IMG/VR virus record: IMGVR_UViG_3300020810_001156
Location: 188,604-252,603 of that record
Length of the DNA stretch: 64,000 bases
Direction: 5' to 3' (one strand)
The notes beneath the pieces were generated by a model that saw only the letters and a list, made by a program, of their open reading frames with translations, searched no databases and was not told the origin of the DNA. Numbering within the stretch: the stretch's first letter is position 1; every line of letters starts with the position of its first letter. The translations under genes were made by a program, and so were the position numbers. This document shows, one piece after another, positions 1 through 64,000 of this stretch.

Positions 1-2
1 AA

Positions 3-1025
3 TGGAAACCAACTGATATCAACAATAAAGAACTAACCATCAAAGAAATTGAAGAGTTAGAACCTTATGTTGAAATTGTAGAGGATTCAGCTGAAGCTAC
101 AAAGTGGACTTATCTTAGAAAGATGATTCACACTATGAGTTGGACAGCTAATCCTGGTCGAAATGTGAAATTGTTTATCAAAGATAAGAAGAGTGGTAAA
201 TTGTTAGGTTTGGTATCACTAGCCTCAGATGTTACTTCTATGAAAGTAAGAGATGATTACATCGGATGGACTAAAGAAGATAAATTCAAAAAGGGAAAGT
301 TGAACTACACAACTATCGCTTCCACCATCGTTTGTACCCAACCTTTAGGTTACAACTTTTTAGGTGGTAAACTCACCGCAATGATGACTACAGTTCCAGA
401 AGTTAGAAATTATTGGAAAGAAAAGTATGGGCAAACATTGATAGGTGTAGGTACAACTTCCCTTTATGGAATTCATTCACAATATAATGGTATTCCGCAT
501 TTTAAAACTTTAGGAGAATCCGCTGGTAAGATTGCAATCAAACCTGATGATGAGTTCTATGACCCTTGGCACCAATGGTTGAAGGAAAATAGAGCAGATT
601 GGTACGAAAATGCAATCACTAACGAAAGAATCAGAAATGGTAAAAATATGGGAACTGGTGAAGGTGCTAGTGGACCTGTAAGTGGTATCAAACAAAAGAT
701 TCTTTCTCAGATTCTAAGAGAATGTGGTATCAAAGCATCTGATTATCATCACGGATTTAAAAGAGGTGTATATCTTGCTATGATGTACGAAAACGGACCT
801 GAGTTCCTCCGTTCAGAAATTGAAGAATCGGAACTTGTTATGAAGAAAAAGTTTGAAGATGGTGTAGATTACATCAACAATTGGTGGAAAAAACAAGCAA
901 TCAAACGATATTCTAAGTTGCATGATGAAGGTAGATTAAAACCTGAAGATTTATTCTATATCGATGGTATTGGTAAAGATTGGGAAACCTTCAAATCAGA
1001 AAGATTAAAAGAAGTAGGTAGATAA
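3..1025 (+). CDS. 5'-truncated DUF4338/DruA-like protein
   Basis: Frame is open from nt 3 (WKPTDINNKE...), so the start lies outside the window; motifs PGRNVKLFI, LGLVSLASD, PLGYNFLGGKL and TTSLYG..SQY recall DUF4338. Confidence 0.5.
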   Translation, partial: WKPTDINNKELTIKEIEELEPYVEIVEDSAEATKWTYLRKMIHTMSWTANPGRNVKLFIKDKKSGKLLGLVSLASDVTSMKVRDDYIGWTKEDKFKKGKLNYTTIASTIVCTQPLGYNFLGGKLTAMMTTVPEVRNYWKEKYGQTLIGVGTTSLYGIHSQYNGIPHFKTLGESAGKIAIKPDDEFYDPWHQWLKENRADWYENAITNERIRNGKNMGTGEGASGPVSGIKQKILSQILRECGIKASDYHHGFKRGVYLAMMYENGPEFLRSEIEESELVMKKKFEDGVDYINNWWKKQAIKRYSKLHDEGRLKPEDLFYIDGIGKDWETFKSERLKEVGR

Positions 1026-1035
1026 AATATAAATT

Positions 1036-1983
1036 ATGGGATTTTTTGAAGAAACTAATAATGAACAAGTAGATAACTCACTTTGGGTAGAATCATATCG
1101 CCCAACTACTTTAGAAAATTATGTGGGTAATGAACACTTAAAAGAAAAAGTAAGTGGTTATTTAGAAACAGGTGATGTACCTCACTTACTTCTTTATGGT
1201 AGAGCTGGTACTGGTAAGACAACTCTTGCCAAATTGATTGTAAAATCATTAGATTGTGATTATATGGTAATCAACGCATCTGATGAGAACAATGTGGAAA
1301 CTGTAAGAAATAAAGTAAAAGGATTCGCATCATCGATGGGATTCAAAAAGTATAAAATCATTATCTTAGATGAGTTTGATTATATGTCTCAGAACGCACA
1401 AGCGATTCTTAGAAATCTTATGGAAACATTTTCACAACATTGTAGATTCATTTTGACTTGTAACTATGTTGAGAAAGTTATTGACCCTATCCAAAGTAGA
1501 TGTCAAACTTTCCAAATCATTCCTCCTACTAAAAAGGATGTAGCAGTTCAAATCTCAAAGATTCTTAAAAATGAAGAAGTAAAGTTTGAACCAAAAGATT
1601 TAGTTCCAATTATTGATGCTGGATATCCTGATATTAGAAAGATTATCAATACTTGTCAATTAAACTCAATCAAAGGTGAGTTGAAAGTAGATACTCAAAA
1701 CCTTTTAGAGAATGATTACAAAATGAAAGTTTTGGATATCCTAAAATCTTCGGATGATAAGAGAAACAAATATGTGAATATGAGACAAACTATCATTGAT
1801 AGTAGAGTAACTGATTTCTCAGAATTATTTACTCTCTTATATGAAAAGGTAGATGAGTACGCTCCACAAAACACAGCGAATGTAATCATCGCTCTTTCTG
1901 AAGGACAGAATAAACACTTCAACGCTATTGATAAAGAGATACCAATGGCAGCAACTTTGATTGAAATTTTAAACTTAATATAA
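1036..1983 (+). CDS. Clamp loader AAA+ subunit (RFC small / T4 gp44-like)
   Basis: WVESYRP, Walker A GRAGTGKT, INASDE, Walker B ILDEFD, SRC motif. Confidence 0.93.
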   Translation: MGFFEETNNEQVDNSLWVESYRPTTLENYVGNEHLKEKVSGYLETGDVPHLLLYGRAGTGKTTLAKLIVKSLDCDYMVINASDENNVETVRNKVKGFASSMGFKKYKIIILDEFDYMSQNAQAILRNLMETFSQHCRFILTCNYVEKVIDPIQSRCQTFQIIPPTKKDVAVQISKILKNEEVKFEPKDLVPIIDAGYPDIRKIINTCQLNSIKGELKVDTQNLLENDYKMKVLDILKSSDDKRNKYVNMRQTIIDSRVTDFSELFTLLYEKVDEYAPQNTANVIIALSEGQNKHFNAIDKEIPMAATLIEILNLI

Positions 1984-2294
1984 TGGCAAATATAATTGGT
2001 AAAGGTGGTAGTAAACCACAAAAAGCATCAGAACAAAGTACACAACAATCACCAAAGATTGATTTAGGTAAATCAACTCCCGTTGTTTGTGCTCATTGTG
2101 GATATGATGTATTTGTAGATGGTGCTAAATTTAGAAAAATCTCAAAACTAATCACTGGTACTCCGCAAGATGTAGTTGTACCAATTGAAGTAATGTTATG
2201 TGGTAATTGTGGTGAGATTTGTGAAGAATTACTACCAGAACAAATGAAAGTATTAAACGAAATTGATAAAAGAAATTCTGAGGAGAATGCCTAA
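1983..2294 (+). CDS. Zn-ribbon hypothetical protein
   Basis: CAHC and CGNC pairs; TAATG coupling to the clamp loader gene. Confidence 0.6.
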   Translation: MANIIGKGGSKPQKASEQSTQQSPKIDLGKSTPVVCAHCGYDVFVDGAKFRKISKLITGTPQDVVVPIEVMLCGNCGEICEELLPEQMKVLNEIDKRNSEENA

Positions 2295-2736
2295 ATCGTT
2301 GTTTGACCACATAAAAGCAATTACCAATGAGCAAGACCCTAAGTATTGGGATAAGTTAGAGGAAGCTGATAAGAAAACATTTTCTAACTATATGGTACTT
2401 CGTTTTCTATCTATGAAATATGAGTGGGTAGAAACCATTGCAGCAGTTCAACCATATTTACAGGAAGTTCCTCCTAAAGCAATGTATTTGGCTATGATTG
2501 ATTTACTTCCAAAGGGTAGGCACTTTATGAAGTATATGAAAGCTAAAACTGCCGATAAATACGAAGGTTGGTTAGTAGAGTTGGTAGCTAAACATTATGA
2601 AACCTCAAAGTTAGAAGCAGAAGATTACTTAAAGATTCTATATGCTAGTAGAACTGGTAAGGAAAGAATCAAACAATTATCAGAGGATTATGGAACTGAC
2701 CCAAAGATAATTAAGAAATTAAAATTAAAAATATAA
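2287..2736 (+). CDS. Clamp loader small subunit (T4 gp62-like)
   Basis: LFDHIKAI...FSNYMVLRFLSM pattern and position next to the gp44-like gene; start moved to ATG 2287 (GAGGAG upstream). Confidence 0.65.
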   Translation: MPKSLFDHIKAITNEQDPKYWDKLEEADKKTFSNYMVLRFLSMKYEWVETIAAVQPYLQEVPPKAMYLAMIDLLPKGRHFMKYMKAKTADKYEGWLVELVAKHYETSKLEAEDYLKILYASRTGKERIKQLSEDYGTDPKIIKKLKLKI

Positions 2737-2746
2737 TTGAGAAAAG

Positions 2747-2778
2747 TTTGGAAATCCCAAACTTTTTTCGTATATTTG
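2747..2778 (+). promoter_or_regulatory. Bacteroidota-type primary sigma promoter
   Basis: TTTG-N20-TATATTTG, matching the -33 TTG / -7 TAnnTTTG consensus. Confidence 0.75.
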
Positions 2779-2796
2779 TATAACAAATAGAAGTTT

Positions 2797-3666
2797 ATGG
2801 CAAAAGTAAGTTTTTCACAATATCAACTATATTCATCTTGTCCTCGTGCATATAAACTGAGGTACATAGATAAGTTGGGTGAATCATCTGCTAACATTTA
2901 TACAATCTTCGGAACAGCTATCCACGAAACCATACAACATTTCCTTTCAGTTATGTATGGAGTTTCGAAAAAACAAGCTATGGAAATTGATACCGATAAG
3001 TTGTTGTTAGAATGGATGCGAAAAGAATACATCAAAGAGAACGAAAAGTTGACGGAAGGGAGTGTATGTACTCAGTTGGAGTTAGAAGAGTTCTATGGTG
3101 ATGGTAGAAGAATATTAGAATGGTTTAAAAAGAAATTAGATAAGTTTTACACAAAGACTGGTTTTGAATTGGTAGGTATTGAATTACCCCTAAACGCAAA
3201 AGTAAAGGAAGGTGTAAACTTCATCGGATTTGTGGATATCGTAATGAAAGATTTATCAGATAATTCAATCATCATTATTGATTTGAAAACATCAACAATG
3301 GGTTGGAACAAATACGCTAAAGCTGATAAATACAAAAACGCTCAGATTGTTCTTTATAAGAAATACTATTCAGAACTATTCAATGTTCCTTTAGATAAAA
3401 TCAAAGTTGAATATCAGATTATGAGGAGAAAACTCTATGAGGATGCTCCTTTCCCAATTCCTTATATGTCTAGGCATGTACCTGCTAATGGTAAACCAAC
3501 TGTAAACAAAGTTTATAATGAGTTTATGGGATTCGTTAATGAGGTATTTGATGATGAAGGTAAGTTCAACGATTTGCCTTATCCAAAGGTGCCGGGTGAA
3601 CGGAAAAAGAATTGTAAGTTTTGTGAATTCCTTCAAAGAGGAATTTGTGATGGAAATCCATCGTAA
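2797..3666 (+). CDS. PD-(D/E)XK nuclease, Cas4/RecB/AddB-like, probable Fe-S cluster
   Basis: SCP, GTAIHE, GFVD..IIDLKT, Q..LY, C-terminal CKFC..C. Confidence 0.85.
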   Translation: MAKVSFSQYQLYSSCPRAYKLRYIDKLGESSANIYTIFGTAIHETIQHFLSVMYGVSKKQAMEIDTDKLLLEWMRKEYIKENEKLTEGSVCTQLELEEFYGDGRRILEWFKKKLDKFYTKTGFELVGIELPLNAKVKEGVNFIGFVDIVMKDLSDNSIIIIDLKTSTMGWNKYAKADKYKNAQIVLYKKYYSELFNVPLDKIKVEYQIMRRKLYEDAPFPIPYMSRHVPANGKPTVNKVYNEFMGFVNEVFDDEGKFNDLPYPKVPGERKKNCKFCEFLQRGICDGNPS

Positions 3667-3712
3667 AAATATATTTCTATATACTTATATATAAACATAT
3701 AATTTGTATATT

Positions 3713-3910
3713 ATGAGTGTAGAAACTAAACTAACAACTGTAAAGATTATAAAGGGTGTTTATTCTAACTTTAAAAGGGTTTCTTTTGAATCTGATGTAA
3801 CACTTCAAAAATTAGTAAACAGAACAGTTGAACGATATGTAACCGATGAACAATTTAGAGAAGAGATGAATGAATATCTTAAACTCCAAATTTCAGGTTC
3901 ACAATTTTAA
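3713..3910 (+). CDS. Small possible ribbon-helix-helix DNA-binding protein
   Basis: LTTVKI strand followed by two helices (TLQKLVNRTVERY); TACTTATA motif upstream. Confidence 0.4.
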   Translation: MSVETKLTTVKIIKGVYSNFKRVSFESDVTLQKLVNRTVERYVTDEQFREEMNEYLKLQISGSQF

Positions 3911-3932
3911 AAAAAAGTTATTTAAATAAGTT

Positions 3933-5324
3933 ATGAGTAAAAAGAAAAAGATTCTTCTTCTTTCAGATGATTTAAGAATGGCGAGTGGTATCGCCACTAT
4001 GAGTAAAGCGTTGGTAATGGGAACTGTTGATAAATACGATTGGTTCCAAGTAGGTGCAGCAATTAACCACCCTGATAAAGGTAAAATTTTAGATGTATCG
4101 GCTGATATTCAAAAACAAACTGGTGTCGAAGATGCATCGGTTAAAATACTTCCGTGGACTGGATATGGTAACGCTGATTTGGTTAGACAATTACTAAATA
4201 CTGAAAGGCCTGATGCTATTCTTCACTTTACTGACCCAAGATATTGGATTTGGTTGTATGAAATGGAACATGAGTTAAGGCAAAACATTCCTATTTTATT
4301 CTATGCAATTTGGGATGATTTACCAGACCCACTTTACAATAGAAATTATTATGAGAGTTGTGATTGGATTGGTTGTATTTCAAGACAAACTTATGGTATT
4401 GTATCTCGTTTGACAAGTAGAACTGATAAACCAACTTGGAAACCTCATAAAGATTGGCAGGTATCTTATGTTCCTCATGGTATTAATCCAAATGAATACA
4501 AACCAATTGATGTACCTAAACCATTTAGAGATGAAATATTAGCTGGAAATGAGTACGATTATGTATTCTTCTGGTCAAATCGTAATATTCGTAGAAAACA
4601 ACCTTCGGATGTGATTATGGCATTTAAGGATTTTTGTAATAGAATAGGTGAAGAAAAAGCTAAGAAAGTTGCATTAGTAATGCATACCCAACCAACTGAC
4701 CAAAATGGTACTGATTTACCAAAAGTTCATCAGACATTAGCACCCGAATGTAATGTAATATTTTCAGATAAACGAAGAAGCGTAGCTGAACTGAATTATC
4801 TTTATAATATAGCAGATTGTACAATTAACATTGCAGGTAATGAAGGGTTTGGGTTAACAACTGCAGAATCGGTAATGAGTGGTACACCTATTATTGTAAA
4901 TGTTACAGGTGGATTACAAGACCAATGTGGATTCAGATTTAAAGATACTGGAGAACTTCTAACTGCTGAAGATTACAAAGAAATCGGTTCACTTCACAAA
5001 TGGAGAGATTGGGAAGATAAACTAACTTGGGGAGAATGGGCAAGACCAGTTTGGAGTAGAGCCCAAACTATGGCAGGGTCAGTTCCTACCCCATATATTT
5101 GGGATGATAAGATTGATGTATATGATGTGGCAACTGCTATGGAAGAAATGTACAAAAAACCCAAATCAGAACTGAAAGAAGCTGGTTTAAAAGGTAGAGA
5201 GATGTTCAAAGGTGAAATGGGGTTAGTAAACACAAATATGTGTCAAACTTTAGTAGATGGAATCGAAGGAACATTTGAAAATTGGAAACCAAGAAAAAAA
5301 TACGAATTATTTAAAATTAAGTAA
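3933..5324 (+). CDS. GT-B (GT4-like) glycosyltransferase
   Basis: VPHGI, NRNIRRKQ, NEGFGL..AE..MSGTPII. Confidence 0.85.
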   Translation: MSKKKKILLLSDDLRMASGIATMSKALVMGTVDKYDWFQVGAAINHPDKGKILDVSADIQKQTGVEDASVKILPWTGYGNADLVRQLLNTERPDAILHFTDPRYWIWLYEMEHELRQNIPILFYAIWDDLPDPLYNRNYYESCDWIGCISRQTYGIVSRLTSRTDKPTWKPHKDWQVSYVPHGINPNEYKPIDVPKPFRDEILAGNEYDYVFFWSNRNIRRKQPSDVIMAFKDFCNRIGEEKAKKVALVMHTQPTDQNGTDLPKVHQTLAPECNVIFSDKRRSVAELNYLYNIADCTINIAGNEGFGLTTAESVMSGTPIIVNVTGGLQDQCGFRFKDTGELLTAEDYKEIGSLHKWRDWEDKLTWGEWARPVWSRAQTMAGSVPTPYIWDDKIDVYDVATAMEEMYKKPKSELKEAGLKGREMFKGEMGLVNTNMCQTLVDGIEGTFENWKPRKKYELFKIK

Positions 5325-5325
5325 T

Positions 5326-5682
5326 ATGAATGATGTAAACAATTGTAATCACATAAATAATCTATACTTTAGAGCATTTAATGAAAAAAATTTAGATGTA
5401 TTGGCATCTCAAGTATATTCACCAAATGTTGTATTAAAAGATTGGGTTGGTGAATGGGTTGGTAGAGATAATGTTTTGTTGGAAAATAAAAAGTTTTTTG
5501 AAAATGAGTTTACTTTAACAGTTGAAAATACAATTATGGGATTTGATAATGATATGCACTTAGTTACTGCAAAAAATGATATTGTTATTGAGATTGGTGG
5601 AGAAACTATAAACGCAGTTGATGAATTAGTATTTGAACAAAATTCATCACGCATAAGAAGTATTACAGCATATAAAAGATAA
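5326..5682 (+). CDS. NTF2/SnoaL-like protein
   Basis: YFRAFNEKNL..YSPNVVLKDW..GRDNV...I.AYK; ATG 5326 preferred over the overlapping start at 5257. Confidence 0.7.
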   Translation: MNDVNNCNHINNLYFRAFNEKNLDVLASQVYSPNVVLKDWVGEWVGRDNVLLENKKFFENEFTLTVENTIMGFDNDMHLVTAKNDIVIEIGGETINAVDELVFEQNSSRIRSITAYKR

Positions 5683-5688
5683 GAAGTT

Positions 5689-6990
5689 ATGAACAAACCT
5701 TTATTAGTATTTCAAGCTCCTGTATTTACTCGAAGTGGTTATGGAGACCATTCGAGAGATATTCTTAGAAGCTTATTTAAAATGGAAAAGTACGATGTAA
5801 AAATTGTACCAATGAGGTGGGGAAATACCCCACAAGACCAAGCAGACCCTTCTACAGAATTTGGTCAGAAGATGTTATCAAATGTTGTAACTCAATTAGA
5901 TAGAAAACCTGATATTTTTATGCAAATGTCAGTTGCAAACGAATTTGAACCAAAGGGTAACTTTAATATTGGTATTACTGCAGGTGTAGAAACTACAATA
6001 CTTCCAAAAGAATTTATTGAAGGTTCTAATAAAATGGATTTAATAATAGTACCATCAGAATTTACAAAAAAATTAATGATTGGAACTGCATATCAAGAAA
6101 AAAATCAACAAACAGGTCAAATTGTACGAGAAATTAGAGTTACAAAACCAGTTGAAGTTTTATTTGAAGGTGTTGATTTGGATAGATACTTAAACTACCC
6201 AAAATCGGATACTGATATCTTAGAAGGTATTCAGACTGATTTCAACTTCTTATTTGTAGGACATTGGTTAAAGGGGCATTTAGGGCAGGATAGAAAAGAT
6301 ATTGGAATGATGATTAAAACATTCGCTACTGTATTTAAATTTTTACCAATGGAAAAAAGACCTGGTCTTATTCTTAAAACATCTCACGCTGGATTTTCTG
6401 TAATTGATAGAGAAAATATTAGAGAAAAGGTTGATAATATTCTTAATGGTATGGATAAAAAGGATATTCCACCAATTTACATATTACATGGTGATTTAGA
6501 TGATACAGAAATGGGTCAACTATATAATCATCCAAAAGTAAAGGCAATGGTATCATTTACCAAAGGTGAAGGATACGGTAGACCACTTGCAGAATTTGCT
6601 TTAAGTGGTAAACCTATTATTGTTTCAAGGTGGAGTGGTCAAGTTGATTTCTTACCTGAACAACATACTGTTTTCTTAGATGGACAATTAACTCCGGTAG
6701 ATGAATCAGCAGCTGATAAATTTATCTTAAAAGATTCTAAATGGTTTAGTGTAAACTACTCAGATGCAGCAAATAAATTTTATAAAGTTTTTAATGAATA
6801 TGATTCTTATTTAAAACAATCAGCTGGATTAAAAACAAATATTATCAATAATTTTAGTTTGGAAAAAATGGATAAAGTTTTTGAAGAAATGATGGAAAAT
6901 TACACATCATCGGTTCCTCAAATAAAACCATTTAATTTACCCAAATTGAATAAAAATAAAATGAATATTCCTAAATTAAATAAAGTATAA
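5689..6990 (+). CDS. GT-B (GT4-like) glycosyltransferase
   Basis: RSGYG, RKDIG, KGEGYGRPLAEFALSGKPII. Confidence 0.85.
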   Translation: MNKPLLVFQAPVFTRSGYGDHSRDILRSLFKMEKYDVKIVPMRWGNTPQDQADPSTEFGQKMLSNVVTQLDRKPDIFMQMSVANEFEPKGNFNIGITAGVETTILPKEFIEGSNKMDLIIVPSEFTKKLMIGTAYQEKNQQTGQIVREIRVTKPVEVLFEGVDLDRYLNYPKSDTDILEGIQTDFNFLFVGHWLKGHLGQDRKDIGMMIKTFATVFKFLPMEKRPGLILKTSHAGFSVIDRENIREKVDNILNGMDKKDIPPIYILHGDLDDTEMGQLYNHPKVKAMVSFTKGEGYGRPLAEFALSGKPIIVSRWSGQVDFLPEQHTVFLDGQLTPVDESAADKFILKDSKWFSVNYSDAANKFYKVFNEYDSYLKQSAGLKTNIINNFSLEKMDKVFEEMMENYTSSVPQIKPFNLPKLNKNKMNIPKLNKV

Positions 6991-7454
6991 TGAATTACAG
7001 TTCACAATATAGACAGTATTTAGATTATGGCAATCGTGTATCTAAATCCAGTATACAGCCATATGGAATTTACAAAATTTCAACCTATAAGTATGTTGAT
7101 GAAGGTAGACAGAGTCTAAAGGGTGAGTATGAAACTTTGATATTCGTTACGGGTATTTTTCAAAAGAAAGTTTCGGCACTGAAACTATCAAATATACAAC
7201 CACTTAAATTTTTAAATTGGTTTAAACGAATAGCTAATAATAAATACAATGAATCCGATTCTCAATATATTGGTTTATATGAAATAGAAACTCCAATGGA
7301 TATTGGTGGTAATCGTATTTATGATTCATACATCAGAAACAATAAAGATTTTGTAGCAAAAGGAGCAGCTTATAGAACTTATAAGTTAGAGGGTATTCAA
7401 TACGCTACTGAAGTATTTTTAAAGAAAAACATATTAGAAAGATATTATGGTTAA
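6990..7454 (+). CDS. Hypothetical protein
   Basis: Coupled ORF within the operon; no recognised motif. Confidence 0.5.
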   Translation: MNYSSQYRQYLDYGNRVSKSSIQPYGIYKISTYKYVDEGRQSLKGEYETLIFVTGIFQKKVSALKLSNIQPLKFLNWFKRIANNKYNESDSQYIGLYEIETPMDIGGNRIYDSYIRNNKDFVAKGAAYRTYKLEGIQYATEVFLKKNILERYYG

Positions 7455-8076
7455 TGTTACATATGCAATTACAGTTTGTAATGAGATAAATGAAATTACA
7501 AAATTAATAAACTTTCTTCACCCAAGAATCCAATCAGATGATGAGATTTTGATTCAGTATGATGAAGATGGTGTTACTGATGATGTTATGGGTTATCTGA
7601 GAATCATAAATGATTTGCATGATAATGTAAATGTGATTGGATTCCCTCTAAATAAAGATTTTGCATCTTACAAAAACAATCTAAAGAATCATGCTAAAGG
7701 TATTTTCATCTTCCAAATCGATGCTGATGAATTACCAAATGAATATTTGATTACAAATATGCATGATTTATTAAATGCAAATTTAGATATCGATTTATTC
7801 TTCGTTCCAAGAGTAAACACAGTTGAAGGATTGACACCAGAACATATCCAAAAATGGAGATGGAATGTAAATGAAAAAGGATGGGTGAATTGGCCTGATG
7901 TACAAACTCGTTTATATAGAAGAACTTCTGAAATTGAGTGGGTTGGTAAAGTACATGAAAGAATCAAAGGTTATAATACAATGACTTATTTACCATTAGA
8001 AGAAGATTTCTCATTGTATCATCCAAAGGATATAGAAAGACAAGAAAAACAAAACGCATTATACGAAACTATATGA
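7447..8076 (+). CDS. GT2 glycosyltransferase
   Basis: YAITVCNE, IDADE, W.GKVHE. Confidence 0.85.
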   Translation: MVNVTYAITVCNEINEITKLINFLHPRIQSDDEILIQYDEDGVTDDVMGYLRIINDLHDNVNVIGFPLNKDFASYKNNLKNHAKGIFIFQIDADELPNEYLITNMHDLLNANLDIDLFFVPRVNTVEGLTPEHIQKWRWNVNEKGWVNWPDVQTRLYRRTSEIEWVGKVHERIKGYNTMTYLPLEEDFSLYHPKDIERQEKQNALYETI

Positions 8077-9053
8077 AAGTAGCTTTTCTAACGGAAATGG
8101 GATTTGAGGGAACTATTCCCAATGAACATCCAAACGCTAGAACTGAGTTTGCTTGGATGAACGCTTTAGATGCGGTTCATTACCCATTAACAAAATACCA
8201 ATCGGTAAGTGGATATGATGTTGTGTTTATCATCTTCCCAAAAGGTAAACTATTTTTATCAGCAGAGGGTTCTAAAATAGGAGAAGGATTCAATCCAGCT
8301 TCTCAATATCTAAATGAACCAATAGTAGATACTTTAAAGAGTGTAAACAAAAAAGTATATTATATTCAAGAAGGACCTCATTGGTGGTGGAATGATTATG
8401 AGATTGTAGACCAAATTCAGTTCTATAATTTTTTAACAAAAACCGATGGTATCTTTGCACACAATGAATCCGATGTAAATTACTATAAAGGATTGTTACC
8501 AAATAAAAAAATAAAAGTGATTAGAACCTTAATGATTGAAGATTTGATTAAAAACATAAAATCACAATCTGAAGATAAGGTGTTGATTGGTGGTAACTTT
8601 GCAAGGTGGTATGGTGGATTCGAATCCTATATGGTAGCAACCGAATTTGGTGTTCCTATTTGGGGACAAGAATCTCATGCTAAGCGAAGTAACGAAGGAG
8701 CAATGGAAGATTTGAATCACTTTGATAGAATGGTTTGGATTGATTGGATGAAAGAAGTATCTAAGTTCAAATATGGGGTTCATCTAATGCCAACTGTAGC
8801 AGCTGGTACATTCTCACTTAATTGTGCATACTTTGGAATACCTGTAATTGGTAACATCAAAGTAGATACTCAAAAAACACTACATCCACTAACTTCAGTT
8901 GAAGTTGATGATGTGAAAGGTGCTAGAGAATTAGCTCAGAAATTAAGAGATGATAAAGATTTCTACAATCAATGTAGTAAGTTGGCTAGACAACAATATC
9001 AAAGTTATTACACCAAAGAAATTTGGTTAAATTATATGAAAGAAAGAATATGA
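8073..9053 (+). CDS. Probable GT-B glycosyltransferase
   Basis: C-terminal AGTFSLNCAYFGIPVIG resembles a GT-B nucleotide-binding region; cluster context. Confidence 0.55.
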   Translation: MKVAFLTEMGFEGTIPNEHPNARTEFAWMNALDAVHYPLTKYQSVSGYDVVFIIFPKGKLFLSAEGSKIGEGFNPASQYLNEPIVDTLKSVNKKVYYIQEGPHWWWNDYEIVDQIQFYNFLTKTDGIFAHNESDVNYYKGLLPNKKIKVIRTLMIEDLIKNIKSQSEDKVLIGGNFARWYGGFESYMVATEFGVPIWGQESHAKRSNEGAMEDLNHFDRMVWIDWMKEVSKFKYGVHLMPTVAAGTFSLNCAYFGIPVIGNIKVDTQKTLHPLTSVEVDDVKGARELAQKLRDDKDFYNQCSKLARQQYQSYYTKEIWLNYMKERI

Positions 9054-9820
9054 TTACAGCAGTACTAAATGGTTACAAACGAGGAGATAACCTCAACGAA
9101 CAATTGGAAGCGTTAAAAAATCAAACCTTACCACCTGATGAGATTTTATTATGGTACAATAATCCAGGTGATAATGATTTATTAAATTATGATATTGGTG
9201 GTGAAATACCAGTAGCTTATTGTAATTACAACTTTGGGGTTTGGGCAAGATTCTACTTTGCTATGAACGCTAGAAATCCATATGTAGTGGTATTTGATGA
9301 TGATACAATTCCGGGTAAAAAGTGGTTAGAAAATTGTATGAACACAATGAATGAAAGGGAGGGTTTATTAGGTACTGTTGGATTACTTTATCCAAATCCT
9401 CTCCCACCACAAAATTCTTCTTATTATGAACACTACCTCAGATTTGGCTGGCCAGAATTAGGTAACAATGATAGAACTGTTCAAGTTGATTTAGTTGGAC
9501 ATAGTTGGTTCTTCAAAAAAGAATGGTTATCTCATATGGTAAGAGAATTGCCTGACCCAAAATACAATACTTGCGGTGAGGATATGCACTTCTCTTATAT
9601 GTTACAAAAGTACGCTAATATTCCTACATTTGTACCACCACACCCTCGTTCAGATATGGAACTTTGGGGAAGTATTAAGGGTGGTGAGTATGGTGGAGAT
9701 GTTAACTCTCTTTGGGAATCAAATCAAGTAAATGTAGAAGGTACACCATTCAAACAATTGATGAATCAATATTTTCACGAACAAAGAAATAAAGGCTGGA
9801 AATTAGTAAATGAAAAATAA
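9050..9820 (+). CDS. GT-A (GT2-like) glycosyltransferase
   Basis: GYKR, FDDD, GEDMHFS. Confidence 0.75.
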   Translation: MITAVLNGYKRGDNLNEQLEALKNQTLPPDEILLWYNNPGDNDLLNYDIGGEIPVAYCNYNFGVWARFYFAMNARNPYVVVFDDDTIPGKKWLENCMNTMNEREGLLGTVGLLYPNPLPPQNSSYYEHYLRFGWPELGNNDRTVQVDLVGHSWFFKKEWLSHMVRELPDPKYNTCGEDMHFSYMLQKYANIPTFVPPHPRSDMELWGSIKGGEYGGDVNSLWESNQVNVEGTPFKQLMNQYFHEQRNKGWKLVNEK

Positions 9821-10811
9821 ACCAATATTACTCTGCTTTGGGACAAGACCCGAATGGTTGAAAATTAAACCATTGATTAAACTTATGGATAGAAGTGAAT
9901 ATAAACTTCTATTCACAGGTCAACACCCTGATTTGTTGAAGGATGTGGAAGTTGATTATCAAATCAATATGAGTACAACTAACAATAGATTGGACTCTAT
10001 CATTTCAGATTGTATGATTCAATTTCCAAATGGAGATTTTAAAGGTGTATTGGTACAGGGAGACACCGGTTCAGCATTTGGTTGCGCATTAGCCGCATTT
10101 AATAGACAAATCCGAATCTATTATTTGGAAGCAGGATTAAGGAGTGGTGATTTACAACACCCATATCCTGAAGAAGGTTATAGACAGATGATTGCAAGAA
10201 TCGCTGATGTAAACTTTACACCAACTGAATTATCGGCACAAAATCTTAAAGATGAAAAAGTACATGGAAGTATCTACACAGTTGGAAACTCAGTATTAGA
10301 TAACTTAGTAGATTTTCCAAAACCTACAATGGAAAATATTATTTTGATTACTTTACATCGTAGAGAAAATCACCATTGGATGGATAAATGGTTTGAGGAG
10401 ATTGAAAAACTTGCAGTTGAATATCCACATTATACATTTGTATTACCAATTCACCCAAACCCAAATGTAAAGAAACATAGACACATTTTAAAGAATGTAA
10501 CTGTGGTAGAACCAATGGAACATACGCATATGATTAATACTCTAATCAAATCAAACCTAATCATTTCAGATAGTGGTGGTTTGCAAGAAGAGGGTTCATT
10601 CTTCAATAAGAAAGTAATTGTATGTAGAAAAACAACCGAAAGACCTGAAGGTATAGAAACAGGTCATTTACATTTGTGTGATTCTCCTGAAGATTTGGGT
10701 GAATTATTTGGAAAACTAATAGAAAATCCGTATATTAGTGAAAATTGTCCTTATGGGGATGGATATACTTCACAAGCGGTATTAGAAATATTAAGAAATG
10801 AAGAACTTTAG
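9810..10811 (+). CDS. wecB: UDP-N-acetylglucosamine 2-epimerase (non-hydrolysing)
   Basis: GTRPE, TGQH, QGDT, EAGLRS, PEE, HRREN, DSGGLQEE, PYGDG. Confidence 0.93.
   Translation: MKNKPILLCFGTRPEWLKIKPLIKLMDRSEYKLLFTGQHPDLLKDVEVDYQINMSTTNNRLDSIISDCMIQFPNGDFKGVLVQGDTGSAFGCALAAFNRQIRIYYLEAGLRSGDLQHPYPEEGYRQMIARIADVNFTPTELSAQNLKDEKVHGSIYTVGNSVLDNLVDFPKPTMENIILITLHRRENHHWMDKWFEEIEKLAVEYPHYTFVLPIHPNPNVKKHRHILKNVTVVEPMEHTHMINTLIKSNLIISDSGGLQEEGSFFNKKVIVCRKTTERPEGIETGHLHLCDSPEDLGELFGKLIENPYISENCPYGDGYTSQAVLEILRNEEL
10707..10738 (+). promoter_or_regulatory. Internal Bacteroidota-type promoter within the wecB 3' end
   Basis: TTTG-N20-TATATTAG about 60 nt before ORF 10798. Confidence 0.55.
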
Positions 10812-11574
10812 AGGAGATTTTGTAAAACTAAAAACCAAATTAGAGAATCAAGAACACTTTGCATTCTCTCGTTATTCTGATGGTGAAATGTATATTCTAC
10901 AAAATAAAGAATTGGTGTTGGATAATGGGTTGATTCAAATTGGTGATGAGAAGCAAGGTGGTGTTTATCAACCTGCTGATTTCAAACATTTTGACCCAAA
11001 AGAACATTCGTTTTACCAACAAAAGTTAGTGGAATCACTTCAGTACAAACAACCAAACTATTATAGAGGAATTAGTTGTAGTTGTTGTGTAGGTAAGGAA
11101 CAATTTGATTGGCAAGTTGATTTAGCTGGTGGGGATGATGAAACTCTAACTTGGGCAAATCTTTGGGTAAATGGAAACTATCCTTTATTCATTACACACA
11201 TTCTACCAATCCTTTATAGTAGAGATTGTGTATTCGTTGGACATGAAGATGCAAACTTAGATAGATTACCATTCTTTGTGAAAGATTTTAGAGTAGGTTA
11301 CAACGCAATGATTAATGATTATGGAAAAATTGAAGAAATGGCTGAGTGGATTAAAGAAAACAACATTGAAAATCATGTATTCCTTTTCTCAGCATCCACA
11401 TTTACAAACTTGGCAGTATATCAGTTGTTCAGAGAGTTTCCTAATAATACCTATATTGATATTGGAACTTGTCTTACTCCTATGATGGATATGCCAACAC
11501 ATAGGGGTTATTTACAAGCCTTTTGGAATTATAGACCTAATCAAGATATTCAAAAAGTATGCATATGGAATTAG
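10798..11574 (+). CDS. GT-D fold (DUF1792-like) putative glycosyltransferase
   Basis: FSRYSDGE at the N-terminus and IDIG at the C-terminus. Confidence 0.6.
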   Translation: MKNFRGDFVKLKTKLENQEHFAFSRYSDGEMYILQNKELVLDNGLIQIGDEKQGGVYQPADFKHFDPKEHSFYQQKLVESLQYKQPNYYRGISCSCCVGKEQFDWQVDLAGGDDETLTWANLWVNGNYPLFITHILPILYSRDCVFVGHEDANLDRLPFFVKDFRVGYNAMINDYGKIEEMAEWIKENNIENHVFLFSASTFTNLAVYQLFREFPNNTYIDIGTCLTPMMDMPTHRGYLQAFWNYRPNQDIQKVCIWN

Positions 11575-11948
11575 TAGAATGTAGTAAAGAATATTGGGAA
11601 TTCGTAAGAGTTCTTAGAAATGATGAAAGAGTTCAAAGTGGATTTATTCACAACAATTTTATCACCGAAGAAATGCAAAAAAAGTATATGAGTGGAAACT
11701 CACAATACTATCGTATTGCTTTAGTAGATGGAGTGCCCGCTGGTTATGTGGGTGTTATCGAAGATGATATTAGAGTATGCACTGACCCTTTCTTTCAAGG
11801 TAAAGGAGTTGGTAAGTTTATGATAAATGAAATTATGAAAGAATATCCAACTGCATTTGCAAAAGTAAAAATAGATAATGAAGCAAGTTTGAGATTATTT
11901 AGAAGTTGTGGATTTAAAAAGAAATTTTATATACTAACAAAAGATTAA
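11565..11948 (+). CDS. GNAT N-acetyltransferase (PseH-like)
   Basis: LRND..V, FQGKGVG, N.ASLRLF...GF. Confidence 0.85.
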   Translation: MELVECSKEYWEFVRVLRNDERVQSGFIHNNFITEEMQKKYMSGNSQYYRIALVDGVPAGYVGVIEDDIRVCTDPFFQGKGVGKFMINEIMKEYPTAFAKVKIDNEASLRLFRSCGFKKKFYILTKD

Positions 11949-11949
11949 G

Positions 11950-12576
11950 ATGAAACATAATCCATATAAAATCGTAAGAATGTTTGAAGAGGAGATTGCT
12001 GAATACACAGGTGCTCCCTATGCTATCTCAGTAGATAGTTGTACAAACGCACTATTTTTGGTTTGTAAGTGGATGGGAGTTAATGAAGTTACCATTCCAT
12101 CTAAAACTTACTTATCAGTTCCTCAATCAATCACACACGCTGGTGGTGAGGTTATCTTTGATAAAAGAGCAGAAACAAATCATTGGAACGGAATGTATCA
12201 ATTGAAACCATACCCAATTTGGGATGCAGCTAAAAGATTGACAAGTGGGATGTATGTAGAAGGGCAGTTTATGTGTTTATCTTTCCACATCAAAAAACTA
12301 CTTCCAATTTGGAAAGGTGGTATGATTCTAACCGATAACGCTGAAGCAGCAGATTGGTTTAAGAAAGCAAGATATGAAGGTAGAAGTGAAAAGTACTATA
12401 AAGATGATGATATCACATTCCACGGATGGAATATGTATATGACACCTCAACAAGCTGCACATGGATTGGCTATGTTCCAAAACTATCCTGAACATATGAG
12501 TGATTTGGGTGAAGATAACGGATATAGAGATTTAACTGAATTTACGGTATTTAAAAATCATAGAACAATCGAATGA
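11950..12576 (+). CDS. Short DegT/DnrJ/EryC1/StrS PLP sugar aminotransferase
   Basis: FEEEIAEY, VDSCTNAL, WDAA, SFHIKK, GGMILT; only 208 aa. Confidence 0.8.
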   Translation: MKHNPYKIVRMFEEEIAEYTGAPYAISVDSCTNALFLVCKWMGVNEVTIPSKTYLSVPQSITHAGGEVIFDKRAETNHWNGMYQLKPYPIWDAAKRLTSGMYVEGQFMCLSFHIKKLLPIWKGGMILTDNAEAADWFKKARYEGRSEKYYKDDDITFHGWNMYMTPQQAAHGLAMFQNYPEHMSDLGEDNGYRDLTEFTVFKNHRTIE

Positions 12577-13193
12577 AAGTAATCATAGGTGGTATGGGGT
12601 TGAGTGGTAGCACTTTGTGTTATAATATATTTAGAGTTTTAAGAGATAACTCTGAATTGAATTATGAAGTCATAAAGATACATGAATATAATCATGCAGC
12701 TACTATGGGAAAAACTATTTTTATGATTAGAGATTTAAGAGATACTGTTGCATCTATGTTAAGGAAAGACCCAGAAAGATGGAATGGTGATGTTGAAGAA
12801 GCATCTAAGTATCAAATGATGTGGTACTATGATACTTGGAAAGATGTAAATAAAGATATTGTTTGGAAATATGAAGAGTATAAATCGAATCCATATGAAC
12901 ACACTTACTCAGCTATTAGTAAATTGGGATTGAATGTATCATATGATTTAGTAAAACAGGTTATAGATACTTGTGAAAATATAAAAGATATGAATATTCC
13001 ACATCACCAAGATTTTATACAAACTGAAGAAGAAGCTATTTTATGGGAAACCACAAAGATGAGTAAAAAACATATTACCAATGGTGGTAAGATTGGTGGA
13101 TATAAAGAATATTTAACCGAAGAGCAAATTAGATTTATTGAAACAAAATATAAATACTTTTTTGAAGAACAAAATTATCAGTTAGATTATTAA
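12573..13193 (+). CDS. Sulfotransferase-like protein
   Basis: SGST PAPS loop, RDLRDTVAS, KYEE, GKIGGYK..L. Confidence 0.7.
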   Translation: MKVIIGGMGLSGSTLCYNIFRVLRDNSELNYEVIKIHEYNHAATMGKTIFMIRDLRDTVASMLRKDPERWNGDVEEASKYQMMWYYDTWKDVNKDIVWKYEEYKSNPYEHTYSAISKLGLNVSYDLVKQVIDTCENIKDMNIPHHQDFIQTEEEAILWETTKMSKKHITNGGKIGGYKEYLTEEQIRFIETKYKYFFEEQNYQLDY

Positions 13194-13197
13194 AAAT

Positions 13198-13923
13198 ATG
13201 AAAGTAGCACTTTGTTTACATGGCTTATTTGATTCTTTGACAGATGAAAATTCAAAGGGATTGGATGGTTATAATCATATCAAAAAAAATATTTTGGATG
13301 TGGTTGATACCGATGTATTTGTACACAGTTGGGAAATTGAAAAAATGGATGAGATTACTAAATTATATAATCCAAAATCTTCCATATTTGAAGGACAGAA
13401 AGATTTTACTAATATAATAAACAAAAACAAATTAAACACATTATCAGCTCCACCAAGACCACCATTTAGTGTTTTATCTCATCTTTATAGTGTAACTGAA
13501 TCTATGAAGTTGGCATTTAATAGTGAGGTTGAATATGATATTATCATTAAGGCAAGATTTGATTTAGGAAGAATTAATAGAAGAACATCTGGGCCGGGTA
13601 GAGGTAATCCATATCCAGTTCAATGTATCAATTTTCAAACTGATATTGAAAAAGATAAGATTTATATGGCGAATTGGCAACACTTTCATATGGGACCTGC
13701 TGATATGTGGTTTTATGGTTCATCAAAAGTAATGAATCCTTTCACAACTTTATACAAATCGGTAGAAAAAAATATGAAGTTAGGTGGTGAGTTTCATCAA
13801 TTCGCTACATCAATAGAAGGTAATCCAAATGATTTATCGAATGCTATTGCATTTTATAAATGGTGGATGATAGGAAATGGATTATGGAATAAAAAAATAA
13901 AATTAGATACAATATGGGAATAA
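13198..13923 (+). CDS. Putative glycosyltransferase (KVALCLxG / RFD family)
   Basis: KVALCLHG, DVFVHSW, YDIIIKARFDL; paralogous to ORF 52879 and to the C-half of ORF 34338. Confidence 0.6.
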   Translation: MKVALCLHGLFDSLTDENSKGLDGYNHIKKNILDVVDTDVFVHSWEIEKMDEITKLYNPKSSIFEGQKDFTNIINKNKLNTLSAPPRPPFSVLSHLYSVTESMKLAFNSEVEYDIIIKARFDLGRINRRTSGPGRGNPYPVQCINFQTDIEKDKIYMANWQHFHMGPADMWFYGSSKVMNPFTTLYKSVEKNMKLGGEFHQFATSIEGNPNDLSNAIAFYKWWMIGNGLWNKKIKLDTIWE

Positions 13924-14612
13924 ACGTACCTTTAATAATTTATACACATTCGGATTATAAAGATGTGTGGAAACTTTTATTTGGTCAGTTAAAAAAATAC
14001 TTACCAAATCAAAAAGTATATGTTTTAAGTGATTCTAATGCAGAAGAAATACCATCGAATTATACTACAATAGTTTACGATGATTCTAAAGTTTATACTG
14101 ATAGATTAAAACAATGTCTTTCTCAGATTAATGAAGATGTGGTTCTATTTCAGCATGAGGATATGGTTCTTTTTAATGAACCTAAATTTGAATTGTTTGA
14201 TAAGTACATAGATTATGTTAAAAATGAGATGGTTGATAGTGTTAAGTTGATTTATGTCCAAGAAAACGATGTGGTATCTGAATTAGATTCTACATTAATT
14301 TCTAATTCATATTCTAAATTTTCTATTCAACCTACTTTGATAAAATTAAAAAATTTCGTATCTTTGTTAGATTCAACCGAACCTTTAAATATTTGGGATT
14401 TTGAATTAGCAGTTCCTGCTGAAGGAAAACACTATATGGTAAGATTGGGTGATGAGAAAAAACGAGGATTATATCACTCTGATAGTATCATATATCCTTA
14501 CATAGCAACTGCTATTACAAAAGGAAAGTGGAACTATGGTGAATATTCATTTGAATTCGATAAATTATTTAATGAATATGGTATTATACCATTTGAAAGA
14601 GGAATTTCATAA
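13914..14612 (+). CDS. Putative GT-A glycosyltransferase
   Basis: HSDYKDVW, FQHEDM, IWDFE, KGKW. Confidence 0.5.
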   Translation: MGINVPLIIYTHSDYKDVWKLLFGQLKKYLPNQKVYVLSDSNAEEIPSNYTTIVYDDSKVYTDRLKQCLSQINEDVVLFQHEDMVLFNEPKFELFDKYIDYVKNEMVDSVKLIYVQENDVVSELDSTLISNSYSKFSIQPTLIKLKNFVSLLDSTEPLNIWDFELAVPAEGKHYMVRLGDEKKRGLYHSDSIIYPYIATAITKGKWNYGEYSFEFDKLFNEYGIIPFERGIS

Positions 14613-15220
14613 TGAATAAAATAAAATTTGATATTGGTGCTAATAGTGGAAGTGATACTAGAAGAATGGCTTCGGATGGTTCTATTGTTTACGCATTTGA
14701 ACCAACACATGAATTATTAATGAATCATCTCTGGCCACTTTCTAATCAGAATCCAAATATAAAAGTTATACCATTTGCGGTTGATGTTAAAAACTCATTC
14801 CAAACATTCAATATTTCTGCAAATAGAGATTGGGGTTGTAGTAGTTTATATGAGTTTTCCGATGATATAGAGAAGAAATGGCCAAACAGACCCGATTTCA
14901 AAAAAACTCATTCTTATGAAGTTCCTACAATAACTTTATATGATTTTTGTAATTTGTATAACATAGATAGGATTGATATGTTACACATAGATGCACAGGG
15001 TAATGATTTTAATGTTCTATTGAGTTTAAAAGACAAAATATCAATAGTTAAAGAAGGGGTGGTTGAAGCATCTGATAAAGTTGATTTATACAGTGGAGCT
15101 ACCAATAGAATAGAATACATAAGATATTTTTTAATATCGAATGGATTTAAGATTGTAAAAGAAACACCTAACGATGTTGTAGGTGCCGAAGTTAATATAA
15201 GGTTTATAAAAAATGATTAA
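14612..15220 (+). CDS. FkbM-family methyltransferase
   Basis: DIGANSG, AFEP, HIDAQGND. Confidence 0.88.
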   Translation: MNKIKFDIGANSGSDTRRMASDGSIVYAFEPTHELLMNHLWPLSNQNPNIKVIPFAVDVKNSFQTFNISANRDWGCSSLYEFSDDIEKKWPNRPDFKKTHSYEVPTITLYDFCNLYNIDRIDMLHIDAQGNDFNVLLSLKDKISIVKEGVVEASDKVDLYSGATNRIEYIRYFLISNGFKIVKETPNDVVGAEVNIRFIKND

Positions 15221-16577
15221 GTTAGTTATATTTGATTTGGATGGTGTTCTTGTTGAAGCAAAAAACATCCACTATGATGCACTCAATGAAGCTTTGGGTG
15301 AACAATACGCAATTAGTTGGGCTGAACACCTATCAACTTACGATGGATTAAAAACCAATCAAAAGTTGGAGATGTTGAGTGAGATAAAAGGATTACCAAC
15401 CGAACTACACAAAGAGATTTGGGAAGGTAAACAAAAATTGACATTACAAAAGTTGAAAGAGTTAAAACCAAACCAAACTCTACAATCGGTAATGAACGCA
15501 TTGGTTGAGGATGGATACAAAATAGCAGTTTGTTCCAATTCAATCAGAAAGACAGTTTTGACTGTACTTTCAAAGTTGGGTATTATGGAGTTTATGGATT
15601 ACATCATCTCAAACGAAGATGTACAAAACTCTAAACCACACCCTGAGATGTATTGGAGAGCAATCTCAAAGATGGGATGTTTACCATCTGAAACTCTAAT
15701 CGTAGAGGATTCACCTTATGGGTTACTTGCAGCATCTCGTTCTAACGCTCATGTGTTGAGAGTTAGAAATCCACAAGAAGTAACCTACACAAACATATTT
15801 AAAAAATTAACTGAAATAGAAATGGGACAAACAAATGATAAACCAAAATGGGTGGATAATAAGTTAAATGTATTAATTCCAATGGCTGGAGCTGGTAGTA
15901 GATTCCAACAAGCAGGATACACATTTCCAAAACCACTAATTGATGTGGAAGGTAAACCTATGATTCAGGTCGTGGTAGAAAATCTAAACATCGAAGCAAA
16001 TTATATCTATGTAGTTCAGAAATCACATAGGGAGAAATTCAATTTGGATACCTTACTTAATCTTATTACTCCTAATTGTAAGATTGTAGAAGTAGATGGT
16101 ATTACCGAAGGAGCAGCTTGTACTGCACTTTTGGCTAAAGAACATATTGATAACGATAATCCATTATTCTTCGCTAACTCAGACCAATTTGTAGAATGGG
16201 ATTCAAATGAGTTCTTCTACAAAATGAATGAGAACGATGCTGATGGTGGTATCCCAACATTCAAAGCAACTCACCCAAAGTGGTCATTTGCTAAGTTGGA
16301 TGAAGATGGTTTTGTGACCGAAGTGCAAGAGAAAAACCCAATCTCAGATTTAGCAACAGTGGGTTTCTATTATTGGAAACATGGTTCTGATTTTGTGAAA
16401 TACGCTGAAGAAATGATTGAGCAGGATATTAGAGTAAACAATGAATTCTATGTTTGTCCTGTTTACAACAACGCAATTAAAGGTGGATTAAAGGTGAGAA
16501 CATTTGATGTACCAAAGATGTGGGGACTTGGAACACCTGAAGATTTGAATAGATACTTAGAGAATTATGGTAAGTAG
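15213..16577 (+). CDS. HAD phosphatase fused to sugar nucleotidyltransferase
   Basis: FDLDGVL, SKPHPE and EDS in the N-half; IPMAGAGSRF..PKPLI and LGTPEDL in the C-half. Confidence 0.88.
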   Translation: MIKLVIFDLDGVLVEAKNIHYDALNEALGEQYAISWAEHLSTYDGLKTNQKLEMLSEIKGLPTELHKEIWEGKQKLTLQKLKELKPNQTLQSVMNALVEDGYKIAVCSNSIRKTVLTVLSKLGIMEFMDYIISNEDVQNSKPHPEMYWRAISKMGCLPSETLIVEDSPYGLLAASRSNAHVLRVRNPQEVTYTNIFKKLTEIEMGQTNDKPKWVDNKLNVLIPMAGAGSRFQQAGYTFPKPLIDVEGKPMIQVVVENLNIEANYIYVVQKSHREKFNLDTLLNLITPNCKIVEVDGITEGAACTALLAKEHIDNDNPLFFANSDQFVEWDSNEFFYKMNENDADGGIPTFKATHPKWSFAKLDEDGFVTEVQEKNPISDLATVGFYYWKHGSDFVKYAEEMIEQDIRVNNEFYVCPVYNNAIKGGLKVRTFDVPKMWGLGTPEDLNRYLENYGK

Positions 16578-17256
16578 TGATAACAAATATACCAAAATGC
16601 AAAAGGGTGCGTATAGAAGTGGAACTTCTAACCATCCTGAGCATAATGGTAATCCCGATTATTGGAATATTCTTTTAGGTGATTTAAAAGATAGAGATAG
16701 TTGGGTAAATAAAGTTGGTTTAGATTTTGCTTGTGGTAAGGGTAGAAATGTAACAAATATGTTATCTTTATCCGATTGGAAACGAATTGATGGTATTGAT
16801 ATCTCAGAAGCTAACATTGTTTATTGTAAGGAAAATTATAAAGGACAAGATAGTGATTGGTATGTAAATAATGGAGTTGATGTATCTCAATTGAAAAATA
16901 ACGAATATGATTTCATCATGTCAACCATCGCACTACAACATATTCCAGTATATGATATCAGAAAATCACTAATAACCGATTTACTTAGAACTTTGAAACC
17001 AGGTGGAATATTTTCATTCCAAATGGGATATGGTCAGGAAATAAAACCAAATGAAAATAGATATCCATACCACACAAACCATTATGATGCTGGTGGAACT
17101 AATTCACATTCTGATGTGAGGGTACAAAGTGAATCTGAAATTATAGAAGATTTAACAAACATTGGATTTATCAATATAGAAACATATGTGAGAGATACAT
17201 TCTCAGATAATGGACATCCTCAATGGATATATGTAAAAGCTTATAAACCAGAATAA
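16567..17256 (+). CDS. Class I SAM-dependent methyltransferase
   Basis: LDFACGKG, GIDIS, LQHI, LKPGG. Confidence 0.85.
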   Translation: MVSSDNKYTKMQKGAYRSGTSNHPEHNGNPDYWNILLGDLKDRDSWVNKVGLDFACGKGRNVTNMLSLSDWKRIDGIDISEANIVYCKENYKGQDSDWYVNNGVDVSQLKNNEYDFIMSTIALQHIPVYDIRKSLITDLLRTLKPGGIFSFQMGYGQEIKPNENRYPYHTNHYDAGGTNSHSDVRVQSESEIIEDLTNIGFINIETYVRDTFSDNGHPQWIYVKAYKPE

Positions 17257-18486
17257 ATGAAAAGAATAACATTTGTAATACCTTGTAGAAGTAATCTACC
17301 ATATCTACAACAAGCCGTAGGTTCTATTGAAGAACACTATGGTAATTCGCATGATGTGGTAATCTTAGATGATGCATCTGATGATAATAGTTGGAATTGG
17401 ATTACTGAATACTCAGAAGGTAGGGATAATATAATCGCTTATAGAAACGAAGGACCTGATAGAGTTGGACACACTGTATTGTATGATGTTGGTTTTGATT
17501 TAGCAAAAACCGAAGTAGTATCAATTCTACACTCGGATATGGTGGTAACACCAAACTATGTGGAAAATATGTTGAAACACTTAGAAGTAAAAAAGGTAGT
17601 TTCAGCAACTCGAATTGAACCACCACTTCATCCACCTGGTCCTGAAAAGTATGTACAAAACTTTGGATTAGAAGTAGATGAGTTCTCAGAACAAAAAGAA
17701 AACTTTTTAAACTTCGTATCACAAAAGGAAATAGAAAATGAGGGTAAAGTTACTGATGGTATATTTGCACCTTGGATGATGTACAAAGAAGATTTTGTTG
17801 ATATTGGTGGGCATGATTTCTTATTCGCACCAATGGAGTTAGAAGATTCTGATATCTTTAATAGATTTTTTCTAAATGGATACGAGTTGATTCAAAGTAG
17901 AGATGCATTTGTATATCATATGACTTGTAGGGGTAGTAGGTTCAAAGATGGAATTGAAATTGAAAAAGAAATTCCACTACCCGATGGCACAATTTGGTAC
18001 AAACCAAAAGATTCCGAAGAGTACACTATTCTAAGACAACACAAATTTAGAGAATGGTGGAGAAAGTGGCATACTGATGTATTACATGATGAATTTATGA
18101 TGCCAATCGTTCCAAGTAGATATGATACTGGATTTATTGTTAAAAATTGTAATACTCAAATTCTATCCATCTTAGAACCTTGGTGTGATACAATCTATGT
18201 TGATTGTGATTACAAAGCATATGTAGATGCTGAAAACGAAAAATCTGAATATGATATATCGGAATCGGTTAAACCATATGATAATGAAAAGAACAATCAC
18301 ATATTGATTTCATTTGATGCAAGTAAATTAACAAATCAACACTTTACTGAATTCATCAAACAATTACCATTCATCATTGAAGAAACTGGTCAAACTGGTT
18401 CATTTAATTGGGATATCTTTCAAATAGATATTATCTCTTTAGAAGAAGTTGATATGATTAAACCACATTTTAAAAATATATTTTAA
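17257..18486 (+). CDS. GT2 glycosyltransferase
   Basis: FVIP, DDASDD, HSDM, EDSD. Confidence 0.85.
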   Translation: MKRITFVIPCRSNLPYLQQAVGSIEEHYGNSHDVVILDDASDDNSWNWITEYSEGRDNIIAYRNEGPDRVGHTVLYDVGFDLAKTEVVSILHSDMVVTPNYVENMLKHLEVKKVVSATRIEPPLHPPGPEKYVQNFGLEVDEFSEQKENFLNFVSQKEIENEGKVTDGIFAPWMMYKEDFVDIGGHDFLFAPMELEDSDIFNRFFLNGYELIQSRDAFVYHMTCRGSRFKDGIEIEKEIPLPDGTIWYKPKDSEEYTILRQHKFREWWRKWHTDVLHDEFMMPIVPSRYDTGFIVKNCNTQILSILEPWCDTIYVDCDYKAYVDAENEKSEYDISESVKPYDNEKNNHILISFDASKLTNQHFTEFIKQLPFIIEETGQTGSFNWDIFQIDIISLEEVDMIKPHFKNIF

Positions 18487-19364
18487 TGAAAAATAAATCA
18501 ACTTTAGTATGTATGCATGTAATGCCTCAAGAGATAGAGATGTTCATACAACTAATAAATAATTATAAATTATCTCTTAAACATTTAGATGATAGTGATG
18601 ATGTTACTCTAAAAATATCATTAAACTTAAATCCTGAGTTAACGGATTGGGATAATACAAACGTACCTAAAGATGAATTTATCGGTGTTTTTAATGATGT
18701 TACAAATGATATATCCAATTTAGATAAAGAAATTATAACCGATACTTCTTTGTGGGGAACAACCCAACAAAAAAGAGAAGCTATAAAATTAGATTATGAC
18801 CAATTTATCTTTTGTGATACTGATATAGTTTTACATCAACATCAATTAAAACATCAATTAAATGCAGCTAAACAATTAAATGGTATGTACATACTATCAC
18901 CAGCATTACCAAGATGGTGGGATAAAACATGGGATGTATTGGTATCATCAAATAGGTTAAATGGTGAATTTGGCGAAGCGTTTGAGAAAGAATGTATAAA
19001 AGATGTACTAACACAAAAATATACCGATTTATCTTTAAGACTGGTTGCACCAATTAAATTTGGTAATGGTATGCACACATTATATTCAAAGGAGTTTTGG
19101 GATTTCATAAAAATACCAGAATCATTTGGTGGATATGGGCCTGAAGATACTTTTGCTATGTATGCATCCCATAACGCTATTGTAAGTAAACAATACCCAA
19201 TAAAACAGTATGTATTAGATGGTATCTATATAACTGAAGATTATACTCATAGAATCCCAAGCTTTAACGATAACTTTACTTCTTTTAATAAAAAAGATGA
19301 ATTCTATAAAAAAGCAGAATCTCTCTTTGATAAAGAAATGGATAACTTTTTACAAAGAATCTGA
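18486..19364 (+). CDS. Putative GT-A glycosyltransferase
   Basis: CDTD, GYGPED. Confidence 0.55.
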   Translation: MKNKSTLVCMHVMPQEIEMFIQLINNYKLSLKHLDDSDDVTLKISLNLNPELTDWDNTNVPKDEFIGVFNDVTNDISNLDKEIITDTSLWGTTQQKREAIKLDYDQFIFCDTDIVLHQHQLKHQLNAAKQLNGMYILSPALPRWWDKTWDVLVSSNRLNGEFGEAFEKECIKDVLTQKYTDLSLRLVAPIKFGNGMHTLYSKEFWDFIKIPESFGGYGPEDTFAMYASHNAIVSKQYPIKQYVLDGIYITEDYTHRIPSFNDNFTSFNKKDEFYKKAESLFDKEMDNFLQRI

Positions 19365-19426
19365 TATTTATACCAAATAAGTTTCATTAATAGGTTATAG
19401 TAAATTTAATCTAAAAGAAATTTATT

Positions 19427-19654
19427 ATGGCATTTAAAGATATGTTCAAAGACCAAAATGACATCAACGAAAAATCAGTAGTAGGGTTTGCATCATTCGC
19501 AATGATGTGTTTATTTGCAATCGCTGATATAGGTACTGGATTTTTCGGTAAAGATTTAGTTATCCAAGAATTCATTTACAATTCATTCGTAATCATCACT
19601 CTTGGTTCGTTTGGTATTGCTGAAGTTGGTAAAGTCTTTGGTAAGAAAGAATAA
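19427..19654 (+). CDS. Small two-TM membrane protein
   Basis: Two hydrophobic segments; own TATTTATA motif and terminator. Confidence 0.6.
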   Translation: MAFKDMFKDQNDINEKSVVGFASFAMMCLFAIADIGTGFFGKDLVIQEFIYNSFVIITLGSFGIAEVGKVFGKKE

Positions 19655-19662
19655 AACATAAC

Positions 19663-19686
19663 CCCTCTTCGGAGGGTATTGTTTTT
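19663..19686 (+). terminator. Rho-independent terminator
   Basis: CCCTC-TTCG-GAGGG followed by a T-rich tail. Confidence 0.7.
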
Positions 19687-19738
19687 CCTTTAAATCAAAA
19701 TAGATTATATTTATCTTTAGATAACAAAGGTAACTGAT

Positions 19739-20329
19739 ATGGAAAAGTTAAAAAGGTATATCGTTGAAAACTATGATGGACAATTCACTTGGAAACAATT
19801 AGTAAGTGAAGGAATCCCCAAGTTGTTTTTGAAGATAGAGGCTGTCAAAAAGGAAATTGCAAGATTAGAGGCTGAAAGAAGAGAAGCTGTAAAACCTTGG
19901 AAAACCGAAAAAGACCCAAAAAAGAAAGAAAAAATCCTAAATGTACTTAGAGATTTAACTAAGAAGATTAACGCTAGACAAAAGAATCTAACGCAAATGT
20001 TAGATATGGAGGAGAAGTATATTTCTCAGATGGCTAAAGATACTGAGTTAGATGCTAAAGCATTTGATGGTGTTTTTGAAGATACTGATTTGGGACACCA
20101 AGACAATGAACCTGGTATGTTAAGAGCTGATTTAAGTATCATCGAAAGATATGCTGAGGAATTGGGTGAAATGATGAAAGATTTCGATGAAATGAATACT
20201 GAAATCGATTTACCTCATTGGTGGCAATCTAAAATCATCAAAGCAAAGGATTACATAGTTGGGGCTAAGCACTATTTAAGAGCTGAGTTAGAAAAAACTG
20301 ACGGTATATTACATAATAAAGATAAATAA
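19739..20329 (+). CDS. Hypothetical two-module protein, candidate head-internal protein
   Basis: Coiled-coil module, then GVFE|DTDLGHQDNEPGM...LPHWWQSKI..AKDY module. Confidence 0.5.
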   Translation: MEKLKRYIVENYDGQFTWKQLVSEGIPKLFLKIEAVKKEIARLEAERREAVKPWKTEKDPKKKEKILNVLRDLTKKINARQKNLTQMLDMEEKYISQMAKDTELDAKAFDGVFEDTDLGHQDNEPGMLRADLSIIERYAEELGEMMKDFDEMNTEIDLPHWWQSKIIKAKDYIVGAKHYLRAELEKTDGILHNKDK

Positions 20330-20331
20330 GA

Positions 20332-20646
20332 ATGCAACTAGAATCAATCTACGCAGTAATCATTACTCTTATCACAGTATTGGGTTCAGCAGGAGCTTGG
20401 AGATACTATGAAAAGCGTGCGCAAGAAAAGAAAGAAGAAGATGATTACATCAAAGATGATTGTGCGAAGAGAATAGATAGATTAGAAGAACTCTTAGAAA
20501 GAAGTTCAAGAGAAAAGGATGAACTTAGAGAGAAAATCTTAGAACTTACCAAAGATGTAGCCGAATTGACTATCAAAGTCAAATATCTTGAAATGGAAAA
20601 CAAAAGATTATTAGAATTAAACAATCAGATTCTAAATAAATCGTAA
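20332..20646 (+). CDS. Membrane-anchored coiled-coil protein
   Basis: N-terminal TM followed by heptad repeats. Confidence 0.6.
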   Translation: MQLESIYAVIITLITVLGSAGAWRYYEKRAQEKKEEDDYIKDDCAKRIDRLEELLERSSREKDELREKILELTKDVAELTIKVKYLEMENKRLLELNNQILNKS

Positions 20647-20651
20647 AAATA

Positions 20652-20683
20652 TTTGGATTTTTCCAAAAAATTTCGTATATTAG
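20652..20683 (+). promoter_or_regulatory. Bacteroidota-type promoter
   Basis: TTTG-N20-TATATTAG. Confidence 0.65.
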
Positions 20684-20684
20684 T

Positions 20685-21242
20685 ATGTTTATCAAAGAAC
20701 AAGAGGATATGATAGCTAGAAGTTTATTCACAGAATCAAAAAAACTCAGAGTATTTGATTTCGATGACACACTTGTTTTTACGAATTCTTACATTTATGT
20801 AAAAACTATTGATGGTAAAGAGAAAAAGTTAACACCTGGTGAATATGCTCTTTACAATGAAAAGCCAGGTGAAGAATACGATTTCAGAGATTTCTACTCT
20901 GTTCAAGAACCCCAAGAATTAAAAAAGATTACCAAAGTTCTTAAAAGAATAATCAATAAGAACAAAGGAGAGGGTGTATTCATTCTAACCGCAAGACCTC
21001 AAGCGGTAGATAAGCATGTACAAAGATATTTAAAAGATATTGGTATTAATCAAAAAATACCAGTAATAGGTTTACAATCTAATAACCCAAAAGATAAATC
21101 AGATTGGGTTGAAAAAAAGATTGATAACGAAGGTTATGATGATGTTTACTTTGCAGATGATTCTATTAAGAATGTTAATCAAATGAAAAAGATGTTAAGG
21201 GGTAAAAATATCAAATGGAGAGTTCAACACATTAAACATTAA
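20685..21242 (+). CDS. HAD-superfamily phosphatase (RNA-repair/PNK-phosphatase-like)
   Basis: FDFDDTL, ILTAR, K, FADDS..N; start may be ATG 20709. Confidence 0.75.
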   Translation: MFIKEQEDMIARSLFTESKKLRVFDFDDTLVFTNSYIYVKTIDGKEKKLTPGEYALYNEKPGEEYDFRDFYSVQEPQELKKITKVLKRIINKNKGEGVFILTARPQAVDKHVQRYLKDIGINQKIPVIGLQSNNPKDKSDWVEKKIDNEGYDDVYFADDSIKNVNQMKKMLRGKNIKWRVQHIKH

Positions 21243-21261
21243 AATCTTATATTTATAGTAT

Positions 21262-21510
21262 ATGATTAGATTAACCGAAATATTGAACGAAGGAAAAGAA
21301 CCTGAAATCATTACTCAATTAAGAGATGTATTGAAGAATGGGTATAAAACTCTTAAAGACCCAAAAAGTGGTAAGAGAATGAAAGTGGATACTTACTCAG
21401 CATCTGCAATCGTTGGTGTATATGATAAATTAAATCCATCTAATCAAGAAAAGTTTGTGAAGCAGGGTTTGTTGGGTATGCAATCATTAGCATTTAAATT
21501 TATAAAATAA
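21262..21510 (+). CDS. Small protein with MIRLTEILNE leader
   Basis: Leader shared with the next two ORFs; VDTYSASAI..VYDKLN..NQ module. Confidence 0.6.
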   Translation: MIRLTEILNEGKEPEIITQLRDVLKNGYKTLKDPKSGKRMKVDTYSASAIVGVYDKLNPSNQEKFVKQGLLGMQSLAFKFIK

Positions 21511-21511
21511 A

Positions 21512-22189
21512 GTGATTAAGTTAACTGACATATTAAATGAAGATTGTTGGAAGGGCTACAAACAAATTGGTGGCAAAATGAAGAATGGAAAGATGGTGCC
21601 AAATTGTGTTCCTGAATCGGTTGAAGAAAACTCAATCAATGAAGCTTCAATGACTGTTTCAATTGCAAATGTTGTAGATGAACTTTTTCCAAAGGAATTC
21701 TTTTGGGTTTATAATCCACAAGATAAAGAAAGAGTAAAATCTGTGATTGGTGATTTGGTTAGAACTCTAAATACTTTCTACAAAAAGCAAGGTATTAAAG
21801 TTAGATTTACAGATTCTAATATTAGAATGAAAATGTACACTAAAGAATCGGCAAGAGAGGATTTAACATCTTCAGAGAGATTAGAACTATATAAGTTATA
21901 CTCAAAGGCGATGAAAGCAATGCCACAATCTCCAAACCAAAAAAAGATTATCAAACAAATTAATGTGTTAAGAACCAAAGCTGGTATGAAACCATTAAAA
22001 GAGGTAACTTTGAATGAGATTGGTATTTTTAATATACAAAGTTACACAAAGGGGATTTTACCTGCAGGATATATGGATACAACAACTCCTCAGAAAAAAG
22101 AAAAATATCGTTCAACAGTTAGAGATTTAATGCAAACATTAAATTCTTTTTGGAAAAGAAATAATATACCATTTAGAGTAAGAAAATGA
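21512..22189 (+). CDS. Modular protein with MIKLTDILNE leader and CWKGY..VPNCV module
   Basis: GTG start; internal NSINE and TLNE linkers; duplicated module. Confidence 0.6.
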   Translation: MIKLTDILNEDCWKGYKQIGGKMKNGKMVPNCVPESVEENSINEASMTVSIANVVDELFPKEFFWVYNPQDKERVKSVIGDLVRTLNTFYKKQGIKVRFTDSNIRMKMYTKESAREDLTSSERLELYKLYSKAMKAMPQSPNQKKIIKQINVLRTKAGMKPLKEVTLNEIGIFNIQSYTKGILPAGYMDTTTPQKKEKYRSTVRDLMQTLNSFWKRNNIPFRVRK

Positions 22190-22524
22190 TAAAGTTAGAT
22201 GATTTATTACATGATATCGTAAACCATCCACTAAACGAAGATTTGAGAAAGTGGTTTGGTAAAGGAAAGACTGGTTCATCATCTGGTGGTGGTTGGGATA
22301 GATACGGAACTGATGGACAGAAGTTAGGTAAATGTGGCGATGGTGAAGAAGGTGATGCTTATGCAGCTTGTTTATCTAAAGAAAAGGCAGCTAAGTTAGG
22401 ACCTAAAGGTAGAGCTGCATTTGTAAAAAGAAAAAGAGCTGACCAAAAGAAAGCTGGTGATACTAAAAAAGGTGGAAATAGAAAAAAGGGTAAGACACCT
22501 ACCTTTTCAAAAACAGGTGCATAA
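22186..22524 (+). CDS. Basic protein with MIKLDDLL..PLNE leader
   Basis: EDLRKWF...CG...ACL...KRK module typical of large phages. Confidence 0.6.
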   Translation: MIKLDDLLHDIVNHPLNEDLRKWFGKGKTGSSSGGGWDRYGTDGQKLGKCGDGEEGDAYAACLSKEKAAKLGPKGRAAFVKRKRADQKKAGDTKKGGNRKKGKTPTFSKTGA

Positions 22525-22535
22525 TTGTTATTTTA

Positions 22536-22796
22536 ATGGGTAAAAAATTAGTTACTATAAAGGTAATAAAGGGAGATATTAATCGAGCTCTTAAAAAGTT
22601 TAAACGAGCGTGTTTTGATTCTGGACACTTACAAGAACTTAGGGAAAGGCAAACATATACTAAACCTAAAACAGTAAGAAGAACGAAAAAGTTAGAAGCT
22701 ATCAGAAGGCAAGAGTGGGAAACTTTAAAAGAAAAGATTGATGGTGGGGATACCTCACTAAAATTATCTCCAAGAAAGAAAAAGAAAAAAAGATAA
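22536..22796 (+). CDS. rpsU: Ribosomal protein bS21
   Basis: I.V..GDINRALKKFKR...G.LQELRERQ.Y.KP..RR. Confidence 0.85.
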   Translation: MGKKLVTIKVIKGDINRALKKFKRACFDSGHLQELRERQTYTKPKTVRRTKKLEAIRRQEWETLKEKIDGGDTSLKLSPRKKKKKR

Positions 22797-22813
22797 GGAA
22801 TATTTATTAAGGT

Positions 22814-25300
22814 ATGGCAGATAATGTAAAAATATCAGATTTAACGGAATTAATATCGGGCTCTCTTAGAGATGTTACGATTTTTCCGGTTGTAGATGGT
22901 GGTGCAACCCAAAAAGCTACATTACTATCTCTACAACAATATCTTGCTGATACTTTAGCAACTGATAGTGAATTAACAGCACAAATTTCTAATGTAAATT
23001 CTACAATAAATGGATTGGATACAGATGATATAAGTGAGGGTTCAACTAATCAGTATTATACAAACGCAAGAGTTAATCAAATAATTCAAGGATTAACAAT
23101 CATAAGTGGTTCGGGTCAAATTGAAGATTTAGGATTTATTTCTTCAGGTACTAATATTGGACCACTAAATATATTTACAGCATCTTACTACGAAGATTCT
23201 GCATCCTTTGAGACAAGAATTTTAGCAATATCTGCTAGTAGTGGAGATACTACGCCACAAGGAACTGTATCTAGTTCACAACAAATTACCGATTTAGGGT
23301 TTATACAATCATCAACAATTGATTCTTTATTTATTGCAGATAGATTACCAATTGATATTCTATCTTCATCAGAACAATTAGGACAATTAATTGCAATTAA
23401 TGGTGGTACTAATGTAACTGTTACTTCTGGTAGTGGTGACCAATTAAGTATTGAAATTTCATCTACTGGTGGTGGAGGTGGCGGAGTTGAATATGATTCT
23501 GAATATGAAATCGTTTCACAATCAAACATTACTGATGAATCTAATGCTAGATTGAGTGGTATGTTGATAAGAGCTAATGATGAAACTACATTCGCTAACT
23601 TCTCAGCATCTGTTGCTGCTGGTGCTGGTGGAGGTGGTGGTTCTACTGATTACATTTCAAATGTATCAAACACAATAGCTCATACAATTTCATTTACTGG
23701 AGTTGGTTCAGCATTTAATGGAAGTATAAATCTACCCGATGGTATTGTATCATCATCAACTCAAATTGAAGATTTGGGATTTGCTGGTGGTGGAGAAAAC
23801 ATTATAGTTAGTGGATTACAAGCATATACTCAATCATTAAAATCAGTAGCTATAATTTCTGGCTCACAACAAATTACTGATTTTGGATTCGTTTCAGAAT
23901 CATCAACAACTATTCCACAGGGAACTATTTCTGGTTCACAACAAATTACCGATTTAGGATTTCTTAGTAGTTCAGCCGATTTAACTGGTATTACATCATC
24001 TGCTGGTGTTGTACTTGCTGACGCTGATAACACTGGATTTGATACATCATTTGTAGGAGAGAACCCATCTAACTTATATTATACTGATGCTAGAGTTGAA
24101 ACTCACTTAGGGGTTATAGGTTTATTAACAGGTTCACAAGGATTAGCTAGTGGTTCGGTAACTTCATCCGCACAAATTAATTATGGTGAAATTAGAAATA
24201 TTCCTAAATTTTGGGGTGATGGCGTAACTATATCATCTGGTTCATCAGGTGATACTGCAAATTATATCCAAATTACATCAGCTGGTGGTGGTAGTGGTAC
24301 ATTATCATCCGAGTTCTACTCATTTACCGCATCATATGAATTAGAAAAAGTTAATTTTATAACTGGTTCTTCACAAATTGAAGCTTTAGGATTTGACCCT
24401 AATGCTGGTGAAGTTGTAACTTTAAACGCTTGGACTGGTTCTGGTGGAGCATTTGGTATATTCTCACAATCAGTAGTAAACCAAATTGAAAACTTAGAAA
24501 CTGGTTCACTTACTGATGATTTCAACTCATTATTGGAAAAAGATTTATTCTCAGGTTCTGCTCAAGTTAATTACGCACAAATACCTGATATACCAGACTT
24601 TGTAGCTGGTCCTGGTATAGTAATCGCAATTAGTGGTAGTTCATTTGGACAAACCTTTGAAATTAGTAGTAGTGCAGCTTCTGGAGATTTTACAACATTA
24701 ACTGGAGTTCCAGAAGGATTAGTATCATCATCAACTCAAATTGAAAATTTAGGATTTGCAACAACTGGATACGCTGATGGTGTTGGTACAACAACTTCAC
24801 AATCATTAGAATCAACATTTAATGGATTTAGAGGTGATATAGGTGCTATTCAAGCCGATTACGCTAATTTGGGTGGTAACACATTTACTGGTTCTCAATT
24901 AATCAAAGCTTTAGTAACAGTTGATGAGGTTTATGTAACTGGTTCATTATCTTTAACTTCTGGTGAGGGTAAAATAAAAGTTAATACTGGGATTCCTTCG
25001 GATATAGTACAAATGACTGGTTCATTTAAAGTAACGGGTTCGATTGAAGCAGATGAGTTTATTGTAGGTTCTGCAGGAACACCAACCATTTCATCAGCAA
25101 CTAATATTGAAGTATCGGCATCGGCTGATATTAATATGATAGCTCAGGAAGTTAACATTACTGATGTATTAACAATAACTCCAAGAACAACAACACCTTC
25201 ATCACCATCATCTGGTAGTTTTATTGTAAGTGGTAGTGGAGCAACTATAAAGCCATTCTTCTATGATGGCAATCAATGGCAAGAGATATCATTCGTATAA
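22814..25300 (+). CDS. Ser/Gly/Thr-rich virion structural (tail fibre-like) protein
   Basis: N-terminal VKISDL, TDDISEGSTNQYYTNARV motif, about 10 S[GS]S.Q[IV]..LGF-type repeats, C-terminal FYDGNQW. Confidence 0.7.
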   Translation: MADNVKISDLTELISGSLRDVTIFPVVDGGATQKATLLSLQQYLADTLATDSELTAQISNVNSTINGLDTDDISEGSTNQYYTNARVNQIIQGLTIISGSGQIEDLGFISSGTNIGPLNIFTASYYEDSASFETRILAISASSGDTTPQGTVSSSQQITDLGFIQSSTIDSLFIADRLPIDILSSSEQLGQLIAINGGTNVTVTSGSGDQLSIEISSTGGGGGGVEYDSEYEIVSQSNITDESNARLSGMLIRANDETTFANFSASVAAGAGGGGGSTDYISNVSNTIAHTISFTGVGSAFNGSINLPDGIVSSSTQIEDLGFAGGGENIIVSGLQAYTQSLKSVAIISGSQQITDFGFVSESSTTIPQGTISGSQQITDLGFLSSSADLTGITSSAGVVLADADNTGFDTSFVGENPSNLYYTDARVETHLGVIGLLTGSQGLASGSVTSSAQINYGEIRNIPKFWGDGVTISSGSSGDTANYIQITSAGGGSGTLSSEFYSFTASYELEKVNFITGSSQIEALGFDPNAGEVVTLNAWTGSGGAFGIFSQSVVNQIENLETGSLTDDFNSLLEKDLFSGSAQVNYAQIPDIPDFVAGPGIVIAISGSSFGQTFEISSSAASGDFTTLTGVPEGLVSSSTQIENLGFATTGYADGVGTTTSQSLESTFNGFRGDIGAIQADYANLGGNTFTGSQLIKALVTVDEVYVTGSLSLTSGEGKIKVNTGIPSDIVQMTGSFKVTGSIEADEFIVGSAGTPTISSATNIEVSASADINMIAQEVNITDVLTITPRTTTPSSPSSGSFIVSGSGATIKPFFYDGNQWQEISFV

Positions 25301-25311
25301 AATAAACACCT

Positions 25312-26922
25312 ATGAGAACCTACAATGTAATACTCAAAAAAGGTGTAGATTATGAATCGTTTTGGGATGATATGGAAAATGAAAACGATGGGGGTAATCT
25401 TTATATCCCTAATCGTAGAGTAGATTCTCCTAACCTTAGACCAGATTCACAAAGACAAACTTGGTACACTCTTTCGGATGAAGAAGCTGAAACTGTAAGA
25501 AATGATGAAAGAGTTCTTGCAGTTGAAATTCCACCCGAAGATAGGGATGATATCGTAATTGGACATCATGCAATCCAAGAGGGTGTATTTACCAAAACAA
25601 CTTCTGATAGTGGTAATTATCAAAATTGGGGATTAATAAGAACTTTATCTAAATCAAATAATTATGGTAGTTCAAATACCTCACCAACTACTGAATATCC
25701 ATATTCATTAACTGGTAAGGGGGTTGATGTTGTAATTCAAGATAGTGGTATTCAAATAGACCATCCAGAATGGGCAGATAGATTTGAATCGGTAGATTGG
25801 GATACATGGGGTGCTTTTACACAATCATCAAATCACGATAGAGATTATGATGGACATGGTTCACATTGTGCTGGTATTGTAGCAGGTAAAACATTTGGGT
25901 ATGCTAAAAAAGCAAAAGTATATCATCAAAAGATAAGTGGATTAGAAGGTAGTGGTGATAGTGGAACTGGTATTTCACCAACCTATGCATTTGATGCTAT
26001 TAAAGGTTGGCATAATGCTAAATCAGTTGACCCAAATACTGGGTATGTTAGACCAACTGTGGTAAATATGAGTTGGGGTTATCTGAGAACATTTACAAAT
26101 GCTCAAATATCAAACATAAATTATAGAGGTACTGATTATAGTGGTACTGATATTGATACTACAACTGAAAGAGAAAACAATTACGGATTGATGTATTCAT
26201 TGTATTCAGTATCAGGTCCAACATATGCTAGTAATTTAAGAATAGCATCGGTTGATACTGATATTGAAGAGTTGTTAGAAGCGGGTGTTCATGTGTTTGT
26301 TGCTGCTGGAAATAGGAGTAATAAAGTAGATGAGAGTGGTGGTGCGGATTATGATAATAATTATACACACACATCATCGGGTACAACTTACTATCACAGA
26401 GGTTCTTCTCCATATGGTGATGCAGGGCAAGATGGAACTGGACCAAGAGCAATCATAGTTGGTAATATGGATTCATCAGTACATGATACCACAACTGATA
26501 GAAAAGCAACATCATCGGAAACTGGACCTGGTGTTGATATCTATGCACCTGGTACAAATGTTATGAGTGCAACTTCTAATACAAATAAGTGGGGAAGTGG
26601 TTCTCAAAATTATTATTTGAATTCATCATTTAAGCAAACTAATATATCTGGTACATCTATGGCATCTCCTCAAGTTGCAGGTGTTGCTGCATGTATTTTA
26701 GAATTATATCCACAATGGACACCATCTCAATTAAAACAATGGTTACTGGATAATGCAGGTTCTGCAATCTTAAATACTGGTACTGATAATGATTGGACAA
26801 ATGATAGAAGTTTGAAAGGTGGAGCAGAAAAAGTATTACATTTACCATTTACTTCATCAGAACCTGCAAAAATAAGTGGTTTCGATAATTTAACCTTTAA
26901 CATAAAAATCAAAGAACAATAA
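25312..26922 (+). CDS. Subtilisin-like S8 serine protease
   Basis: Triad motifs VVIQDSG, DGHGSHCAG and SGTSMASPQVAG; oxyanion AAGN; N-terminal prodomain. Confidence 0.92.
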   Translation: MRTYNVILKKGVDYESFWDDMENENDGGNLYIPNRRVDSPNLRPDSQRQTWYTLSDEEAETVRNDERVLAVEIPPEDRDDIVIGHHAIQEGVFTKTTSDSGNYQNWGLIRTLSKSNNYGSSNTSPTTEYPYSLTGKGVDVVIQDSGIQIDHPEWADRFESVDWDTWGAFTQSSNHDRDYDGHGSHCAGIVAGKTFGYAKKAKVYHQKISGLEGSGDSGTGISPTYAFDAIKGWHNAKSVDPNTGYVRPTVVNMSWGYLRTFTNAQISNINYRGTDYSGTDIDTTTERENNYGLMYSLYSVSGPTYASNLRIASVDTDIEELLEAGVHVFVAAGNRSNKVDESGGADYDNNYTHTSSGTTYYHRGSSPYGDAGQDGTGPRAIIVGNMDSSVHDTTTDRKATSSETGPGVDIYAPGTNVMSATSNTNKWGSGSQNYYLNSSFKQTNISGTSMASPQVAGVAACILELYPQWTPSQLKQWLLDNAGSAILNTGTDNDWTNDRSLKGGAEKVLHLPFTSSEPAKISGFDNLTFNIKIKEQ

Positions 26923-26959
26923 CAACTTTTTAGGTTTTTAATATATATTTATAGAGTAG

Positions 26960-29431
26960 ATGGGATGGAGTGAGAAATATAAGAAATCAATAGATTGTAA
27001 CAACCCAAAAGGTTTCAGTCAAAAAGCCCATTGTGCTGGTAAAAAGAAAAACGAAGATATGGTATTTGAAGAAATAACCGAAGATATTCTAAATGAAAAG
27101 CTGATTACCTATGGTAATAGAAAACCATATGGTCAAGTAGTTTTTATGGCAGGTGGAGCTGGTAGTGGTAAAGGATTCGCTATCAAAAACTTTGTAGATT
27201 CTGCATCTTTCAAAATTAGAGATGTGGATGAAATGAAGAAACAACTTCAAATTCTCAATAGATTAGGTAAATTAGATATTAGAAGTATCCTAAAAAAGTA
27301 TGGTAGAAATATCAAACTTAAAGATTTAGATTTAATCAGAAAGATTGAAAAGGATGGGTACAAACTTCAAAACTTTAATCTTAAAAATCCAGACCATGTA
27401 ATGGCCCTTCACATTTTAGTAAAGGCAATGGGTATTAAAGATAATACTTTAGAAAAACTATTATTGGGTAAAAATAATCCTGAAACTCTTCCAAACATTT
27501 TATTTGATATCACCGCAAAGGATGTAACCGATATCACTTCAGTTGTTCCAAAATTAAAAGAAGTTGGATACAAAGCAGATAATATTCACTTAACTTGGGT
27601 ACTTACAAATTATGTAACTGCAATGGTTAATAATAAGAATAGAGCTAGAATGGTACCTGAGGATATCCTTTTAAAAACACATGAAGGTGCTGCAAATACT
27701 ATTTGGGGATTAGTAACTAAAGCTCTTCCAAAAGGAATGAATGGTAGAGTTGATGTAATCCTTAATAACCCAGAACACACTGTATTCTATACTGATACAG
27801 ATGGTAAAACTATTAGTGGTGGTGTAAAGGGATTCCTCTCACTTCCACTTAAAAAAGAAAAGGGTGGTATCTTTCCAGAAAAAGTTTGGAAAGATAAGTT
27901 ATTCAATTGGGTTAAAGATAATGCACCAGAATCAATCACATCAAATATGAAAGAATCAGTAAACGAAGGTAAGAAATCCAAAGATTCTACCGGTGTAAGA
28001 AAAGCAGAAGCTATTCATAATAATGCAGATACAATCATTGATTTGGTACTTAAAGATAAAAAAGATGTTAAAGAAGTAGTAAGTGTAATGGGGCCTGTAT
28101 TGATTAATGCAATAAAAGCAACTTTAAAACATAAGTTCAAACCAATTACTGGTAATGAAGATGCATTAAAAAAGTTTCAATCTAAACTAAAAGATTTCCT
28201 TAAATTCACAGAAGCGTTAGTTAAAAAACCATCAAAGGTTGGTGTTAAAAGACTTGAAACTATGCACAGAGAATGGTGGAATTGGAACCATGGTGCAGAT
28301 GTAGTATTAAATGGAAAAATAGGAAATACTATCATTGAATCAGTAAACGAAGGAAAATTCAAACCATCACAAGTTCGTTCAGCAATCTCAAAAGTTAAAA
28401 AAGGACTAATGAGAAAGTGGAAACAAAAAGGTGGATACGAAAACTTTGGACAAAAAGAACTATCTCAAATGAAAGATAAGTTTGATTACAATGCATATGG
28501 AGATAAGGATGAAAGAGAAATTTCACATATGTTAGATGCATTTGATAATTGGGCAATGAACTACGATGGTAATATGAGAGAAGCAAGAAGGTCAGTAGTT
28601 CACAAAGCTGCAAAGAAAGGAAGTTTTCCAGTATCTTTAGTAGTGGTTAAAAATGGTAAAGTAATTGACCAAGAGTTAGTAAAAACTCCAGAAGCTGTAC
28701 CTGCTGCATTTAATGTTATTCAATCAAAACACAAAGGAGCTACTGTTCATATTGAAGATAAAACAGGTAAAAGATTATTTTCAGAATCAATAGATGAGGG
28801 TATGTTCTCCCTTATAGACCAAATCAGAGATGAATCTAAGAATGTTAAAGATTTTATTAAGAATGTTCTTTCTGATAGAAACTTTAAGGATATGAAAAAC
28901 GATAAACAATTTATCCAATACTTAGGTTCTATCTATGAATCGGTAAACGAAGCAATGGATATCAATGACCCTATCTTAGTAAGATTGAGAGCATCAGCGA
29001 TTGAAAAAGCTGAAAAAGAAAAATTAGCAAAAATAAGAGCAGCCCAAATGAAGAAAAACCAAATGGCTGCTAAAAAACTCCAACAAGCAGAACTCAAAAT
29101 CAAAGCACTCAAAAAGAAGAGAGCAGAGGTAATGAGAGATATGGAACAAGAAGCTGAAGCAGAAGGTGGACCAATCGCTGATAGATATGGTAACTTATTA
29201 AATAAGATTGATAACGATATCATCAAATTGGGAGGTAATCCAATGAGTGAATCAATCGAAGAAAGAATCAATCTATTCGTAGAAGAAAACGTACCAACTA
29301 AACCAGACAAATGGTCATATGCAGTTTCTCAAGCAAAAGAGAAATTTGATGTATATCCATCGGCATATGCAAATGCATGGGCTTCCAAGAAATATAAAGA
29401 ACTTGGTGGTGGTTGGAGAAAGAAAAAGTAA
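26960..29431 (+). CDS. Modular polyprotein-like protein containing a zeta-toxin/AAA_33-like P-loop kinase domain
   Basis: FMAGGAGSGKG, N..R.RMVP; modules separated by ESVNE, ESIDE and ESIEE. Confidence 0.65.
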   Translation: MGWSEKYKKSIDCNNPKGFSQKAHCAGKKKNEDMVFEEITEDILNEKLITYGNRKPYGQVVFMAGGAGSGKGFAIKNFVDSASFKIRDVDEMKKQLQILNRLGKLDIRSILKKYGRNIKLKDLDLIRKIEKDGYKLQNFNLKNPDHVMALHILVKAMGIKDNTLEKLLLGKNNPETLPNILFDITAKDVTDITSVVPKLKEVGYKADNIHLTWVLTNYVTAMVNNKNRARMVPEDILLKTHEGAANTIWGLVTKALPKGMNGRVDVILNNPEHTVFYTDTDGKTISGGVKGFLSLPLKKEKGGIFPEKVWKDKLFNWVKDNAPESITSNMKESVNEGKKSKDSTGVRKAEAIHNNADTIIDLVLKDKKDVKEVVSVMGPVLINAIKATLKHKFKPITGNEDALKKFQSKLKDFLKFTEALVKKPSKVGVKRLETMHREWWNWNHGADVVLNGKIGNTIIESVNEGKFKPSQVRSAISKVKKGLMRKWKQKGGYENFGQKELSQMKDKFDYNAYGDKDEREISHMLDAFDNWAMNYDGNMREARRSVVHKAAKKGSFPVSLVVVKNGKVIDQELVKTPEAVPAAFNVIQSKHKGATVHIEDKTGKRLFSESIDEGMFSLIDQIRDESKNVKDFIKNVLSDRNFKDMKNDKQFIQYLGSIYESVNEAMDINDPILVRLRASAIEKAEKEKLAKIRAAQMKKNQMAAKKLQQAELKIKALKKKRAEVMRDMEQEAEAEGGPIADRYGNLLNKIDNDIIKLGGNPMSESIEERINLFVEENVPTKPDKWSYAVSQAKEKFDVYPSAYANAWASKKYKELGGGWRKKK

Positions 29432-29463
29432 TTTGGAAAATCCAAATTAATTTCGTATATTTG
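29432..29463 (+). promoter_or_regulatory. Bacteroidota-type promoter
   Basis: TTTG-N20-TATATTTG. Confidence 0.75.
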
Positions 29464-29481
29464 AACAATTAAAATAAAGTT

Positions 29482-29967
29482 ATGGCAAAAGGTAACATAT
29501 ACTGGTTTACAGGCCAACCGGCTCACGGAAAAACTGTACTCGGTAAGAAGTTAGTCGAACTCCTCCAAACCGAGAAAAGAAATTGGAGAAAAGATGTATT
29601 CCATGTAGATGGTGATGACCTAAGAGCCCTCACTGTAAATAAAGATTATTCAGAACAAGGTAGAATTGATAACATTCGTAGAGCTCAGATGATTGCTGAG
29701 TATCTTTGTAATAACGAATGTGATGTGGTCGTATCATTAGTAGCACCTTATGAATGGTTAAGAGAAGAATTTAAAGAAAGAATCGGTTTAGATAATTTTC
29801 AAGAGTTCTATGTACATTGCGCTACTCCAAGAGAAAGAGACCACTTCCATGCAAAGGATTATGTAGCACCTCAAAAGAATTTTTTTGATGTTGATACTAC
29901 AAAAGACAATCCGAATCAATCATTCACAAAAATCGTAAATCATTTAAGAGAAACAAATAAGTTATAA
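29482..29967 (+). CDS. cysC: Adenylyl-sulfate (APS) kinase-like protein
   Basis: WFTGQPAHGKT, DGDDLR, YSEQGRIDNIRR, VSLVAPY..RE, Y.AP. Confidence 0.8.
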   Translation: MAKGNIYWFTGQPAHGKTVLGKKLVELLQTEKRNWRKDVFHVDGDDLRALTVNKDYSEQGRIDNIRRAQMIAEYLCNNECDVVVSLVAPYEWLREEFKERIGLDNFQEFYVHCATPRERDHFHAKDYVAPQKNFFDVDTTKDNPNQSFTKIVNHLRETNKL

Positions 29968-30365
29968 TGGCAAATTTTCAAGCAAAAGCAGACAAAGAGA
30001 GTTCCTCTACGGAAAAGAAATATTCAGTATTTTTCGGGAGATGGCAACCATTTCACAAAGGTCACTATTGGCTAATTAATGAAAGGTTGAAAGAAGGAAA
30101 AAATGTGTGGGTAGCAATCAGAGATGTAAAACCTGATGAGAAAAACCCTTGGACAGCACATGAAATAATGATGAACCTTTCAGAGGAATTAAAAGACCTC
30201 ATTGAAGAAGGTAAAATCTTTTTATCAATTGTTCCTGATATTGAATCAATCAATTATGGAAGAGGGGTAGGATACGATGTAATTGAACACGTACCACCAC
30301 AAGAAATAGGTGAAATCTCTGCAACTTCTATTAGAGAACAAATGAAAAAAGATGGTAAGTTATAA
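29967..30365 (+). CDS. HxGH nucleotidyltransferase (cytidylyltransferase-like)
   Basis: GRWQPFHKGH, ISATSIR. Confidence 0.8.
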   Translation: MANFQAKADKESSSTEKKYSVFFGRWQPFHKGHYWLINERLKEGKNVWVAIRDVKPDEKNPWTAHEIMMNLSEELKDLIEEGKIFLSIVPDIESINYGRGVGYDVIEHVPPQEIGEISATSIREQMKKDGKL

Positions 30366-30564
30366 GAGACACATTGCTAAAACTATAAGTTGGAGGATTA
30401 TTGGTACATTAGATACAATGATACTATCAGCTGTAATCACTGGAAGTTGGGAAATGGGATTAGCTATCGGAGGTGTAGAAGTATTCACAAAAATGATACT
30501 TTATTTCCTTCACGAAAGAGCTTGGTATAGATTTTCTAAGTTTGGTGTAGAAAAAAAGGATTAA
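30352..30564 (+). CDS. DUF2061 membrane protein
   Basis: KRHIAKTISWRIIG...LYFLHERAW. Confidence 0.85.
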   Translation: MVSYKRHIAKTISWRIIGTLDTMILSAVITGSWEMGLAIGGVEVFTKMILYFLHERAWYRFSKFGVEKKD

Positions 30565-30610
30565 TCTATATTTATATACATAGAAACAAAAACATAAATA
30601 GTATATAAAA

Positions 30611-31177
30611 ATGGAAGATGTTACAAATGGGGAATCATTATTTCCCCAATATGACCCAACCAAAGATTTATCACAAGCACCTAAACAAAGAACCAAACGA
30701 GGTTTAGGAGCCAGACCACTTTTAGAATCTGAAATCAAAGAGATACAACAAAAGGCTCGTTCTGCGGCAGAAGCTGCAAGAATGTTGGGTGTATCCTATA
30801 ACACATATAAAAAATACGCTAAAGAATATGGTATCTTTGAGGATTTGAAAAATCCACATGGTATTGGTATTCGTAAGGGAACTAATCCTGGTACATTAGC
30901 ACATTCTTTAGATGATATTTTAGAAGGAAAGTATCCAGATTATCCAGTTTGGAAACTTAAAAAGAGATTACTCAATAATGGGTATATGTTAGAGAAGTGT
31001 AACAACTGTGGATTCGAAGAAAGAAGGGTAACTGATTTCAGAGTTCCATTGGTGTTAGATTTCTTAGATGGGGATAGATGTAATCATAAACATGAGAATC
31101 TTAGGATGTTATGTTTTAATTGTTCATTCCTTATAAATGGCAACCTTACAGGTCCAAAAAAAGAGTACGAATATTAA
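30611..31177 (+). CDS. HTH + degenerate HNH-fold protein
   Basis: SAAEAARMLGVSYNTYKKY HTH; C..CG, LDFLDG...N....NL..LC.NC. Confidence 0.65.
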   Translation: MEDVTNGESLFPQYDPTKDLSQAPKQRTKRGLGARPLLESEIKEIQQKARSAAEAARMLGVSYNTYKKYAKEYGIFEDLKNPHGIGIRKGTNPGTLAHSLDDILEGKYPDYPVWKLKKRLLNNGYMLEKCNNCGFEERRVTDFRVPLVLDFLDGDRCNHKHENLRMLCFNCSFLINGNLTGPKKEYEY

Positions 31178-31189
31178 TTTAATATTAAA

Positions 31190-31221
31190 TTTGGTTTTTT
31201 TGAATTTTTTTCGTATCTTTG
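31190..31221 (+). promoter_or_regulatory. Bacteroidota-type promoter
   Basis: TTTG-N20-TATCTTTG. Confidence 0.75.
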
Positions 31222-31253
31222 TTAAAATTAACAATATATAAAAATATAAACTT

Positions 31254-31463
31254 ATGAAATATTTTGAAGTTACAGTAGAAGTGGAAGTTGCAACACTTAA
31301 AAATGGCAACCCAAAACTAAGAAAAGAAATCTACTTGGTTGATGCTCAATCAGTAACCGAAGCAGAGGCAAGAGTTGTATCAGACTTTACCGATGCTGGA
31401 GTGAACATTGACTACAAAGTAAGTGGAGCAAAGGAGAGCAGAATTATAAGAGTTATTGAGTAA
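31254..31463 (+). CDS. DUF4494-like protein
   Basis: YFEV.V...NG..K...E.YLVDA.S.TEAEAR. Confidence 0.7.
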   Translation: MKYFEVTVEVEVATLKNGNPKLRKEIYLVDAQSVTEAEARVVSDFTDAGVNIDYKVSGAKESRIIRVIE

Positions 31464-31729
31464 TGAGTAAAGAACCAGAAGTTATTACCGAAGAAGTAAA
31501 AGTAAAAGTTGCTAAAAGAGTTCCACCTGGTGATAGGTGGTCTCCTTTGGACAATACTTCTGTTGTTTTAGATTCATTGACAGATGTATTAGAGTACATT
31601 TATCAAAAAAATGGAAATACCCAATTCTATATGGATGCGAGAGAGGGCTTCACTTATGTGATTCAACAAGAAGAAAAAGTTATAGAGCCCGAACCACAAA
31701 AAACGTATTCATTATATGGAGAGTATTAA
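31463..31729 (+). CDS. Hypothetical protein
   Basis: Coupled ORF; RVPPGDRW motif. Confidence 0.55.
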   Translation: MSKEPEVITEEVKVKVAKRVPPGDRWSPLDNTSVVLDSLTDVLEYIYQKNGNTQFYMDAREGFTYVIQQEEKVIEPEPQKTYSLYGEY

Positions 31730-31901
31730 ACGGTATTTCCGAAACGCATTAATTGGATTAGCAAGCATGATTTTGGCATCAATGTCTGTTCATAACAACC
31801 CAGAGTTACAAAACTTGGGTAAAAATGATGATGATAGTGACCAAGATTACCATATGTTTATCTAACCTTTTAATATTTATTAATAAATAAAAATCAATTT
31901 T

Positions 31902-32333
31902 ATGGACACTATTTTAATTATTTTAGGACTCGTAGTAGTAGCTGCTGCAGTTTATTATTTCGGATTCTACAAACAAGGCAAAATCAATGACAGAGATGGG
32001 GATTTTATTCCTGATGAAGTTGAAGATGCAGTAGAAGATGTTAAACAAACTGTAAAAACAGTTAAGAAAAGAGCTAAAAGAGTAGCAGAAGAAGCAAAAG
32101 ATGTAGTGGAAGCTGTTAAAGAAGTTGTAGAACAATCAAAAGATGTTGTTGAAGCAGCTAAAGGTGGGGGTAGGAAAGGTAGAAAATCTAACAAAGTAAC
32201 AAAATCTTCGTTAAGAGGAAAAACAAAAACAGAGTTAGTTTCTATTGCAAAATCAGAATTCGATGTAGAATTAGATTCTTCACTTACCAAAACAAATCTT
32301 ATCAATAAAGTTTACGCGTTATATAACAAGTAA
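31902..32333 (+). CDS. Membrane-anchored protein with a C-terminal Rho-N/SAP-like helical domain
   Basis: TM, DRDGDFIPD, VKE repeats, KTELVSIAK...TKTNLI. Confidence 0.55.
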   Translation: MDTILIILGLVVVAAAVYYFGFYKQGKINDRDGDFIPDEVEDAVEDVKQTVKTVKKRAKRVAEEAKDVVEAVKEVVEQSKDVVEAAKGGGRKGRKSNKVTKSSLRGKTKTELVSIAKSEFDVELDSSLTKTNLINKVYALYNK

Positions 32334-32347
32334 TTTTATAGGTAAAG

Positions 32348-32659
32348 ATGGAAATGGAGTATTTTATCATATTTGGTTGTATATTAGTAGTAATAGCATC
32401 ACTAACATTTGTTATAATCAGATTAATGAGTTCACTTTCTGATTTGAAGTACGAACTCAAACTTGGTAAAATAAACTGCCAAAAAGATTTAGATAGATTG
32501 GAGGACAAGATTAATAGGTTCTCCAATCAATCTTCTTCACAATCGCAATATTCAAAAGATATTGAAAAGTTAGATAAACTTATAAAATCTTTGAATAAAA
32601 TGGTAGATGGGAAAATTGATGATATTCAATCTACTAAAAGGATTTTGGGAGATGAGTAG
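32348..32659 (+). CDS. Membrane-anchored coiled-coil hypothetical protein
   Basis: N-terminal TM. Confidence 0.5.
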   Translation: MEMEYFIIFGCILVVIASLTFVIIRLMSSLSDLKYELKLGKINCQKDLDRLEDKINRFSNQSSSQSQYSKDIEKLDKLIKSLNKMVDGKIDDIQSTKRILGDE

Positions 32660-32828
32660 AATACCTTTATCAGAACTTATATTACTAATGTGTGTAGCGT
32701 TCTCTATTGGGTTCTCACTTTTCTTGTTTTTAATATTAGAAGAAAAAATGTTGGGATTGTTCATCGGAATGTGGGCACCAACGATTATGGGTTTAATAAA
32801 CTACATAAACATAAAATTTAAACGATAA
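32652..32828 (+). CDS. Small membrane protein
   Basis: GLFIGMWAPT; two TMs; ATG 32652 preferred. Confidence 0.5.
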   Translation: MSRIPLSELILLMCVAFSIGFSLFLFLILEEKMLGLFIGMWAPTIMGLINYINIKFKR

Positions 32829-32839
32829 CTTTAATTTTA

Positions 32840-33607
32840 ATGAAAAATGTTACAATTCTTTTGCAGGGTAAAATCTTGCAACCTACAATAGATTTCTATG
32901 TTGAGAACTATCCAACCGCAAATGTGGTTATTTCTACTTGGATAGGTTCAGAATTGAATTTTTCAAATTTACCTGAAACTTACAAAGTGGTACTTAGTAA
33001 ATTACCACCAAATTCCGGTTTCCAAAACATAAACTATCAACTTATATCTACGCTTACTGGTTTGAAGTTAGTAGATACTGATTATGTAATAAAAATAAGG
33101 GGAGATGAATATTTTTCAAATATGGAATATGTAGCTAATGAAGTTGCTATGAATCCAAAAAAAATACATTGTTCTCCGATATTTTTTAGACATTGGAGTT
33201 TCATACCATTTCATTTTTCAGACCATCTAATTGCATCAACTAAAGATAACCTTCAACTTATGTTTGAAAAAACTAAATTAAATGTTGATAACTTACTTAT
33301 ATGGTATGAAAAAGATGGTAAAAGGCAATCTTATTGGGAACCTGAAATTAATTTTACTCGTTCTTATTTAATGGCTAAAGAACCTGAAAGATGGGGTAAT
33401 GTAGATGGTAGAAAATTAATGGTAGATAATTTTGAAATATTGAATATAAAAAAATTACATCCATATAAGATTGTAGCAAATATATTCAAAGCACAATGGA
33501 CAGATGGATTCATCCCAGAAAGAAATTTTAGTATATCTGATGTAAGACGATTATACTTAAACAAAGAACAAGCATATGATACTAATATCACACCGAGGCA
33601 ACATTAA
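32840..33607 (+). CDS. WavE-like polysaccharide synthesis protein
   Basis: ILLQG, VISTW, NINYQ..ST..GL, KIRGD, FHFSD, PE. Confidence 0.75.
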   Translation: MKNVTILLQGKILQPTIDFYVENYPTANVVISTWIGSELNFSNLPETYKVVLSKLPPNSGFQNINYQLISTLTGLKLVDTDYVIKIRGDEYFSNMEYVANEVAMNPKKIHCSPIFFRHWSFIPFHFSDHLIASTKDNLQLMFEKTKLNVDNLLIWYEKDGKRQSYWEPEINFTRSYLMAKEPERWGNVDGRKLMVDNFEILNIKKLHPYKIVANIFKAQWTDGFIPERNFSISDVRRLYLNKEQAYDTNITPRQH

Positions 33608-34031
33608 TCGTAAAAATATCGAAAAAGAAAATCATCCATCATATATCGATGAAGCTATTGAAGCTGGTTATGATGTTGAGATAGATATTTGGTATTTGGA
33701 GGGTAGGTTATTTTTAGGACATGATACTCCTGATTATTTAGTTGATATCAATTGGTTAGAAAATCGTTCTAATAAACTTTGGATTCATTGTAAGAACATG
33801 GATGCATTATCTTACTTCAATGAATATGAATGGAAGAAATCAATTCAATTCAATTACTTTTCACATGATGTAGATATGGGAGTTTTGACTTCACATAGCT
33901 ATATTTGGTCAACCAATTTATATGATAGGGGTATTTTGGTTCTACCTGAGGTATTTAATAAAGAACCATTTAAAGGTACGATAGGAATTTGTTCAGATGT
34001 AATAGAAAAGTATAAAGATGAAAGTAAATAA
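33576..34031 (+). CDS. Short GDPD/PLC-like phosphodiesterase
   Basis: ISHRGN, EN.P, GYDVEID, LGHD, WIHCKN, GICSD. Confidence 0.75.
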   Translation: MILISHRGNINRKNIEKENHPSYIDEAIEAGYDVEIDIWYLEGRLFLGHDTPDYLVDINWLENRSNKLWIHCKNMDALSYFNEYEWKKSIQFNYFSHDVDMGVLTSHSYIWSTNLYDRGILVLPEVFNKEPFKGTIGICSDVIEKYKDESK

Positions 34032-34341
34032 ACTAAACGATATGTTCAGAGGATGGATAGTTGGAAACTTTGAACCATCACTTTGGAAAACTGATGATGT
34101 TGAGGTTGCAGTAAAAACCTATAAAAAGGGTGATTACGAACAAAAACATTACCACAAAGTAGCAACTGAAATCACCATCATTTCAAAGGGTAGAGTTTTG
34201 ATGAATAATGAACTTTACGAAGAAGGTGATATTATTACAATAGAGCCAGGAGAAGCAACTGATTTTAGAGTATTGGAAGATACTATAACAACTGTAATTA
34301 AGTTTCCTTGTTTAACTGATGATAAATATTTAGTTAAGTGA
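34018..34341 (+). CDS. Cupin protein
   Basis: GWIVGNFEP, HYHKVATE. Confidence 0.8.
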   Translation: MKVNKLNDMFRGWIVGNFEPSLWKTDDVEVAVKTYKKGDYEQKHYHKVATEITIISKGRVLMNNELYEEGDIITIEPGEATDFRVLEDTITTVIKFPCLTDDKYLVK

Positions 34342-35810
34342 ATTTAAGATTTATAAACATACCATTAACCGGTGGATTTCATTTTGAAAAAAACTTTGAT
34401 TCAAGATGGGGAACTATAAACTCCCATCCATATAAAATAGTGAGTGTTGGTCATTCTTGGAACTACAAAACTCAGATTAAAGGATGGCAAGATTGGGATT
34501 TTCCCAACCAACCTCAGAATGTAATGAGGGATGTAGCAGTATTTTCAGTTCCTAAAGATGATATATTGGTTACAACAATTAGAAATCCATTTGAAATATT
34601 ATTTGAATATTACAATTATAATTGGGCTAGATGTAAAGTTCACACTAAATCAGAAACGTTTGAACACTTTGTTGATTCTTACTTAAATGAGGAATTTCAT
34701 GCACCTGCATTTTCAAAAAGTTTATTTTCTCAATTAAAGGATATTGATGGCAATTGGTTAATCGATGATACATCAATAGTATTAAGATGGGAAACCTTAA
34801 AATTGGATTTTGAAAAGTTTGGAAAACATATAAAAGTAGATGTTACAGATTATAATTTTCCTAAAACAAATTTTGATTGGAAACAAAAATATAGAAAAGA
34901 CCAGATTCATCAATTATCTAAACTATGGAAAGCTGATTTAGAATACTTTGGATATTCTTTTAATGGATTAACCCAAACAGTATCTAAAATAGAAATAAAA
35001 AAACCAAAGATAGCTATTTGTTTTTCTGGACACCTTAGAGATTTGGAAAGAACAAAAGATTATTGGAATGAGATGATTCGGAAGTATGATATGGATGTAT
35101 ATGCATCCTTTTGGGATATTGAAAATGAAAAATTGGGTGATACCTTAAATAACTTTAAAAAATTGTATAATACAAAGATAATTGAAGTGGATAACTATTT
35201 AAATTTTCACAAATCAACTCAGGTATTAGTACAACCAACCTTAAATCCACCAAAAGAATTAGCACCTCAGTTGCAAGAAGCTACCAAAAGATTTGGACAA
35301 TTACCAATGTGGTATAAGATTTGGAAAGCTAATATGCTGACCAAAACGTTTGATATAGATTACGATATTGTGGTTAGAGCTAGAACCGATTCTTTTTTTA
35401 TTGGAGATATTTCAATTGATAAAACCGATATGATAAATGTACCTATTGGTAGAAATCATATTAAAGTTTGGCCTAATTCCGAAGGTATTAATGATATATT
35501 TGCATATGGTTCTCCGAAACTTATGGATTACTACTCATCTACATTTATTCACATGATGGAATATCTTAATATGGGATATTACCCATTTCCACCAGAACAC
35601 TTTTTAAGAGTTCATTTAAGTAGAATAGATACTATTGTTAGATTTATTCCCAATTATATTACAATAACAAGAACATCACTGGGCCGAGAAGATGAAATTT
35701 ATAATAACTTCGTAAAAAATCTTCAAGAAGAGCGAATACATACTTCTAATATGCGATTTGAATTACCAAGTTCAAATAAATTTACAAAACCAATATCTGA
35801 TTCTTTTTGA
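34338..35810 (+). CDS. Sulfotransferase-like domain fused to a KIAICFSG-type putative glycosyltransferase
   Basis: IPLTGG, RNPF, R.ETL..DF and D..YFGYSF in the N-half; IAICFSGHLR and RARTD in the C-half. Confidence 0.65.
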   Translation: MNLRFINIPLTGGFHFEKNFDSRWGTINSHPYKIVSVGHSWNYKTQIKGWQDWDFPNQPQNVMRDVAVFSVPKDDILVTTIRNPFEILFEYYNYNWARCKVHTKSETFEHFVDSYLNEEFHAPAFSKSLFSQLKDIDGNWLIDDTSIVLRWETLKLDFEKFGKHIKVDVTDYNFPKTNFDWKQKYRKDQIHQLSKLWKADLEYFGYSFNGLTQTVSKIEIKKPKIAICFSGHLRDLERTKDYWNEMIRKYDMDVYASFWDIENEKLGDTLNNFKKLYNTKIIEVDNYLNFHKSTQVLVQPTLNPPKELAPQLQEATKRFGQLPMWYKIWKANMLTKTFDIDYDIVVRARTDSFFIGDISIDKTDMINVPIGRNHIKVWPNSEGINDIFAYGSPKLMDYYSSTFIHMMEYLNMGYYPFPPEHFLRVHLSRIDTIVRFIPNYITITRTSLGREDEIYNNFVKNLQEERIHTSNMRFELPSSNKFTKPISDSF

Positions 35811-35855
35811 TTTTTTAAAAACTCTATATTTAATCCAAACAATATTAGATTAACT

Positions 35856-36008
35856 ATGGAAGATAAAGTTAGAGATATATTAGAAAATTTAGAAGAAGCT
35901 ATTTCTTATGAGGATTGGAGTAGAGTTGAAGATGTAAGAAAAGAATTACTCTTCTTATTAGATGAGTTAGAGTCCGATTTTCCATCCAACTTCGATGAAG
36001 ATTATTAA
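35856..36008 (+). CDS. Acidic 50-aa hypothetical protein (not in ORF track)
   Basis: Read by hand: MEDKVRDILENLEEAISYEDW...FDEDY. Confidence 0.5.
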   Translation: MEDKVRDILENLEEAISYEDWSRVEDVRKELLFLLDELESDFPSNFDEDY

Positions 36009-36071
36009 AAAATAATTCACAAAAAGCTTGCATGTTTCAATAATTATTTGTATATTAGTACTGTAATTGAT
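36007..36071 (+). repeat. Promoter-bearing direct repeat, copy 1
   Basis: AAAATAATTCACAAAA.GCTTG-N20-TATATTAGTACTGTAATTGA, repeated at 36313. Confidence 0.8.
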
Positions 36072-36077
36072 TGAGAT

Positions 36078-36314
36078 ATGAATAATAATACACTACTTAC
36101 CAACGCTGTAAACCAAATGATTATCAACGGATTTCATAAATTGGAATCAGTTGGATGTTTATTGGATTCAGATGTTGGTTCTGTTTATCCTATGAATGAG
36201 GATGGAACTCCTGATTGGAATTGTGAAATTTCCCTTATCGATGATGAGGTAAATTCTGAATGGTGGGAAGCTCTTTCCCCAGAAGATTACAAACTTTGTA
36301 AAGAATTTTATTAA
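36078..36314 (+). CDS. Acidic hypothetical protein
   Basis: Lies between the two repeat copies. Confidence 0.55.
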   Translation: MNNNTLLTNAVNQMIINGFHKLESVGCLLDSDVGSVYPMNEDGTPDWNCEISLIDDEVNSEWWEALSPEDYKLCKEFY

Positions 36315-36375
36315 AAATAATTCACAAAAGGCTTGTATATGTCAAAAATTATACATATATTAGTACTGTAATTGA
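36313..36375 (+). repeat. Promoter-bearing direct repeat, copy 2
   Basis: CTTG-N20-TATATTAG followed by TACTGTAATTGA. Confidence 0.8.
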
Positions 36376-36404
36376 GAGATAAGTTAAAACCTAAAACAAA
36401 TAAT

Positions 36405-38522
36405 ATGAGTAAATACGGAAATTCTTCTTACTGGTTGCAAGATTGGGAAGATGATGATATTGTAGTTGATACGATGACCGATGTAGAGAAGAAATCACAT
36501 GACCTCTACAAATTATCAGCTGGTAAACGAGCTATCTCAAACTTCGTTAATATCGTTACCAATGATTCCATTCCAGTAAAATTCAACACTAGAGGTGATT
36601 CCTACACCGATGGTAAATCAGTAGTAATTGGTTCTAATATTGTAGAACCTAAAGATTTCGATATCGCTGTTGGTTTGGCACTGCACGAAGGTTCACACAT
36701 CAAACTTTCAGATTTTAATGTTCTAAGAGATATTTACAATTTGATTCCCGATTATGTAAAGGATGGGGCAATCAAAAAAGGTATTTACAATGTAACCTCA
36801 GTAATCAAAGATATTTGGAATGTGATTGAGGACCGAAGAATTGATAGATTCGTATTTGATTCGGCTCCAGGTTATAGAGATTACTACCGAGCAATGTACG
36901 ATAAGTACTTCAACGATAAGTTGATTGATAAAGGATTACTTTCAGATGAATATACTGAAGAGAGTGTTGATTCTTATATGTTCCGAATTATCAACCTTCA
37001 CAACAAAAATACTGACCTTAACGCTTTAAAGGGGCTTAGAGAGATTTATAAGGTAATTGGGTTAGGTAGTATAGATAGATTAAAAAACACCTCAGATTCC
37101 TTTGAAGTGGCTCTAAAGGTATTCCAAATCATTATGAGTAACTTACCATCGGCTGAAAATGGTGAAGGTGAGGGTTCTGGTAATGGTGACCAGAACGAAG
37201 AACTTCAACCTCAGAATTCTGAAGGTAATGGTGGTAATAGTTCTGATGAGCCAAGAGAGATGACTGATGAAGAGTTCGAAGATTTTTCAAATGGAATGAA
37301 TGGTTCAGCTCCTTCTGGTGGTGGTGATGATACTCCAACTGGTGGTAGTGGAATGAATGTTGATAATATGCCCGATGAGATGGGTGGTAACCCATCTAAT
37401 TCATCATCTAAGGGTGGTAAAGAAGTTGAAAAGGTAAAACTATCAGATAGACAAAAAGACCTTCTTCAAAAGAAGATTGAAAAACAAAAGAAGTTTATGG
37501 ATGGTGATATTCGTAAGAAAACCATCTCTAAAAAAGATAATGATAACCTTCAAGCAATTGATGAGAGTGGTTCTGAAGCAGTAACTGTTGGACAGAATAT
37601 TGAGCAAGGTTGGGGAAGTGTTTCCAAAGGTGTTCAATGTATTGTGGTTAAGAAATTAACTCAATCACTATTGGAATCAGAAATGTTCCCAATGACTTAC
37701 AATAACTATTGGAATACTTCTGAAGAGGGTGTAATCAAACGATATAACGAAAAAGAAGTAATCGAAGGTATCAAACTTGGTACTATCTTAGGTAAGAAAC
37801 TTCAAGTAAGAGGTGAAGATAGAAACACAATCTTTAATCGCCAGAAGCATGGTAAGATTGATAAGAGAATGATTTCTTCTTTAGGATTTGGTAATGAGAA
37901 TGTTTTCTCTTACATTGAAACTGATTCTTACAAAAAAGCTAATCTTCACATCTCAATCGATGCTAGTGGTTCGATGAATGGTGATAAGTGGAATAAGACT
38001 ATGACTAATGTGGTTGCACTTTGTAAGGCAGTTGATATGATTCAGAATCTTTCAATTCAGGTTTCATTTAGAACTACTTCACAAAATACTCCTTACATTG
38101 TGATGGCTTATGATTCTAAAGTAGATAAGTTCTCTAAAGTAAAAAAGATGTTTCCAACACTTAATCCTGGTGGAACTACTCCTGAGGGGTTATGTTATGA
38201 AGCAATTATGAAAAACTTTTTGAGTTCTAACAATGATATGGATTCATACTTCCTTAATATTTCAGATGGTGAACCTTACTTTGGTACTACTGGAATGTAC
38301 TACTCTGGTGATATCGCTTTCAATCACACTAGAAAAATGGTGAAGCAGATTGAGGGAATGGGAATCAAAACTCTTTCTTACTTTGTAGAGACTTGGGTAA
38401 AAGAAGGTGGTGAACCATCCGATGGATTTAAGAAGATGTATGGTAAGGCAGCAAAACTGATTGATGTAACCAATGTTGCTCAGATTACCAAAACAATGAA
38501 TCAACTATTTTTAACAAAATAA
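36405..38522 (+). CDS. HExxH metallopeptidase-like domain + acidic linker + vWA domain protein
   Basis: LHEGSH, N..EDRRID, E/G/S-rich linker, MIDAS IDASGSM, GGTTP, ISDG; ATG 36405 preferred. Confidence 0.85.
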   Translation: MSKYGNSSYWLQDWEDDDIVVDTMTDVEKKSHDLYKLSAGKRAISNFVNIVTNDSIPVKFNTRGDSYTDGKSVVIGSNIVEPKDFDIAVGLALHEGSHIKLSDFNVLRDIYNLIPDYVKDGAIKKGIYNVTSVIKDIWNVIEDRRIDRFVFDSAPGYRDYYRAMYDKYFNDKLIDKGLLSDEYTEESVDSYMFRIINLHNKNTDLNALKGLREIYKVIGLGSIDRLKNTSDSFEVALKVFQIIMSNLPSAENGEGEGSGNGDQNEELQPQNSEGNGGNSSDEPREMTDEEFEDFSNGMNGSAPSGGGDDTPTGGSGMNVDNMPDEMGGNPSNSSSKGGKEVEKVKLSDRQKDLLQKKIEKQKKFMDGDIRKKTISKKDNDNLQAIDESGSEAVTVGQNIEQGWGSVSKGVQCIVVKKLTQSLLESEMFPMTYNNYWNTSEEGVIKRYNEKEVIEGIKLGTILGKKLQVRGEDRNTIFNRQKHGKIDKRMISSLGFGNENVFSYIETDSYKKANLHISIDASGSMNGDKWNKTMTNVVALCKAVDMIQNLSIQVSFRTTSQNTPYIVMAYDSKVDKFSKVKKMFPTLNPGGTTPEGLCYEAIMKNFLSSNNDMDSYFLNISDGEPYFGTTGMYYSGDIAFNHTRKMVKQIEGMGIKTLSYFVETWVKEGGEPSDGFKKMYGKAAKLIDVTNVAQITKTMNQLFLTK

Positions 38523-38544
38523 ATGAAAAATAAATGAGAAAAGG

Positions 38545-38606
38545 CTTGCATGTTTCAAATCTTTTTCTTATATTAGTATAGTAATTGAGTGGGAGAGAAA
38601 CTCCCA
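38545..38606 (+). promoter_or_regulatory. Promoter (third variant of the repeat) with a 5' stem-loop
   Basis: CTTG-N20-TATATTAG, GTAATTGA, then TGGGAG-AGAAA-CTCCCA. Confidence 0.65.
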
Positions 38607-38635
38607 AAGTTTAAAACCCTAAAATAATAAAAGTT

Positions 38636-39847
38636 ATGACAGATTTTAAAATTGGTTTTGTAAAGAATGAAGTTTATAAGGTGGAGGCCTTTGGTAACTC
38701 ATTTAAACTGATTGATACTAAAGGTACGAAAGTTGGTACTTTGGGTATCGGAACTGGTACTCGTAAGAGCGCCTATGAGAATGGAGAAGCTCTCCAAGCT
38801 TATGTTCAAAAGAATGGTAAGAAAGTTTACCGAAAAGTTGGTATGGATGTTTACAACAACTTAGTTGCTCCGATGGCTACCGAAAATGGTGGTGTTCAAT
38901 TCGAAGATAAATCGGACCATACGGCTATTAAAGATTTTATCCACAAAGGTTCAGTAAACCTTAAACCAACTGAGTTGGTGATGACTGAACTAAAGTGGAA
39001 GTATCTCATCAGAAGTGCGGTGAGAGCTAAGAATATTATGATGACAGGACCTGCTGGTTGTGGTAAAACTATGGCCGCTAAAGCATTGGTTAAAGCACTT
39101 GACCGTCCTGATTTTTACTTCAACTTAGGAGCAACGCAAGACCCGCGAGCTACCCTAATTGGTAACACACAATTCGATTCTAAGAATGGTACTTACTTCT
39201 CAGAATCATCATTCATCAAAGCAATCAAAACTCCAAACGCAGTTATCCTATTGGATGAGTTGAGTAGAGCTCACCCTGATGCTTGGAACATTTTGATGAC
39301 CGTTTTAGATGGTGGACAACGATACATCCGATTGGATGAAGCAGAAGGTTCACCAATTGTGAAAGTTGCTGAAGGAGTTACCTTCATCGCTACGGCTAAC
39401 ATTGGTAATGAATATACATCGACCAGAGTTATTGACCGAGCGATTCTTGACCGATTCGTTACCATTGAAATGGATGTTCTAAATGATGAGCAAGAATTTG
39501 GTTTGTTGAAGTTTATGTTCCCTGAGGTGAACGAAGAAGATTTAAAAGCTGTAGCGGAAATCGCACACCATACTCGAACTCAATCGATGAGTGATAGTGG
39601 TAAAGTTACAGCAATGGTTTCCACTCGTGCTAGTGTTGAGATGGCTGGATTGATTTATGATGGTTTCGATTTATTCGAAGCAGCTGAGATTTCAATCTTC
39701 CCATTCTTCTCTAACGATGGTGGAGTTGATTCTGAAAGAACTTACATTAAGCAGTTAGTTCAGAAGTATGTGAAAGATGAGGGTGAAGCTCTCTTCAATG
39801 AGCAGGAAACCGAAACGAATTCGGAAGATGAGATTCCGATGTTTTAG
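38636..39847 (+). CDS. MoxR/CbbQ/NorQ-like AAA+ ATPase
   Basis: GPAGCGKT, LLDELSR, ATAN, D.A..DRF, STR. Confidence 0.9.
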   Translation: MTDFKIGFVKNEVYKVEAFGNSFKLIDTKGTKVGTLGIGTGTRKSAYENGEALQAYVQKNGKKVYRKVGMDVYNNLVAPMATENGGVQFEDKSDHTAIKDFIHKGSVNLKPTELVMTELKWKYLIRSAVRAKNIMMTGPAGCGKTMAAKALVKALDRPDFYFNLGATQDPRATLIGNTQFDSKNGTYFSESSFIKAIKTPNAVILLDELSRAHPDAWNILMTVLDGGQRYIRLDEAEGSPIVKVAEGVTFIATANIGNEYTSTRVIDRAILDRFVTIEMDVLNDEQEFGLLKFMFPEVNEEDLKAVAEIAHHTRTQSMSDSGKVTAMVSTRASVEMAGLIYDGFDLFEAAEISIFPFFSNDGGVDSERTYIKQLVQKYVKDEGEALFNEQETETNSEDEIPMF

Positions 39848-39870
39848 GGTTAATCAATTACGCTGAGAAA

Positions 39871-39904
39871 TGGGGGAGCTCTCAACTCCCCCAAATCTCT
39901 TTTT
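39871..39904 (+). terminator. Rho-independent terminator
   Basis: GGGGGAG...CTCCCCC hairpin followed by a T-rich tract. Confidence 0.65.
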
Positions 39905-39920
39905 AATTAAAACCTAAATT

Positions 39921-40241
39921 ATGTTAAGAAAAATAAACTGGAAATTTAGAAAAACACATATATCAATCACACCTATCAGCTTATTCATAAATGAAAGATG
40001 GGAAGGTTGGGGATTTGATATTTTGAATGTAAAGTATAACCTTTGGGAAGGTTCTCTTCTCAAAATGACTTGGACTCTACCTAATGGAGCCGAAAAGAAA
40101 TTCTCGTTTAGTGGTGATTTCCTATTCCTCAGACAAAAGTTGATAAAACAAATGTCTGATGTAAGTGATAGAATGTTATGGGGAACTGCTACTACTTGGG
40201 ATGTAAACAAATATTGGATATTAAAATTTATATTTAAATAA
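39921..40241 (+). CDS. Hypothetical protein
   Basis: ORF on the coding strand. Confidence 0.5.
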   Translation: MLRKINWKFRKTHISITPISLFINERWEGWGFDILNVKYNLWEGSLLKMTWTLPNGAEKKFSFSGDFLFLRQKLIKQMSDVSDRMLWGTATTWDVNKYWILKFIFK

Positions 40242-40381
40242 TGAGTAAGCAAACAAAAGATTGGATGGAAAAGTTAGTTGAAAACTATCGGATTCCAACT
40301 GAGGAAGAAACTCAGAAAAAAGTAGAACCTAAAAAGATGTTAAACGAATCTCAGCTTAAAAAGATTTTAAGTAAAGATTAA
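40241..40381 (+). CDS. 46-aa hypothetical protein (not in ORF track)
   Basis: Read by hand: MSKQTKDWMEKLVE...MLNESQLKKILSKD. Confidence 0.4.
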   Translation: MSKQTKDWMEKLVENYRIPTEEETQKKVEPKKMLNESQLKKILSKD

Positions 40382-40386
40382 TAATG

Positions 40387-40418
40387 TTTGTTTAATTAAA
40401 CATTTTTTCGTATATTTG
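40387..40418 (+). promoter_or_regulatory. Bacteroidota-type promoter
   Basis: TTTG-N20-TATATTTG. Confidence 0.75.
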
Positions 40419-40581
40419 TATTATTAATTAAACATTATGAAAATTAAATCTGAATTACATAAGTTGCACGAAATAGAAAGAACTCTAAAGTTCGATATTG
40501 AGGCAAGTTATGATGAAGTAAAATCAGATAAGTTATCTAAACATCACGATAATATATTAAGTTTAATCAAAGATTTAGAAG

Positions 40582-41070
40582 ATGGGATATAATCCGTTTA
40601 GATATTATACTCAGGGTAAATATAGAAAAAGACCTTTAAAATCATATTCACCATTATTACTAAAAATCAGAAATGGTGATTTCGAATACTCACCTTACTT
40701 TTTAGAAGCAGATGATAATCATAAGTTGTACGATAAGATGTACAATGAATATATGAAAACTTCTCATCTTAAAAATATAAACGATAAGAAGCATGAAGCT
40801 CATCAAGTTGCTAAGATGAAAAGAATCAAAGCACATAAGTTGATGGAAGTCGGTATGGTAGAAGAACAAAGTAGATTATACCAACTTAGAAAAGAACTAA
40901 CTGCTGAGTTCGGAAAAGATTTGTGGGATAAAGCTCATGAAAGACAGAGAGGTAAAGGAACAACCGAAGATTTGTATTGGTGGTATAAGAAGCAAGTAGG
41001 AATGGGACAAACACCATCAGAGATGGCAATCACGTTAGGTAGAAAAACAACTAAAGGATTACAACCATGA
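40582..41070 (+). CDS. Hypothetical protein
   Basis: ORF; LLLKIRNGDFEYS motif. Confidence 0.55.
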   Translation: MGYNPFRYYTQGKYRKRPLKSYSPLLLKIRNGDFEYSPYFLEADDNHKLYDKMYNEYMKTSHLKNINDKKHEAHQVAKMKRIKAHKLMEVGMVEEQSRLYQLRKELTAEFGKDLWDKAHERQRGKGTTEDLYWWYKKQVGMGQTPSEMAITLGRKTTKGLQP

Positions 41071-41257
41071 TAGAATCATATATGAAAGTAGTTAGAACCA
41101 TTCAAAGTGCTCATTATCAACATATGACCAATGGTTCAGTAATTAATCTAATAAATAATTTTGGTAATATGTATAATAAGGATAGGCATTATAGTGATTT
41201 AATGCGTATCTATAACGAAAAGTTAAATCAATTAGAAACAACTAAGAGTTAATAAAA

Positions 41258-41533
41258 ATGGAAATTGTAAAGAGTAGATATGGTTTAGATAGAACCATTG
41301 AGAAAATCGGTTCAGACCGATTAAGAGTTATGGGGGAATCACAGTTCTCAAGACAAGCTCAAAATGATGAAGGTAAAATTACAATGTTTGACTTTGAAGG
41401 AGGTCCTTGTTTATCTGTTGGTGGAGATATTCACTACCAAAAGATGAAATGGAAAATCAAATCAATCACACCCGAAGTAAGTCCACATGAGGGATTAGGT
41501 AGTTGTATCCTTTCAGTAGTACCAAACTATTAA
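41258..41533 (+). CDS. Hypothetical phage protein
   Basis: KSRYG..R, DFEGGP..SVG. Confidence 0.55.
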   Translation: MEIVKSRYGLDRTIEKIGSDRLRVMGESQFSRQAQNDEGKITMFDFEGGPCLSVGGDIHYQKMKWKIKSITPEVSPHEGLGSCILSVVPNY

Positions 41534-41741
41534 TGAACAACATATTCAATTATATTACAGATAATGATGATAGTATCATCAAAGACCCATTAATTACAAA
41601 GGAAATATTATCACAACTTACTCCTGCTCAGAATAGATTTTTGAATAAAGGTAAAATGTTATTTAATCCTATTAATGGTGATATGATTGTACCAATGATG
41701 ACTCAAAACGGAATAGCAAAAATCATAGTAAATATATTCTA

Positions 41742-41906
41742 ATGGTTAATAAAAAAGAAGTATTCGTATATTTCAACGAAGAGTGGAACGAGCACCCCAC
41801 CGATGGAGATGACGGGGATGAAGATTTTATAGATGGTGTGGATACATATTATCCACCAAAAGAAGATTTAACTTATTACGATGATTACGAAGATTATGGT
41901 TGTTAA
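41742..41906 (+). CDS. Highly acidic 54-aa protein (not in ORF track)
   Basis: Read by hand; 18 of 54 residues are D/E; followed by a hairpin at about 41907-41936. Confidence 0.5.
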   Translation: MVNKKEVFVYFNEEWNEHPTDGDDGDEDFIDGVDTYYPPKEDLTYYDDYEDYGC

Positions 41907-42447
41907 CCCCATTACCTCCTTTTGGTGGGGTGGGAGTCGTTGACCTAATTTTTTTTGATAGTAAATTTTCGTTATATTTATACATATAAATTAATATATG
42001 AAGATTGATTACATCATATACTCAGTTCAACATTCGATAGGTATCCAGCCCAAATGGGAAACCGAGCTTATCGAATCGGATACTCACTTAAAAACCTATA
42101 AAGGGTGGATGAGTAAAGAAAGGGTATGTAAGAAAAAATGTGATGAGTTATATCACAATCGATTAAACTTTCTAAAGGGATGGCTAAGATAAAGAAGTTC
42201 ATCCTTCGTATGGGAGAGGAAATGTGGAAGAGTATTGAAATGGGATTTTATCCCTTTTGGTTTTAATATGGGGCACTTAAAAGAAAATAATATTACTTAT
42301 TGGAAACATTGGGCCTTTGCGATGAAACTTTCCCTCGCTCTTTTTATACACGGATGGTTTCCTAACATCCTCACCGATTACGCATCCAAAGAGATGGAAA
42401 AATCAAAAGGAAAAAAGGATATCAACATTACGGATTATTTTTAACAA

Positions 42448-43071
42448 ATGGAAAACAAAATGAAAAAATACTTAAATTTATTACTACTTATCATCCTATT
42501 TGGATGTACTGCTGAAGCGCAGGAAATCACTCCATCTCAAGACCTGAGAGAAGAGGTAATTGTGGAAACTCCTATCTTTAAAGTGTGGTACTCTGAAGTG
42601 AAGGAACAACCCACAAAAGTGACCTATACGGTCTTATGTCCTACACCCGGTGTGAGTAGAGATGGATTAGATTTTTATACGGAATCGGATTATCATACTT
42701 CGGATGATGATGATTATTATTCTAATCCTTGGGATAAGGGACATATGGCACCTGCTGCGGCATTTAATTGTAGTAGGGATATGTTGAAACAAACATTTAC
42801 TTATCTAAATTCTGCTCTACAATATGAATCTCTAAATAGAGGAGTTTGGAATAAGTTAGAGGAATTTGAAAGAAATCTTGCTAACTTTTATGAAGTTAAT
42901 GTAGAGATACAAATTAACTTTGTAGAGAATCCACCTAAAGTAAGTGGTGGAGCTTCAATACCCGAATCGTTTTTAAAGATAATTAGATGGGGAGATAAAG
43001 AAGAGAGATTTTTATTTCCTAATCAAAATACTTCGGGAACGGATTGGACTGATTATATAGTAATAGATTAG
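42448..43071 (+). CDS. DNA/RNA non-specific endonuclease (NucA-like), probable lipoprotein
   Basis: DKGHMAPA, N..LQ...LNRG.W..LE; lipobox LFGC. Confidence 0.88.
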   Translation: MENKMKKYLNLLLLIILFGCTAEAQEITPSQDLREEVIVETPIFKVWYSEVKEQPTKVTYTVLCPTPGVSRDGLDFYTESDYHTSDDDDYYSNPWDKGHMAPAAAFNCSRDMLKQTFTYLNSALQYESLNRGVWNKLEEFERNLANFYEVNVEIQINFVENPPKVSGGASIPESFLKIIRWGDKEERFLFPNQNTSGTDWTDYIVID

Positions 43072-43090
43072 AAAAAATTAAATAAAGGTT

Positions 43091-44431
43091 ATGATAACAC
43101 CCTTTTCGGTATTAGATACTCGAACAAAGGAATGGAAGAAAAAGAAAGAAGAGTGGATTGCTACCTACGGAATTCAATCTGAGTTAGGTAGGGAGGATAC
43201 CCAATCGAAAACCCAATTTTGGGATTCTCCAACTAACGTTTCTATTTTTGACCCGGTTCTTTGTGAAGTAATGTACGATTGGTTCGTACCGAAGGGTGGA
43301 AAAATCCTAGACCCATTTGCTGGTGGAAGTGTAAGAGGAATCGTAGCTGAAGAAATGGGGTACAAATATGTAGGTATCGACCTTTCTAAAAAACAAATCC
43401 TTGCAAATCAAAAACAAAGTTCAAAACCCTTTTGGATTGATGGAGATGCTGATAAAGTTCTCTTTAATTTAGAAGGTGGATTCGATTTTGTATTTACCTG
43501 CCCTCCTTATTATGATTTAGAAGTGTATTCGGATTCTCCTTATGATTTATCGAATATGAAAGAAAAACAATTTGATGATAAATTGGATTCTATCATTTAT
43601 AAATCTGCTCTGAAGTTGAAAGAGAACCGATTTTTTGGGATTGTGGTAAGTGAGGTGAGAAATCCTTCAACGACTGGGAATTATTCCATAGGTAATTATA
43701 GAGGATTGGTTTGGAAAACAATAAAGATGTGTGAATCACACGGATTGAAGTTCTATAATGATATGATATTATTCAATTCCCAACATCAGGCATCTCGAGT
43801 AGGTAAAACTTACTTTGAAAGAAATAGAAAAATACCATCAGTACATCAAAATGTATTGATATTTGTTAAGGGGAATCCCGATATTGCTACCGAAGAAATC
43901 AAAGGTGGTGAGTTTGAATGTCAAGTAAAGGGTACAAAATACTTGACTTTCAGACACGCTGCTATTTCAATCGACCCAAACAAATTAGTTGCTTCTGAAG
44001 TTAAAAGAAGATGTGTAAGTAGAAAATCAAAATATAAAGATTGGCAGATAATTGGTGAGGAGACTCGACCAGAGATAAAATATGTTATAGGAGATATTCC
44101 ATTTGAATCACCTTTACAAGTTTTGGAAGTTATTCCTGAATTAACTGAATCACAATGTAGAAATTACTTTGAATCAAACTCTAAGAAGTTTCAACATTGG
44201 AAAAGAGTGAATCCATCGGATTGGAATATATCTTATAAACAAATGGAGGATTTATGGAATTTATCTGATAAAGCAGGTGGAATAAGTATTTACTCCGAAA
44301 CCATTCAATGTGGTGATAAAAAATTCATTTCAGTTAACGAAGCTGCAAAGGAATTTGGAATAAGTGGAGAACGAGTTAGACAAAAGTTAAGGTCTGATAA
44401 TTATAAAGACTGGAAATATTTGGATAATTAA
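43091..44431 (+). CDS. N4/N6 DNA methyltransferase with C-terminal NUMOD1-like HTH repeats
   Basis: DPFAGGS, GIDL, TCPPY; tail FISVNEAAKEFGIS. Confidence 0.8.
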   Translation: MITPFSVLDTRTKEWKKKKEEWIATYGIQSELGREDTQSKTQFWDSPTNVSIFDPVLCEVMYDWFVPKGGKILDPFAGGSVRGIVAEEMGYKYVGIDLSKKQILANQKQSSKPFWIDGDADKVLFNLEGGFDFVFTCPPYYDLEVYSDSPYDLSNMKEKQFDDKLDSIIYKSALKLKENRFFGIVVSEVRNPSTTGNYSIGNYRGLVWKTIKMCESHGLKFYNDMILFNSQHQASRVGKTYFERNRKIPSVHQNVLIFVKGNPDIATEEIKGGEFECQVKGTKYLTFRHAAISIDPNKLVASEVKRRCVSRKSKYKDWQIIGEETRPEIKYVIGDIPFESPLQVLEVIPELTESQCRNYFESNSKKFQHWKRVNPSDWNISYKQMEDLWNLSDKAGGISIYSETIQCGDKKFISVNEAAKEFGISGERVRQKLRSDNYKDWKYLDN

Positions 44432-44450
44432 AATAAATTTCGTATATTTG
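44419..44450 (+). promoter_or_regulatory. Bacteroidota-type promoter of the TonB-receptor unit
   Basis: TTTG-N20-TATATTTG. Confidence 0.75.
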
Positions 44451-44468
44451 TAAAATTAAACTAAAAAA

Positions 44469-46445
44469 ATGAAAAAAATATTGGTAATTATGTTGAGTAT
44501 GGTGAGTATTTCCCTATCTGCTCAACAAAGTGATACGACTATCGTATTAGATGATGTAGTAATAACTGCTACTAGAAGTGAGATAAGTTTGGAAGATTCA
44601 CCCGTACCAACGGAAGTGATTGGAAAGAAAGAGATTGAAGAACTAAATTTAATTACGATGCAAGACCTCCTTAATTTAAAAGGATTTGTTGCACCGATGA
44701 AAAGTGGAGGTTTCCAATTAAGAGGATTATCTTCCGAATATGTTTTAGTAATGATTGATGGAGTTCCAATCGCAGGTAGAGAAAGTGGTGCATTAGATAT
44801 CTCGAATATCAACCTTGCAAATGTGGAAAGAGTTGAAATTGTAAAAGGTTCAATGTCTGCACTTTGGGGTAACCATGCAATTGGTGGTGTAATCAACATC
44901 ATTACAAAGAAGAGTGGAGAACCATCTATAATGTTGAATACACAATATGGAACAAACAACACATCATTAGTTGGATTAACTTCAACAGTGGGTAAAGATA
45001 AATTTAAGAACATATCTAAGATTACATTAGGAAGTTCAGATGGTTTTGATATCGACCCATTAACTTATGGTCAAAATCAATTACCATTTAAGTTGTTGAA
45101 TATTACCAATAGAACTACTTACGATGATGGAACGAACCAATACTCATTAGGATTAACTCACTTAGGAAAAACATCCGAAGGTGAAACTGTAACTGAAACA
45201 AATACTCAGGGGCAATTAGTACCAGTTGATGAGGTAAACGAATCCCAAAACTTTATTGTTGATTTGAACTACAAAAGAAGTTTTGGTAAATATGTGAGTG
45301 AGATTAAAGTATCTAATTCAAACTTCAGTAACTCAAACAAATCTTCTTTTGAATATTTCGGACAACAAGTAGTTCAGTTAGATGAGAGTGACCAAAACAT
45401 TTTCCAACCTGAGATGATTAACAATTACAATTGGAATTCTAAAAACTCAACTACATTTGGATTTGGTTATAGAGGACACGATTACGATACTGAAAGATAT
45501 GGTGGTGATAAATCTCTAAACTCTTACTTTGGATATGTTCAACATTATCTAAACTTAGATAAACTAAATTTAGTAGTTGGTGGTAGATACGATAACTATT
45601 CAGATTTTGGAAACAACTTCTCACCAAAAGTATCTGCAACTTATGATTTGGGGAAATTCAAATTGAGTTCATCGGTTGGTTATGGATTCAGAGTACCTGA
45701 TTTTAGAACCTTATACATTAACTATGGTGGATTCTCATCTGGGTATTGGGTATTAGGTTCGTATAACATTGAAGAACAAATCAATTTTTATTCTCAACAA
45801 AATCTAATTGCATTTGTATCTTATGGATTAGAAGATATTACTCAACTAAGTCCTGAAACTTCTATCTCATATGATTTTGGTGTATCGTATAAATTAAATG
45901 AGAGTAGTAAAGTAGGATTAAACTTATTTAGAACCAATACAACTGATTTGATTGAATCAGTTCTTGCTGGAATGTTTGTAAACCAAACTTTACTTTTTGG
46001 ATACACAAATATCTCAGAAGCAACATTTACAGGTTTAGAGTTTGAAACTTTGATTCAAAAAGATAGATTTAGATTTGATGGTTCTTATCAGTATTTAGAA
46101 ACTGAAGCAAATAAAGCAGATGGAACTGAATTCTTTTTGGGTGAAAGACCTAAACATTTAGTTAACCTTGCAACTACTTATACATTGAAGAATGGTTTAT
46201 CATTAACTTTAAATGGAGTTCATAAATCAGAGTACTTCTTTAGAGATGTTGATAGAAGTGGAACTCAGGACGCAAATGAGTTTGTACCTTCTCACACATT
46301 GTTGAATACTTTGATAAGTTCTCCTGTTGTTAAGAATATGACAGTTGGTGTTGGTGTTAACAATATTTTAGATTTTACTAATGTAGAGTATCTAAAACAA
46401 CAAAATGGTAGAACCATTTTTGGAAAAGTAACTTATAAATTTTAA
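44469..46445 (+). CDS. TonB-dependent outer-membrane receptor (CirA/BtuB/HmuR-like)
   Basis: Signal peptide, VVITATR, plug IDGVP...VERVEIVKGS.SALWG..AIGGVINIITK, beta-barrel, C-terminal YKF. Confidence 0.92.
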   Translation: MKKILVIMLSMVSISLSAQQSDTTIVLDDVVITATRSEISLEDSPVPTEVIGKKEIEELNLITMQDLLNLKGFVAPMKSGGFQLRGLSSEYVLVMIDGVPIAGRESGALDISNINLANVERVEIVKGSMSALWGNHAIGGVINIITKKSGEPSIMLNTQYGTNNTSLVGLTSTVGKDKFKNISKITLGSSDGFDIDPLTYGQNQLPFKLLNITNRTTYDDGTNQYSLGLTHLGKTSEGETVTETNTQGQLVPVDEVNESQNFIVDLNYKRSFGKYVSEIKVSNSNFSNSNKSSFEYFGQQVVQLDESDQNIFQPEMINNYNWNSKNSTTFGFGYRGHDYDTERYGGDKSLNSYFGYVQHYLNLDKLNLVVGGRYDNYSDFGNNFSPKVSATYDLGKFKLSSSVGYGFRVPDFRTLYINYGGFSSGYWVLGSYNIEEQINFYSQQNLIAFVSYGLEDITQLSPETSISYDFGVSYKLNESSKVGLNLFRTNTTDLIESVLAGMFVNQTLLFGYTNISEATFTGLEFETLIQKDRFRFDGSYQYLETEANKADGTEFFLGERPKHLVNLATTYTLKNGLSLTLNGVHKSEYFFRDVDRSGTQDANEFVPSHTLLNTLISSPVVKNMTVGVGVNNILDFTNVEYLKQQNGRTIFGKVTYKF

Positions 46446-46452
46446 AAACTAT

Positions 46453-47619
46453 ATGAAAAAGATGATTTTATGTGGATTGATGTTGCTGATGGGTACATCA
46501 TCTTTTGCTTCTCACCTATTGGGTGGGTACATTCAAACAACTCAAAGGAATTCAAGTGATACTGTTGATGTGGTAGTAACTTTATTTACTGACCCTCAAG
46601 GAATTGGTAATCCAACTTCTATTTCTTTAGCGGAATGGAAATTGGTAAATGGTTTTTATCAAACCAATGGTAACTTTACACTTTCTCAACAACTAACTGG
46701 AAGTTGGCAAGGTGTAAATGTGTATGTGTATAGTGGTATTAGAATATTAAGTAGTGGTGATTATCGTTTCATCTACACCAATTGTTGTAGAGGAATGTTG
46801 AGTAACGCATCATCTGCAATGAATAGTAACTTTACTATTGCAATGGATTACAAAAAATCACTTCTACCAAACTCAGCACCTATCATTCTCAACCCACTTC
46901 CAATCAATTGGGTAAATGGTGATACTGCACAATCAATTCTATTTGCGGTAGATGTAGATGGTGATTCGGTAATGGTTGAAAAGGATGATGCTATTAACCA
47001 ACACTCAAACAATACATTTGTACCACTTTCACCATTTACTCAATTAGGTAGTTATGGTAGTTATTATGTGGATGTAAATGGAACAATTGAATGGGCTCCA
47101 AATACCAATGGAACATTTGGTACTGGATATAAAGTAAGTGAAATCAGAAATGGACAAGTTATTGGAGTGAATAGAATTCAACAAGTCTATATGGTTCAAC
47201 CTGGTTCAACACCAAATGTACCAAACTTAAACCCAATGATTACAGCCGATTTGGTAAATGGTGATTCACTTCAATATACCACATCCATTTCAAACGCAAC
47301 TTCAACTGAGTTGATTATTCCAAATGTAGATGTAACTCAAACTTCAGATTCAACTTGGACTTTGAATAATCTTCAAATGGGAACATACAATGGAGTATTG
47401 AGAGCTAGTAGTAACTCATCAAATATGGATTATTACATTACTTTAGTGGTAACATCTACAATCGGAATCGAAGAGAATGTTTCAGATATGGATACTTCTT
47501 ACGAAGTTTACGATTGGACTGGAAAATACATTGGTAAAGATGTAAATTGGGAGCAATTAAATGGTTTGTATATAATTAAACATAGTAACGGAACAATAGA
47601 AAAAATCTACAATATATGA
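46453..47619 (+). CDS. Secreted protein with a T9SS-type C-terminal domain
   Basis: Signal peptide + ASHLLGG, NCCR, NSAP, DVDGDS; tail IGIEE..YDWTGK..GLYIIK..GTIEK. Confidence 0.65.
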   Translation: MKKMILCGLMLLMGTSSFASHLLGGYIQTTQRNSSDTVDVVVTLFTDPQGIGNPTSISLAEWKLVNGFYQTNGNFTLSQQLTGSWQGVNVYVYSGIRILSSGDYRFIYTNCCRGMLSNASSAMNSNFTIAMDYKKSLLPNSAPIILNPLPINWVNGDTAQSILFAVDVDGDSVMVEKDDAINQHSNNTFVPLSPFTQLGSYGSYYVDVNGTIEWAPNTNGTFGTGYKVSEIRNGQVIGVNRIQQVYMVQPGSTPNVPNLNPMITADLVNGDSLQYTTSISNATSTELIIPNVDVTQTSDSTWTLNNLQMGTYNGVLRASSNSSNMDYYITLVVTSTIGIEENVSDMDTSYEVYDWTGKYIGKDVNWEQLNGLYIIKHSNGTIEKIYNI

Positions 47620-48473
47620 AGATATTAGTAACTGGCGGGAACGGCTTTATCGGTTCAAATCTAATTAAGAAACTATTATCTGAAGGACACGAAGTGGTAT
47701 CTTTGGATGATTTATCAACTGGGTTAAAAGAGTACGAAGTTGAAGGATGTAATTATGTTTATGGAGATATTGAAAATCTTCTGTATTGGAAAGGTGAATC
47801 TTTTGATTTATGTTATCATCTCGCTGCGTTAGCTAGAATCGTTCCATCATTTGAGGACCCGATGGAAACCTTTAGAGTAGACACTCAAGGTGTAATGGTA
47901 GTTGCTGAATGGGCTAGACAAAATAATGTAAAGGTTGTATATAGTGGTTCATCATCTCGTTGGTGTAATCCCGAAACTTCACCATATGCAACTTGTAAAA
48001 AATTAGGTGAAGATATTCTCAAAATGTATCGAACTGCTTATGGATGTGATTTTGAAATCGCAAGATTCTATAATGTATATGGACCAAATGAATTGGTTGA
48101 TGGACAGTGGGCAGCTGTGATTGGTATTTGGAGAAAACAAATCGAAGAAGGTAAACCAATCACAATTATATCAGATGGAGAACAAAGAAGAGATTTTACT
48201 CATGTAGATGATATTTGTGATGCTCTATATAAGATTGGTACAAGTGATAAAAAGCATGAAGATGCTTGGGAATTGGGTACAGGTATGAATTACTCAATTA
48301 ATGAAGTATTTGATTTCTTCCAAGAATCATTTGGTGATTTGGAAAAAGTACATCTGCCTGATGTACCAGGAAATTATAGACAAACTCTTAGAGAGAATGA
48401 TGATACTTTGGAGAGATTGGAATGGGCACCCAAAGATAGTTTAAGAGATTATATTTTATCTCTTAACAAGTAA
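47616..48473 (+). CDS. NAD-dependent sugar epimerase/dehydratase
   Basis: TGGNGFIG, YATCK, RFYNVYGP, RDFTHV. Confidence 0.9.
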   Translation: MKILVTGGNGFIGSNLIKKLLSEGHEVVSLDDLSTGLKEYEVEGCNYVYGDIENLLYWKGESFDLCYHLAALARIVPSFEDPMETFRVDTQGVMVVAEWARQNNVKVVYSGSSSRWCNPETSPYATCKKLGEDILKMYRTAYGCDFEIARFYNVYGPNELVDGQWAAVIGIWRKQIEEGKPITIISDGEQRRDFTHVDDICDALYKIGTSDKKHEDAWELGTGMNYSINEVFDFFQESFGDLEKVHLPDVPGNYRQTLRENDDTLERLEWAPKDSLRDYILSLNK

Positions 48474-48505
48474 AAAGAGGTTTAACGAATAAAATATTAT
48501 CGGTT

Positions 48506-48700
48506 ATGAAATATGGTATATTGTTTATCATTGTTATTTTATTTTCTGGTTTTTCACAAACTGAAAGTGAGTGGGAAAAGAAATACAACTCGGTGAAGGA
48601 AGAAAGAGATATGTACAAAAAGACATCAGAGATGTTGTTGAAAAATTGGAAAGAGTGTGAAGAAAAAGTAACAAAGATTATTAGTGAGCAAGTTAATTAA
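48506..48700 (+). CDS. Small secreted/membrane coiled-coil protein
   Basis: N-terminal hydrophobic stretch. Confidence 0.4.
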   Translation: MKYGILFIIVILFSGFSQTESEWEKKYNSVKEERDMYKKTSEMLLKNWKECEEKVTKIISEQVN

Positions 48701-49238
48701 TTTATTTGGAGGACCAGGCATAGGAAAATCAGGCATATCAGCTGGATTAACTTATGAATTAAAGAAAAGACATATTAGTTGTAATAACCCATATGAGTTT
48801 CCAAAGAGATTAGCATGGGATAACAACATACCAGCGATACAAGACCAATTGTATGTATTCGCTAACCAACATAGAGGAATCGCAGAATCCTTTGGTAAAG
48901 TAGATTATATCGTTATTGATTCACCAATTCTATTTTCTACAATTTATCACACATATTATACTGAAGGGTATCCTGCTGAGTTTTATGGTGAAGAGTTTCA
49001 CAAATTTGTGATTCATCTTCACAAACAATACACAAGTATCAATATTCTTTTGGAAAGAGGTGATACAATTCACAATGATGATGAAAGATTCCAAAATCTA
49101 AAACAATCATTGGAGATAGATGATTTGTGTAAAAAAATATTAAAAGATAATGATGAAACTTATCACACAATCAAAGTAGATGAGTTTACTGTTGAAAAGA
49201 TTTTAACATTATTGGATTTAAATAATGAAAAAAGATAA
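48684..49238 (+). CDS. P-loop NTPase (NadR/AAA_28-like)
   Basis: INLFGGPGIGKS, IDSP, R.Q. Confidence 0.75.
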   Translation: MSKLINLFGGPGIGKSGISAGLTYELKKRHISCNNPYEFPKRLAWDNNIPAIQDQLYVFANQHRGIAESFGKVDYIVIDSPILFSTIYHTYYTEGYPAEFYGEEFHKFVIHLHKQYTSINILLERGDTIHNDDERFQNLKQSLEIDDLCKKILKDNDETYHTIKVDEFTVEKILTLLDLNNEKR

Positions 49239-49430
49239 ACGCTGGAATAGGGAAATGAAAAGGTATCGTATCATTGAACACAAACATCGGGATAAATCTG
49301 TGTTCATTGTTGAGTGGAATGATAGATGGTTTTTAGGATTGTGGGGAAGATGGCATGGTAAATTTCAGAGTTTAAAAATTGAAGAAGCTATTTCTAAAAT
49401 ACAAAGATTAGTACACATTAAAATAAATAA

Positions 49431-50333
49431 ATGAGAATAGTAGTTACAGGCGGTTGTGGGTTTATTGGTTCATCTTTTGTAAATCTTATAAATAAAGTTC
49501 CAAATACTGAAATAGTTGTTATAGATAAATTAACCTATGCAGCTAATCCATTTTTAATTTCCAAAGATATACCTCTTATTAAAAAAGATATTTGTGATAT
49601 CACTTTAGATGATATTGGATATGCTGATTATATTGTAAACTTTGCTGCTGAATCTCATGTTGATAATTCAATCTCAAATGGATTACCTTTTGTGAAAACT
49701 AATGTAGAAGGTACATTCAATATGTTAGAGGTTGCTAGAAAAATTCCTAACCTAAAGAAGTTCATTCAAATATCTACTGATGAGGTTTATGGTGATATGG
49801 AAAGTAGAAATATTATGGAAGCTAATGAAAACACATCATTAGAACCATCCTCTTATTATTCAGCTACTAAAGCAGCAGCTGACCATTTAGTTGAATCTGC
49901 TGGTAGAACTTATGGTTTACCTTATTTAATTACGAGAACTTGTAACAATTATGGTGTAAATCAACACCACGAAAAATTCTTACCTACAATAGCTAAATCA
50001 ATCAAAGAAGATAAACCAATTCCTCTTTATGGAGATGGTAAACAAATGAGAGAGTGGATTTGGGTTGAAGATAATGTTCAATTGATTTATGATTTGATGA
50101 TATCACAAAACGGAATATGGAATATTGGTAGTGGAGATACTTGGACTAATAGAAGTATCGTTCAACAAATTGGAGTGATTCTAAATAAAAAAGTAAAGTT
50201 AGAGCATGTTGAAGATAGATTAGGACATGATAGAAGGTACTCAATAAATTTCAGTAAATTGATGCACTTCAAAAATAGCTATAACATAACCACAAAAAAT
50301 TTAGAAAAATTTCTTACAGAAACATTTGGATAA
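49431..50333 (+). CDS. rfbB: dTDP-glucose 4,6-dehydratase
   Basis: DKLTYA, FAAESHVD, STDEVYG, YSATK, NNYG, DRLGHDRRY. Confidence 0.92.
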   Translation: MRIVVTGGCGFIGSSFVNLINKVPNTEIVVIDKLTYAANPFLISKDIPLIKKDICDITLDDIGYADYIVNFAAESHVDNSISNGLPFVKTNVEGTFNMLEVARKIPNLKKFIQISTDEVYGDMESRNIMEANENTSLEPSSYYSATKAAADHLVESAGRTYGLPYLITRTCNNYGVNQHHEKFLPTIAKSIKEDKPIPLYGDGKQMREWIWVEDNVQLIYDLMISQNGIWNIGSGDTWTNRSIVQQIGVILNKKVKLEHVEDRLGHDRRYSINFSKLMHFKNSYNITTKNLEKFLTETFG

Positions 50334-50356
50334 TTCAAATATTTTTCTTATATTAG
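50325..50356 (+). promoter_or_regulatory. Bacteroidota-type promoter
   Basis: TTTG-N20-TATATTAG followed by TGTAATTG, as in the 36 kb repeats. Confidence 0.7.
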
Positions 50357-50382
50357 AGTTGTAATTGTAAAAAGACCTTAAT

Positions 50383-50724
50383 ATGAGTAAAGTAATTGGA
50401 ACAAAGTACGGAATTGAGATTACCAAACCTTGGAATCAAAAGATGTACGATTGGAACGAATTAGTTGGAAAGCTAATTAAAATTGATTTGTATAATAAAT
50501 TAGAAGAGTTCTACAAAAAAGGTGATAAAGCTGGTATGAACAAAATTGCTAATTCATTCGGACCTTCTTATGGTGATGGTTATGATATTGATGCAGTATT
50601 CGATGGTGTATTTGAAGATATTGCACAACTTCAAAATTATCAAATCAATGAAGAGTTGGAATACTTAGTAAAAGATGGATTAGTTAAAGAACCAAAGTAC
50701 GGATTTGTTGGATACGATAAATAA
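50383..50724 (+). CDS. Hypothetical protein
   Basis: ORF directly after a promoter. Confidence 0.55.
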   Translation: MSKVIGTKYGIEITKPWNQKMYDWNELVGKLIKIDLYNKLEEFYKKGDKAGMNKIANSFGPSYGDGYDIDAVFDGVFEDIAQLQNYQINEELEYLVKDGLVKEPKYGFVGYDK

Positions 50725-51217
50725 AAGTTATGAGTTTAAGAGATACAGTAAAAGATTGGTTAAAGGAGGGTAAAGAAATTAAAGCTCCAAATCCTCTTTG
50801 TTCGAAAAGATTGGTTATTAAAAATCTAAATCAGATTCAACAACTATTGGAAGAAGATTCTCCAATGATTGCAAAAATGAGAATAGAGATGTTGATATCT
50901 GATATTGAAAATGGTAAATTAAACGCAGGAGAACTATAAGAGTGGAATATCTAATTTACATCGGCTTATACTTGTTTATAACTGGTTCAATAATATTTTG
51001 GGCAGTAATAAACGCACCAATGGTTGATGATGATTATAAAATTATAGAAGAATCAAAATGGCAAAAATGGAAAAAACGGAGAAAAAAGTAAGACAGTATA
51101 GAAGTAGACAAGGTAGAAGTGATAAACAATATGAATCATCTATGAAGGCAATGACTTATGGCTGTGGTTTATTTTTAGTTATTCTTATAGTTTATGGTAT
51201 TGTAAATACACTTATGA

Positions 51218-51715
51218 ATGTATTGGGTTAAACGAAAAATCCAACAAATCAAAAGGGTGATTGATTTTTTCCCTTTAATTTGGAATGGGTTTGATTTTGA
51301 TTATCGTTATGCATTAGACCTTTTCAAAAAACAATTGGAAAGGCAAGTTAAGTTTATGGAATCCGATAGAGCAATGACTTTAGAGGCTAAAAACAATGCT
51401 AATAAAATCAAAACTGCAATCCAATTGATGGATAAAGTTTATGATGGGGAATATGCAATGGAGTATCATTCTACAATAGATAAACTCTATGGAACAACAC
51501 ATTATGATTTTGAAGAATTGGATAAGTTAGATGAAAATGGAGAACCTTTGTATCGAATGAAACTTTGGAATGAGAATGCAGTTGATGATTCTCATCAGAA
51601 AGAGATTGATGAGGTTCGAACCGAAATGATGTTATTAGGTAGAGATAAACAAAGGAGAGCACATAAACTACTTTGGGATTTTATAGAACATAATATACAA
51701 AGATGGTGGGATTGA
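51218..51715 (+). CDS. Hypothetical phage protein
   Basis: P.IW..FDFDY...WWD C-terminus. Confidence 0.55.
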   Translation: MYWVKRKIQQIKRVIDFFPLIWNGFDFDYRYALDLFKKQLERQVKFMESDRAMTLEAKNNANKIKTAIQLMDKVYDGEYAMEYHSTIDKLYGTTHYDFEELDKLDENGEPLYRMKLWNENAVDDSHQKEIDEVRTEMMLLGRDKQRRAHKLLWDFIEHNIQRWWD

Positions 51716-51942
51716 TATGGGAAATATGAATAGTCAATTACCTGTTGTGGTGGTTCACAAAGGGCCTCGTAAAAACTCTAAAATACATTTAGAGGTCTTT
51801 GAAAATACCAGAGTTGATGATATTATATCAACAACAAAAAGGAAACCTCTGATACCAAAGGATAATGAAATATTAGACTTAGGTGTTGGTGAAAGTTTCA
51901 TTGAAAAATATAAACACAAACATAAATTAAAATAAAAGTATT

Positions 51943-52524
51943 GTGAAAAACCTAATAGTAATAGGACATCCTAACAAAGATTCATTTTGCTATAATGGTA
52001 TTATGAAAACCATTAAACGGGAACTTCGTAAACACAATGAACCAATCAAAGTTATTGATTTGTATAGAGATTCCTTTGCGAGACCAAGAACCGATTTGGT
52101 TAAAAGATATCAAGAATTAGTAACTTGGTCAGATAGAATTTATTTTATCTCACCAGTTTGGTGGTTTAGATTAACTCCACGAATGGAAGTATTCTTTGAT
52201 GAAGTATTCACACCAGGATTTGCTTATAACTTTGTAAACATTACAAAATTATATGCTTATCCTAAACCACATTTAAGTGATAAAAAAGTTAGAACTTATA
52301 TCACACATGGAGCACCTTCATTACCAGTTAGAACTTTGTATCTTAACTCAGTCAAACTAAGATTGGTGTTGGGTGTATTTACTTTTGTATTTGGTTGGAA
52401 GTTGGGTAGATGGAGAAAAACTAAACAATTTTGGTCAGTACCATTTGTATCTGATGAAAAGAGAAGAAAGTACTTACAACGAGTTAAAAAAGATGTTAGA
52501 AAAGATTTAAAGTTTGAAATATGA
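51943..52524 (+). CDS. Flavodoxin-fold NAD(P)H:quinone oxidoreductase (MdaB-like)
   Basis: GHPNKDSF, IDLY, PVWW, D.VF.PGFAY. Confidence 0.85.
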   Translation: MKNLIVIGHPNKDSFCYNGIMKTIKRELRKHNEPIKVIDLYRDSFARPRTDLVKRYQELVTWSDRIYFISPVWWFRLTPRMEVFFDEVFTPGFAYNFVNITKLYAYPKPHLSDKKVRTYITHGAPSLPVRTLYLNSVKLRLVLGVFTFVFGWKLGRWRKTKQFWSVPFVSDEKRRKYLQRVKKDVRKDLKFEI

Positions 52525-52886
52525 TAGGTGGAGTACAACCAAAAGTATTACTAACTCAAGATGAGGATGGTAATTTGAAATTAGATGAAAACTTTAAGGA
52601 AATGATTTATGGTGACCCAAAAATGAATTGGAAATTGGTTAGAGAAAGAGATGGATTAACCAAAGAATCCAATGGTATTATGTGGATTGAATTCAATGAA
52701 GAAGGAAGAGGTAAATCGAAACACGAAGAACCAGCAATTGGTAGAAGTTTAATCATGTCTCCATTCAATGATTTCTTTACTTGGCAAACCACTACAATCA
52801 CCGAAATTGTGGAACAAACTAATAATTATATTAAGTTCAAAACAATGAACTCTAACTACGAATTATTTAAATTAGAAAATGAGTAA
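52521..52886 (+). CDS. Hypothetical protein
   Basis: WQTT...F.T.NS.YEL motif. Confidence 0.5.
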   Translation: MIGGVQPKVLLTQDEDGNLKLDENFKEMIYGDPKMNWKLVRERDGLTKESNGIMWIEFNEEGRGKSKHEEPAIGRSLIMSPFNDFFTWQTTTITEIVEQTNNYIKFKTMNSNYELFKLENE

Positions 52887-53553
52887 AAAGACTTGTGTTT
52901 TATTATCAGGTCAGTTAAGAGAAGCTACCCATTATTATAAAAACATTAAGAAAAATCTTATTGATGTTTATAACGCTGATGTTTTTATTTCTACTTGGGA
53001 AAATTCTGGTAGAGATTGTTCAATCGAAGATGTGGTTGATTTATATAAACCAATAGCTTATGAAGTTGAAAATGAAAATCTTCAATTTTTAAAACAAATG
53101 GTTTCCCCATATGAGTGGAGAAAGCCAGATACAGCTACTGATTCAGTATCAACATTTGCTATGTTCTATAAAATATTGAGAGTACATAGATTAAAACATA
53201 TCCACGATAGTATGCGATTGGATAAATATGATACTGTAATTAGATGTAGATTTGATTTAGAAATAAATTCTCCTATTACATTGATAGAACCAAAAGAAAA
53301 TACACTATACATTCCAAAAGGATGGGATTGGCATAAAGGTTATAATGATTTATTTGCATTAGGTGATTCTAAAGTTATGAATTACTATTCAAATATATTC
53401 TATCATTTATTGGGGTTATTGGATGAAGGTTATATGTTACATCCAGAATATTTATTAAAAACATATTTAGATAAATCAGTATTTAATATAGAAAGACCAT
53501 TAATGGATATATCATTATTAGGTAGAAAAATATTTGAACACGGAGTCAATTAA
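52879..53553 (+). CDS. Putative glycosyltransferase (SGQLR / RFD family)
   Basis: LSGQLR, DVFISTW, RCRFDL, NDLFA, HPE. Confidence 0.6.
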   Translation: MSKKTCVLLSGQLREATHYYKNIKKNLIDVYNADVFISTWENSGRDCSIEDVVDLYKPIAYEVENENLQFLKQMVSPYEWRKPDTATDSVSTFAMFYKILRVHRLKHIHDSMRLDKYDTVIRCRFDLEINSPITLIEPKENTLYIPKGWDWHKGYNDLFALGDSKVMNYYSNIFYHLLGLLDEGYMLHPEYLLKTYLDKSVFNIERPLMDISLLGRKIFEHGVN

Positions 53554-53565
53554 AAACAAAAACAA

Positions 53566-54393
53566 ATGAGTAACATAGAAAAACAATATCAAGGTATCCT
53601 CAGAAAGTTGGTACTTTATGGAAAAGAAAAGGGAGATAGAACTGGAACTGGAACTCTATCTTACTTTGGGGAACAAATCAGACACAATATGGCTGATGGA
53701 TTTCCACTTCTTACTACAAAGAAGATGGCTATTAAATCTGTAATGACTGAACTAAAATGGTTTCTAAAAGGAAGAACTGATATCCAATATTTGAGAGATA
53801 ATAATTGTAAAATTTGGGATGGTGATTATGAAAAGAGTGGTAGAACCGATGGAACATTAGGGCCAATCTATGGTAAGCAATGGAGAGATTGGGATGGTAG
53901 ACAAGAACGGGATGGTTCTTATGATATGAGCCTTGACCAAATTGCTAATCTGATATTTCTATTGAAAAGAAATCCAGACTCAAGGCGTTTAATGGTTAAT
54001 GCTTGGAATGTAGGTGAGTTAAATGAAATGGTTCTACCACCTTGCCACTACGGATTCCAATGTTATGTATCTGAAGGTAAACTATCTCTAATGTGGAATC
54101 AGAGAAGTGTAGATACGTTCTTAGGTTTACCATTTAACATTGCAAGTTATGGAACACTACTCCTTTTATTATGTGAAGAGACAGGGTTACAACCTGGTGA
54201 ACTGATTGGGAACTTAGGTGATGTACATTTATATAAGAATCACATTCAACAAGCAAAAGAACAAATTGTAAGAGAACCATATAAGTTACCAACTATTGAA
54301 CTTTCAAATGTGGATATACTTAAAGGAGAGTTCGATTACGAAATCAAAGATTATGAATATCACCCAAGTATAAAGGCACCATTAAGTAACTAA
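53566..54393 (+). CDS. thyA: Thymidylate synthase
   Basis: DRTGTGT, FPLLTTKK, LPPCH, QRSVD..LGLPFN, D.H.Y.NH. Confidence 0.96.
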   Translation: MSNIEKQYQGILRKLVLYGKEKGDRTGTGTLSYFGEQIRHNMADGFPLLTTKKMAIKSVMTELKWFLKGRTDIQYLRDNNCKIWDGDYEKSGRTDGTLGPIYGKQWRDWDGRQERDGSYDMSLDQIANLIFLLKRNPDSRRLMVNAWNVGELNEMVLPPCHYGFQCYVSEGKLSLMWNQRSVDTFLGLPFNIASYGTLLLLLCEETGLQPGELIGNLGDVHLYKNHIQQAKEQIVREPYKLPTIELSNVDILKGEFDYEIKDYEYHPSIKAPLSN

Positions 54394-54603
54394 TATGGGT
54401 TTAGAACTAAAATCAATTGATGATAATAATATAGAGGTTTACTCTAATTTAAAATTGGCAGGAACTATTATAAGACCAGAAATACCTACTCATCCTGATG
54501 GAACCTTTAAGTGGTTCTTTAAACCCAATAAAGATTGTGGTTGTGTTTGGACAGATGTAAGTTTATTAGAATTGGGAACTATAATTAAAAAGATGAATCA
54601 AAA

Positions 54604-54786
54604 ATGAAAAAATTCAAAAGAAGTAAATTAAATAGAAAATTAAGTGGAATTTGTGGAGGATTGGGTGATTACTTTGATACTGACCCATTACTTTGGAGAT
54701 TATTATTTGTATTACTATTCTTTATCCCCGCAATTCCAATTTTTATTCTATACATCATAACAACATTAATAACTGAATCCGAATGA
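54604..54786 (+). CDS. pspC: PspC-domain membrane protein
   Basis: RS..NR.LSGICGGLGDYF..DP...RLLFV. Confidence 0.85.
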   Translation: MKKFKRSKLNRKLSGICGGLGDYFDTDPLLWRLLFVLLFFIPAIPIFILYIITTLITESE

Positions 54787-55298
54787 AACCATTAAAAGAA
54801 GCAACGCACGATAAACACAAAGAGGCTGAAAGAATGTTGTTCAACACTAAAATGTTCAAAGGTGAATTAAGTGTAGAACAATATACAAAGTATCTTCTTT
54901 CACAATTAGAAATCTTCTCAACTATTGAAGAAAACTTTGAAATGCCACACAATGGATTGAGAAGAAAAGAAGCAGTTATGAAAGATTTAAAAGGAATGGG
55001 TGTAAGACAATTAGAAATCTCAGACCCTGCTACTTTAAATTATACTACATATCTGAGAGGATTATCACAAGAGGATATTAATCCACATATTTATCTTAAC
55101 TATCTTGCGATTATGTTTGGTGGACAGATGATGAAAAAAAATACACCCGGTCCTGGTAATATGTATGATTTCGATAACATGATGGAGTCAATGCAATCAG
55201 TTAGAAATATACAAAAAGATGAGTGGGCAGATGAAGTGAATCGTGGATTTGATTTTATGATTGATATATTTAAAGAGTTAGAAAAATGTATAAACTAA
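54783..55298 (+). CDS. Heme oxygenase (Ho1/HemO-like)
   Basis: LKEAT.DKH..AE, L.R......DL, H.Y..YLA.MFGGQ. Confidence 0.88.
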   Translation: MKPLKEATHDKHKEAERMLFNTKMFKGELSVEQYTKYLLSQLEIFSTIEENFEMPHNGLRRKEAVMKDLKGMGVRQLEISDPATLNYTTYLRGLSQEDINPHIYLNYLAIMFGGQMMKKNTPGPGNMYDFDNMMESMQSVRNIQKDEWADEVNRGFDFMIDIFKELEKCIN

Positions 55299-55957
55299 AA
55301 GATAGAATATTCCATCATTCAGAAAAGTTCAAAAATCTAATTGAACAACAAGAGGGTGTTCAGTTAATTGATACTGATGATTATGGTTGGGAAAACTATC
55401 GTTATGAAAATGATAGATTCAGACTTGCCCATGTTGAACGATATTCTCATATGGGATTGGAGGTTGTACACATAACTTGTTTTCCAAGAGAAAACTCAAA
55501 GATGCCTGTTTTTGGATTTGATGTAGTTGGATATCAAAACGATGAAAAAGAAATGTCAAAAATTAGTGGAGTGTTTATTGATTGGTCACCAATCTTAACT
55601 CACGATAAATGGCACGATACTCAATGGAACAAAGATAGAAAGTTACCTTATTGGGCAACTGTATTTTCAGAAGATTTTATAGCAGTAAGACCTACTGAAG
55701 ATGAATACGAAAAAGTATTCGAAGTTGGGTTTGATGCATTCGAAAGATGGTTAGAAAGATTAAATACCGATGAGGATTTAACTGATGATGTAAGTGAGAT
55801 TGAACAAATTATTGAAAGGCAAAACACTTATTGTGAACATCAAGCATCAAACAAACGAACAATGGGTGCTTTAACTGCTAACATTGGAGAGGAAAAAGCA
55901 AGACATTTTATGACAGAAGTTCTATTCCCTAAGATAAAAACTGACAATTTGTCATAA
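55286..55957 (+). CDS. Ferredoxin-dependent bilin reductase (PcyA/PcyX-like)
   Basis: FRLAHVE, VVHITCFP, PVFGFDVV, DWSP, R.LP.W..VFS, Q..YC..Q..N..T...L, FM.EVLFP. Confidence 0.85.
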   Translation: MYKLKDRIFHHSEKFKNLIEQQEGVQLIDTDDYGWENYRYENDRFRLAHVERYSHMGLEVVHITCFPRENSKMPVFGFDVVGYQNDEKEMSKISGVFIDWSPILTHDKWHDTQWNKDRKLPYWATVFSEDFIAVRPTEDEYEKVFEVGFDAFERWLERLNTDEDLTDDVSEIEQIIERQNTYCEHQASNKRTMGALTANIGEEKARHFMTEVLFPKIKTDNLS

Positions 55958-55967
55958 TTGAGGATTA

Positions 55968-55999
55968 TTTGGAATTGTGGAATAAATTTCGTATATTAG
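55968..55999 (+). promoter_or_regulatory. Bacteroidota-type promoter upstream of the groES/groEL unit
   Basis: TTTG-N20-TATATTAG. Confidence 0.7.
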
Positions 56000-56004
56000 T
56001 AGAT

Positions 56005-56268
56005 ATGTTTAACGCAGAAGAAATTAAAACAGTAGAAGGTTTCAAAAGACATTTTGGTGAACCTAAAGAAGGAATGTTAATCGATTTAACTCAAGAGTTC
56101 ATTGAAGCATACCATAGACATGGGGTTGACCCATTTGAATTGGTAGATGGATTTGGATTGGATTGGGTTCAACTAATAATGAATTACAATGAAGATGTAG
56201 AAGAATATGAATTATGCGCAATCTTCAGAGATTTAATAAATGATTATATAAAAATAAAAACAAAGTAA
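56005..56268 (+). CDS. Hypothetical protein with a UVR-like tail
   Basis: EEYELCAIFRD; the track start at 55969 lies inside the promoter, so ATG 56005 is preferred. Confidence 0.55.
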   Translation: MFNAEEIKTVEGFKRHFGEPKEGMLIDLTQEFIEAYHRHGVDPFELVDGFGLDWVQLIMNYNEDVEEYELCAIFRDLINDYIKIKTK

Positions 56269-56277
56269 ATTAAGTTT

Positions 56278-56568
56278 ATGGCAAATATTGGTAAACCCCT
56301 TGCAGATAGGGTTCTTCTTAAATTAGAAGATGTATCTGAATCAAAATCAAGTGGTGGTATTATACTCAACACAACCACACAAACCATTCAAACTGCGGAA
56401 GTAGTTGAAGTATCCGATGGATTTATTGGAAACAATGGTGAATTAATCAAATTAAGTGTAAATAGAGGTGATAAAGTTCTCATCAATAACGGAGCTGGGC
56501 AAAAGGTAAAGTTAGATGGAGTAGATTATCACTTAGTTAGAGAATCAGAAATTTTAATGGTAGTATAA
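56278..56568 (+). CDS. groES: Co-chaperonin GroES
   Basis: PLADRV, SGGIIL, GDKVL, RESEIL. Confidence 0.92.
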   Translation: MANIGKPLADRVLLKLEDVSESKSSGGIILNTTTQTIQTAEVVEVSDGFIGNNGELIKLSVNRGDKVLINNGAGQKVKLDGVDYHLVRESEILMVV

Positions 56569-58197
<1,629 letters not shown>

Positions 58198-58224
58198 TAT
58201 CGCATATTCCGATATCCGATATTC

Positions 58225-58256
58225 AAAAGGGAGGACGGTTGGTTCTCCCTTTTTTT
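58225..58256 (+). terminator. Rho-independent terminator
   Basis: AAAAGGGAG...CTCCCTTTTTTT. Confidence 0.75.
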
Positions 58257-58334
58257 ATGTCCAAATTGTTAAATTTTTACAATTTCTTTACAATTTCTTA
58301 ACATTGGATATACTTATATATAAAGGAGGATATT

Positions 58335-58688
58335 ATGTTAAATCGAAAAAGAGTATTTTACCTCCTCTTTATTACATTCATTCTTACTATTGGAAATGTG
58401 TTTGGTCAAGAAAGAGTTATTCATCAAATTGATGATAATTTGTATTCTTACAAGTATGTAAATGAAGAAGGAGAAGTAACACAAAAAGGCTTCTACAAAA
58501 AAGTAGATAATGTATTCAGACCGCATGGAATTTGGAGTGATTTTGTGGGAACAAAGGCTGAATACAAAGAAGGTATTATGGTATGGATTAAACCAAAAGG
58601 TGATAAAAAGTACACATATAAAGACCTAGAAATCCAAAGATTGAGGAATCGAATCACAAGATTGGAGAAAAAAATTACCTCATTATAA
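58335..58688 (+). CDS. Secreted MORN-variant-like small protein
   Basis: Signal peptide; G.V.QKG.Y...HG.W; strong AAAGGAGG upstream. Confidence 0.5.
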   Translation: MLNRKRVFYLLFITFILTIGNVFGQERVIHQIDDNLYSYKYVNEEGEVTQKGFYKKVDNVFRPHGIWSDFVGTKAEYKEGIMVWIKPKGDKKYTYKDLEIQRLRNRITRLEKKITSL

Positions 58689-58728
58689 CACACAAAACTT
58701 CATAATTGTTTATTGTAATATATAAAAG

Positions 58729-58752
58729 ACCCTACTTCGGTAGGGTTTTTTA
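58729..58752 (+). terminator. Rho-independent terminator
   Basis: ACCCTAC-TTCG-GTAGGGT-TTTTT. Confidence 0.85.
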
Positions 58753-58839
58753 TTTTATTTCCATATTTATTTTTGGAATTCCGATGTTTTTGAAAAGGGA
58801 GAAGTTATATCGACTTTAATTAAAACAAAGGAGAACATT

Positions 58840-59076
58840 ATGGACTTTCTTAAAAAGATTGGCTCTTGGGCTAATCAACTTGTAGAAGTAGGTACAACTC
58901 TAATTGCATTAGGTGTAGTTTTTGAAGTACTATTTAAAGGGATGAGCATTCCGTTCTGGCCAAACATTTCTGTAGTAGATAATATTATGGGAATCATCGG
59001 TGGATTATCTGCTGAAGGATTGGTTGGATTAGTAGGGGCATTCGTTCTTTACCACATCCTTAAAAAGAAGGATTAA
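58840..59076 (+). CDS. Small two-TM membrane protein
   Basis: Hydrophobic helices; GLVGLVG. Confidence 0.6.
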   Translation: MDFLKKIGSWANQLVEVGTTLIALGVVFEVLFKGMSIPFWPNISVVDNIMGIIGGLSAEGLVGLVGAFVLYHILKKKD

Positions 59077-59111
59077 GTTAACCAATAAAGGTTAAGAAGA
59101 AATAGCTATTT

Positions 59112-59146
59112 GAAACCCTCAACTTATGTTGGGGGTTTCTTTTTTT
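59112..59146 (+). terminator. Rho-independent terminator
   Basis: GAAACCCTCAAC-TTAT-GTTGGGGGTTTC-TTTTTTT. Confidence 0.8.
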
Positions 59147-59174
59147 GTAATATTTATATACAAAGAATAAAAGA

Positions 59175-59663
59175 ATGGCATTACCAGCATCAGGACAATT
59201 AGGACTATCTCAGATAAATTCTGAGTTAGGTAGAACTGCATCTTCACAAATCTCTTTGGATACTGCTGAAAATGGTGGATATGGTGCAATTAATAGAAAC
59301 TCTCGAAGTTATCCAAATGCAACAAATCCTGCTTCAGTATCAGAATGGTATTCCTATAACCACAGTGCAGGTGGTGGTGGTGGTGGAGGACTTACTGCAA
59401 TTGATTTGGGATATTCAGGTAGAGCTGAGGATTCTAATTTTGGTGAACTTGAAGCATGTAGTGAATTCTCTTCAGAACGAACACCAACCTATTACAACGC
59501 AAGTGGTGGTGACTGGTGGAATGTACCGATTTTCTCAAACAGCGCTGGAAGTGTTTATGCTACAGCGGGTTGGTATTCTGACCAACCTTATGCTGGTGGA
59601 TTTACTGTTAGATATTGGAGAGGTTCAAGTTGGTCTTCCGAAGCAGCACTTTGTACACTTTAA
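59175..59663 (+). CDS. Small virion/tail-tip-like protein
   Basis: [15 protein letters not shown]-terminus, Gly-rich linker, variable C-domain (resembles fibre-tip adhesins). Confidence 0.55.
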
Positions 59664-59684
59664 TTTATACTTATATTTATATAC

Positions 59685-60515
59685 ATGAGAAGAATAATCA
59701 TTTTAATACTTTTAGGATTTCTATTAACATCTTGTGGAAGTATGTATCAATTTTCCACAATCAATCACACACCAGAATATATTGGTGATGTGAGAGTTGA
59801 TAAGATTGAAAATAGAATGGATTTGAATTGGAAGTTAAGAACTGATAATCAATTCAGATGGAATTTTGCTCAATATGCACAGAACCAACCTTTGAGTTGG
59901 TATTACGATAACTCTTGGGAGTTAGGATTATATACGAACCCATACTTTACTACTTGGGATTTTTACTTCAATAGAACTCAACTTTGGTGGGATTGGAGTT
60001 TCAACTATCCTTACAATTGGGGATGGAACCGTTGGTATCCATTTGGATACAATAGATGGGGTTGGAACTATGGATTCAGAAACAATTGGGCATGGGGATA
60101 TAATCCTTACAGATGGAATAGTGGATTTGTTCATAATCCTCAACCAATAAGAAATAGAAATGTTGTTGTGGTGAATGGTAGAAGAGGTTCTAACAACACA
60201 AACATTATAATAAACAGAGGCAGGTCGAATAATTCGACCACCAATAATTCCAATGTTAGAGTTAGAAGGTATGATAACAAAGATAGAATTGTACCTCGTA
60301 GAGATTATAACGATATAAAGAGTAGAGTTAGAACACCTATAAACAATAACTCAACACCTACGAGAAATTATAATGTACCAAGACCTAATAACAATAACAA
60401 TATAAGAAGAACTCCACCACCGCCTCCAACAAGACCTGTGGTTAGACCAAATGTAAGTAGAGGTTCAAATGTAGGTAGAAGTTCATCTCAGGTTATCAAA
60501 AGAAATAATGAGTAA
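59685..60515 (+). CDS. Lipoprotein with W/Y/N-rich and R/N/P-rich low-complexity regions
   Basis: Lipobox LTSC; WGWN repeats; disordered tail. Confidence 0.65.
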   Translation: MRRIIILILLGFLLTSCGSMYQFSTINHTPEYIGDVRVDKIENRMDLNWKLRTDNQFRWNFAQYAQNQPLSWYYDNSWELGLYTNPYFTTWDFYFNRTQLWWDWSFNYPYNWGWNRWYPFGYNRWGWNYGFRNNWAWGYNPYRWNSGFVHNPQPIRNRNVVVVNGRRGSNNTNIIINRGRSNNSTTNNSNVRVRRYDNKDRIVPRRDYNDIKSRVRTPINNNSTPTRNYNVPRPNNNNNIRRTPPPPPTRPVVRPNVSRGSNVGRSSSQVIKRNNE

Positions 60516-62625
60516 TCTAAAACTAAACATACCAAAGGATGTAATCAAGATACATAAGGCATTCAAAAAGAATGGTAAAAAACTTTATGTAGTTGGTGGT
60601 GCGGTTAGAGATGCCATCTTAGGTAAATCACCTAAAGATTTCGATTTAGCAACTGATGCAAAACCTGAAGAAGTTGAGAAGATAGCAAAAGATAATGGAA
60701 TATCATCTAAACCACTTGGAAAGGCATTTGGTGTTGTTTCACTTTTTATTAATAATGAAGAATATGAGATTGCAACTTTCAGAAAAGATATCGGAAAAGG
60801 TAGGAGACCTTCATCGGTAGATTACACAGATATACATGGTGATGTTAAGAGAAGGGATTTAACTGTAAATGCCTTATTCTATGACATCGATAGAAAAGAG
60901 ATTGTAGATTTAGTTGGTGGTATAGAAGATTTGAAAAAGAAAAACATCAGAACTGTTGGTAAAGCAAAAGAAAGATTTGATGAGGACCCGTTAAGAAAGT
61001 TAAGAGCATTAAGATTTTGGACAAGATTGGGTGGTAAGTTAGATAAAGAGTTATTAGATGCTTTACAAAATGACCCATCAATAAAAGGAGTTAGTTCTGA
61101 AAGAATTAGAGATGAATTCTTAAAATCAATCAAATCATCAAAGAATACAAAAGAGTATATGGAGATGTGTGATAAGATTGGATTTACTTCTCAGATACTT
61201 CCAAATCTAAAAGTATCAAAACCATATCCTAAAACAAACGATTATATTTTATTCTTAGCATGGGTATTAAGAAAGAACTCACCAGTTGTACTATCTAAAA
61301 TTCTAAATAAGATAAACTATACAAATGATGAAAGAGATGAAATAGTTTATCTAAATACACTTCAAGATTTCAAACCTGAAAATGTTTTAGTTTATAAAAA
61401 AGGGCAGAGAAAAGCAGAAGATAGTAGAATAATTACCTTTGGTAAAATGATTGGTAAAGATTTTACTAAGTTTGTAAAGTTCAAAACATCAGTAACTGGT
61501 AAGGATGTTCCATCAGATATTAAAGGACCTGAAATTGGATTGTGGATAGCAAGTAAAGAAAAGGAAAACTATCTAAACGAAGGTTTGAAAGAATTAGGAA
61601 TCACCGATTTCAAATCACTCTTTAAGAAAATGCCATCTGATTTACAAAAGAGAGTGTATAACTTAAAGAACTTTGGACAGAGAATTGATAAACACCCTGA
61701 AGGGAATGTACTTAAACATACAATCACAGTTGTAAATCGTTCAATCAAAGAAGATGATATCGATATTGCAATCGCAGCAATGTTCCACGATATAGGAAAA
61801 GATGAAACTGCTGGTATCCATCCAAAGAAAGGACATATTACACATTTTGGACACGAAAAAGTATCAGCTAATTTAGTTAAGAAATATAAAAATTGGATTG
61901 AATCAGTTGGTGGTAACACTGCCAATGTTTATTACATTGTAAAGAATCATATGAGATTCAAACAATTAGATAATATGAGAATCCAAAAGGTAATGAAGTT
62001 AAAGGCATTCAGAGCATTTGATAAGTTAGGTAAATTCTCTAAACACGATAGAAGTGGGTTAGATATAAGTGAAGATAAAATTCCTGGCGGATTAGCTGGT
62101 GAGATGAATATCTACGATATTGCAAATATGCACAAAGTTGATATTGATGATTTAAATAAGGAATTACAAATGGGTATTAAAGTTGAAATGGAACACACTT
62201 CAGATAGAGAGATAGCAAAAGAAATTGCATTAGACCATTTATATGAGGACCCAAAATATTACACTAAACTTGCCGATATTGAAGAAAGTAAAGGTAAATT
62301 AAGACCAGCTGATAAGTTAAGAAGAAAAAGAGCCATGGCTGGTAAGAAAGCTGCTATTCAAAGAAGGAAGTTAAGAACAATGAAGAGGAAAAAACCTCTT
62401 GCTAAACTAAAAAAGATTGCATATAAAATGGCATATTTACAAGTTTATAAACAATTTATGGAGGATTTATTTCCTGGTATGAATAAAAGTGATTTATCCA
62501 TTCAACAGGCAAAGATAGTTCATAAGAATGTATTAAGAAAGAAAGGTAGAGTTTTAAAACGAGCTAAGTTCAAATTCTTACCAGCTCTAAGAGCAAAAGA
62601 AGCAGAAAAATTTAAAAAGGATTAA
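60508..62625 (+). CDS. cca: CCA-adding/polyA polymerase-family nucleotidyltransferase fused to HD, DUF5661-like and basic modules
   Basis: VGGAVRD, DFDLAT, RRDLTVNA, RFDEDPLR.LR; HPEG..HT..HDIGK; GIKVEMEH..IALDHL.E.P.YY. Confidence 0.8.
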   Translation: MSNLKLNIPKDVIKIHKAFKKNGKKLYVVGGAVRDAILGKSPKDFDLATDAKPEEVEKIAKDNGISSKPLGKAFGVVSLFINNEEYEIATFRKDIGKGRRPSSVDYTDIHGDVKRRDLTVNALFYDIDRKEIVDLVGGIEDLKKKNIRTVGKAKERFDEDPLRKLRALRFWTRLGGKLDKELLDALQNDPSIKGVSSERIRDEFLKSIKSSKNTKEYMEMCDKIGFTSQILPNLKVSKPYPKTNDYILFLAWVLRKNSPVVLSKILNKINYTNDERDEIVYLNTLQDFKPENVLVYKKGQRKAEDSRIITFGKMIGKDFTKFVKFKTSVTGKDVPSDIKGPEIGLWIASKEKENYLNEGLKELGITDFKSLFKKMPSDLQKRVYNLKNFGQRIDKHPEGNVLKHTITVVNRSIKEDDIDIAIAAMFHDIGKDETAGIHPKKGHITHFGHEKVSANLVKKYKNWIESVGGNTANVYYIVKNHMRFKQLDNMRIQKVMKLKAFRAFDKLGKFSKHDRSGLDISEDKIPGGLAGEMNIYDIANMHKVDIDDLNKELQMGIKVEMEHTSDREIAKEIALDHLYEDPKYYTKLADIEESKGKLRPADKLRRKRAMAGKKAAIQRRKLRTMKRKKPLAKLKKIAYKMAYLQVYKQFMEDLFPGMNKSDLSIQQAKIVHKNVLRKKGRVLKRAKFKFLPALRAKEAEKFKKD

Positions 62626-62627
62626 TT

Positions 62628-62780
62628 ATGGCAACATGTGTAAAGTGTGGATGTGAATCACATCATGGTGATGTAGACCCAATTTCATCACATAAGTTTA
62701 TCAGAAAAAACGATTGTACTGAATGTGAATGTGCAAAATGTAGTTGTGAGGAGTGTAACCCTTATTTAGAAAGTAAATAA
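62628..62780 (+). CDS. Metallothionein-like Cys/His-rich 50-aa protein (not in ORF track)
   Basis: MATCVKCGCESHH...CTECECAKCSCEEC: 9 Cys, 3 His; fills the intergenic gap exactly. Confidence 0.6.
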   Translation: MATCVKCGCESHHGDVDPISSHKFIRKNDCTECECAKCSCEECNPYLESK

Positions 62781-63089
62781 ATGGAAGAACAAGAAGAACA
62801 AAGAGGATTTCAGAAACTACTTCTTTCTATGATGAATAGAAGATGGTTAATGACTTTAGTTGTTTTAGTTACCTTTATGGCAATCGCAATAGGAATCTTA
62901 ATCTCAATTCACATTGGTAGTGAAGTAAGTGGAGAATGGAAAGAATTACTACTTTTATTATTAGGTGCACTAATCGGTTCATATGGTAAGATTATAGATT
63001 ATTGGTTTAGTGATACTGATAAGGATAAAATGCTCGTTCAAAAGATGGATGAGGAAGATGGGGAATCACTTTCAAATACAAATCAATAA
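62781..63089 (+). CDS. Two-TM membrane protein (holin-like)
   Basis: Two TMs; LLGA.IG...IIDYWF. Confidence 0.5.
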   Translation: MEEQEEQRGFQKLLLSMMNRRWLMTLVVLVTFMAIAIGILISIHIGSEVSGEWKELLLLLLGALIGSYGKIIDYWFSDTDKDKMLVQKMDEEDGESLSNTNQ

Positions 63090-63092
63090 GTT

Positions 63093-63329
63093 ATGGGAAA
63101 TCCAATAGATTGTATAAAAGCAATACACAATGTAAATGAATCAGTTGAGGGAAATGACCCAAGAGGTTGGATGAAAGCATGTGCTGAAGAAACCTTGTTG
63201 AAAATGGGGAATGGGAATGATTTCAAAAAGTGTTTGATTAAAAAGATGGAATCTACGGAACAACATATTGAGAATCCCAAAGGATATGCAGATATGTTAT
63301 ATGATAAAATTAAAGGAAAGTGTTCTTAA
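63093..63329 (+). CDS. Small Cys-containing hypothetical protein
   Basis: 4 spaced Cys residues. Confidence 0.5.
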   Translation: MGNPIDCIKAIHNVNESVEGNDPRGWMKACAEETLLKMGNGNDFKKCLIKKMESTEQHIENPKGYADMLYDKIKGKCS

Positions 63330-63352
63330 TAGACTTTAAAAAATAATTAGTT

Positions 63353-63556
63353 ATGGCATTACCCTGTCCATCGTGTAGACAACCATTGGGAATCAATTTA
63401 GAATTTATCTTAAAGAATCCAATGTCAATCTGTCCAAATTGTAATACAATTTTTAATTTCAATGTGGATGAAGAAACGAAAAAACTATATAGAGAAGCAA
63501 TCTCAGAAATAAATAAAATTAAGAAAGAATATAAAGGTTCGGTTAAGTTTGGGTAA
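63353..63556 (+). CDS. Zn-finger protein
   Basis: CPSC and CPNC. Confidence 0.65.
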   Translation: MALPCPSCRQPLGINLEFILKNPMSICPNCNTIFNFNVDEETKKLYREAISEINKIKKEYKGSVKFG

Positions 63557-63636
63557 AAATCCATCTTAACTGATTTTTTATTGTATTTATATCAAATGGT
63601 TACATCAAAAACTAACACATAAAAAACAAAAAAATT

Positions 63637-64000
63637 ATGGCAAATGGTATCGCAAATCAATTCGTAGGTTTACCTATTGAAGATTTGATTGTAGCTCCTT
63701 TAGAGGGAATGGCTAAAGGGCAAGCAAAATTAAACGATGTAACTTGGAGATATATCAACGAAGTTGCATTTGTTAAAGATAAGGATGGTAAAGCTGAAGC
63801 AAGAGCATTGGATGTTCAAATGAACAGAGTAATGACAGATGGTGATACTGGTGAACAATCAGTTCAAACTCTGTACTCTAAAGTTCCAATGTTACCTTTA
63901 GTACCACTACCTTCTTTAGCTATCACATCAGCTGATATTAATTTCACAATGGAAGTTTCAACTTCTAATATGGATAAATCATCAACTGATACTGAATCAT
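63637..64000 (+). CDS. DUF2589-family protein, 3'-truncated by the window edge
   Basis: Read by hand: F.GLPIEDLIVAPL...A.GQ..L...VPMLPLVPLPSLAI...I.FTMEV. Confidence 0.75.
   Translation, partial: MANGIANQFVGLPIEDLIVAPLEGMAKGQAKLNDVTWRYINEVAFVKDKDGKAEARALDVQMNRVMTDGDTGEQSVQTLYSKVPMLPLVPLPSLAITSADINFTMEVSTSNMDKSSTDTES

What the first reader, a model, noticed from the sequence alone, without database searches (positions are those of the whole stretch)
3933..19364. Near-autonomous phage glycosylation island without export or polymerase genes
Seen: about ten glycosyltransferase-like genes (GT-B, GT-A, GT-D-like) plus WecB, an aminotransferase, a GNAT, two methyltransferases, a sulfotransferase and a HAD-nucleotidyltransferase, tightly coupled. 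No Wzx/Wzy/ABC exporter or initiating phosphoglycosyl transferase is present in the window. Inference: the glycans are built on cytoplasmic acceptors such as virion proteins or DNA, analogous to fibril glycosylation in giant viruses, or they remodel host surface-glycan precursors.
Basis: partly seen in the sequence, partly recalled or inferred. Interest (0 to 1): 0.7.

Follow-up and report, generated by a model that had tools for sequence, protein, structure and literature searches.

The report
Jumbo-phage glycosylation island, swappable cassette
A 252-kb salt-marsh jumbo phage carries a 16-kb operon of soluble sugar-building enzymes: a four-gene core shared by a whole phage lineage plus a swappable cassette, with no membrane export step, so it most likely coats phage proteins with a strain-specific glycan, though the acceptor is unproven.

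Summary
Window 3713-19690 is one tightly packed plus-strand block in a complete 252.6-kb myovirus-type jumbo phage. It has 19 main ORFs, none with a transmembrane helix.

Eight ORFs are supported glycosyltransferases: GT4/GT-B x2, GT2 x3, GT-A fold x2 and GT-D fold x1. Two more are candidates. Also present are WecB, GNAT, two methyltransferases, a HAD-mutase/nucleotidyltransferase fusion, a conserved short DegT-like protein and a sub-threshold sulfotransferase.

The whole genome has no initiating phosphoglycosyl transferase and no Wzx/Wzy/ABC-2-like permease.

New here:
- A 65-aa protein plus GT4, GT-B and GT2 form a core. The three glycosyltransferases occur in the same order in 52 of 52 related loci with enough flank, including Flavobacterium phage immuto and Microcystis phage Mel-JY01.
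- The genes between this core and the conserved 3' genes differ among phages with near-identical backbones.
- The core GT-B family was found only in phage contigs.
- Elsewhere the genome encodes a TibC-type protein heptosyltransferase with ADP-heptose-type genes, beside giant fibre genes.

Virion-protein glycosylation is the favoured reading (about 0.5). DNA modification is disfavoured. Remodelling of host glycans is not excluded.

The parts
3713..3910 (+). 65-aa conserved small protein, ribbon-helix-helix-like by pattern; first gene of the conserved core
   Evidence: Found just upstream of the ORF1 homologue in 68 of 78 related loci, mostly within 100 nt. Alignment A6 shows a conserved KLTSVKV...LQKLVNR pattern. 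No Pfam hit. The best structured PDB match is a CopG RHH protein at E = 0.62, which is not significant.
3933..5324 (+). ORF1, GT4-family GT-B glycosyltransferase (core)
   Evidence: Glycos_transf_1 at 4.7e-8; GT4-conflict at 25.5 bits, just under its cut-off. Best PDB hit is chlorovirus B736L (3OY2), E = 1.6e-8. Present in 52 of 52 flanked loci.
5326..5682 (+). ORF2, SnoaL-like small protein (present in the close clade only)
   Evidence: SnoaL_2 at 3.1e-6. Start taken from the metagenome gene call. 36-46% identical in close relatives and absent in distant ones.
5689..6990 (+). ORF3, GT4-type GT-B glycosyltransferase (core)
   Evidence: PHROG 2170 at 2.2e-16. Invariant E294-x7-E302 motif. B736L is the only PDB hit. 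98 homologous loci, all phage-like.
6990..7454 (+). ORF4, 154-aa phage-only protein of unknown function
   Evidence: No family hit. Only viral hypothetical clusters in the Atlas. 27-81% identical in part of the lineage.
7447..8076 (+). ORF5, short GT2 (GT-A) glycosyltransferase (core)
   Evidence: Glycos_transf_2 at 7.8e-6. Always third in the core order.
8073..9053 (+). ORF6, candidate GT-B-like protein (unresolved)
   Evidence: No family hit. 23% identical (tblastn E = 1.5e-13) to immuto gp98, annotated as a mannosyltransferase. hhalign against the ORF3 family is not significant.
9050..9820 (+). ORF7, GT2 glycosyltransferase
   Evidence: Glycos_transf_2 at 2.1e-8. Start from the gene call.
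9810..10811 (+). ORF8, UDP-GlcNAc 2-epimerase (WecB/NeuC family)
   Evidence: Epimerase_2 at 1.6e-63.
10798..11574 (+). ORF9, GT-D-fold glycosyltransferase
   Evidence: AF2 model with pLDDT 93. The top three Foldseek PDB hits are DUF1792 GT-D enzymes, E from 1.7e-5 to 4.9e-4, probability 1.00. D28-G29-E30 is invariant.
11565..11948 (+). ORF10, GNAT acetyltransferase
   Evidence: Acetyltransf_1 at 6.2e-10.
11950..12576 (+). ORF11, short DegT-like protein (208 aa)
   Evidence: DegT_DnrJ_EryC1 at 2.3e-22 in two stretches. Keeps the Lys and Asp of the PLP site but lacks internal segments and the C-terminal domain. The same short form is in immuto gp99, 44% identical.
12573..13193 (+). ORF12, sulfotransferase-like protein (weak); specific to this phage
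   Evidence: Sulfotransfer_1 at 4.6e-4, 20.1 bits against a cut-off of 22. P-loop-like and RDxRD motifs seen by eye. No homologue in related loci apart from the identical phage.
13198..13923 (+). ORF13, unknown protein (phrog_13607 family)
   Evidence: phrog_13607 at 2.9e-12. Viral clusters only; some neighbours carry DUF7796.
13914..14612 (+). ORF14, GT-A-fold protein
   Evidence: Atlas structure search: TM 0.74 to a giant-virus Gly_transf_sug/GT8 cluster and 0.60-0.68 to GT2 clusters.
14612..15220 (+). ORF15, FkbM-family methyltransferase; specific to this phage
   Evidence: Methyltransf_21 at 7.6e-17. Absent from related loci.
15213..16577 (+). ORF16, HAD (beta-phosphoglucomutase-like) fused to a sugar-1-phosphate nucleotidyltransferase
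   Evidence: HAD_2 at 2.8e-32 and NTP_transferase at 7.4e-10. beta-PGM family and RmlA-like hits. 87-94% identical in close relatives even where the cassette differs.
16567..17256 (+). ORF17, class I SAM methyltransferase
   Evidence: Methyltransf_11 at 7.5e-13.
17257..18486 (+). ORF18, GT2 glycosyltransferase
   Evidence: Glycos_transf_2 at 7.7e-16. 43% identical to immuto gp102.
18486..19364 (+). ORF19, GT-A-fold glycosyltransferase
   Evidence: AF2 model with pLDDT 94. 298 PDB matches at E <= 1e-3; the top ones are ppGalNAc-T2, AvpGT and SpsA, and Mimivirus R699 is also among them. Invariant D111-x-D113. JGI names some homologues as capsule glycosyltransferases.
19427..19654 (+). 75-aa ORF with two hydrophobic segments; last ORF before the terminator
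   Evidence: Gene call and sequence. No Pfam hit.
19663..19690 (+). Terminator-like hairpin with a T-run
   Evidence: It is the only plus-strand terminator-like site after 3667 in the scanned stretch.

Best explanation
The block at 3713-19690 is a phage-borne glycan assembly line that works in the cytoplasm without a lipid carrier.

Conserved core. It has four genes: a 65-aa protein that looks like a ribbon-helix-helix regulator, a GT4 enzyme, a second GT4-type GT-B enzyme and a short GT2. I infer that the three enzymes lay down an inner glycan on an acceptor that the phage itself provides.

Variable cassette. In this phage it encodes a UDP-GlcNAc 2-epimerase, a mutase/nucleotidyltransferase fusion, an acetyltransferase, a short DegT-like protein, a sulfotransferase-like protein, two methyltransferases and five or more further GT-A and GT-D transferases. 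I infer that it supplies and tailors the outer sugars.

Product and acceptor. The product would be a decorated heteroglycan specific to each strain. The most likely acceptor is one or more virion proteins. That would give the particle a variable glycan coat, as in chloroviruses, mimiviruses and mycobacteriophages.

Shown: the gene content, the solubility of all 19 main products, the lack of initiation and export genes, the core-plus-cassette architecture, and its restriction to phage contigs.

Inferred: the acceptor, the order of enzyme action, the glycan structure and the regulatory role of the 65-aa protein.
For: 1. All 19 main products lack TM helices. The whole genome lacks Bac_transf, WecA/MraY and any polytopic permease. 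The islands of 74 related loci (1.05 Mb) hold no ORF with 3 or more TM segments.

2. ORF1, ORF3 and ORF5 occur together, in the same order, in 52 of 52 loci with enough flank. The 65-aa ORF lies upstream in 68 of 78 loci.

3. Cultured phages on hosts from different phyla carry the core: Flavobacterium phage immuto and Microcystis phage Mel-JY01.

4. A scan of one genome for each of 185,579 species found ORF3 relatives on only 26 contigs. All belong to MAGs from many unrelated phyla. Those with enough flank carry the core, and many also carry phage clamp-loader and nuclease genes. No isolate genome has it.

5. Phages with 86-96% identical flanking replication proteins carry different middles. 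Alternatives include pyruvyl transferase with DUF6492 and a GT-D-like protein, two SDR dehydratase/epimerases, or a full-length DegT with hexapeptide acyltransferase, KAS III and PhyH.

6. The best solved relative of ORF1 and ORF3 is the chlorovirus glycosyltransferase B736L. ORF9 has the fold of the GT-D enzymes that glycosylate streptococcal serine-rich adhesins.

7. The same genome encodes a TibC homologue (PDB 4RAP, E = 2.5e-48). It is followed by PfkB-kinase and cytidylyltransferase-like genes, which resemble a split HldE. It lies just downstream of a 2802-aa fibre-like gene and a tail-fibre assembly chaperone. So this phage has the means for cytoplasmic protein O-glycosylation.

8. Possible acceptors exist. 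Giant proteins of 4590 and 3866 aa carry 361 and 172 proline-free G-(T/S)-(S/T) collagen-like triplets. One of them has a C-terminal endosialidase-chaperone domain.

9. Contigs from four salt-marsh metatranscriptome libraries cover the first 6 kb of the island.
Against: No acceptor is shown.

The gene families are the same ones that build lipid-linked surface polysaccharides. Peripheral transferases without TM helices commonly act on undecaprenyl-linked intermediates, so solubility proves little.

The collagen-like giants and the TibC homologue are absent from the complete immuto genome, which still has the core. They cannot be the core's universal acceptor or partner.

B736L has no known acceptor itself (PMC9614988).

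The fold matches of ORF19 to polypeptide GalNAc-transferases are generic GT-A matches, with TM about 0.5.

The island sits in the replication module, not the structural module.

The RNA-library contigs could be DNA carry-over.
Confidence: 0.5

Rival explanations
1. Host-envelope remodelling. The soluble transferases extend or alter host undecaprenyl-linked intermediates (O-antigen, capsule or protein-glycan precursors). The host's own initiating transferase, flippase and ligase start and export these. The infected cell surface changes as a result, for example to block superinfection or to stop progeny re-adsorbing to debris.
For: The gene families are typical of envelope polysaccharide loci: WecB, GT2, GT4, FkbM, and pyruvyl transferase in relatives. 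Similar gene sets in large cyanophages are usually read this way (PMC12801897). The host is a diderm, as implied by a phage-encoded TonB-dependent receptor. Diversifying cassettes would fit competition among phages for receptors.
Against: The same core is kept in phages cultured on Bacteroidota and on Cyanobacteria, whose lipid-linked intermediates differ. The core GT-B family is missing from all isolate genomes scanned. That is unexpected for enzymes borrowed from host envelope pathways. No relative carries any membrane step. The genome also holds a dedicated protein glycosyltransferase.
Confidence: 0.25
2. DNA hypermodification. The transferases build an oligosaccharide on a modified base in phage DNA to evade restriction, as in T-even phages, RB69/DLP3 and the 5mYOX-linked clusters.
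For: The island lies among replication and nuclease genes: PolB, clamp loader and a PD-(D/E)XK nuclease directly upstream. Phage transferases can put di- and trisaccharides on DNA (10.1101/2023.12.21.572611; PMC13326640).
Against: No known source of a hydroxylated base was found. The single ThyA homologue aligns with bona fide thymidylate synthases at 281 bits and keeps the dUMP-type Asn. The one in relative L088 does the same. There is no Tet/JBP and no TGT/DpdA. Published LC-UV-MS of phage immuto DNA shows dA, dC, dT and fdPreQ1 only (PMC10516641). Eight or more transferases plus sulfation and methylation exceed any DNA glycan described in those papers.
Confidence: 0.07
3. Another cytoplasmic acceptor. 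The glycan is made on host proteins as a takeover or anti-defence modification, on a small molecule, or as a free oligosaccharide.
For: ORF1 scores just under the cut-off of Pfam's 'GT4 in conflict systems' family in this phage and its relatives. A DruA-like protein lies nearby. No acceptor is known.
Against: A pathway with 8-10 transferases and decorating enzymes is oversized for a signalling or inactivating modification. Cassette variability suggests an exposed product. Nothing points to a specific host target.
Confidence: 0.1

Closest known systems
Chlorovirus capsid glycosylation machinery (PBCV-1 A064R and others; NY-2A B736L / PBCV-1 A546L)
   Same: The virus encodes soluble transferases and methyltransferases that act in the cytoplasm without the host's secretory glycosylation route. 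B736L is the best solved sequence relative of ORF1 (E = 1.6e-8) and the only one of ORF3 (PMC9614988).
   Different: Those are eukaryotic viruses and N-link their glycans to the capsid protein. B736L itself has no known acceptor. Identity to it is low and limited to the C-terminal Rossmann domain. No glycan has been shown here.
Mimivirus/Megavirinae fibril glycosylation gene clusters
   Same: These are clustered virus genes for sugar-nucleotide synthesis, tailoring (aminotransferase, acetyltransferase, methyltransferase) and several transferases. They decorate surface fibrils, and cluster content is clade-specific (PMC9614988; otherwise my own knowledge). A giant-virus multi-domain transferase cluster and Mimivirus R699 are among the fold neighbours of ORF14 and ORF19.
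   Different: This is a bacteriophage with a different gene set. It has a fixed core followed by a swappable cassette. A fibre acceptor is only a candidate here.
Mycobacteriophage virion glycosylation (Freeman et al. 2023, cited in PMC12619734)
   Same: Phage-encoded transferases O-glycosylate capsid and tail-tube proteins in the cytoplasm. This shows that the mechanism exists in tailed phages.
   Different: Those systems have 2-4 genes and no sugar-nucleotide pathway. No sequence relationship was tested here. The hosts are Actinobacteria.
Streptococcal serine-rich-repeat adhesin glycosylation (GT-D dGT1, DUF1792)
   Same: ORF9 has the GT-D fold and the D-x-E motif of the enzyme that extends O-glycans on a Ser-rich protein in the cytoplasm.
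   Different: About 12% identity and TM about 0.5, with no hit to Pfam's family. The rest of that pathway (GtfA/GtfB, accessory Sec) is absent. ORF3 keeps its catalytic E-x7-E, so it is not a GtfB-like inactive partner.
TibC/AAH autotransporter heptosyltransferases (BAHT family)
   Same: The 383-aa protein at L006:12258-13409 aligns with TibC over residues 42-375, including the C-terminal Cys cluster (E = 2.5e-48). It is followed by genes resembling the two halves of HldE, the ADP-heptose synthase.
   Different: It lies outside the island, in a phage, beside fibre and chaperone genes rather than an autotransporter. It is absent from immuto, which has the core. No paper in the searched library links TibC to phage proteins.
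Glycosyltransferase-rich large aquatic phages (moraphages; cyanophages S-SCSM2R, P-SSM2)
   Same: These are large aquatic myovirus-type phages with many transferases of unknown target. Moraphages have four core glycosyltransferase orthogroups and predicted Bacteroidota hosts (PMC12619734). S-SCSM2R has 13 transferases (PMC12801897).
   Different: Those papers do not describe a fixed core order, cassette swapping or a lineage-wide lack of membrane steps. Whether this phage is a moraphage was not established. It has no DnaK, but only 8 of the 25 moraphages do.
Wzx/Wzy- or ABC-dependent O-antigen and capsule loci
   Same: Mixed transferases plus sugar-nucleotide genes, and a conserved-flank, variable-middle population structure.
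   Different: There is no initiating transferase, flippase, polymerase, chain-length regulator or ABC transporter in the genome. The flanks are phage genes.

Membership tests
Virus-encoded, host-independent protein glycosylation system | The virus genome encodes several transferases that are soluble and cytoplasmic | tested here: met
   8 supported transferases, none with a TM helix.
Virus-encoded, host-independent protein glycosylation system | The virus encodes sugar-nucleotide synthesis or tailoring enzymes | tested here: met
   WecB, the HAD-NTP transferase fusion, GNAT and two methyltransferases in the island. Two SDR epimerase/dehydratases lie at 47616-48473 and 49431-50333.
Virus-encoded, host-independent protein glycosylation system | The glycan is demonstrated on a virion protein | not testable with these tools
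   Needs glycoproteomics or staining of purified virions.
Bacterial surface-polysaccharide locus (Wzx/Wzy or ABC type) | An initiating phosphoglycosyl transferase (Bac_transf or WecA/MraY family) | tested here: not met
   No match in the whole genome at E <= 0.1, while the control genomes matched.
Bacterial surface-polysaccharide locus (Wzx/Wzy or ABC type) | A flippase, polymerase or ABC-2 permease (polytopic membrane proteins) | tested here: not met
   Hydropathy scan of all six frames. Only a tape-measure-like 868-aa ORF and a 467-aa ORF with 4 TM segments, neither with a Pfam hit. None in the islands of 74 related loci.
Bacterial surface-polysaccharide locus (Wzx/Wzy or ABC type) | Cellular genomic context | tested here: not met
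   Virus record that is 100% complete by CheckV. Flanks are a clamp loader, a PD-(D/E)XK nuclease and PolB.
Phage DNA glycosyl-hypermodification pathway | An enzyme that makes a hydroxylated base (dCMP/dUMP-modifying ThyA homologue, or C5-MT with 5mYOX/TET) | tested here: not met
   The one ThyA homologue is a canonical thymidylate synthase. No Tet_JBP hit, although that family's control rang nowhere.
Phage DNA glycosyl-hypermodification pathway | Glycosylated nucleosides in virion DNA | not testable with these tools
   Indirect only: immuto, which carries the core, shows dA, dC, dT and fdPreQ1 by LC-MS (PMC10516641).
Seroconverting-phage Gtr system | Membrane proteins GtrA (flippase), GtrB (bactoprenol transferase) and GtrC | tested here: not met
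   No polytopic membrane protein in the island or in relatives.
GT-D glycosyltransferases (DUF1792), for ORF9 | GT-D fold | tested here: met
   The top three Foldseek PDB hits are 4PHR, 4PFX and 5V4A, probability 1.00, TM 0.50-0.53.
GT-D glycosyltransferases (DUF1792), for ORF9 | Metal-binding D-x-E motif | tested here: met
   D28, G29 and E30 are invariant in 24 sequences. That this motif corresponds to the catalytic one is from my own knowledge.
GT-D glycosyltransferases (DUF1792), for ORF9 | Sequence match to the family profile | tested here: not met
   No Pfam hit. The profile search of PDB sequences was empty.
BAHT (TibC/AAH) protein heptosyltransferases, for the protein at L006:12258-13409 | Full-length similarity to TibC, including the Cys cluster | tested here: met
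   4RAP at E = 2.5e-48, residues 42-375 against 40-379. GT9 and TibC_1st Pfam hits.
BAHT (TibC/AAH) protein heptosyltransferases, for the protein at L006:12258-13409 | An autotransporter adhesin as acceptor | tested here: not met
   Its neighbours are a 2802-aa fibre-like protein and a tail-fibre assembly chaperone, not an autotransporter.

The most novel reading that the evidence does not exclude
A widespread clade of aquatic jumbo and large myophages carries a phage-only glycosylation core: a 65-aa regulator-like protein, GT4, GT-B and GT2. Recombining sugar cassettes follow it. Together they give virions strain-specific glycan 'serotypes' on surface proteins. In this phage the targets could include giant proline-free G-T/S-S/T collagen-like fibres, with a TibC-type heptosyltransferase as a second, independent protein-glycosylation arm. 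This would be a phage counterpart of O-antigen diversity, and the first phage use of a BAHT enzyme.
Probability: 0.3. Interest if true: 0.8.

Novelty: new variant of a known kind. Interest (0 to 1): 0.6.

Why it matters
Virus-made glycan coats are established for giant viruses and for a few mycobacteriophages. For environmental phages, large transferase sets are routinely labelled 'host cell-wall modification' or 'DNA glucosylation' without evidence.

This island offers a tractable case:
- The core is fixed, restricted to phage contigs, and present in about 100 loci.
- Two cultured phages (immuto and Mel-JY01) carry it and could be tested directly.
- The cassette varies between near-identical backbones, which points to strong diversifying selection on the product.

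If the product sits on virions, phage particles would carry variable glycans. These could affect adsorption, aggregation, grazing, decay or recognition by host defences.

The TibC homologue would extend a protein-glycosylation family known from bacterial adhesins to phages.

Tried and rejected
- Megablast of the island against cultured phages found nothing. Protein-level searches were needed.
- Collagen-like giants as the universal acceptor of the core: rejected. The complete immuto genome has the core but no collagen repeats and no TibC homologue. They remain candidates for this phage only.
- A GtfA/GtfB-like pair, with ORF3 as an inactive partner: rejected, because ORF3 keeps an invariant E-x7-E. 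I therefore ran no complex prediction.
- ORF6 and ORF13 as transferases: hhalign against the ORF3 and ORF19 families was not significant. Both are unresolved.
- ORF9 by sequence profile against PDB: empty. Only the fold search worked.
- ORF4 against immuto's 152-aa protein at the same position: no similarity.
- The 65-aa protein as a ribbon-helix-helix: no Pfam hit, and the best PDB profile match to a CopG protein has E = 0.62. This is pattern-based only.
- ORF12 against PDB sequences: chance hits only.
- The ThyA homologue near the core in relative L088 as a hydroxymethylase: rejected. It is a canonical thymidylate synthase with insertions.
- Membership of the published 'moraphage' lineage: could not be established from the paper text.
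- One neighbourhood look-up (L058) found no record.
- The promoter scan gave fewer sigma-70-like sites than shuffles, and terminator counts were at chance. Only the positions of the hairpins are used.

Full report
WHAT THE SEQUENCE IS

The window is bases 188,604-252,603 of a single 252,603-bp IMG/VR virus record that CheckV rates 100% complete. GC is about 32% with no dip at the island, and almost every gene is on the plus strand.

The rest of the genome encodes a tail sheath, a family-B DNA polymerase and an SbcCD-like nuclease. So this is a myovirus-type jumbo phage.

The nearest cultured relative by PolB is Microcystis phage Mel-JY01, at 52% identity. Near-identical DNA occurs in more than a dozen salt-marsh and marine metagenome runs.

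Upstream of the island lie a DruA-like protein, two clamp-loader subunits and a PD-(D/E)XK nuclease. A cellular capsule locus is therefore excluded.

CHECK OF THE OBSERVATION

Nineteen ORFs at 3933-19364 overlap or abut one another and are bounded by 266-nt and 374-nt gaps. Metagenome gene calls shift three starts: ORF2 to 5326, ORF7 to 9050 and ORF10 to 11565. They also add a 65-aa ORF at 3713-3910 and a 75-aa ORF at 19427-19654.

Profile searches give these assignments:
- ORF1: GT4.
- ORF5, ORF7, ORF18: GT2.
- ORF3: a PHROG glycosyltransferase.
- ORF8: WecB.
- ORF10: GNAT.
- ORF15: FkbM methyltransferase.
- ORF17: class I SAM methyltransferase.
- ORF16: a beta-phosphoglucomutase-like HAD fused to an RmlA-like nucleotidyltransferase.
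- ORF2: SnoaL-like.

ORF3 keeps an invariant E-x7-E motif across 13 homologues that are 42-78% identical to it.

Fold evidence adds three transferases:
- ORF9 gave a confident model (pLDDT 93). Its top three PDB neighbours are the DUF1792 GT-D structures, and its D-x-E motif is invariant.
- ORF14 has a stored Atlas model. It matches GT-A families, best a giant-virus Gly_transf_sug/GT8 cluster at TM 0.74.
- ORF19 (pLDDT 94) is a GT-A enzyme with 298 PDB matches and an invariant D-x-D.

That makes eight supported transferases. ORF6 and ORF13 remain candidates and ORF4 is unknown.

- ORF11 is a 208-aa short DegT-like protein. It retains the Schiff-base Lys and the PLP Asp but lacks internal segments and the whole C-terminal domain. 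The same short form occurs in immuto at 44% identity, so it is a conserved variant and not a broken gene.
- ORF12 is under the sulfotransferase cut-off.

ABSENCE OF MEMBRANE STEPS

- None of the 19 proteins has a hydrophobic 19-mer above the usual threshold.
- The whole genome has no Bac_transf or WecA/MraY match, while the control genomes did.
- A six-frame hydropathy scan finds only two real multi-TM ORFs. One is a 467-aa protein with four segments. The other is an 868-aa Ala/Leu/Gly-rich protein just after the sheath gene, which is probably the tape measure. Neither has a Pfam hit.
- In 74 related loci (1.05 Mb) only four plus-strand ORFs have three or more TM segments: two in immuto and one each in L075 and L076. 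All lie outside the islands.

ARCHITECTURE ACROSS RELATIVES

A scan of IMG/VR with ORF3 returned 70 loci. A scan of one genome per prokaryotic species returned 26 more.

All 26 are MAG contigs assigned to many unrelated phyla, ten of them Bacteroidota. Those with enough flank carry the same gene trio, and many also carry the phage clamp-loader and nuclease genes. They are therefore mis-binned phage DNA. No isolate genome has the gene.

In all 52 loci with enough flank on both sides, homologues of ORF1, ORF3 and ORF5 are present in that order. The 65-aa ORF lies directly upstream in 68 of 78 loci.

The two cultured carriers infect Flavobacterium and Microcystis.

Downstream of ORF5 the content changes. 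This happens even between phages whose flanking replication proteins are 86-96% identical to this one:
- One relative replaces WecB-to-FkbM with DUF6492, GT2, a polysaccharide pyruvyl transferase and a GT-D-like gene.
- Another has two SDR dehydratase/epimerases.
- A 297-kb contig has GT92, a CmcI-type methyltransferase, a full-length DegT, a hexapeptide acyltransferase, PhyH, KAS III and an SDR.

ORF12 and ORF15 are unique to this phage. ORF16, ORF18 and ORF19 are semi-conserved at the 3' end.

Plus-strand terminator-like hairpins lie only at 3644-3667 and 19663-19676. This fits one long transcription unit, although the scan as a whole is at chance level.

WHICH ACCEPTOR

DNA is disfavoured:
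- The only ThyA homologue is an ordinary thymidylate synthase.
- There is no Tet/JBP and no TGT/DpdA.
- The known DNA-glycan pathways cluster with such enzymes.
- Published LC-MS of immuto DNA shows three canonical nucleosides plus fdPreQ1.

For host lipid-linked glycans, the gene families fit and solubility is no obstacle. Two things argue against a host-specific acceptor: the core's conservation across host phyla, and its absence from cellular genomes.

Virion proteins are supported by several lines:
- The best solved relative of ORF1 and ORF3 is chlorovirus B736L. Its own acceptor is unknown, however.
- ORF9 has the fold of an adhesin-glycosylating enzyme.
- The genome proves able to glycosylate proteins elsewhere. 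At genome position 84.3-89.5 kb the genes run in this order:
  - a 2802-aa Ser/Thr-rich protein;
  - a tail-fibre assembly chaperone;
  - a 727-aa protein with GT4, methyltransferase and GT25 domains;
  - a TibC homologue (E = 2.5e-48 to PDB 4RAP);
  - cytidylyltransferase-like and PfkB-kinase genes resembling a split ADP-heptose synthase.
- Mel-JY01 and a complete 271-kb relative have the TibC homologue too. Immuto does not.
- Giant proteins of 4590 and 3866 aa carry 361 and 172 G-X-Y triplets, with Thr or Ser at X in more than 90% and mostly Ser at Y, and no proline. The second ends in an endosialidase-chaperone domain typical of fibres.
- From my own knowledge, Thr-rich collagen-like regions such as BclA of Bacillus anthracis and Riftia cuticle collagen are O-glycosylated, and glycosylation stabilises the helix in the latter. 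This is only an analogy.

Collagen repeats track the TibC gene (present in three complete genomes, absent in immuto) and do not track the core.

VERDICT

The island is real, and so is the missing export machinery. It belongs to a known kind: virus-encoded glycosylation gene clusters, noted but not explained in large aquatic phages.

Three features were not described in the papers I could search:
- the fixed four-gene core;
- the cassette swapping;
- the restriction to phage contigs, together with the TibC homologue.

The mechanism I favour is a glycan coat on virion proteins, at about 0.5. Host-glycan remodelling follows at about 0.25. DNA and other acceptors share the rest.

Contigs from four metatranscriptome libraries cover the first 6 kb, which is compatible with expression but does not prove it.

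Noticed in passing
L006:9300-14540 (genome 84,300-89,540; outside the window): A second glycosylation locus beside a 2802-aa fibre-like gene. It holds a tail-fibre assembly chaperone, a 727-aa protein with GT4, Methyltransf_24 and GT25 domains, a TibC-family protein heptosyltransferase (PDB 4RAP, E = 2.5e-48), a cytidylyltransferase-like protein and a PfkB kinase. The last two resemble a split ADP-heptose synthase. TibC homologues are rare in phage records: Mel-JY01 and three huge uncultured phages.
   Followed up: partly
L086:1219-14991 and L087:1082-12682 (genome 126,219-139,991 and 142,082-153,682): Giant proteins of 4590 and 3866 aa with long proline-free collagen-like runs of G-(T/S)-(S/T) triplets (361 and 172 triplets). 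The second has a C-terminal Peptidase_S74 chaperone domain. A 4828-aa ORF lies just upstream.
   Followed up: partly
window 44469-46445: A phage-encoded TonB-dependent receptor, with Plug (3.1e-21) and beta-barrel (2.9e-35) domains. This is an outer-membrane protein gene in a phage and implies a diderm host.
   Followed up: no
window 3-1025: A homologue of the Druantia defence protein DruA (PF14236, 6.3e-22), 405 aa in full, between PolB and the clamp loader. It is conserved in close relatives.
   Followed up: no
window 47616-48473 and 49431-50333: Two NAD-dependent sugar-nucleotide epimerase/dehydratase genes about 28 kb downstream of the island. They could supply the keto-sugar step that the island lacks.
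   Followed up: no
window 11950-12576: A conserved short DegT-like family (about 210 aa) that keeps the PLP Lys and Asp but lacks the C-terminal domain. It is also found in Flavobacterium phage immuto gp99 and in two MAG-binned phage contigs. Function unknown.
   Followed up: partly
window 34338-35810: A 490-aa protein whose C-terminal half belongs to the same PHROG (13607) as island ORF13. This is a second copy of that unknown domain outside the island.
   Followed up: no
window 25312-26922 and 22814-25300: A subtilase-family protease (Peptidase_S8, 6.8e-34) that also hits a tail-fibre PHROG. It is preceded by an 828-aa protein with 25% Ser+Thr and no family hit.
   Followed up: no
window 42448-44431, 53566-54393, 56572-58197, 60508-62625: A non-specific endonuclease followed by a DNA methyltransferase, a canonical thymidylate synthase, GroEL, and a CCA-adding tRNA nucleotidyltransferase.
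   Followed up: partly
window 3650-9600: Contigs from four salt-marsh metatranscriptome libraries match the first 6 kb of the island with few or no mismatches, at low depth. DNA carry-over is not excluded.
   Followed up: partly
window 19427-19690: A 75-aa ORF with two hydrophobic segments, followed by a GC-rich hairpin and a T-run. This is the only membrane-like product next to the island. Function unknown.
   Followed up: no

What the first reader, a model, noticed from the sequence alone, without database searches (positions are those of the whole stretch)
19739..22524. Shared N-terminal leader MI[KR]Lxx[IL]L..E: candidate capsid-targeting/cleavage signal
Seen: three consecutive, otherwise unrelated ORFs begin MIRLTEILNE, MIKLTDILNE and MIKLDDLLHDIVNHPLNE; neighbours begin MEKLKRYIVE and MIARSLFTE. 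Established: T4 internal proteins carry a ~10-residue capsid-targeting sequence ending in Glu, removed by prohead protease gp21, which cuts after (I/L)-x-E. Inference: this is the equivalent zip-code for loading cargo into the head for injection with the DNA.
Basis: partly seen in the sequence, partly recalled or inferred. Interest (0 to 1): 0.75.

Follow-up and report, generated by a model that had tools for sequence, protein, structure and literature searches.

The report
T4-style capsid address tag
Three small basic proteins of a large T4-related phage start with the same ten-residue tag, which most likely sends them into the assembling head and is then cut off by the head protease; this would let packaged proteins be predicted from sequence in many uncultivated phages.

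Summary
Window ORFs 21262-21510 (82 aa), 21512-22189 (225 aa, GTG start) and 22186-22524 (112 aa) begin MIRLTEILNE, MIKLTDILNE and MIKLDDLLHDIVNHPLNE. They are otherwise unrelated. The strict motif is expected 0.0007 times at the N-termini of the genome's 282 genes and occurs 4 times.

The window lies in a 252.6-kb T4-related phage. It encodes a gp21-type head protease with the catalytic motifs kept, a gp20 portal and a gp23 capsid protein. The fourth copy of the leader, and a looser fifth, sit on head-module proteins next to that protease.

The leader closely resembles T4's protease-cut propeptides: gp24 MAKINELLRE, Alt MELITELFDE. Codon choice shows selection on the protein, not the RNA. In relatives the 112-aa gene lies inside the head module. 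The same leader heads at least 82 different proteins in IMG/VR. Records carrying it have the protease as often as their completeness allows.

Best reading (about 0.7): a T4-like capsid-targeting propeptide cleaved after L-x-E. Injection of the cargo is untested. The two neighbours (MEKLKRYIVE, MIARSLFTE) do not belong. Kind: a new member of a known kind. I found no earlier description of this leader.

The parts
21262..21510 (+). Gene p82: leader MIRLTEILNE (nt 21262-21291) plus a 72-aa basic body (pI 9.8). The only [IL]-x-E sites lie in the leader.
   Evidence: In the homologue family A2, Glu10 is at least 90% conserved, P3 is mostly L/V/I, and the N-terminal extension varies from about 8 to about 80 aa.
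21512..22189 (+). Gene p225 (GTG start): leader MIKLTDILNE (nt 21512-21541), a Cys-Trp...Pro-Asn-Cys-Val module (aa 11-44), then two copies of a domain of about 50 aa.
   Evidence: A relative has an ATG start and a single copy of the domain.
21635..21643 (+). Internal I-N-E (aa 42-44) just before repeat 1 of p225: a candidate internal cleavage site.
   Evidence: inference
22010..22018 (+). Internal L-N-E (aa 167-169) just before repeat 2 of p225: a candidate internal cleavage site.
   Evidence: inference
22186..22524 (+). Gene p112: an 18-residue leader MIKLDDLLHDIVNHPLNE (nt 22186-22239) plus a 94-aa Lys-rich body (pI 10.1). It overlaps the p225 stop by 4 nt.
   Evidence: In alignment A1, invariance starts at Glu18-Asp19 and the upstream part varies from 10 to 48 aa.
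21249..21257 (+). ATATTTATA, a strand-biased intergenic motif and candidate promoter element, ending 4 nt before the p82 ATG.
   Evidence: 33 copies on the + strand against 2 on the - strand; 31 of the 33 are intergenic; copies also lie upstream of head and tail genes.
22536..22796 (+). Ribosomal protein S21 gene, a conserved downstream partner of p112. It is not leader-bearing.
19739..20329 (+). p196 (MEKLKRYIVE): doubtful. It ends in I-V-E but has Arg at position 6 and an acidic body (pI 5.7). It is not a match to the leader.

Best explanation
The shared N-terminus is a T4-type capsid-targeting propeptide. It is a short amphipathic segment, consensus M-I-K/R-L-K/T-D/E-I/L-L-N/K-E. By analogy with T4, it would dock the newly made protein onto the scaffolding core of the assembling prohead. 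The phage's gp21-type serine protease would then cut after the Glu of the L-x-E site, leaving small basic proteins of 8-25 kDa (pI 9.8-10.1) inside the head with the DNA. Shown here: the motif, its specificity to N-termini, selection at the protein level, the protease gene with its catalytic motifs, the link to the head module, and the spread across a clade. Inferred: docking to the core, cleavage after Leu-Asn-Glu, residence in the virion, and, more weakly, ejection into the host with the DNA.
For: 1) Motif statistics: 0.0007 N-terminal matches expected, 4 seen. The relaxed motif hits only 5 ORFs genome-wide.
2) The genome has an S77/gp21 protease at 101242-101829 (E 4e-29; 32% identical to T4 gp21; GELDHP, GISSRG and GWDFV aligned). 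It also has a gp20 portal and a gp23 capsid protein.
3) The fourth leader (MIKLTDLLEAE, 310 aa) and a looser one (MKLRELIEDLIAE, 147 aa) flank that protease. In relatives most ORFs between the protease and the capsid gene start with the leader.
4) T4 propeptides read from NC_000866 are gp24 MAKINELLRE, Alt MELITELFDE, IPII/IPIII MKTYQEFIAE and gp22 MLKEQLIAE. The review PMC9026906 places targeting at residues 4 and 7 and processing at 8 and 10. These are the invariant positions here: L4 in 36/36, I/L7 in 36/36, L8 in 34/36, E10 in 36/36, though that set was selected with a regex fixing those residue classes.
5) Synonymous codons vary roughly as in the background, and there is no conserved upstream sequence.
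6) In the p112 and p82 families, conservation begins at or next to the Glu, while the extension upstream varies in length and sequence.
7) The p112 homologue lies between the protease and the scaffold-like and capsid genes in 6 loci: directly upstream of S21, the scaffold-like gene and the capsid gene in five (L044, L046, L055, L068, L070), and downstream of the protease in L038, whose locus ends at p112.
8) An IMG/VR pattern scan gave at least 120 stretches. Of 88 matches, 85 open an ORF of at least 40 aa, with 82 different bodies. The S77 protease was found in 7 of 17 leader-bearing records, whose summed CheckV completeness is 6.6.
9) A complete 173-kb genome again has three adjacent leader genes.
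Against: There is no direct evidence: no virion proteome, no observed N-termini, no protease assay. In some p112 homologues the residue two before the junction Glu is Q, H, K or T rather than hydrophobic, so the invariant Glu-Asp may belong to the body and the cut may lie a few residues upstream. The bodies have no similarity to T4 internal proteins. The presumed scaffold has no detectable similarity to T4 gp22. Some leader-bearing proteins elsewhere are enzymes or have membrane-like segments, which is unusual, though not excluded, for head cargo. The three genes lie 107 kb from the head module in this genome.
Confidence: 0.7

Rival explanations
1. The leader is a protease-removed propeptide of prohead core or scaffold components only. 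These proteins help build the head and are then degraded or expelled. They are not cargo delivered to the host.
For: The leader also heads head-module proteins beside the protease. p225 has internal I/L-N-E sites in front of each repeat, like scaffold proteins that are chopped up. In T4, gp22, gp67 and gp68 are cut to fragments.
Against: p82 and p112 have no [IL]-x-E site outside the leader, so they would survive as intact basic proteins, as T4 internal proteins do. The leader sits on at least 82 different and variable bodies, including enzymes. That fits a changeable cargo set better than an essential scaffold.
Confidence: 0.15
2. The leader is a protein-level tag for something other than the capsid, for example recruitment to the phage's own GroEL/GroES, binding to a common partner, or controlled degradation.
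For: The phage encodes GroES and GroEL. Leader-bearing proteins in relatives include kinase-like and exonuclease-like enzymes.
Against: This does not explain the likeness to T4 gp21 substrates, the terminal L-x-E, the enrichment next to the protease and inside head modules, or the co-occurrence with S77 proteases.
Confidence: 0.08
3. The conservation acts on nucleic acid: a shared translation-initiation or repressor-binding region, or a recombination cassette that moves genes about.
For: The codons are very AU-rich. The N-terminal and internal copies in the 310-aa protein have identical DNA over 21 nt, which suggests recombination between leaders.
Against: Across 36 non-redundant leaders the Leu, Lys and Glu codons vary roughly as in the background. 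The substitutions K/R, D/E and I/L are conservative at the protein level. The 12 nt upstream show only A-richness. Recombination at leaders is better seen as a consequence than as the function.
Confidence: 0.04
4. The similarity is only a relic of tandem duplication, with no shared function.
For: The three genes are adjacent.
Against: The bodies are unrelated. The same leader is kept on dozens of unrelated proteins in distant genomes.
Confidence: 0.02

Closest known systems
Capsid-targeting sequences of phage T4 internal proteins IPI, IPII, IPIII and Alt (Mullaney and Black 1996, as reviewed in PMC9026906 and PMC3012670)
   Same: An N-terminal signal of 10-19 residues shared by otherwise unrelated, mostly small basic proteins. 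It ends in Glu with Leu or Ile two residues before. A gp21-type protease is encoded in the same genome. The genes are partly clustered away from the head module. Hydrophobic residues sit at positions 4, 7 and 8 and an acidic one at 6.
   Different: The consensus differs (MIKL-K/T-D-I/L-L-N/K-E against MKTYQEFIAE). The bodies are not homologous. The signal is kept almost unchanged across a broad clade of uncultivated T4-relatives and on far more protein families. Some carriers look like multi-module chains with L/I-x-E at each junction. Function is untested here.
N-terminal propeptide of the T4 vertex protein gp24 (MAKINELLRE) and N-terminus of gp22 (MLKEQLIAE)
   Same: The T4 gp24 propeptide is the closest match to the leader seen here: the same or a similar residue at 9 of 10 positions against the internal copy (T)IKLTDLLKE of the 310-aa protein and the clade consensus, 8 of 10 against MIKLTDILNE. 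It is removed by gp21.
   Different: gp24 is a shell protein. No gp24 paralogue was found here: there is a single Gp23-family hit.
Long propeptides of ejection and inner-body proteins of phiKZ, 201phi2-1 and SPN3US (PMC5694885)
   Same: Head proteins are cut after Glu by a gp21-related protease, and paralogues share conserved N-termini.
   Different: Those sites are A/S/G-x-E and the propeptides often exceed 100 residues. Here the residue two before the Glu is Leu and the leader is 10-18 residues, as in T4.

Membership tests
T4-type capsid-targeting sequence / gp21-cleaved propeptide | Lies at the extreme N-terminus and is about 10-20 residues long | tested here: met
   10, 10 and 18 residues, each at the first start codon
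T4-type capsid-targeting sequence / gp21-cleaved propeptide | Ends in Glu with Leu or Ile two residues before (the gp21 cleavage motif) | tested here: met
   L-N-E in all three. Glu10 in 36/36 leaders of a set selected for it.
T4-type capsid-targeting sequence / gp21-cleaved propeptide | Determinants at residues 4 and 7 (targeting) and 8 and 10 (processing), as mapped in IPIII | tested here: met
   L4, I/L7, L8 and E10 are the most conserved positions, compared with the mapping in the review. This shows conservation only, not function.
T4-type capsid-targeting sequence / gp21-cleaved propeptide | The same genome encodes a gp21-family (S77) prohead protease with its catalytic residues | tested here: met
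   PF03420 E 4e-29; 32% identical to T4 gp21; PDB 5jbl E 1e-19; His, Ser and Asp motifs aligned
T4-type capsid-targeting sequence / gp21-cleaved propeptide | The signal is shared by otherwise unrelated proteins | tested here: met
T4-type capsid-targeting sequence / gp21-cleaved propeptide | The signal is sufficient to bring a protein into the prohead core | not testable with these tools
   Needs a leader-reporter packaging experiment
T4-type capsid-targeting sequence / gp21-cleaved propeptide | The signal is removed by the protease, so the mature protein in the virion starts after the Glu | not testable with these tools
   Needs virion mass spectrometry or a protease assay. Indirect support only: conservation in the families starts at the Glu.
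T4 internal proteins IPI/IPII/IPIII (homology of the bodies) | Sequence similarity of the mature parts | tested here: not met
   No Pfam or PHROG family links them. They share only small size and basic pI.
T4 gp22 scaffold (for the acidic 386-aa protein upstream of the capsid gene) | Sequence similarity to gp22 | tested here: not met
   BLASTP E 80 and no PHROG hit. The assignment rests on position and composition only.
phiKZ-type propeptides | A small residue (A/S/G) two before the cleaved Glu, and propeptides often over 100 residues | tested here: not met
   The residue is Leu and the leader is 10-18 residues

The most novel reading that the evidence does not exclude
The leader is a clade-wide, portable address label. 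If so, the whole set of packaged, and perhaps injected, proteins of uncultivated T4-relatives could be read straight from sequence. That set would include enzymes such as zeta-toxin-like kinases and DnaQ-like exonucleases, and multi-module chains cut at internal L/I-x-E junctions. New cargo would arise by recombination at the leader.
Probability: 0.35. Interest if true: 0.75.

Novelty: new member of a known kind. Interest (0 to 1): 0.55.

Why it matters
In T4 the capsid-targeting signal marks proteins that enter the host with the DNA and act first, such as the anti-restriction protein IPI and the host-polymerase modifier Alt. The same signal has been used to load foreign proteins into phage heads. 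A strongly conserved equivalent in a large, mostly uncultivated group of aquatic T4-relatives would do two things. It would give a sequence-only way to list candidate first-strike proteins in metagenomes; at least 82 different bodies turned up in a truncated scan. It would also give a ready-made tag for loading cargo into phages of Bacteroidota-type hosts. The host assignment is itself only a hint from the closest cultured relative and from signal peptides.

Tried and rejected
- **Pfam and PHROGs on the three proteins.** No informative family. There was only a match of p225 residues 9-48 to unnamed PHROGs and a weak hit for p112.
- **Protein-atlas look-alikes.** Only viral hypothetical clusters came up, a few of them carrying DUF5872 or DUF6321.
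- **AlphaFold2 of p112 with 22 homologues.** Mean pLDDT was 54, too poor for a fold search. The leader was modelled as a helix, residues 4-13.
- **tblastn of p112 against GenBank phages.** Only three cyanophages matched. There the domain is fused into a 402-aa protein in the structural module.
- **The nearest cultured relative, Flavobacterium phage immuto.** Its head module does not use the leader. One hypothetical gene starts MIKLIDLLTE, and no proteome annotation is available.
- **A narrow DNA pattern on four large related records.** It found nothing because those records use M-K-L without the Ile.
- **Literature searches.** Searches for the leader strings and for capsid-targeting sequences in marine or Far-T4 phages found no prior description.
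- **The neighbours.** p185 is a HAD-type hydrolase (DUF2608). Its F-T-E lies six residues before the catalytic motif, so I rejected it as a member. p196 is left as doubtful.
Full report
**Observation**

The window is bases 188604-252603 of a single 252,603-bp IMG/VR virus record. The record has 33% G+C, CheckV completeness 100%, and nearly all genes on the + strand.

- 21262-21510: 82 aa, MIRLTEILNE.
- 21512-22189: 225 aa, MIKLTDILNE. It has a GTG start one base after the previous stop. A relative has ATG at the same place.
- 22186-22524: 112 aa, MIKLDDLLHDIVNHPLNE. It overlaps the previous stop by 4 nt.

All-against-all BLASTP finds nothing shared beyond the leader.

With this genome's amino-acid frequencies, the strict motif is expected 0.0007 times at the N-termini of 282 genes. 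It is seen four times. A relaxed motif scanned in six frames at every possible start codon gives exactly five ORFs, each at its first start.

**Genomic context**

The fourth strict hit is a 310-aa protein at genome 102382-103314 (MIKLTDLLEAE). The fifth, looser hit is a 147-aa protein at 99709-100152 (MKLRELIEDLIAE). Both lie in a T4-like head module with this order:
- gp20 portal (PF07230, E 2e-72)
- 287-aa protein
- 147-aa protein
- 356-aa protein
- gp21-type protease (PF03420, E 4e-29)
- 182-aa protein
- 310-aa protein
- DUF3008 protein
- a very acidic 386-aa protein
- gp23 capsid protein (PF07068, E 2e-76)

The protease is 32% identical to T4 gp21. It matches the solved gp21 structure 5jbl (E 1e-19). 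The GELDHP, GISSRG and GWDFV stretches align to the His, Ser and Asp motifs of gp21. Like T4 gp21 (MNEPQLLIE), it has L-I-E near its own N-terminus (MRNLLIE).

The capsid protein has L-D-E at residue 61, about where the T4 gp23 cut would align. This last point is inference.

**Comparison with T4**

I read the T4 sequences from the T4 record itself, not from memory:
- IPII and IPIII: MKTYQEFIAE
- Alt: MELITELFDE
- gp24: MAKINELLRE
- gp22: MLKEQLIAE
- IPI: a 19-residue leader ending I-T-E

The leader here is very close to the gp24 and Alt propeptides. It has hydrophobic residues at 4, 7 and 8, an acidic residue at 6, and Glu at 10.

The review PMC9026906 reports that in IPIII targeting depends mainly on residues 4 and 7, and processing on residues 8 and 10. 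In 36 non-redundant leaders collected here, those are the invariant positions. That set was gathered with a regex that already fixes those residue classes, so these counts show which residue dominates within each class, not independent conservation:
- L4: 36/36
- I/L7: 36/36
- L8: 34/36
- E10: 36/36

The mature parts would be small and basic: 8.1, 25.0 and 9.9 kDa, with pI 9.8-10.1. T4 internal proteins have pI 8.9-9.5.

**Protein-level or RNA-level selection**

The leader codons differ among the copies in this genome. Across the 36 leaders, Leu, Lys and Glu codons vary roughly as in the background. The 12 nt upstream show only A-richness. The substitutions seen are K/R, D/E and I/L. Selection therefore acts on the peptide.

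One exception is informative. The 310-aa protein carries a second, internal copy, TIKLTDLLKE followed by GK, at about aa 243-252. Its DNA is identical to the N-terminal copy over 21 nt. In relatives the protein either ends at that point or continues with other modules. So leaders also serve as recombination joints.

**Relatives**

In IMG/VR relatives, the stretch between the protease and the DUF3008 protein holds a variable set of ORFs that each start with the leader. Examples are MKLKDLLPE, MKLKDILNE, MKLTQLLKE, MIKLKNLLSE and MKLTDILNE.

The 112-aa protein belongs to a large family, with 135 tblastn-confirmed matches in one scan:
- Invariance starts at Glu18-Asp19.
- The extension upstream varies from 10 to 48 residues.
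- Many members have the plain 10-residue leader, for example MIKLKDLLSE or MILLRDILGE.
- One member joins the leader, the Cys-Trp module of p225 and the p112 body in a single chain.
- The residue two before the junction Glu is usually L, M, I or V. In some members it is Q, H, K or T, and those have another site a few residues upstream. The exact cut therefore cannot be fixed from sequence.

The 82-aa family behaves in the same way. Glu10 is at least 90% conserved, and one member has the leader, a 53-residue insert and a second V-N-E just before the body.

In six loci the p112 homologue lies inside the head module. In five of them (L044, L046, L055, L068, L070) it sits directly upstream of S21, the acidic protein and the capsid gene. 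In four (L038, L046, L068, L070) the protease lies upstream in the same locus. L038 ends at p112, so its downstream genes are not seen.

**Spread across IMG/VR**

The stretches held for reading contained 88 matches:
- 85 of the 88 open an ORF of at least 40 aa.
- 71 have no upstream in-frame start.
- 82 different bodies follow the leader.

The bodies include zeta-toxin-like P-loop kinases and an RNase T/DnaQ-like exonuclease.

Seventeen leader-bearing records of at least 50 kb could be searched for the protease. Seven have an S77 protease. Their summed CheckV completeness is 6.6, so the count fits every such genome having one. The only complete record among them does have one.

That complete 173-kb genome again shows three adjacent leader genes, with different bodies, about 19 kb from its head module.

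**Mechanism proposed**

- Shown: the motif and its specificity to N-termini, selection on the peptide, the protease with its catalytic motifs, the link to the head module, and the spread across the clade.
- Inferred: the leader docks proteins onto the prohead core, the protease cuts after L-x-E, and the basic bodies stay with the DNA.
- More weakly inferred: the bodies are ejected into the host.

p225 may additionally be cut before each of its two repeats, at I-N-E44 and L-N-E169.

**Rivals**

- A role purely in assembly is the main rival. It is hard to separate from the best explanation without a virion proteome.
- A tag for another partner, such as the phage's own GroEL/GroES, does not explain the T4-like cleavage motif or the link to the head module.
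- An RNA-level element is contradicted by the codon data.
- Plain duplication is contradicted by the unrelated bodies and the clade-wide spread.

**The neighbours**

- p185 is a HAD-type hydrolase (PF11019, E 7e-11). Its F-T-E lies just before the catalytic DxD motif, so it is not a member.
- p196 ends its first ten residues in I-V-E, but it has Arg at position 6 and an acidic body. It remains doubtful.

**Novelty**

The kind is known: the T4 capsid-targeting sequence. The searches of the held literature found no description of this leader, nor of such signals in Far-T4 or marine T4-relatives.

I file it as a new member of a known kind. Its extra value is that the tag is nearly invariant across a large uncultivated clade.

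Noticed in passing
window 22536-22796: A ribosomal protein S21 gene (PF01165, E 5e-15) follows p112 directly. The p112-S21 pair recurs in 6 related loci. In five of them it lies directly upstream of the presumed scaffold and capsid genes, and in three of those the protease is also seen upstream. Why an S21 gene travels with a head-module gene is unexplained.
   Followed up: partly
window 21659-21805 and 22031-22177: p225 contains an internal duplication of a domain of about 50 aa (33% identity, E 8e-10). Each copy is preceded by I/L-N-E. A relative has a single copy.
   Followed up: partly
genome 102382-103314 (outside the window; L003 10382-11314): The 310-aa head-module protein carries the leader twice, with identical DNA over 21 nt. 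Its last 60 residues form a helix module that other head-module proteins of relatives also end with. Some homologues stop right inside the second leader.
   Followed up: partly
window 21249-21257, and 32 other + strand sites in the genome: ATATTTATA occurs 33 times on the + strand and 2 times on the - strand. Of the 33 + strand copies, 31 are intergenic, usually 1-65 nt upstream of a start codon, including head and tail genes. It is a candidate phage promoter element. In several cases it lies within 6 nt of the ATG, which would imply nearly leaderless mRNAs.
   Followed up: partly
related loci and proteins (L022, L045, L072, L084; P0021, P0023): A second type of N-terminal extension, roughly E-L-K-x-x-I-R-E-I-V-R-E, replaces the MIKL leader on homologues of the same bodies in other lineages. 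The 356-aa head protein here starts in a similar way.
   Followed up: no
window 56278-58197: The phage encodes both GroES (Cpn10, E 1e-20) and GroEL (Cpn60, E 1e-75). T4 supplies only a GroES substitute (gp31) for folding its capsid protein.
   Followed up: no
window 44469-46445: A full TonB-dependent outer-membrane receptor gene (Plug plus beta-barrel, E 3e-35) with a signal peptide. This is unusual cargo for a phage and hints at a Bacteroidota-type host.
   Followed up: no
window 22814-26922: An 828-aa Ser/Gly-rich protein with a repeated motif, roughly S-S-Q-Q-I-T-D-L-G-F, and no family match. It is followed by a 536-aa subtilase (PF00082, E 7e-34) that also matches a PHROG annotated as tail fibre protein.
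   Followed up: no
window 26960-29431: An 823-aa protein with a weak zeta-toxin-like P-loop at residues 57-81 and a strong match to the unnamed phrog_5268. Zeta-like kinases carry the MIKL leader in other IMG/VR phages. This one does not.
   Followed up: no
genome 110811 onward and 142082-153682 (outside the window): Two giant ORFs of about 4828 and 3866 aa lie downstream of the head module.
   Followed up: no
window 3933-19364: A long run of sugar-modifying genes, including a HAD plus nucleotidyl-transferase fusion at 15213-16577. An APS kinase lies at 29482-29967 and a CCA-adding/poly(A) polymerase-HD protein at 60508-62625.
   Followed up: no

Follow-up and report, generated by a model that had tools for sequence, protein, structure and literature searches.

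One gene of a viral contig raises the question of why a toxin-like kinase and about six small proteins without assigned function are strung together on a five-residue joint in a single open reading frame. The gene (positions 26960–29431; 823 aa, 93 kDa, pI 9.6) begins with ATG, has no internal stop codons, and lies in the window analyzed here, a stretch of 64,000 nucleotides that forms the final 64 kb of a 252.6-kb contig. All features described below are on the plus strand. In our view the product of the gene is likely a polyprotein made up of T4-type internal proteins (IPs), which would be cut in the prohead and at least partly injected into the host, and the DNA of the joint likely serves as a recombination point. 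The joint motif, the protease gene, the shuffling at joints, the conservation of joint DNA, the kinase fold and a family-wide capsid targeting sequence were computed in this study.

A five-residue joint recurs along the gene

The strict joint motif, ES[IVLM]xE, occurs at residues 332, 460, 609, 660 and 764 (nt 27953, 28337, 28784, 28937 and 29249), exactly the five nucleotide positions at which a first-pass annotation of the window had placed a recurring linker between modules. Only 0.045 joints are expected per protein from the composition, and none of 20,000 shuffled 823-aa sequences contained five. The repetition is thus real and not a product of chance. In all six frames of the window the motif has six copies, five of them in the polyprotein and one in the ORF at 21512–22189. 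The 16-nt DNA core of the joint, GAATCRGTAAACGAAG, is present in exactly three copies (27953, 28337 and 28937), the number of repeats claimed before, compared with 0.07 expected even if two mismatches are allowed. Two other sites that had also been proposed, ILNE (aa 43–46) and MRE↓A (aa 539–542; arrows denote predicted cuts), behave as joints as well, and NMRE↓A is a recurrent homology breakpoint. A further proposed joint, FVEE, is not one, as it sits in RINLFVEEN, the conserved sequence with which the last module begins.

Across 223 distinct sites, position P3 is V (75%) or I (20%), P1 is E, and P1' is G or A in 59%. This combination of a hydrophobic P3 and a P1 Glu agrees, as a sequence match at predicted cut sites, with the rule for the T4 prohead protease gp21, which cuts after Glu in L/I-X-E (PMC9026906). 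The bare pattern [IVLM]xE is loose, with 18 sites in the 823-aa protein compared with 13.6 expected, and what supports the match to gp21 specificity is therefore the longer, repeated form of the joint and the setting in which it occurs.

Module content of the polyprotein

The joints delimit about eight modules in the window protein and one to eleven in its homologues. The N-terminal Cys-pair mini-module (aa 1–33, KYKKSIDCNNPKGFSQKAHC; 26960–27058) has 89% identical copies in mosaic proteins of other marine phage contigs, in which it lies immediately ahead of a unit with the signature PSAYAN..GGGW. Some orthologues lack the Cys-pair unit and start with the following segment (aa 34–46, MVFEEITEDILNE; 27059–27097), which resembles a capsid targeting sequence (CTS) in its alignment with propeptides and has a predicted cut after E46. 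The kinase module (aa 47–336; 27098–27967; 32.5 kDa, pI 9.7) matches phrog_5268 (E=2e-42) and ends in joint 1 (ESVNE↓G, 27953–27969), the first copy of a 17-nt direct repeat. The second copy is joint 2 (ESVNE↓G, 28337–28353) at the end of a 128-aa module (aa 337–464; 27968–28351; 14.4 kDa, pI 9.8), which is missing from homologue P0002 and sits at other positions in P0003-5 and P0018. It is followed by a 77-aa module with the degenerate C-terminal joint NMRE↓A (aa 465–541; 28352–28582; cluster 24), which is a separate module in other homologues, and by a 72-aa module ending in ESIDE↓G (aa 542–613; 28583–28798; cluster 20), which P0027, P0030 and P0034 carry as an insertion amid other modules. 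Next are a 51-aa acidic helical module ending in ESVNE↓A (aa 614–664; 28799–28951; cluster 10) and a 104-aa long-helix module ending in ESIEE↓R (aa 665–768; 28952–29263; cluster 7), which has a 60-residue helix in the AlphaFold2 (AF2) model and a homologous stretch, there followed by ESVNEG, in gene 191 of Flavobacterium phage vB_FspM_immuto (immuto). The protein closes with the PSAYAN..GGGW mini-module (aa 769–823; 29264–29428; phrog_27331), the last module in 28 of the 120 homologues. Both this unit and the Cys-pair unit, noticed already in the first-pass annotation, proved to be real and widely distributed mini-modules.

In a scan of 89 module families, 87 had no recognisable function, and none was a peptidase. 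One member matched DUF5872, from which we infer a DUF5872-like assignment for the terminal module type. The sole Pfam match of the whole 823-aa protein was a sub-threshold Zeta_toxin, and NCBIfam returned nothing useful for any module. Since 87 of the 89 families lack a recognisable function, the word 'effector' is an analogy here. When module fragments were aligned by MAFFT to the full-length protein or to aa 337–823 (alignments A2, A3, A4), several of them ended up in the wrong place. The AF2 model of aa 614–823 was built on a clean alignment (A5) and reached a pLDDT of 68.5 (moderate confidence), with values below 50 at aa 660–666 and 765–775. These two stretches coincide with the joints and are the only internal low-confidence coil segments of the region.

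The ORF at 21512–22189, picked out by the motif scan, encodes another such protein, which begins with the CTS-like sequence (M)IKLTDILNE↓D and contains a single joint (ESVEE↓N). In L002/L003 a neighbouring ORF holds a 620-aa polyprotein with five joints, which shares modules with the kinase polyproteins.

The kinase module has a Zeta-like fold

The ~285-aa P-loop kinase noticed previously corresponds to a 290-aa domain with a Zeta-toxin-like fold. Its AF2 model (pLDDT 95.7) had the top Foldseek matches 4z8q, 3q8x, 1gvn and 2p5t at probability 1.0, but with TM-scores of only 0.41–0.44. The Foldseek matches comprised AvrRxo1, zeta/PezT and bacterial Pnk, the best being Zeta/PezT and AvrRxo1 at E-values from 8e-6 to 1e-3. 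In BFVD it matched phage proteins annotated 'Zeta toxin domain' with a TM-score of 0.81. The predicted structure thus has the fold of zeta-clade P-loop kinases. Like Zeta toxins, PezT and AvrRxo1, the module combines a P-loop with a lid-like motif rich in Arg and with an Asp that follows the Walker Lys at a distance of ~20 residues; the invariant, catalytic-type residues are the Walker A motif, D44, D137, N179, R182 and R184. It differs from these proteins by a sequence identity of only 10–12% and a score against PF06414 (19.7 bits) below the gathering cut-off of 22.3, with a PF06414 match precomputed for some homologues. Searches of PDB chains with the single kinase sequence and with a profile gave only P-loop-level or spurious matches (de novo TIM barrels). 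No antitoxin partner was found among the neighbouring ORFs. The kinase of phage PTm5 carries an intein in its P-loop. AvrRxo1, a type III effector, is an injected kinase acting on NAD (PMC5491322, PMC5087710).

Stand-alone relatives carry a T4-type targeting sequence

The segment of aa 34–46 aligns with the N-terminal propeptides of stand-alone kinase homologues from RB43 (ORF241c), Klebsiella phages, Cronobacter phage S13 and PTm5 (ORF-187 in Tenacibaculum phages PTm1/PTm5), and also with T4 IPI/II/III as checked in the T4 record. Stand-alone kinase relatives in RB43, KP15-like, Cronobacter and Tenacibaculum phages have a T4-type CTS start that ends at the same position, and those of the Straboviridae begin almost identically to T4 IPI (MK-S/T-F-K-x-F...TE↓A). 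Family-wide, [LIVMF]xE is found 12–32 residues ahead of the P-loop in 116 of 117 representatives, where it directly precedes the conserved KLIxF/Y start of the domain. The kinase gene of Cronobacter phage S13 is located 3' of lysozyme and tRNA genes, resembling the e/ipIII/ipII region of T4. The CTS-like segment is N-terminal in the stand-alone homologues and in some orthologues, and internal, behind the 33-aa mini-module, in the window protein. In T4, targeting was established for a CTS at the N-terminus, and the internal position in the window protein therefore counts against the proposed packaging. An Asp at P1 of the T4 CTS prevents processing (PMC9026906).

The prohead protease and the proposed processing

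The capsid protein of a sister contig, used as a query against IMG/VR, led to a T4-type head module on the same contig as the window (L041). It comprises a portal protein (PF07230, E=1.9e-72), a gp23-type capsid protein (PF07068, E=2.3e-76) with a predicted propeptide ending in ..QLLDE↓A, a prohead protease (Peptidase_S77, PF03420, E=3.7e-29; L041 5629–6216), an acidic scaffold and two more ESVNE-bearing proteins. The genome therefore contains a T4-type prohead protease, the kind of enzyme that the first-pass annotation had cited as cutting after hydrophobic-x-Glu; for T4 gp21 the published rule is L/I-X-E (PMC9026906). In a sister lineage, B (L012–L015), gp20, gp21 and gp23 have the kinase and another three joint-rich ORFs between them.

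By homology to the T4 internal proteins, we infer cleavage, packaging and ejection of the polyprotein. It would enter the prohead core via the CTS-like segment and/or core-binding modules, and the phage's own gp21-type serine protease (Peptidase_S77) would cut after the joint Glu (E-S-V/I-N/D-E, then G/A). The products would be about eight pieces of 5–32 kDa; the predicted pieces are small and mostly basic, as are T4 IPs (PMC9026906). Because its activity depends on ATP and a cellular substrate, the Zeta/AvrRxo1-like kinase, at the least, would have to work in the host and would accompany the DNA on ejection, like T4 IPI-III and Alt. For the remaining modules, a role as small host-takeover or anti-defence proteins is most likely, although some could be scaffold filler that leaves the head.

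Among the alternatives, it is improbable that the joints are flexible linkers of an uncleaved, multidomain 'polyvalent' protein, packaged or active as a whole 93-kDa chain. Polyvalent phage proteins with 2–15 domains including Zeta-like kinases are known, some of them delivered unprocessed (PMC5512222), and the BFVD matches include phage proteins of 700–1140 aa with a Zeta domain. However, a plain linker gives no reason for keeping a hydrophobic P3, a P1 Glu and a P1' Gly/Ala across lineages with differing codons, and would hardly be identical to the CTS end of stand-alone homologues or recur in head-module proteins beside the protease.

We regard it as equally doubtful that the polyprotein is a cleaved prohead-core or scaffold accessory whose pieces aid assembly and are mostly expelled like the T4 gp22/gp67/gp68 fragments. 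The joint-rich ORFs of lineage B occupy gp67/gp68 positions around gp21, the proteins of the T4 core are processed into numerous pieces (PMC9026906), and several modules are simple helices; for some modules such a role may still apply. A conserved, apparently catalytic P-loop kinase, as predicted here, would nevertheless be useless inside a capsid, and hypervariable module content is typical of conflict genes and not of assembly parts.

Processing by the adjacent subtilisin-like S8 protease (25312–26922; Pfam Peptidase_S8, E=7e-34), analogous to cassette precursor peptides cut by S8 enzymes, is very unlikely and was set aside: the order fibre, S8 protease, polyprotein is kept in nearly all close relatives with sufficient upstream sequence, but lineage B has the kinase and joints beside gp21 with no S8 gene nearby, the S8 protein matches tail-fibre PHROGs, post-Glu cutting is a hallmark of gp21-type proteases (PMC9026906), and the modules are folded domains, not peptides.

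Modules are exchanged at the joints

The 120 homologues showed 87 different module orders. Sharp homology breakpoints lay within six residues of a joint in 82% of cases, compared with 10.5% by chance; these breakpoints were defined as sharp transitions, an earlier test on all BLAST HSP ends having been noisy (16% versus 3% within 3 aa). Homologue P0002 and the polyprotein gene of the window differ by exactly one 128-codon module, a clean indel of 384 nt with the two 17-nt repeats at its borders. Modules are thus gained, lost and reordered at joints, and since the orthologues reshuffle there, the first-pass annotation's counter-case of an invariant order with indels off the linkers was not encountered; all computational checks that it had named beforehand came out in favour of its reading. 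The reshuffling points to a swappable set of proteins that are probably injected into the host.

In the close lineage a single 15-mer accounts for 77% of the joint sites, compared with 5.7% expected, so that synonymous sites are conserved, which indicates homogenisation at the DNA level and fits the earlier suggestion that linker DNA provides microhomology. This synonymous conservation is limited to about 16 nt. In the diverged lineage B and in phage immuto the joint peptide is kept despite varying codons, which indicates selection at the protein level. In our main reading, the 16–17-nt joint DNA also provides short homology for the deletion, insertion and exchange of modules, both within the polyprotein gene and between it and other joint-bearing genes.

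It is conceivable, with a likelihood that we place a little short of even, that the joint has a dual use, as a protease site in the peptide and as a 16–17-nt homology in the DNA. The gene would then be an integrase-free, in-frame cassette array with modules swappable within the gene, between joint-bearing genes of the same phage and with co-infecting relatives, recombining an injected arsenal. A repeat that functions mainly as DNA or RNA, as a site of recombination or regulation, and whose peptide is incidental would account for the narrow synonymous conservation and for indel junctions within the repeat, but is highly improbable given the codon-independent persistence of the peptide in lineage B and immuto, the hydrophobic-x-Glu retained in variant joints and the lack of a recombinase gene adjoining the locus.

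The array had previously been called integron-like. As in integrons, a linear run of exchangeable, mostly unannotated cassettes has a short conserved DNA repeat at its borders. This likeness holds as an analogy only, because no integrase or attC-like site adjoins the gene; Pfam and PHROG annotation of the neighbouring ORFs revealed no recombinase or integrase gene. Unlike in integrons, the cassettes are in frame in one ORF, the repeat is translated and there is no structured attC-type site, and exchange presumably occurs by general or microhomology recombination. An integron-type mechanism was set aside, the repeat being a 16–17-nt in-frame coding sequence with no integrase adjoining.

Relation to known systems

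T4 internal proteins are the classic example of proteins injected with phage DNA. The system described here shares with T4 IPI/IPII/IPIII/Alt a genome that encodes a T4-type head module together with a Peptidase_S77 protease, a CTS-like propeptide (N-terminal in the stand-alone homologues) with hydrophobic-x-Glu at its end, predicted small basic products and hypervariable content between relatives. Whereas the T4 proteins come from separate genes and each has an N-terminal CTS, here as many as 11 unrelated modules share one ORF with a near-invariant extended joint and a CTS-like segment that is sometimes internal. The three T4 proteins Ip1-3 are all injected and block type IV restriction enzymes (PMC12373910).

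Polyvalent proteins, which Iyer, Burroughs, Anand, de Souza and Aravind likened to viral polyproteins in 2017 (PMC5512222), also combine many disparate domains per chain, including a listed Zeta-like kinase, with presumed DNA co-delivery and rapid domain shuffling. The about eight modules of the window protein fall within their range of 2–15 disparate domains. Polyvalent proteins are, however, described as being freed by peptidase domains within the chain (MPTase and others) and consist of recognisable effector domains (PMC5512222), whereas the window protein has no embedded peptidase or anchor (MPTase, MuF), its proposed release is by the prohead protease at the joint, and 87 of the 89 module families are unannotated.

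The proposed multi-site cuts after Glu by a gp21-related protease resemble those in giant phages (phiKZ gp175, SPN3US gp245, 201phi2-1), in which head fragments remain in the head and are then ejected (PMC9026906, PMC5694885, PMC10052503). Those phages use an S/A-X-E motif and an S80-type protease and have no reported cassette array or conserved joint DNA. With V or I at P3 and a protease scoring far better as S77 than as S80 (E=1.8e-3), the present system is not of the phiKZ type (S80, S/A/G-X-E).

In the literature searched, which covered part of the journals, the joint, the polyprotein arrangement and the kinase as an internal protein are all undescribed. If our interpretation is correct, uncultured marine T4-like phages pack internal proteins as a polyprotein whose borders can be read from sequence alone, and dozens of small dark-matter proteins are delimited as candidate injected effectors. 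Under the dual-use reading, about 90 unannotated module families would amount to a catalogue, with borders already drawn, of candidate proteins for host takeover or anti-defence, and a protease site doubling as a recombination joint would offer a simple route to the combinatorial evolution of a virion-delivered arsenal. The Zeta/AvrRxo1-like kinase with a T4-type targeting sequence is also present in cultivable phages (RB43, RB16, KP15-like phages of Klebsiella, and Cronobacter and Aeromonas phages), and its occurrence in such well-studied T4-like phages would make an injected kinase directly testable in E. coli and Klebsiella.

Genomic context and expression

As a point against a head-packaged polyprotein, the gene lies ~100 kb from the head module and adjoins a fibre-like gene and the S8 protease; APS-kinase-like and cytidylyltransferase-like genes are further neighbours. 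No tRNA genes were detected in the 64-kb window, and a megablast search of cultured phages with 24 kb of the window gave no match. The carriers form a large group of marine T4-like phages of ~250 kb that are uncultured and probably infect Flavobacteriia.

The polyprotein is probably made late. The T4 late-promoter sequence TATAAATA was not enriched, and the reverse box TATTTATA was noticed instead. This box, with a presumed promoter-like function, occurs at 26946–26953, 6 nt 5' of the polyprotein ATG. All eight plus-strand copies in the window are intergenic and just 5' of ORFs, and the box recurs on this contig in the region of the head and tail genes.

A probable polyprotein gene with recurring joints

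The 64-kb window forms the end of a viral contig of 252,603 bp (IMG/VR UViG_3300020810_001156, also Ga0181598_1000003; GC ~32%). No close DNA relative of the window was found among cultured phages, and the best matches of its GroEL and other proteins were to Bacteroidota phages. The intact 823-aa ORF at 26960–29431 (+ strand) contains the peptide ES[IVLM]xE, the strict joint, with a predicted cut (↓) after its last Glu, at aa 332, 460, 609, 660 and 764. From composition, 0.045 such motifs are expected per 823-aa protein, and none of 20,000 shuffles reached five. The only other copy in the six frames of the window lies in the ORF at 21512–22189. The nucleotide coordinates of the strict joints agree with the linkers listed in the first-pass annotation, and the threefold recurrence of linker DNA reported there was borne out by three exact copies of the core GAATCRGTAAACGAAG (expected 0.07 even allowing two mismatches). 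Over 223 distinct sites, the joint reads E-S-V(75%)/I(20%)-N(78%)-E followed by G/A (59%).

The predicted fragments of the protein range from 5 to 32 kDa, and six of the eight have a pI of 9.2–9.8. They resemble the internal proteins of T4, which are small and basic (PMC9026906). A model of aa 614–823 reached moderate confidence only (pLDDT 68.5). Internal pLDDT values below 50 were confined to aa 660–666 and 765–775, which are the two joints, both modelled as coil between helical units, in keeping with the independent domains proposed earlier. We consider it likely that the gene encodes a polyprotein of T4-type internal proteins, which would be cleaved at the joints, packaged and ejected.

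The kinase module and its putative propeptide

Residues 47–336 match phrog_5268 (E=2e-42) and yielded a predicted model with a pLDDT of 95.7 and a pTM of 0.91, whose top solved-structure matches were AvrRxo1, zeta/PezT toxins and a bacterial Pnkp kinase domain, and whose top viral matches were phage proteins with a ‘Zeta toxin domain’. Walker A, D44, H105, D137, N179, R182, R184, H195 and K252 are conserved in an alignment of 74 sequences. The homologue in Tenacibaculum phage PTm5 (ORF-187; L036 4909–6750 = AP019525 139964–141805), which has the CTS-like start MKLFETINE↓S, carries an intein-like insert of ~330 aa that interrupts the P-loop (GGAG/C....N/SGKGF). Inteins usually lie at functionally important sites, and the split P-loop therefore points in the same direction as the conserved residues. 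A pure scaffold role may hold for some modules, but it leaves this conserved kinase unexplained.

The kinase family comprised 793 representatives at 50% clustering. Among the 117 with a recognisable P-loop, 116 have a hydrophobic-x-Glu 12–32 residues ahead of it and immediately before the point where the conserved domain begins. Stand-alone members have N-termini such as MKNFKQYLTE↓K and MLTFSQFITE↓K, and cultured homologues begin with MKSFKDFVSLDE↓A (RB43 ORF241c), MKSFKQFTESTLTE↓A (a KP15-like Klebsiella phage) and MNFKEFCQLDE↓A (Cronobacter S13). Residues 34–46 of the window protein (MVFEEITEDILNE↓K), the exact start of some orthologues, align with the propeptides of stand-alone homologues and of the T4 internal proteins (MKTYQEFIAE↓A in IPIII and IPII, MKTFKEFTS...ITE↓A in IPI of the T4 record). 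The recognition of a widespread Zeta-like kinase bearing a capsid targeting sequence (CTS) in T4-like phages appears to be new.

T4-type head module and candidate proteases

An IMG/VR search that used a sister contig's capsid protein as query reached the 95.6–117.2-kb region of the window's own contig (L041), where a T4-type head module lies. The module encodes a portal (PF07230), a 195-aa Peptidase_S77 prohead protease (PF03420, E=3.7e-29), an acidic gp22-like scaffold and a gp23 capsid protein (PF07068). It also holds two joint-bearing proteins, a 353-aa ORF (ESVNE↓S, ESVNE↓A) and a 294-aa ORF (ESVNE↓G, ESINE↓G); some modules of the latter, judged by eye, resemble families also present in kinase polyproteins. 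The T4 prohead protease gp21 recognises L/I-X-E and cuts behind the Glu, a specificity initially observed at a Glu-Ala bond (PMC9026906). End sites resembling those of gp21 are present in the S77 protease (..NLFE↓G and ..PMNE↓S), and the predicted capsid propeptide ends in ..QLLDE↓A. In the joint-bearing protein at L041 4556–5617, the first ESVNE↓S joint is followed immediately by (Cys-Gly)5, and Pfam gives a weak metallothionein-like match.

In the sister lineage B (L012–L015; kinase ~65% identical), gp20 is followed by two small ORFs and then by two that are joint-rich; next come gp21, a 188-aa ORF, a joint-rich 802-aa ORF, a 474-aa ORF (DUF3008-like module, ESVNE and kinase), scaffold and gp23. 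Joint-rich proteins thus occupy the prohead-core gene positions of T4.

The polyprotein gene is preceded by genes for an 828-aa fibre-like, Ser/Gly-rich protein with repeated SSxQI(T/E)DLGF units (22814–25300) and, directly after it, a 536-aa subtilisin-like S8 protease (25312–26922), a pair syntenic with it in nearly all close relatives. This S8 protease is an unlikely processing enzyme: its synteny with the polyprotein gene is limited to the close lineage, it matches tail-fibre PHROGs, and the lineage B locus has no S8 gene nearby and has gp21 as the neighbour. An uncleaved polyvalent protein in the sense of Iyer et al. 2017 (PMC5512222) would leave unexplained both the protease-site pattern of the joint and its identity with the CTS end.

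The closest known systems to the proposed internal-protein polyprotein are the T4 internal proteins with their CTS, polyvalent proteins (PMC5512222) and those head proteins of phiKZ-like phages that are cleaved at multiple sites. What appears to be new is that many unrelated small modules share one ORF and are separated by a near-invariant joint, itself translated, that matches a prohead-protease site. In the literature searched, coverage of which is incomplete, we found no earlier description of the polyprotein arrangement, joint exchange or the CTS-bearing kinase.

Module exchange at the joints

A full-protein search returned 834 homologues of 450–1380 aa, ~90% identical over the first ~41% of the protein and variable in the remainder. 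Cutting the best 120 of these at the strict joint produced 526 segments, which fall into 95 families and make up 87 distinct architectures, with 1–11 modules per protein and 37 different families directly after the kinase. The suggestion that modules are gained and lost at linkers held: 82% of 671 sharp homology breakpoints lay ≤6 residues from a broadly defined joint, compared to 10.5% of positions drawn at random (at most 14.9% across 200 trials), and most of the remainder fell at variant joints, e.g., NMRE↓A or GIDE↓A. Entire modules are inserted between ..GGNPM(S/T)E.. and ..IEE↓RINLF.. in the alignment of aa 614–823, and one homologue (P0002) lacks exactly 384 nt of the window gene, with the junction inside a 17-nt direct repeat, GAATCAGTAAACGAAGG, present at 27953 and 28337. 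Such evidence for module exchange at the joint appears to be new.

The ORF at 21512–22189 (225 aa, GTG start) has a CTS-like beginning, (M)IKLTDILNE↓D, a CWKGYKQ..VPNCVP mini-motif and a single joint, ESVEE↓N. Near the homologous region, the relatives L002 and L003 encode a protein of 620 aa that has five joints and consists of modules also found in kinase polyproteins. This second locus shares in the module exchange.

Within the close lineage, 77% of the 61 ESVNE sites with distinct contexts are encoded by a single 15-mer, GAATCAGTAAACGAA; codon usage in the same genes predicts 5.7%. Joint codons are biased compared to elsewhere (AAC 89% vs 38%, TCA 90% vs 36%, GTA 98% vs 56%), and DNA conservation drops sharply beyond ~16 nt. 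This identity fits repeated recombination or gene conversion at joints. In lineage B and Flavobacterium phage immuto, codons vary and the peptide is retained, which contradicts a purely DNA-level element; the joint peptide is therefore selected in its own right.

Identity of the modules

Among the 89 non-kinase families, Pfam matches were limited to DUF5872 (one scanned member, E=4.8e-4), which we tentatively assign to the PSAYAN..GGGW unit, and one spurious coiled-coil match; PHROGs matches were to families of unknown function only. The N-terminal Cys-pair and C-terminal PSAYAN units sit side by side in mosaic proteins of 346 aa from other marine phage contigs, which suggests that kinase and cassettes were inserted between them when the window gene arose. 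Cyanophage S-BM3 has the PSAYAN unit too, in a gene adjoining that for the small terminase subunit (gp16). Mosaics assembled from mini-modules that are short and strongly conserved (WFKEKWV.., KYKxSIDCxNPKGFSQKAHC, PSAYANGW..GGGW and CWxGYKQ..VPNCVP) are found in L018–L032 (e.g., L018 9725–10762) and in Synechococcus phage S-BM3 (SBM3_00185; L037 1171–2184), and are common across T4-like cyanophages and contigs of marine phages; two such mini-modules form the ends of the window polyprotein.

Neighbouring genes

Directly 3′ of the polyprotein gene (29482–30365) lie an APS-kinase-like P-loop protein (PF01583, E=1.5e-15), kept in this position in relatives, and a cytidylyltransferase-like protein. 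Homing-endonuclease-type genes, HNH-like at window 30611–31177 and GIY-YIG/NUMOD in relatives (L015 14405–15061, L200 3896–4594), sit right after gp23 or no more than 1–2 kb from the polyprotein gene.

The box TATTTATA occurs on the + strand at window 19365, 21250, 26946, 30569, 41975, 59151, 59674 and 63584 and at L041 518, 3178 and 11711, only in intergenic positions, from a few to ~60 nt upstream of ORF starts and often preceded by ‘ta’ or ‘tta’. The genes behind it include the polyprotein gene and head/tail-region genes. The total is no higher than expected by chance, and the notable part is the bias in strand and position; the box resembles a phage promoter element and is the reverse of T4’s late TATAAATA.

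No tRNA genes were found in the 64-kb window, and all its long ORFs are on the + strand. Auxiliary genes at 3933–6990, 15213–18486, 47616–48473, 56572–58197 and 60508–62625 encode several glycosyltransferases, a HAD-hydrolase/kinase fusion, a nucleotide-sugar epimerase, a GroEL chaperonin and a tRNA nucleotidyltransferase-like protein.
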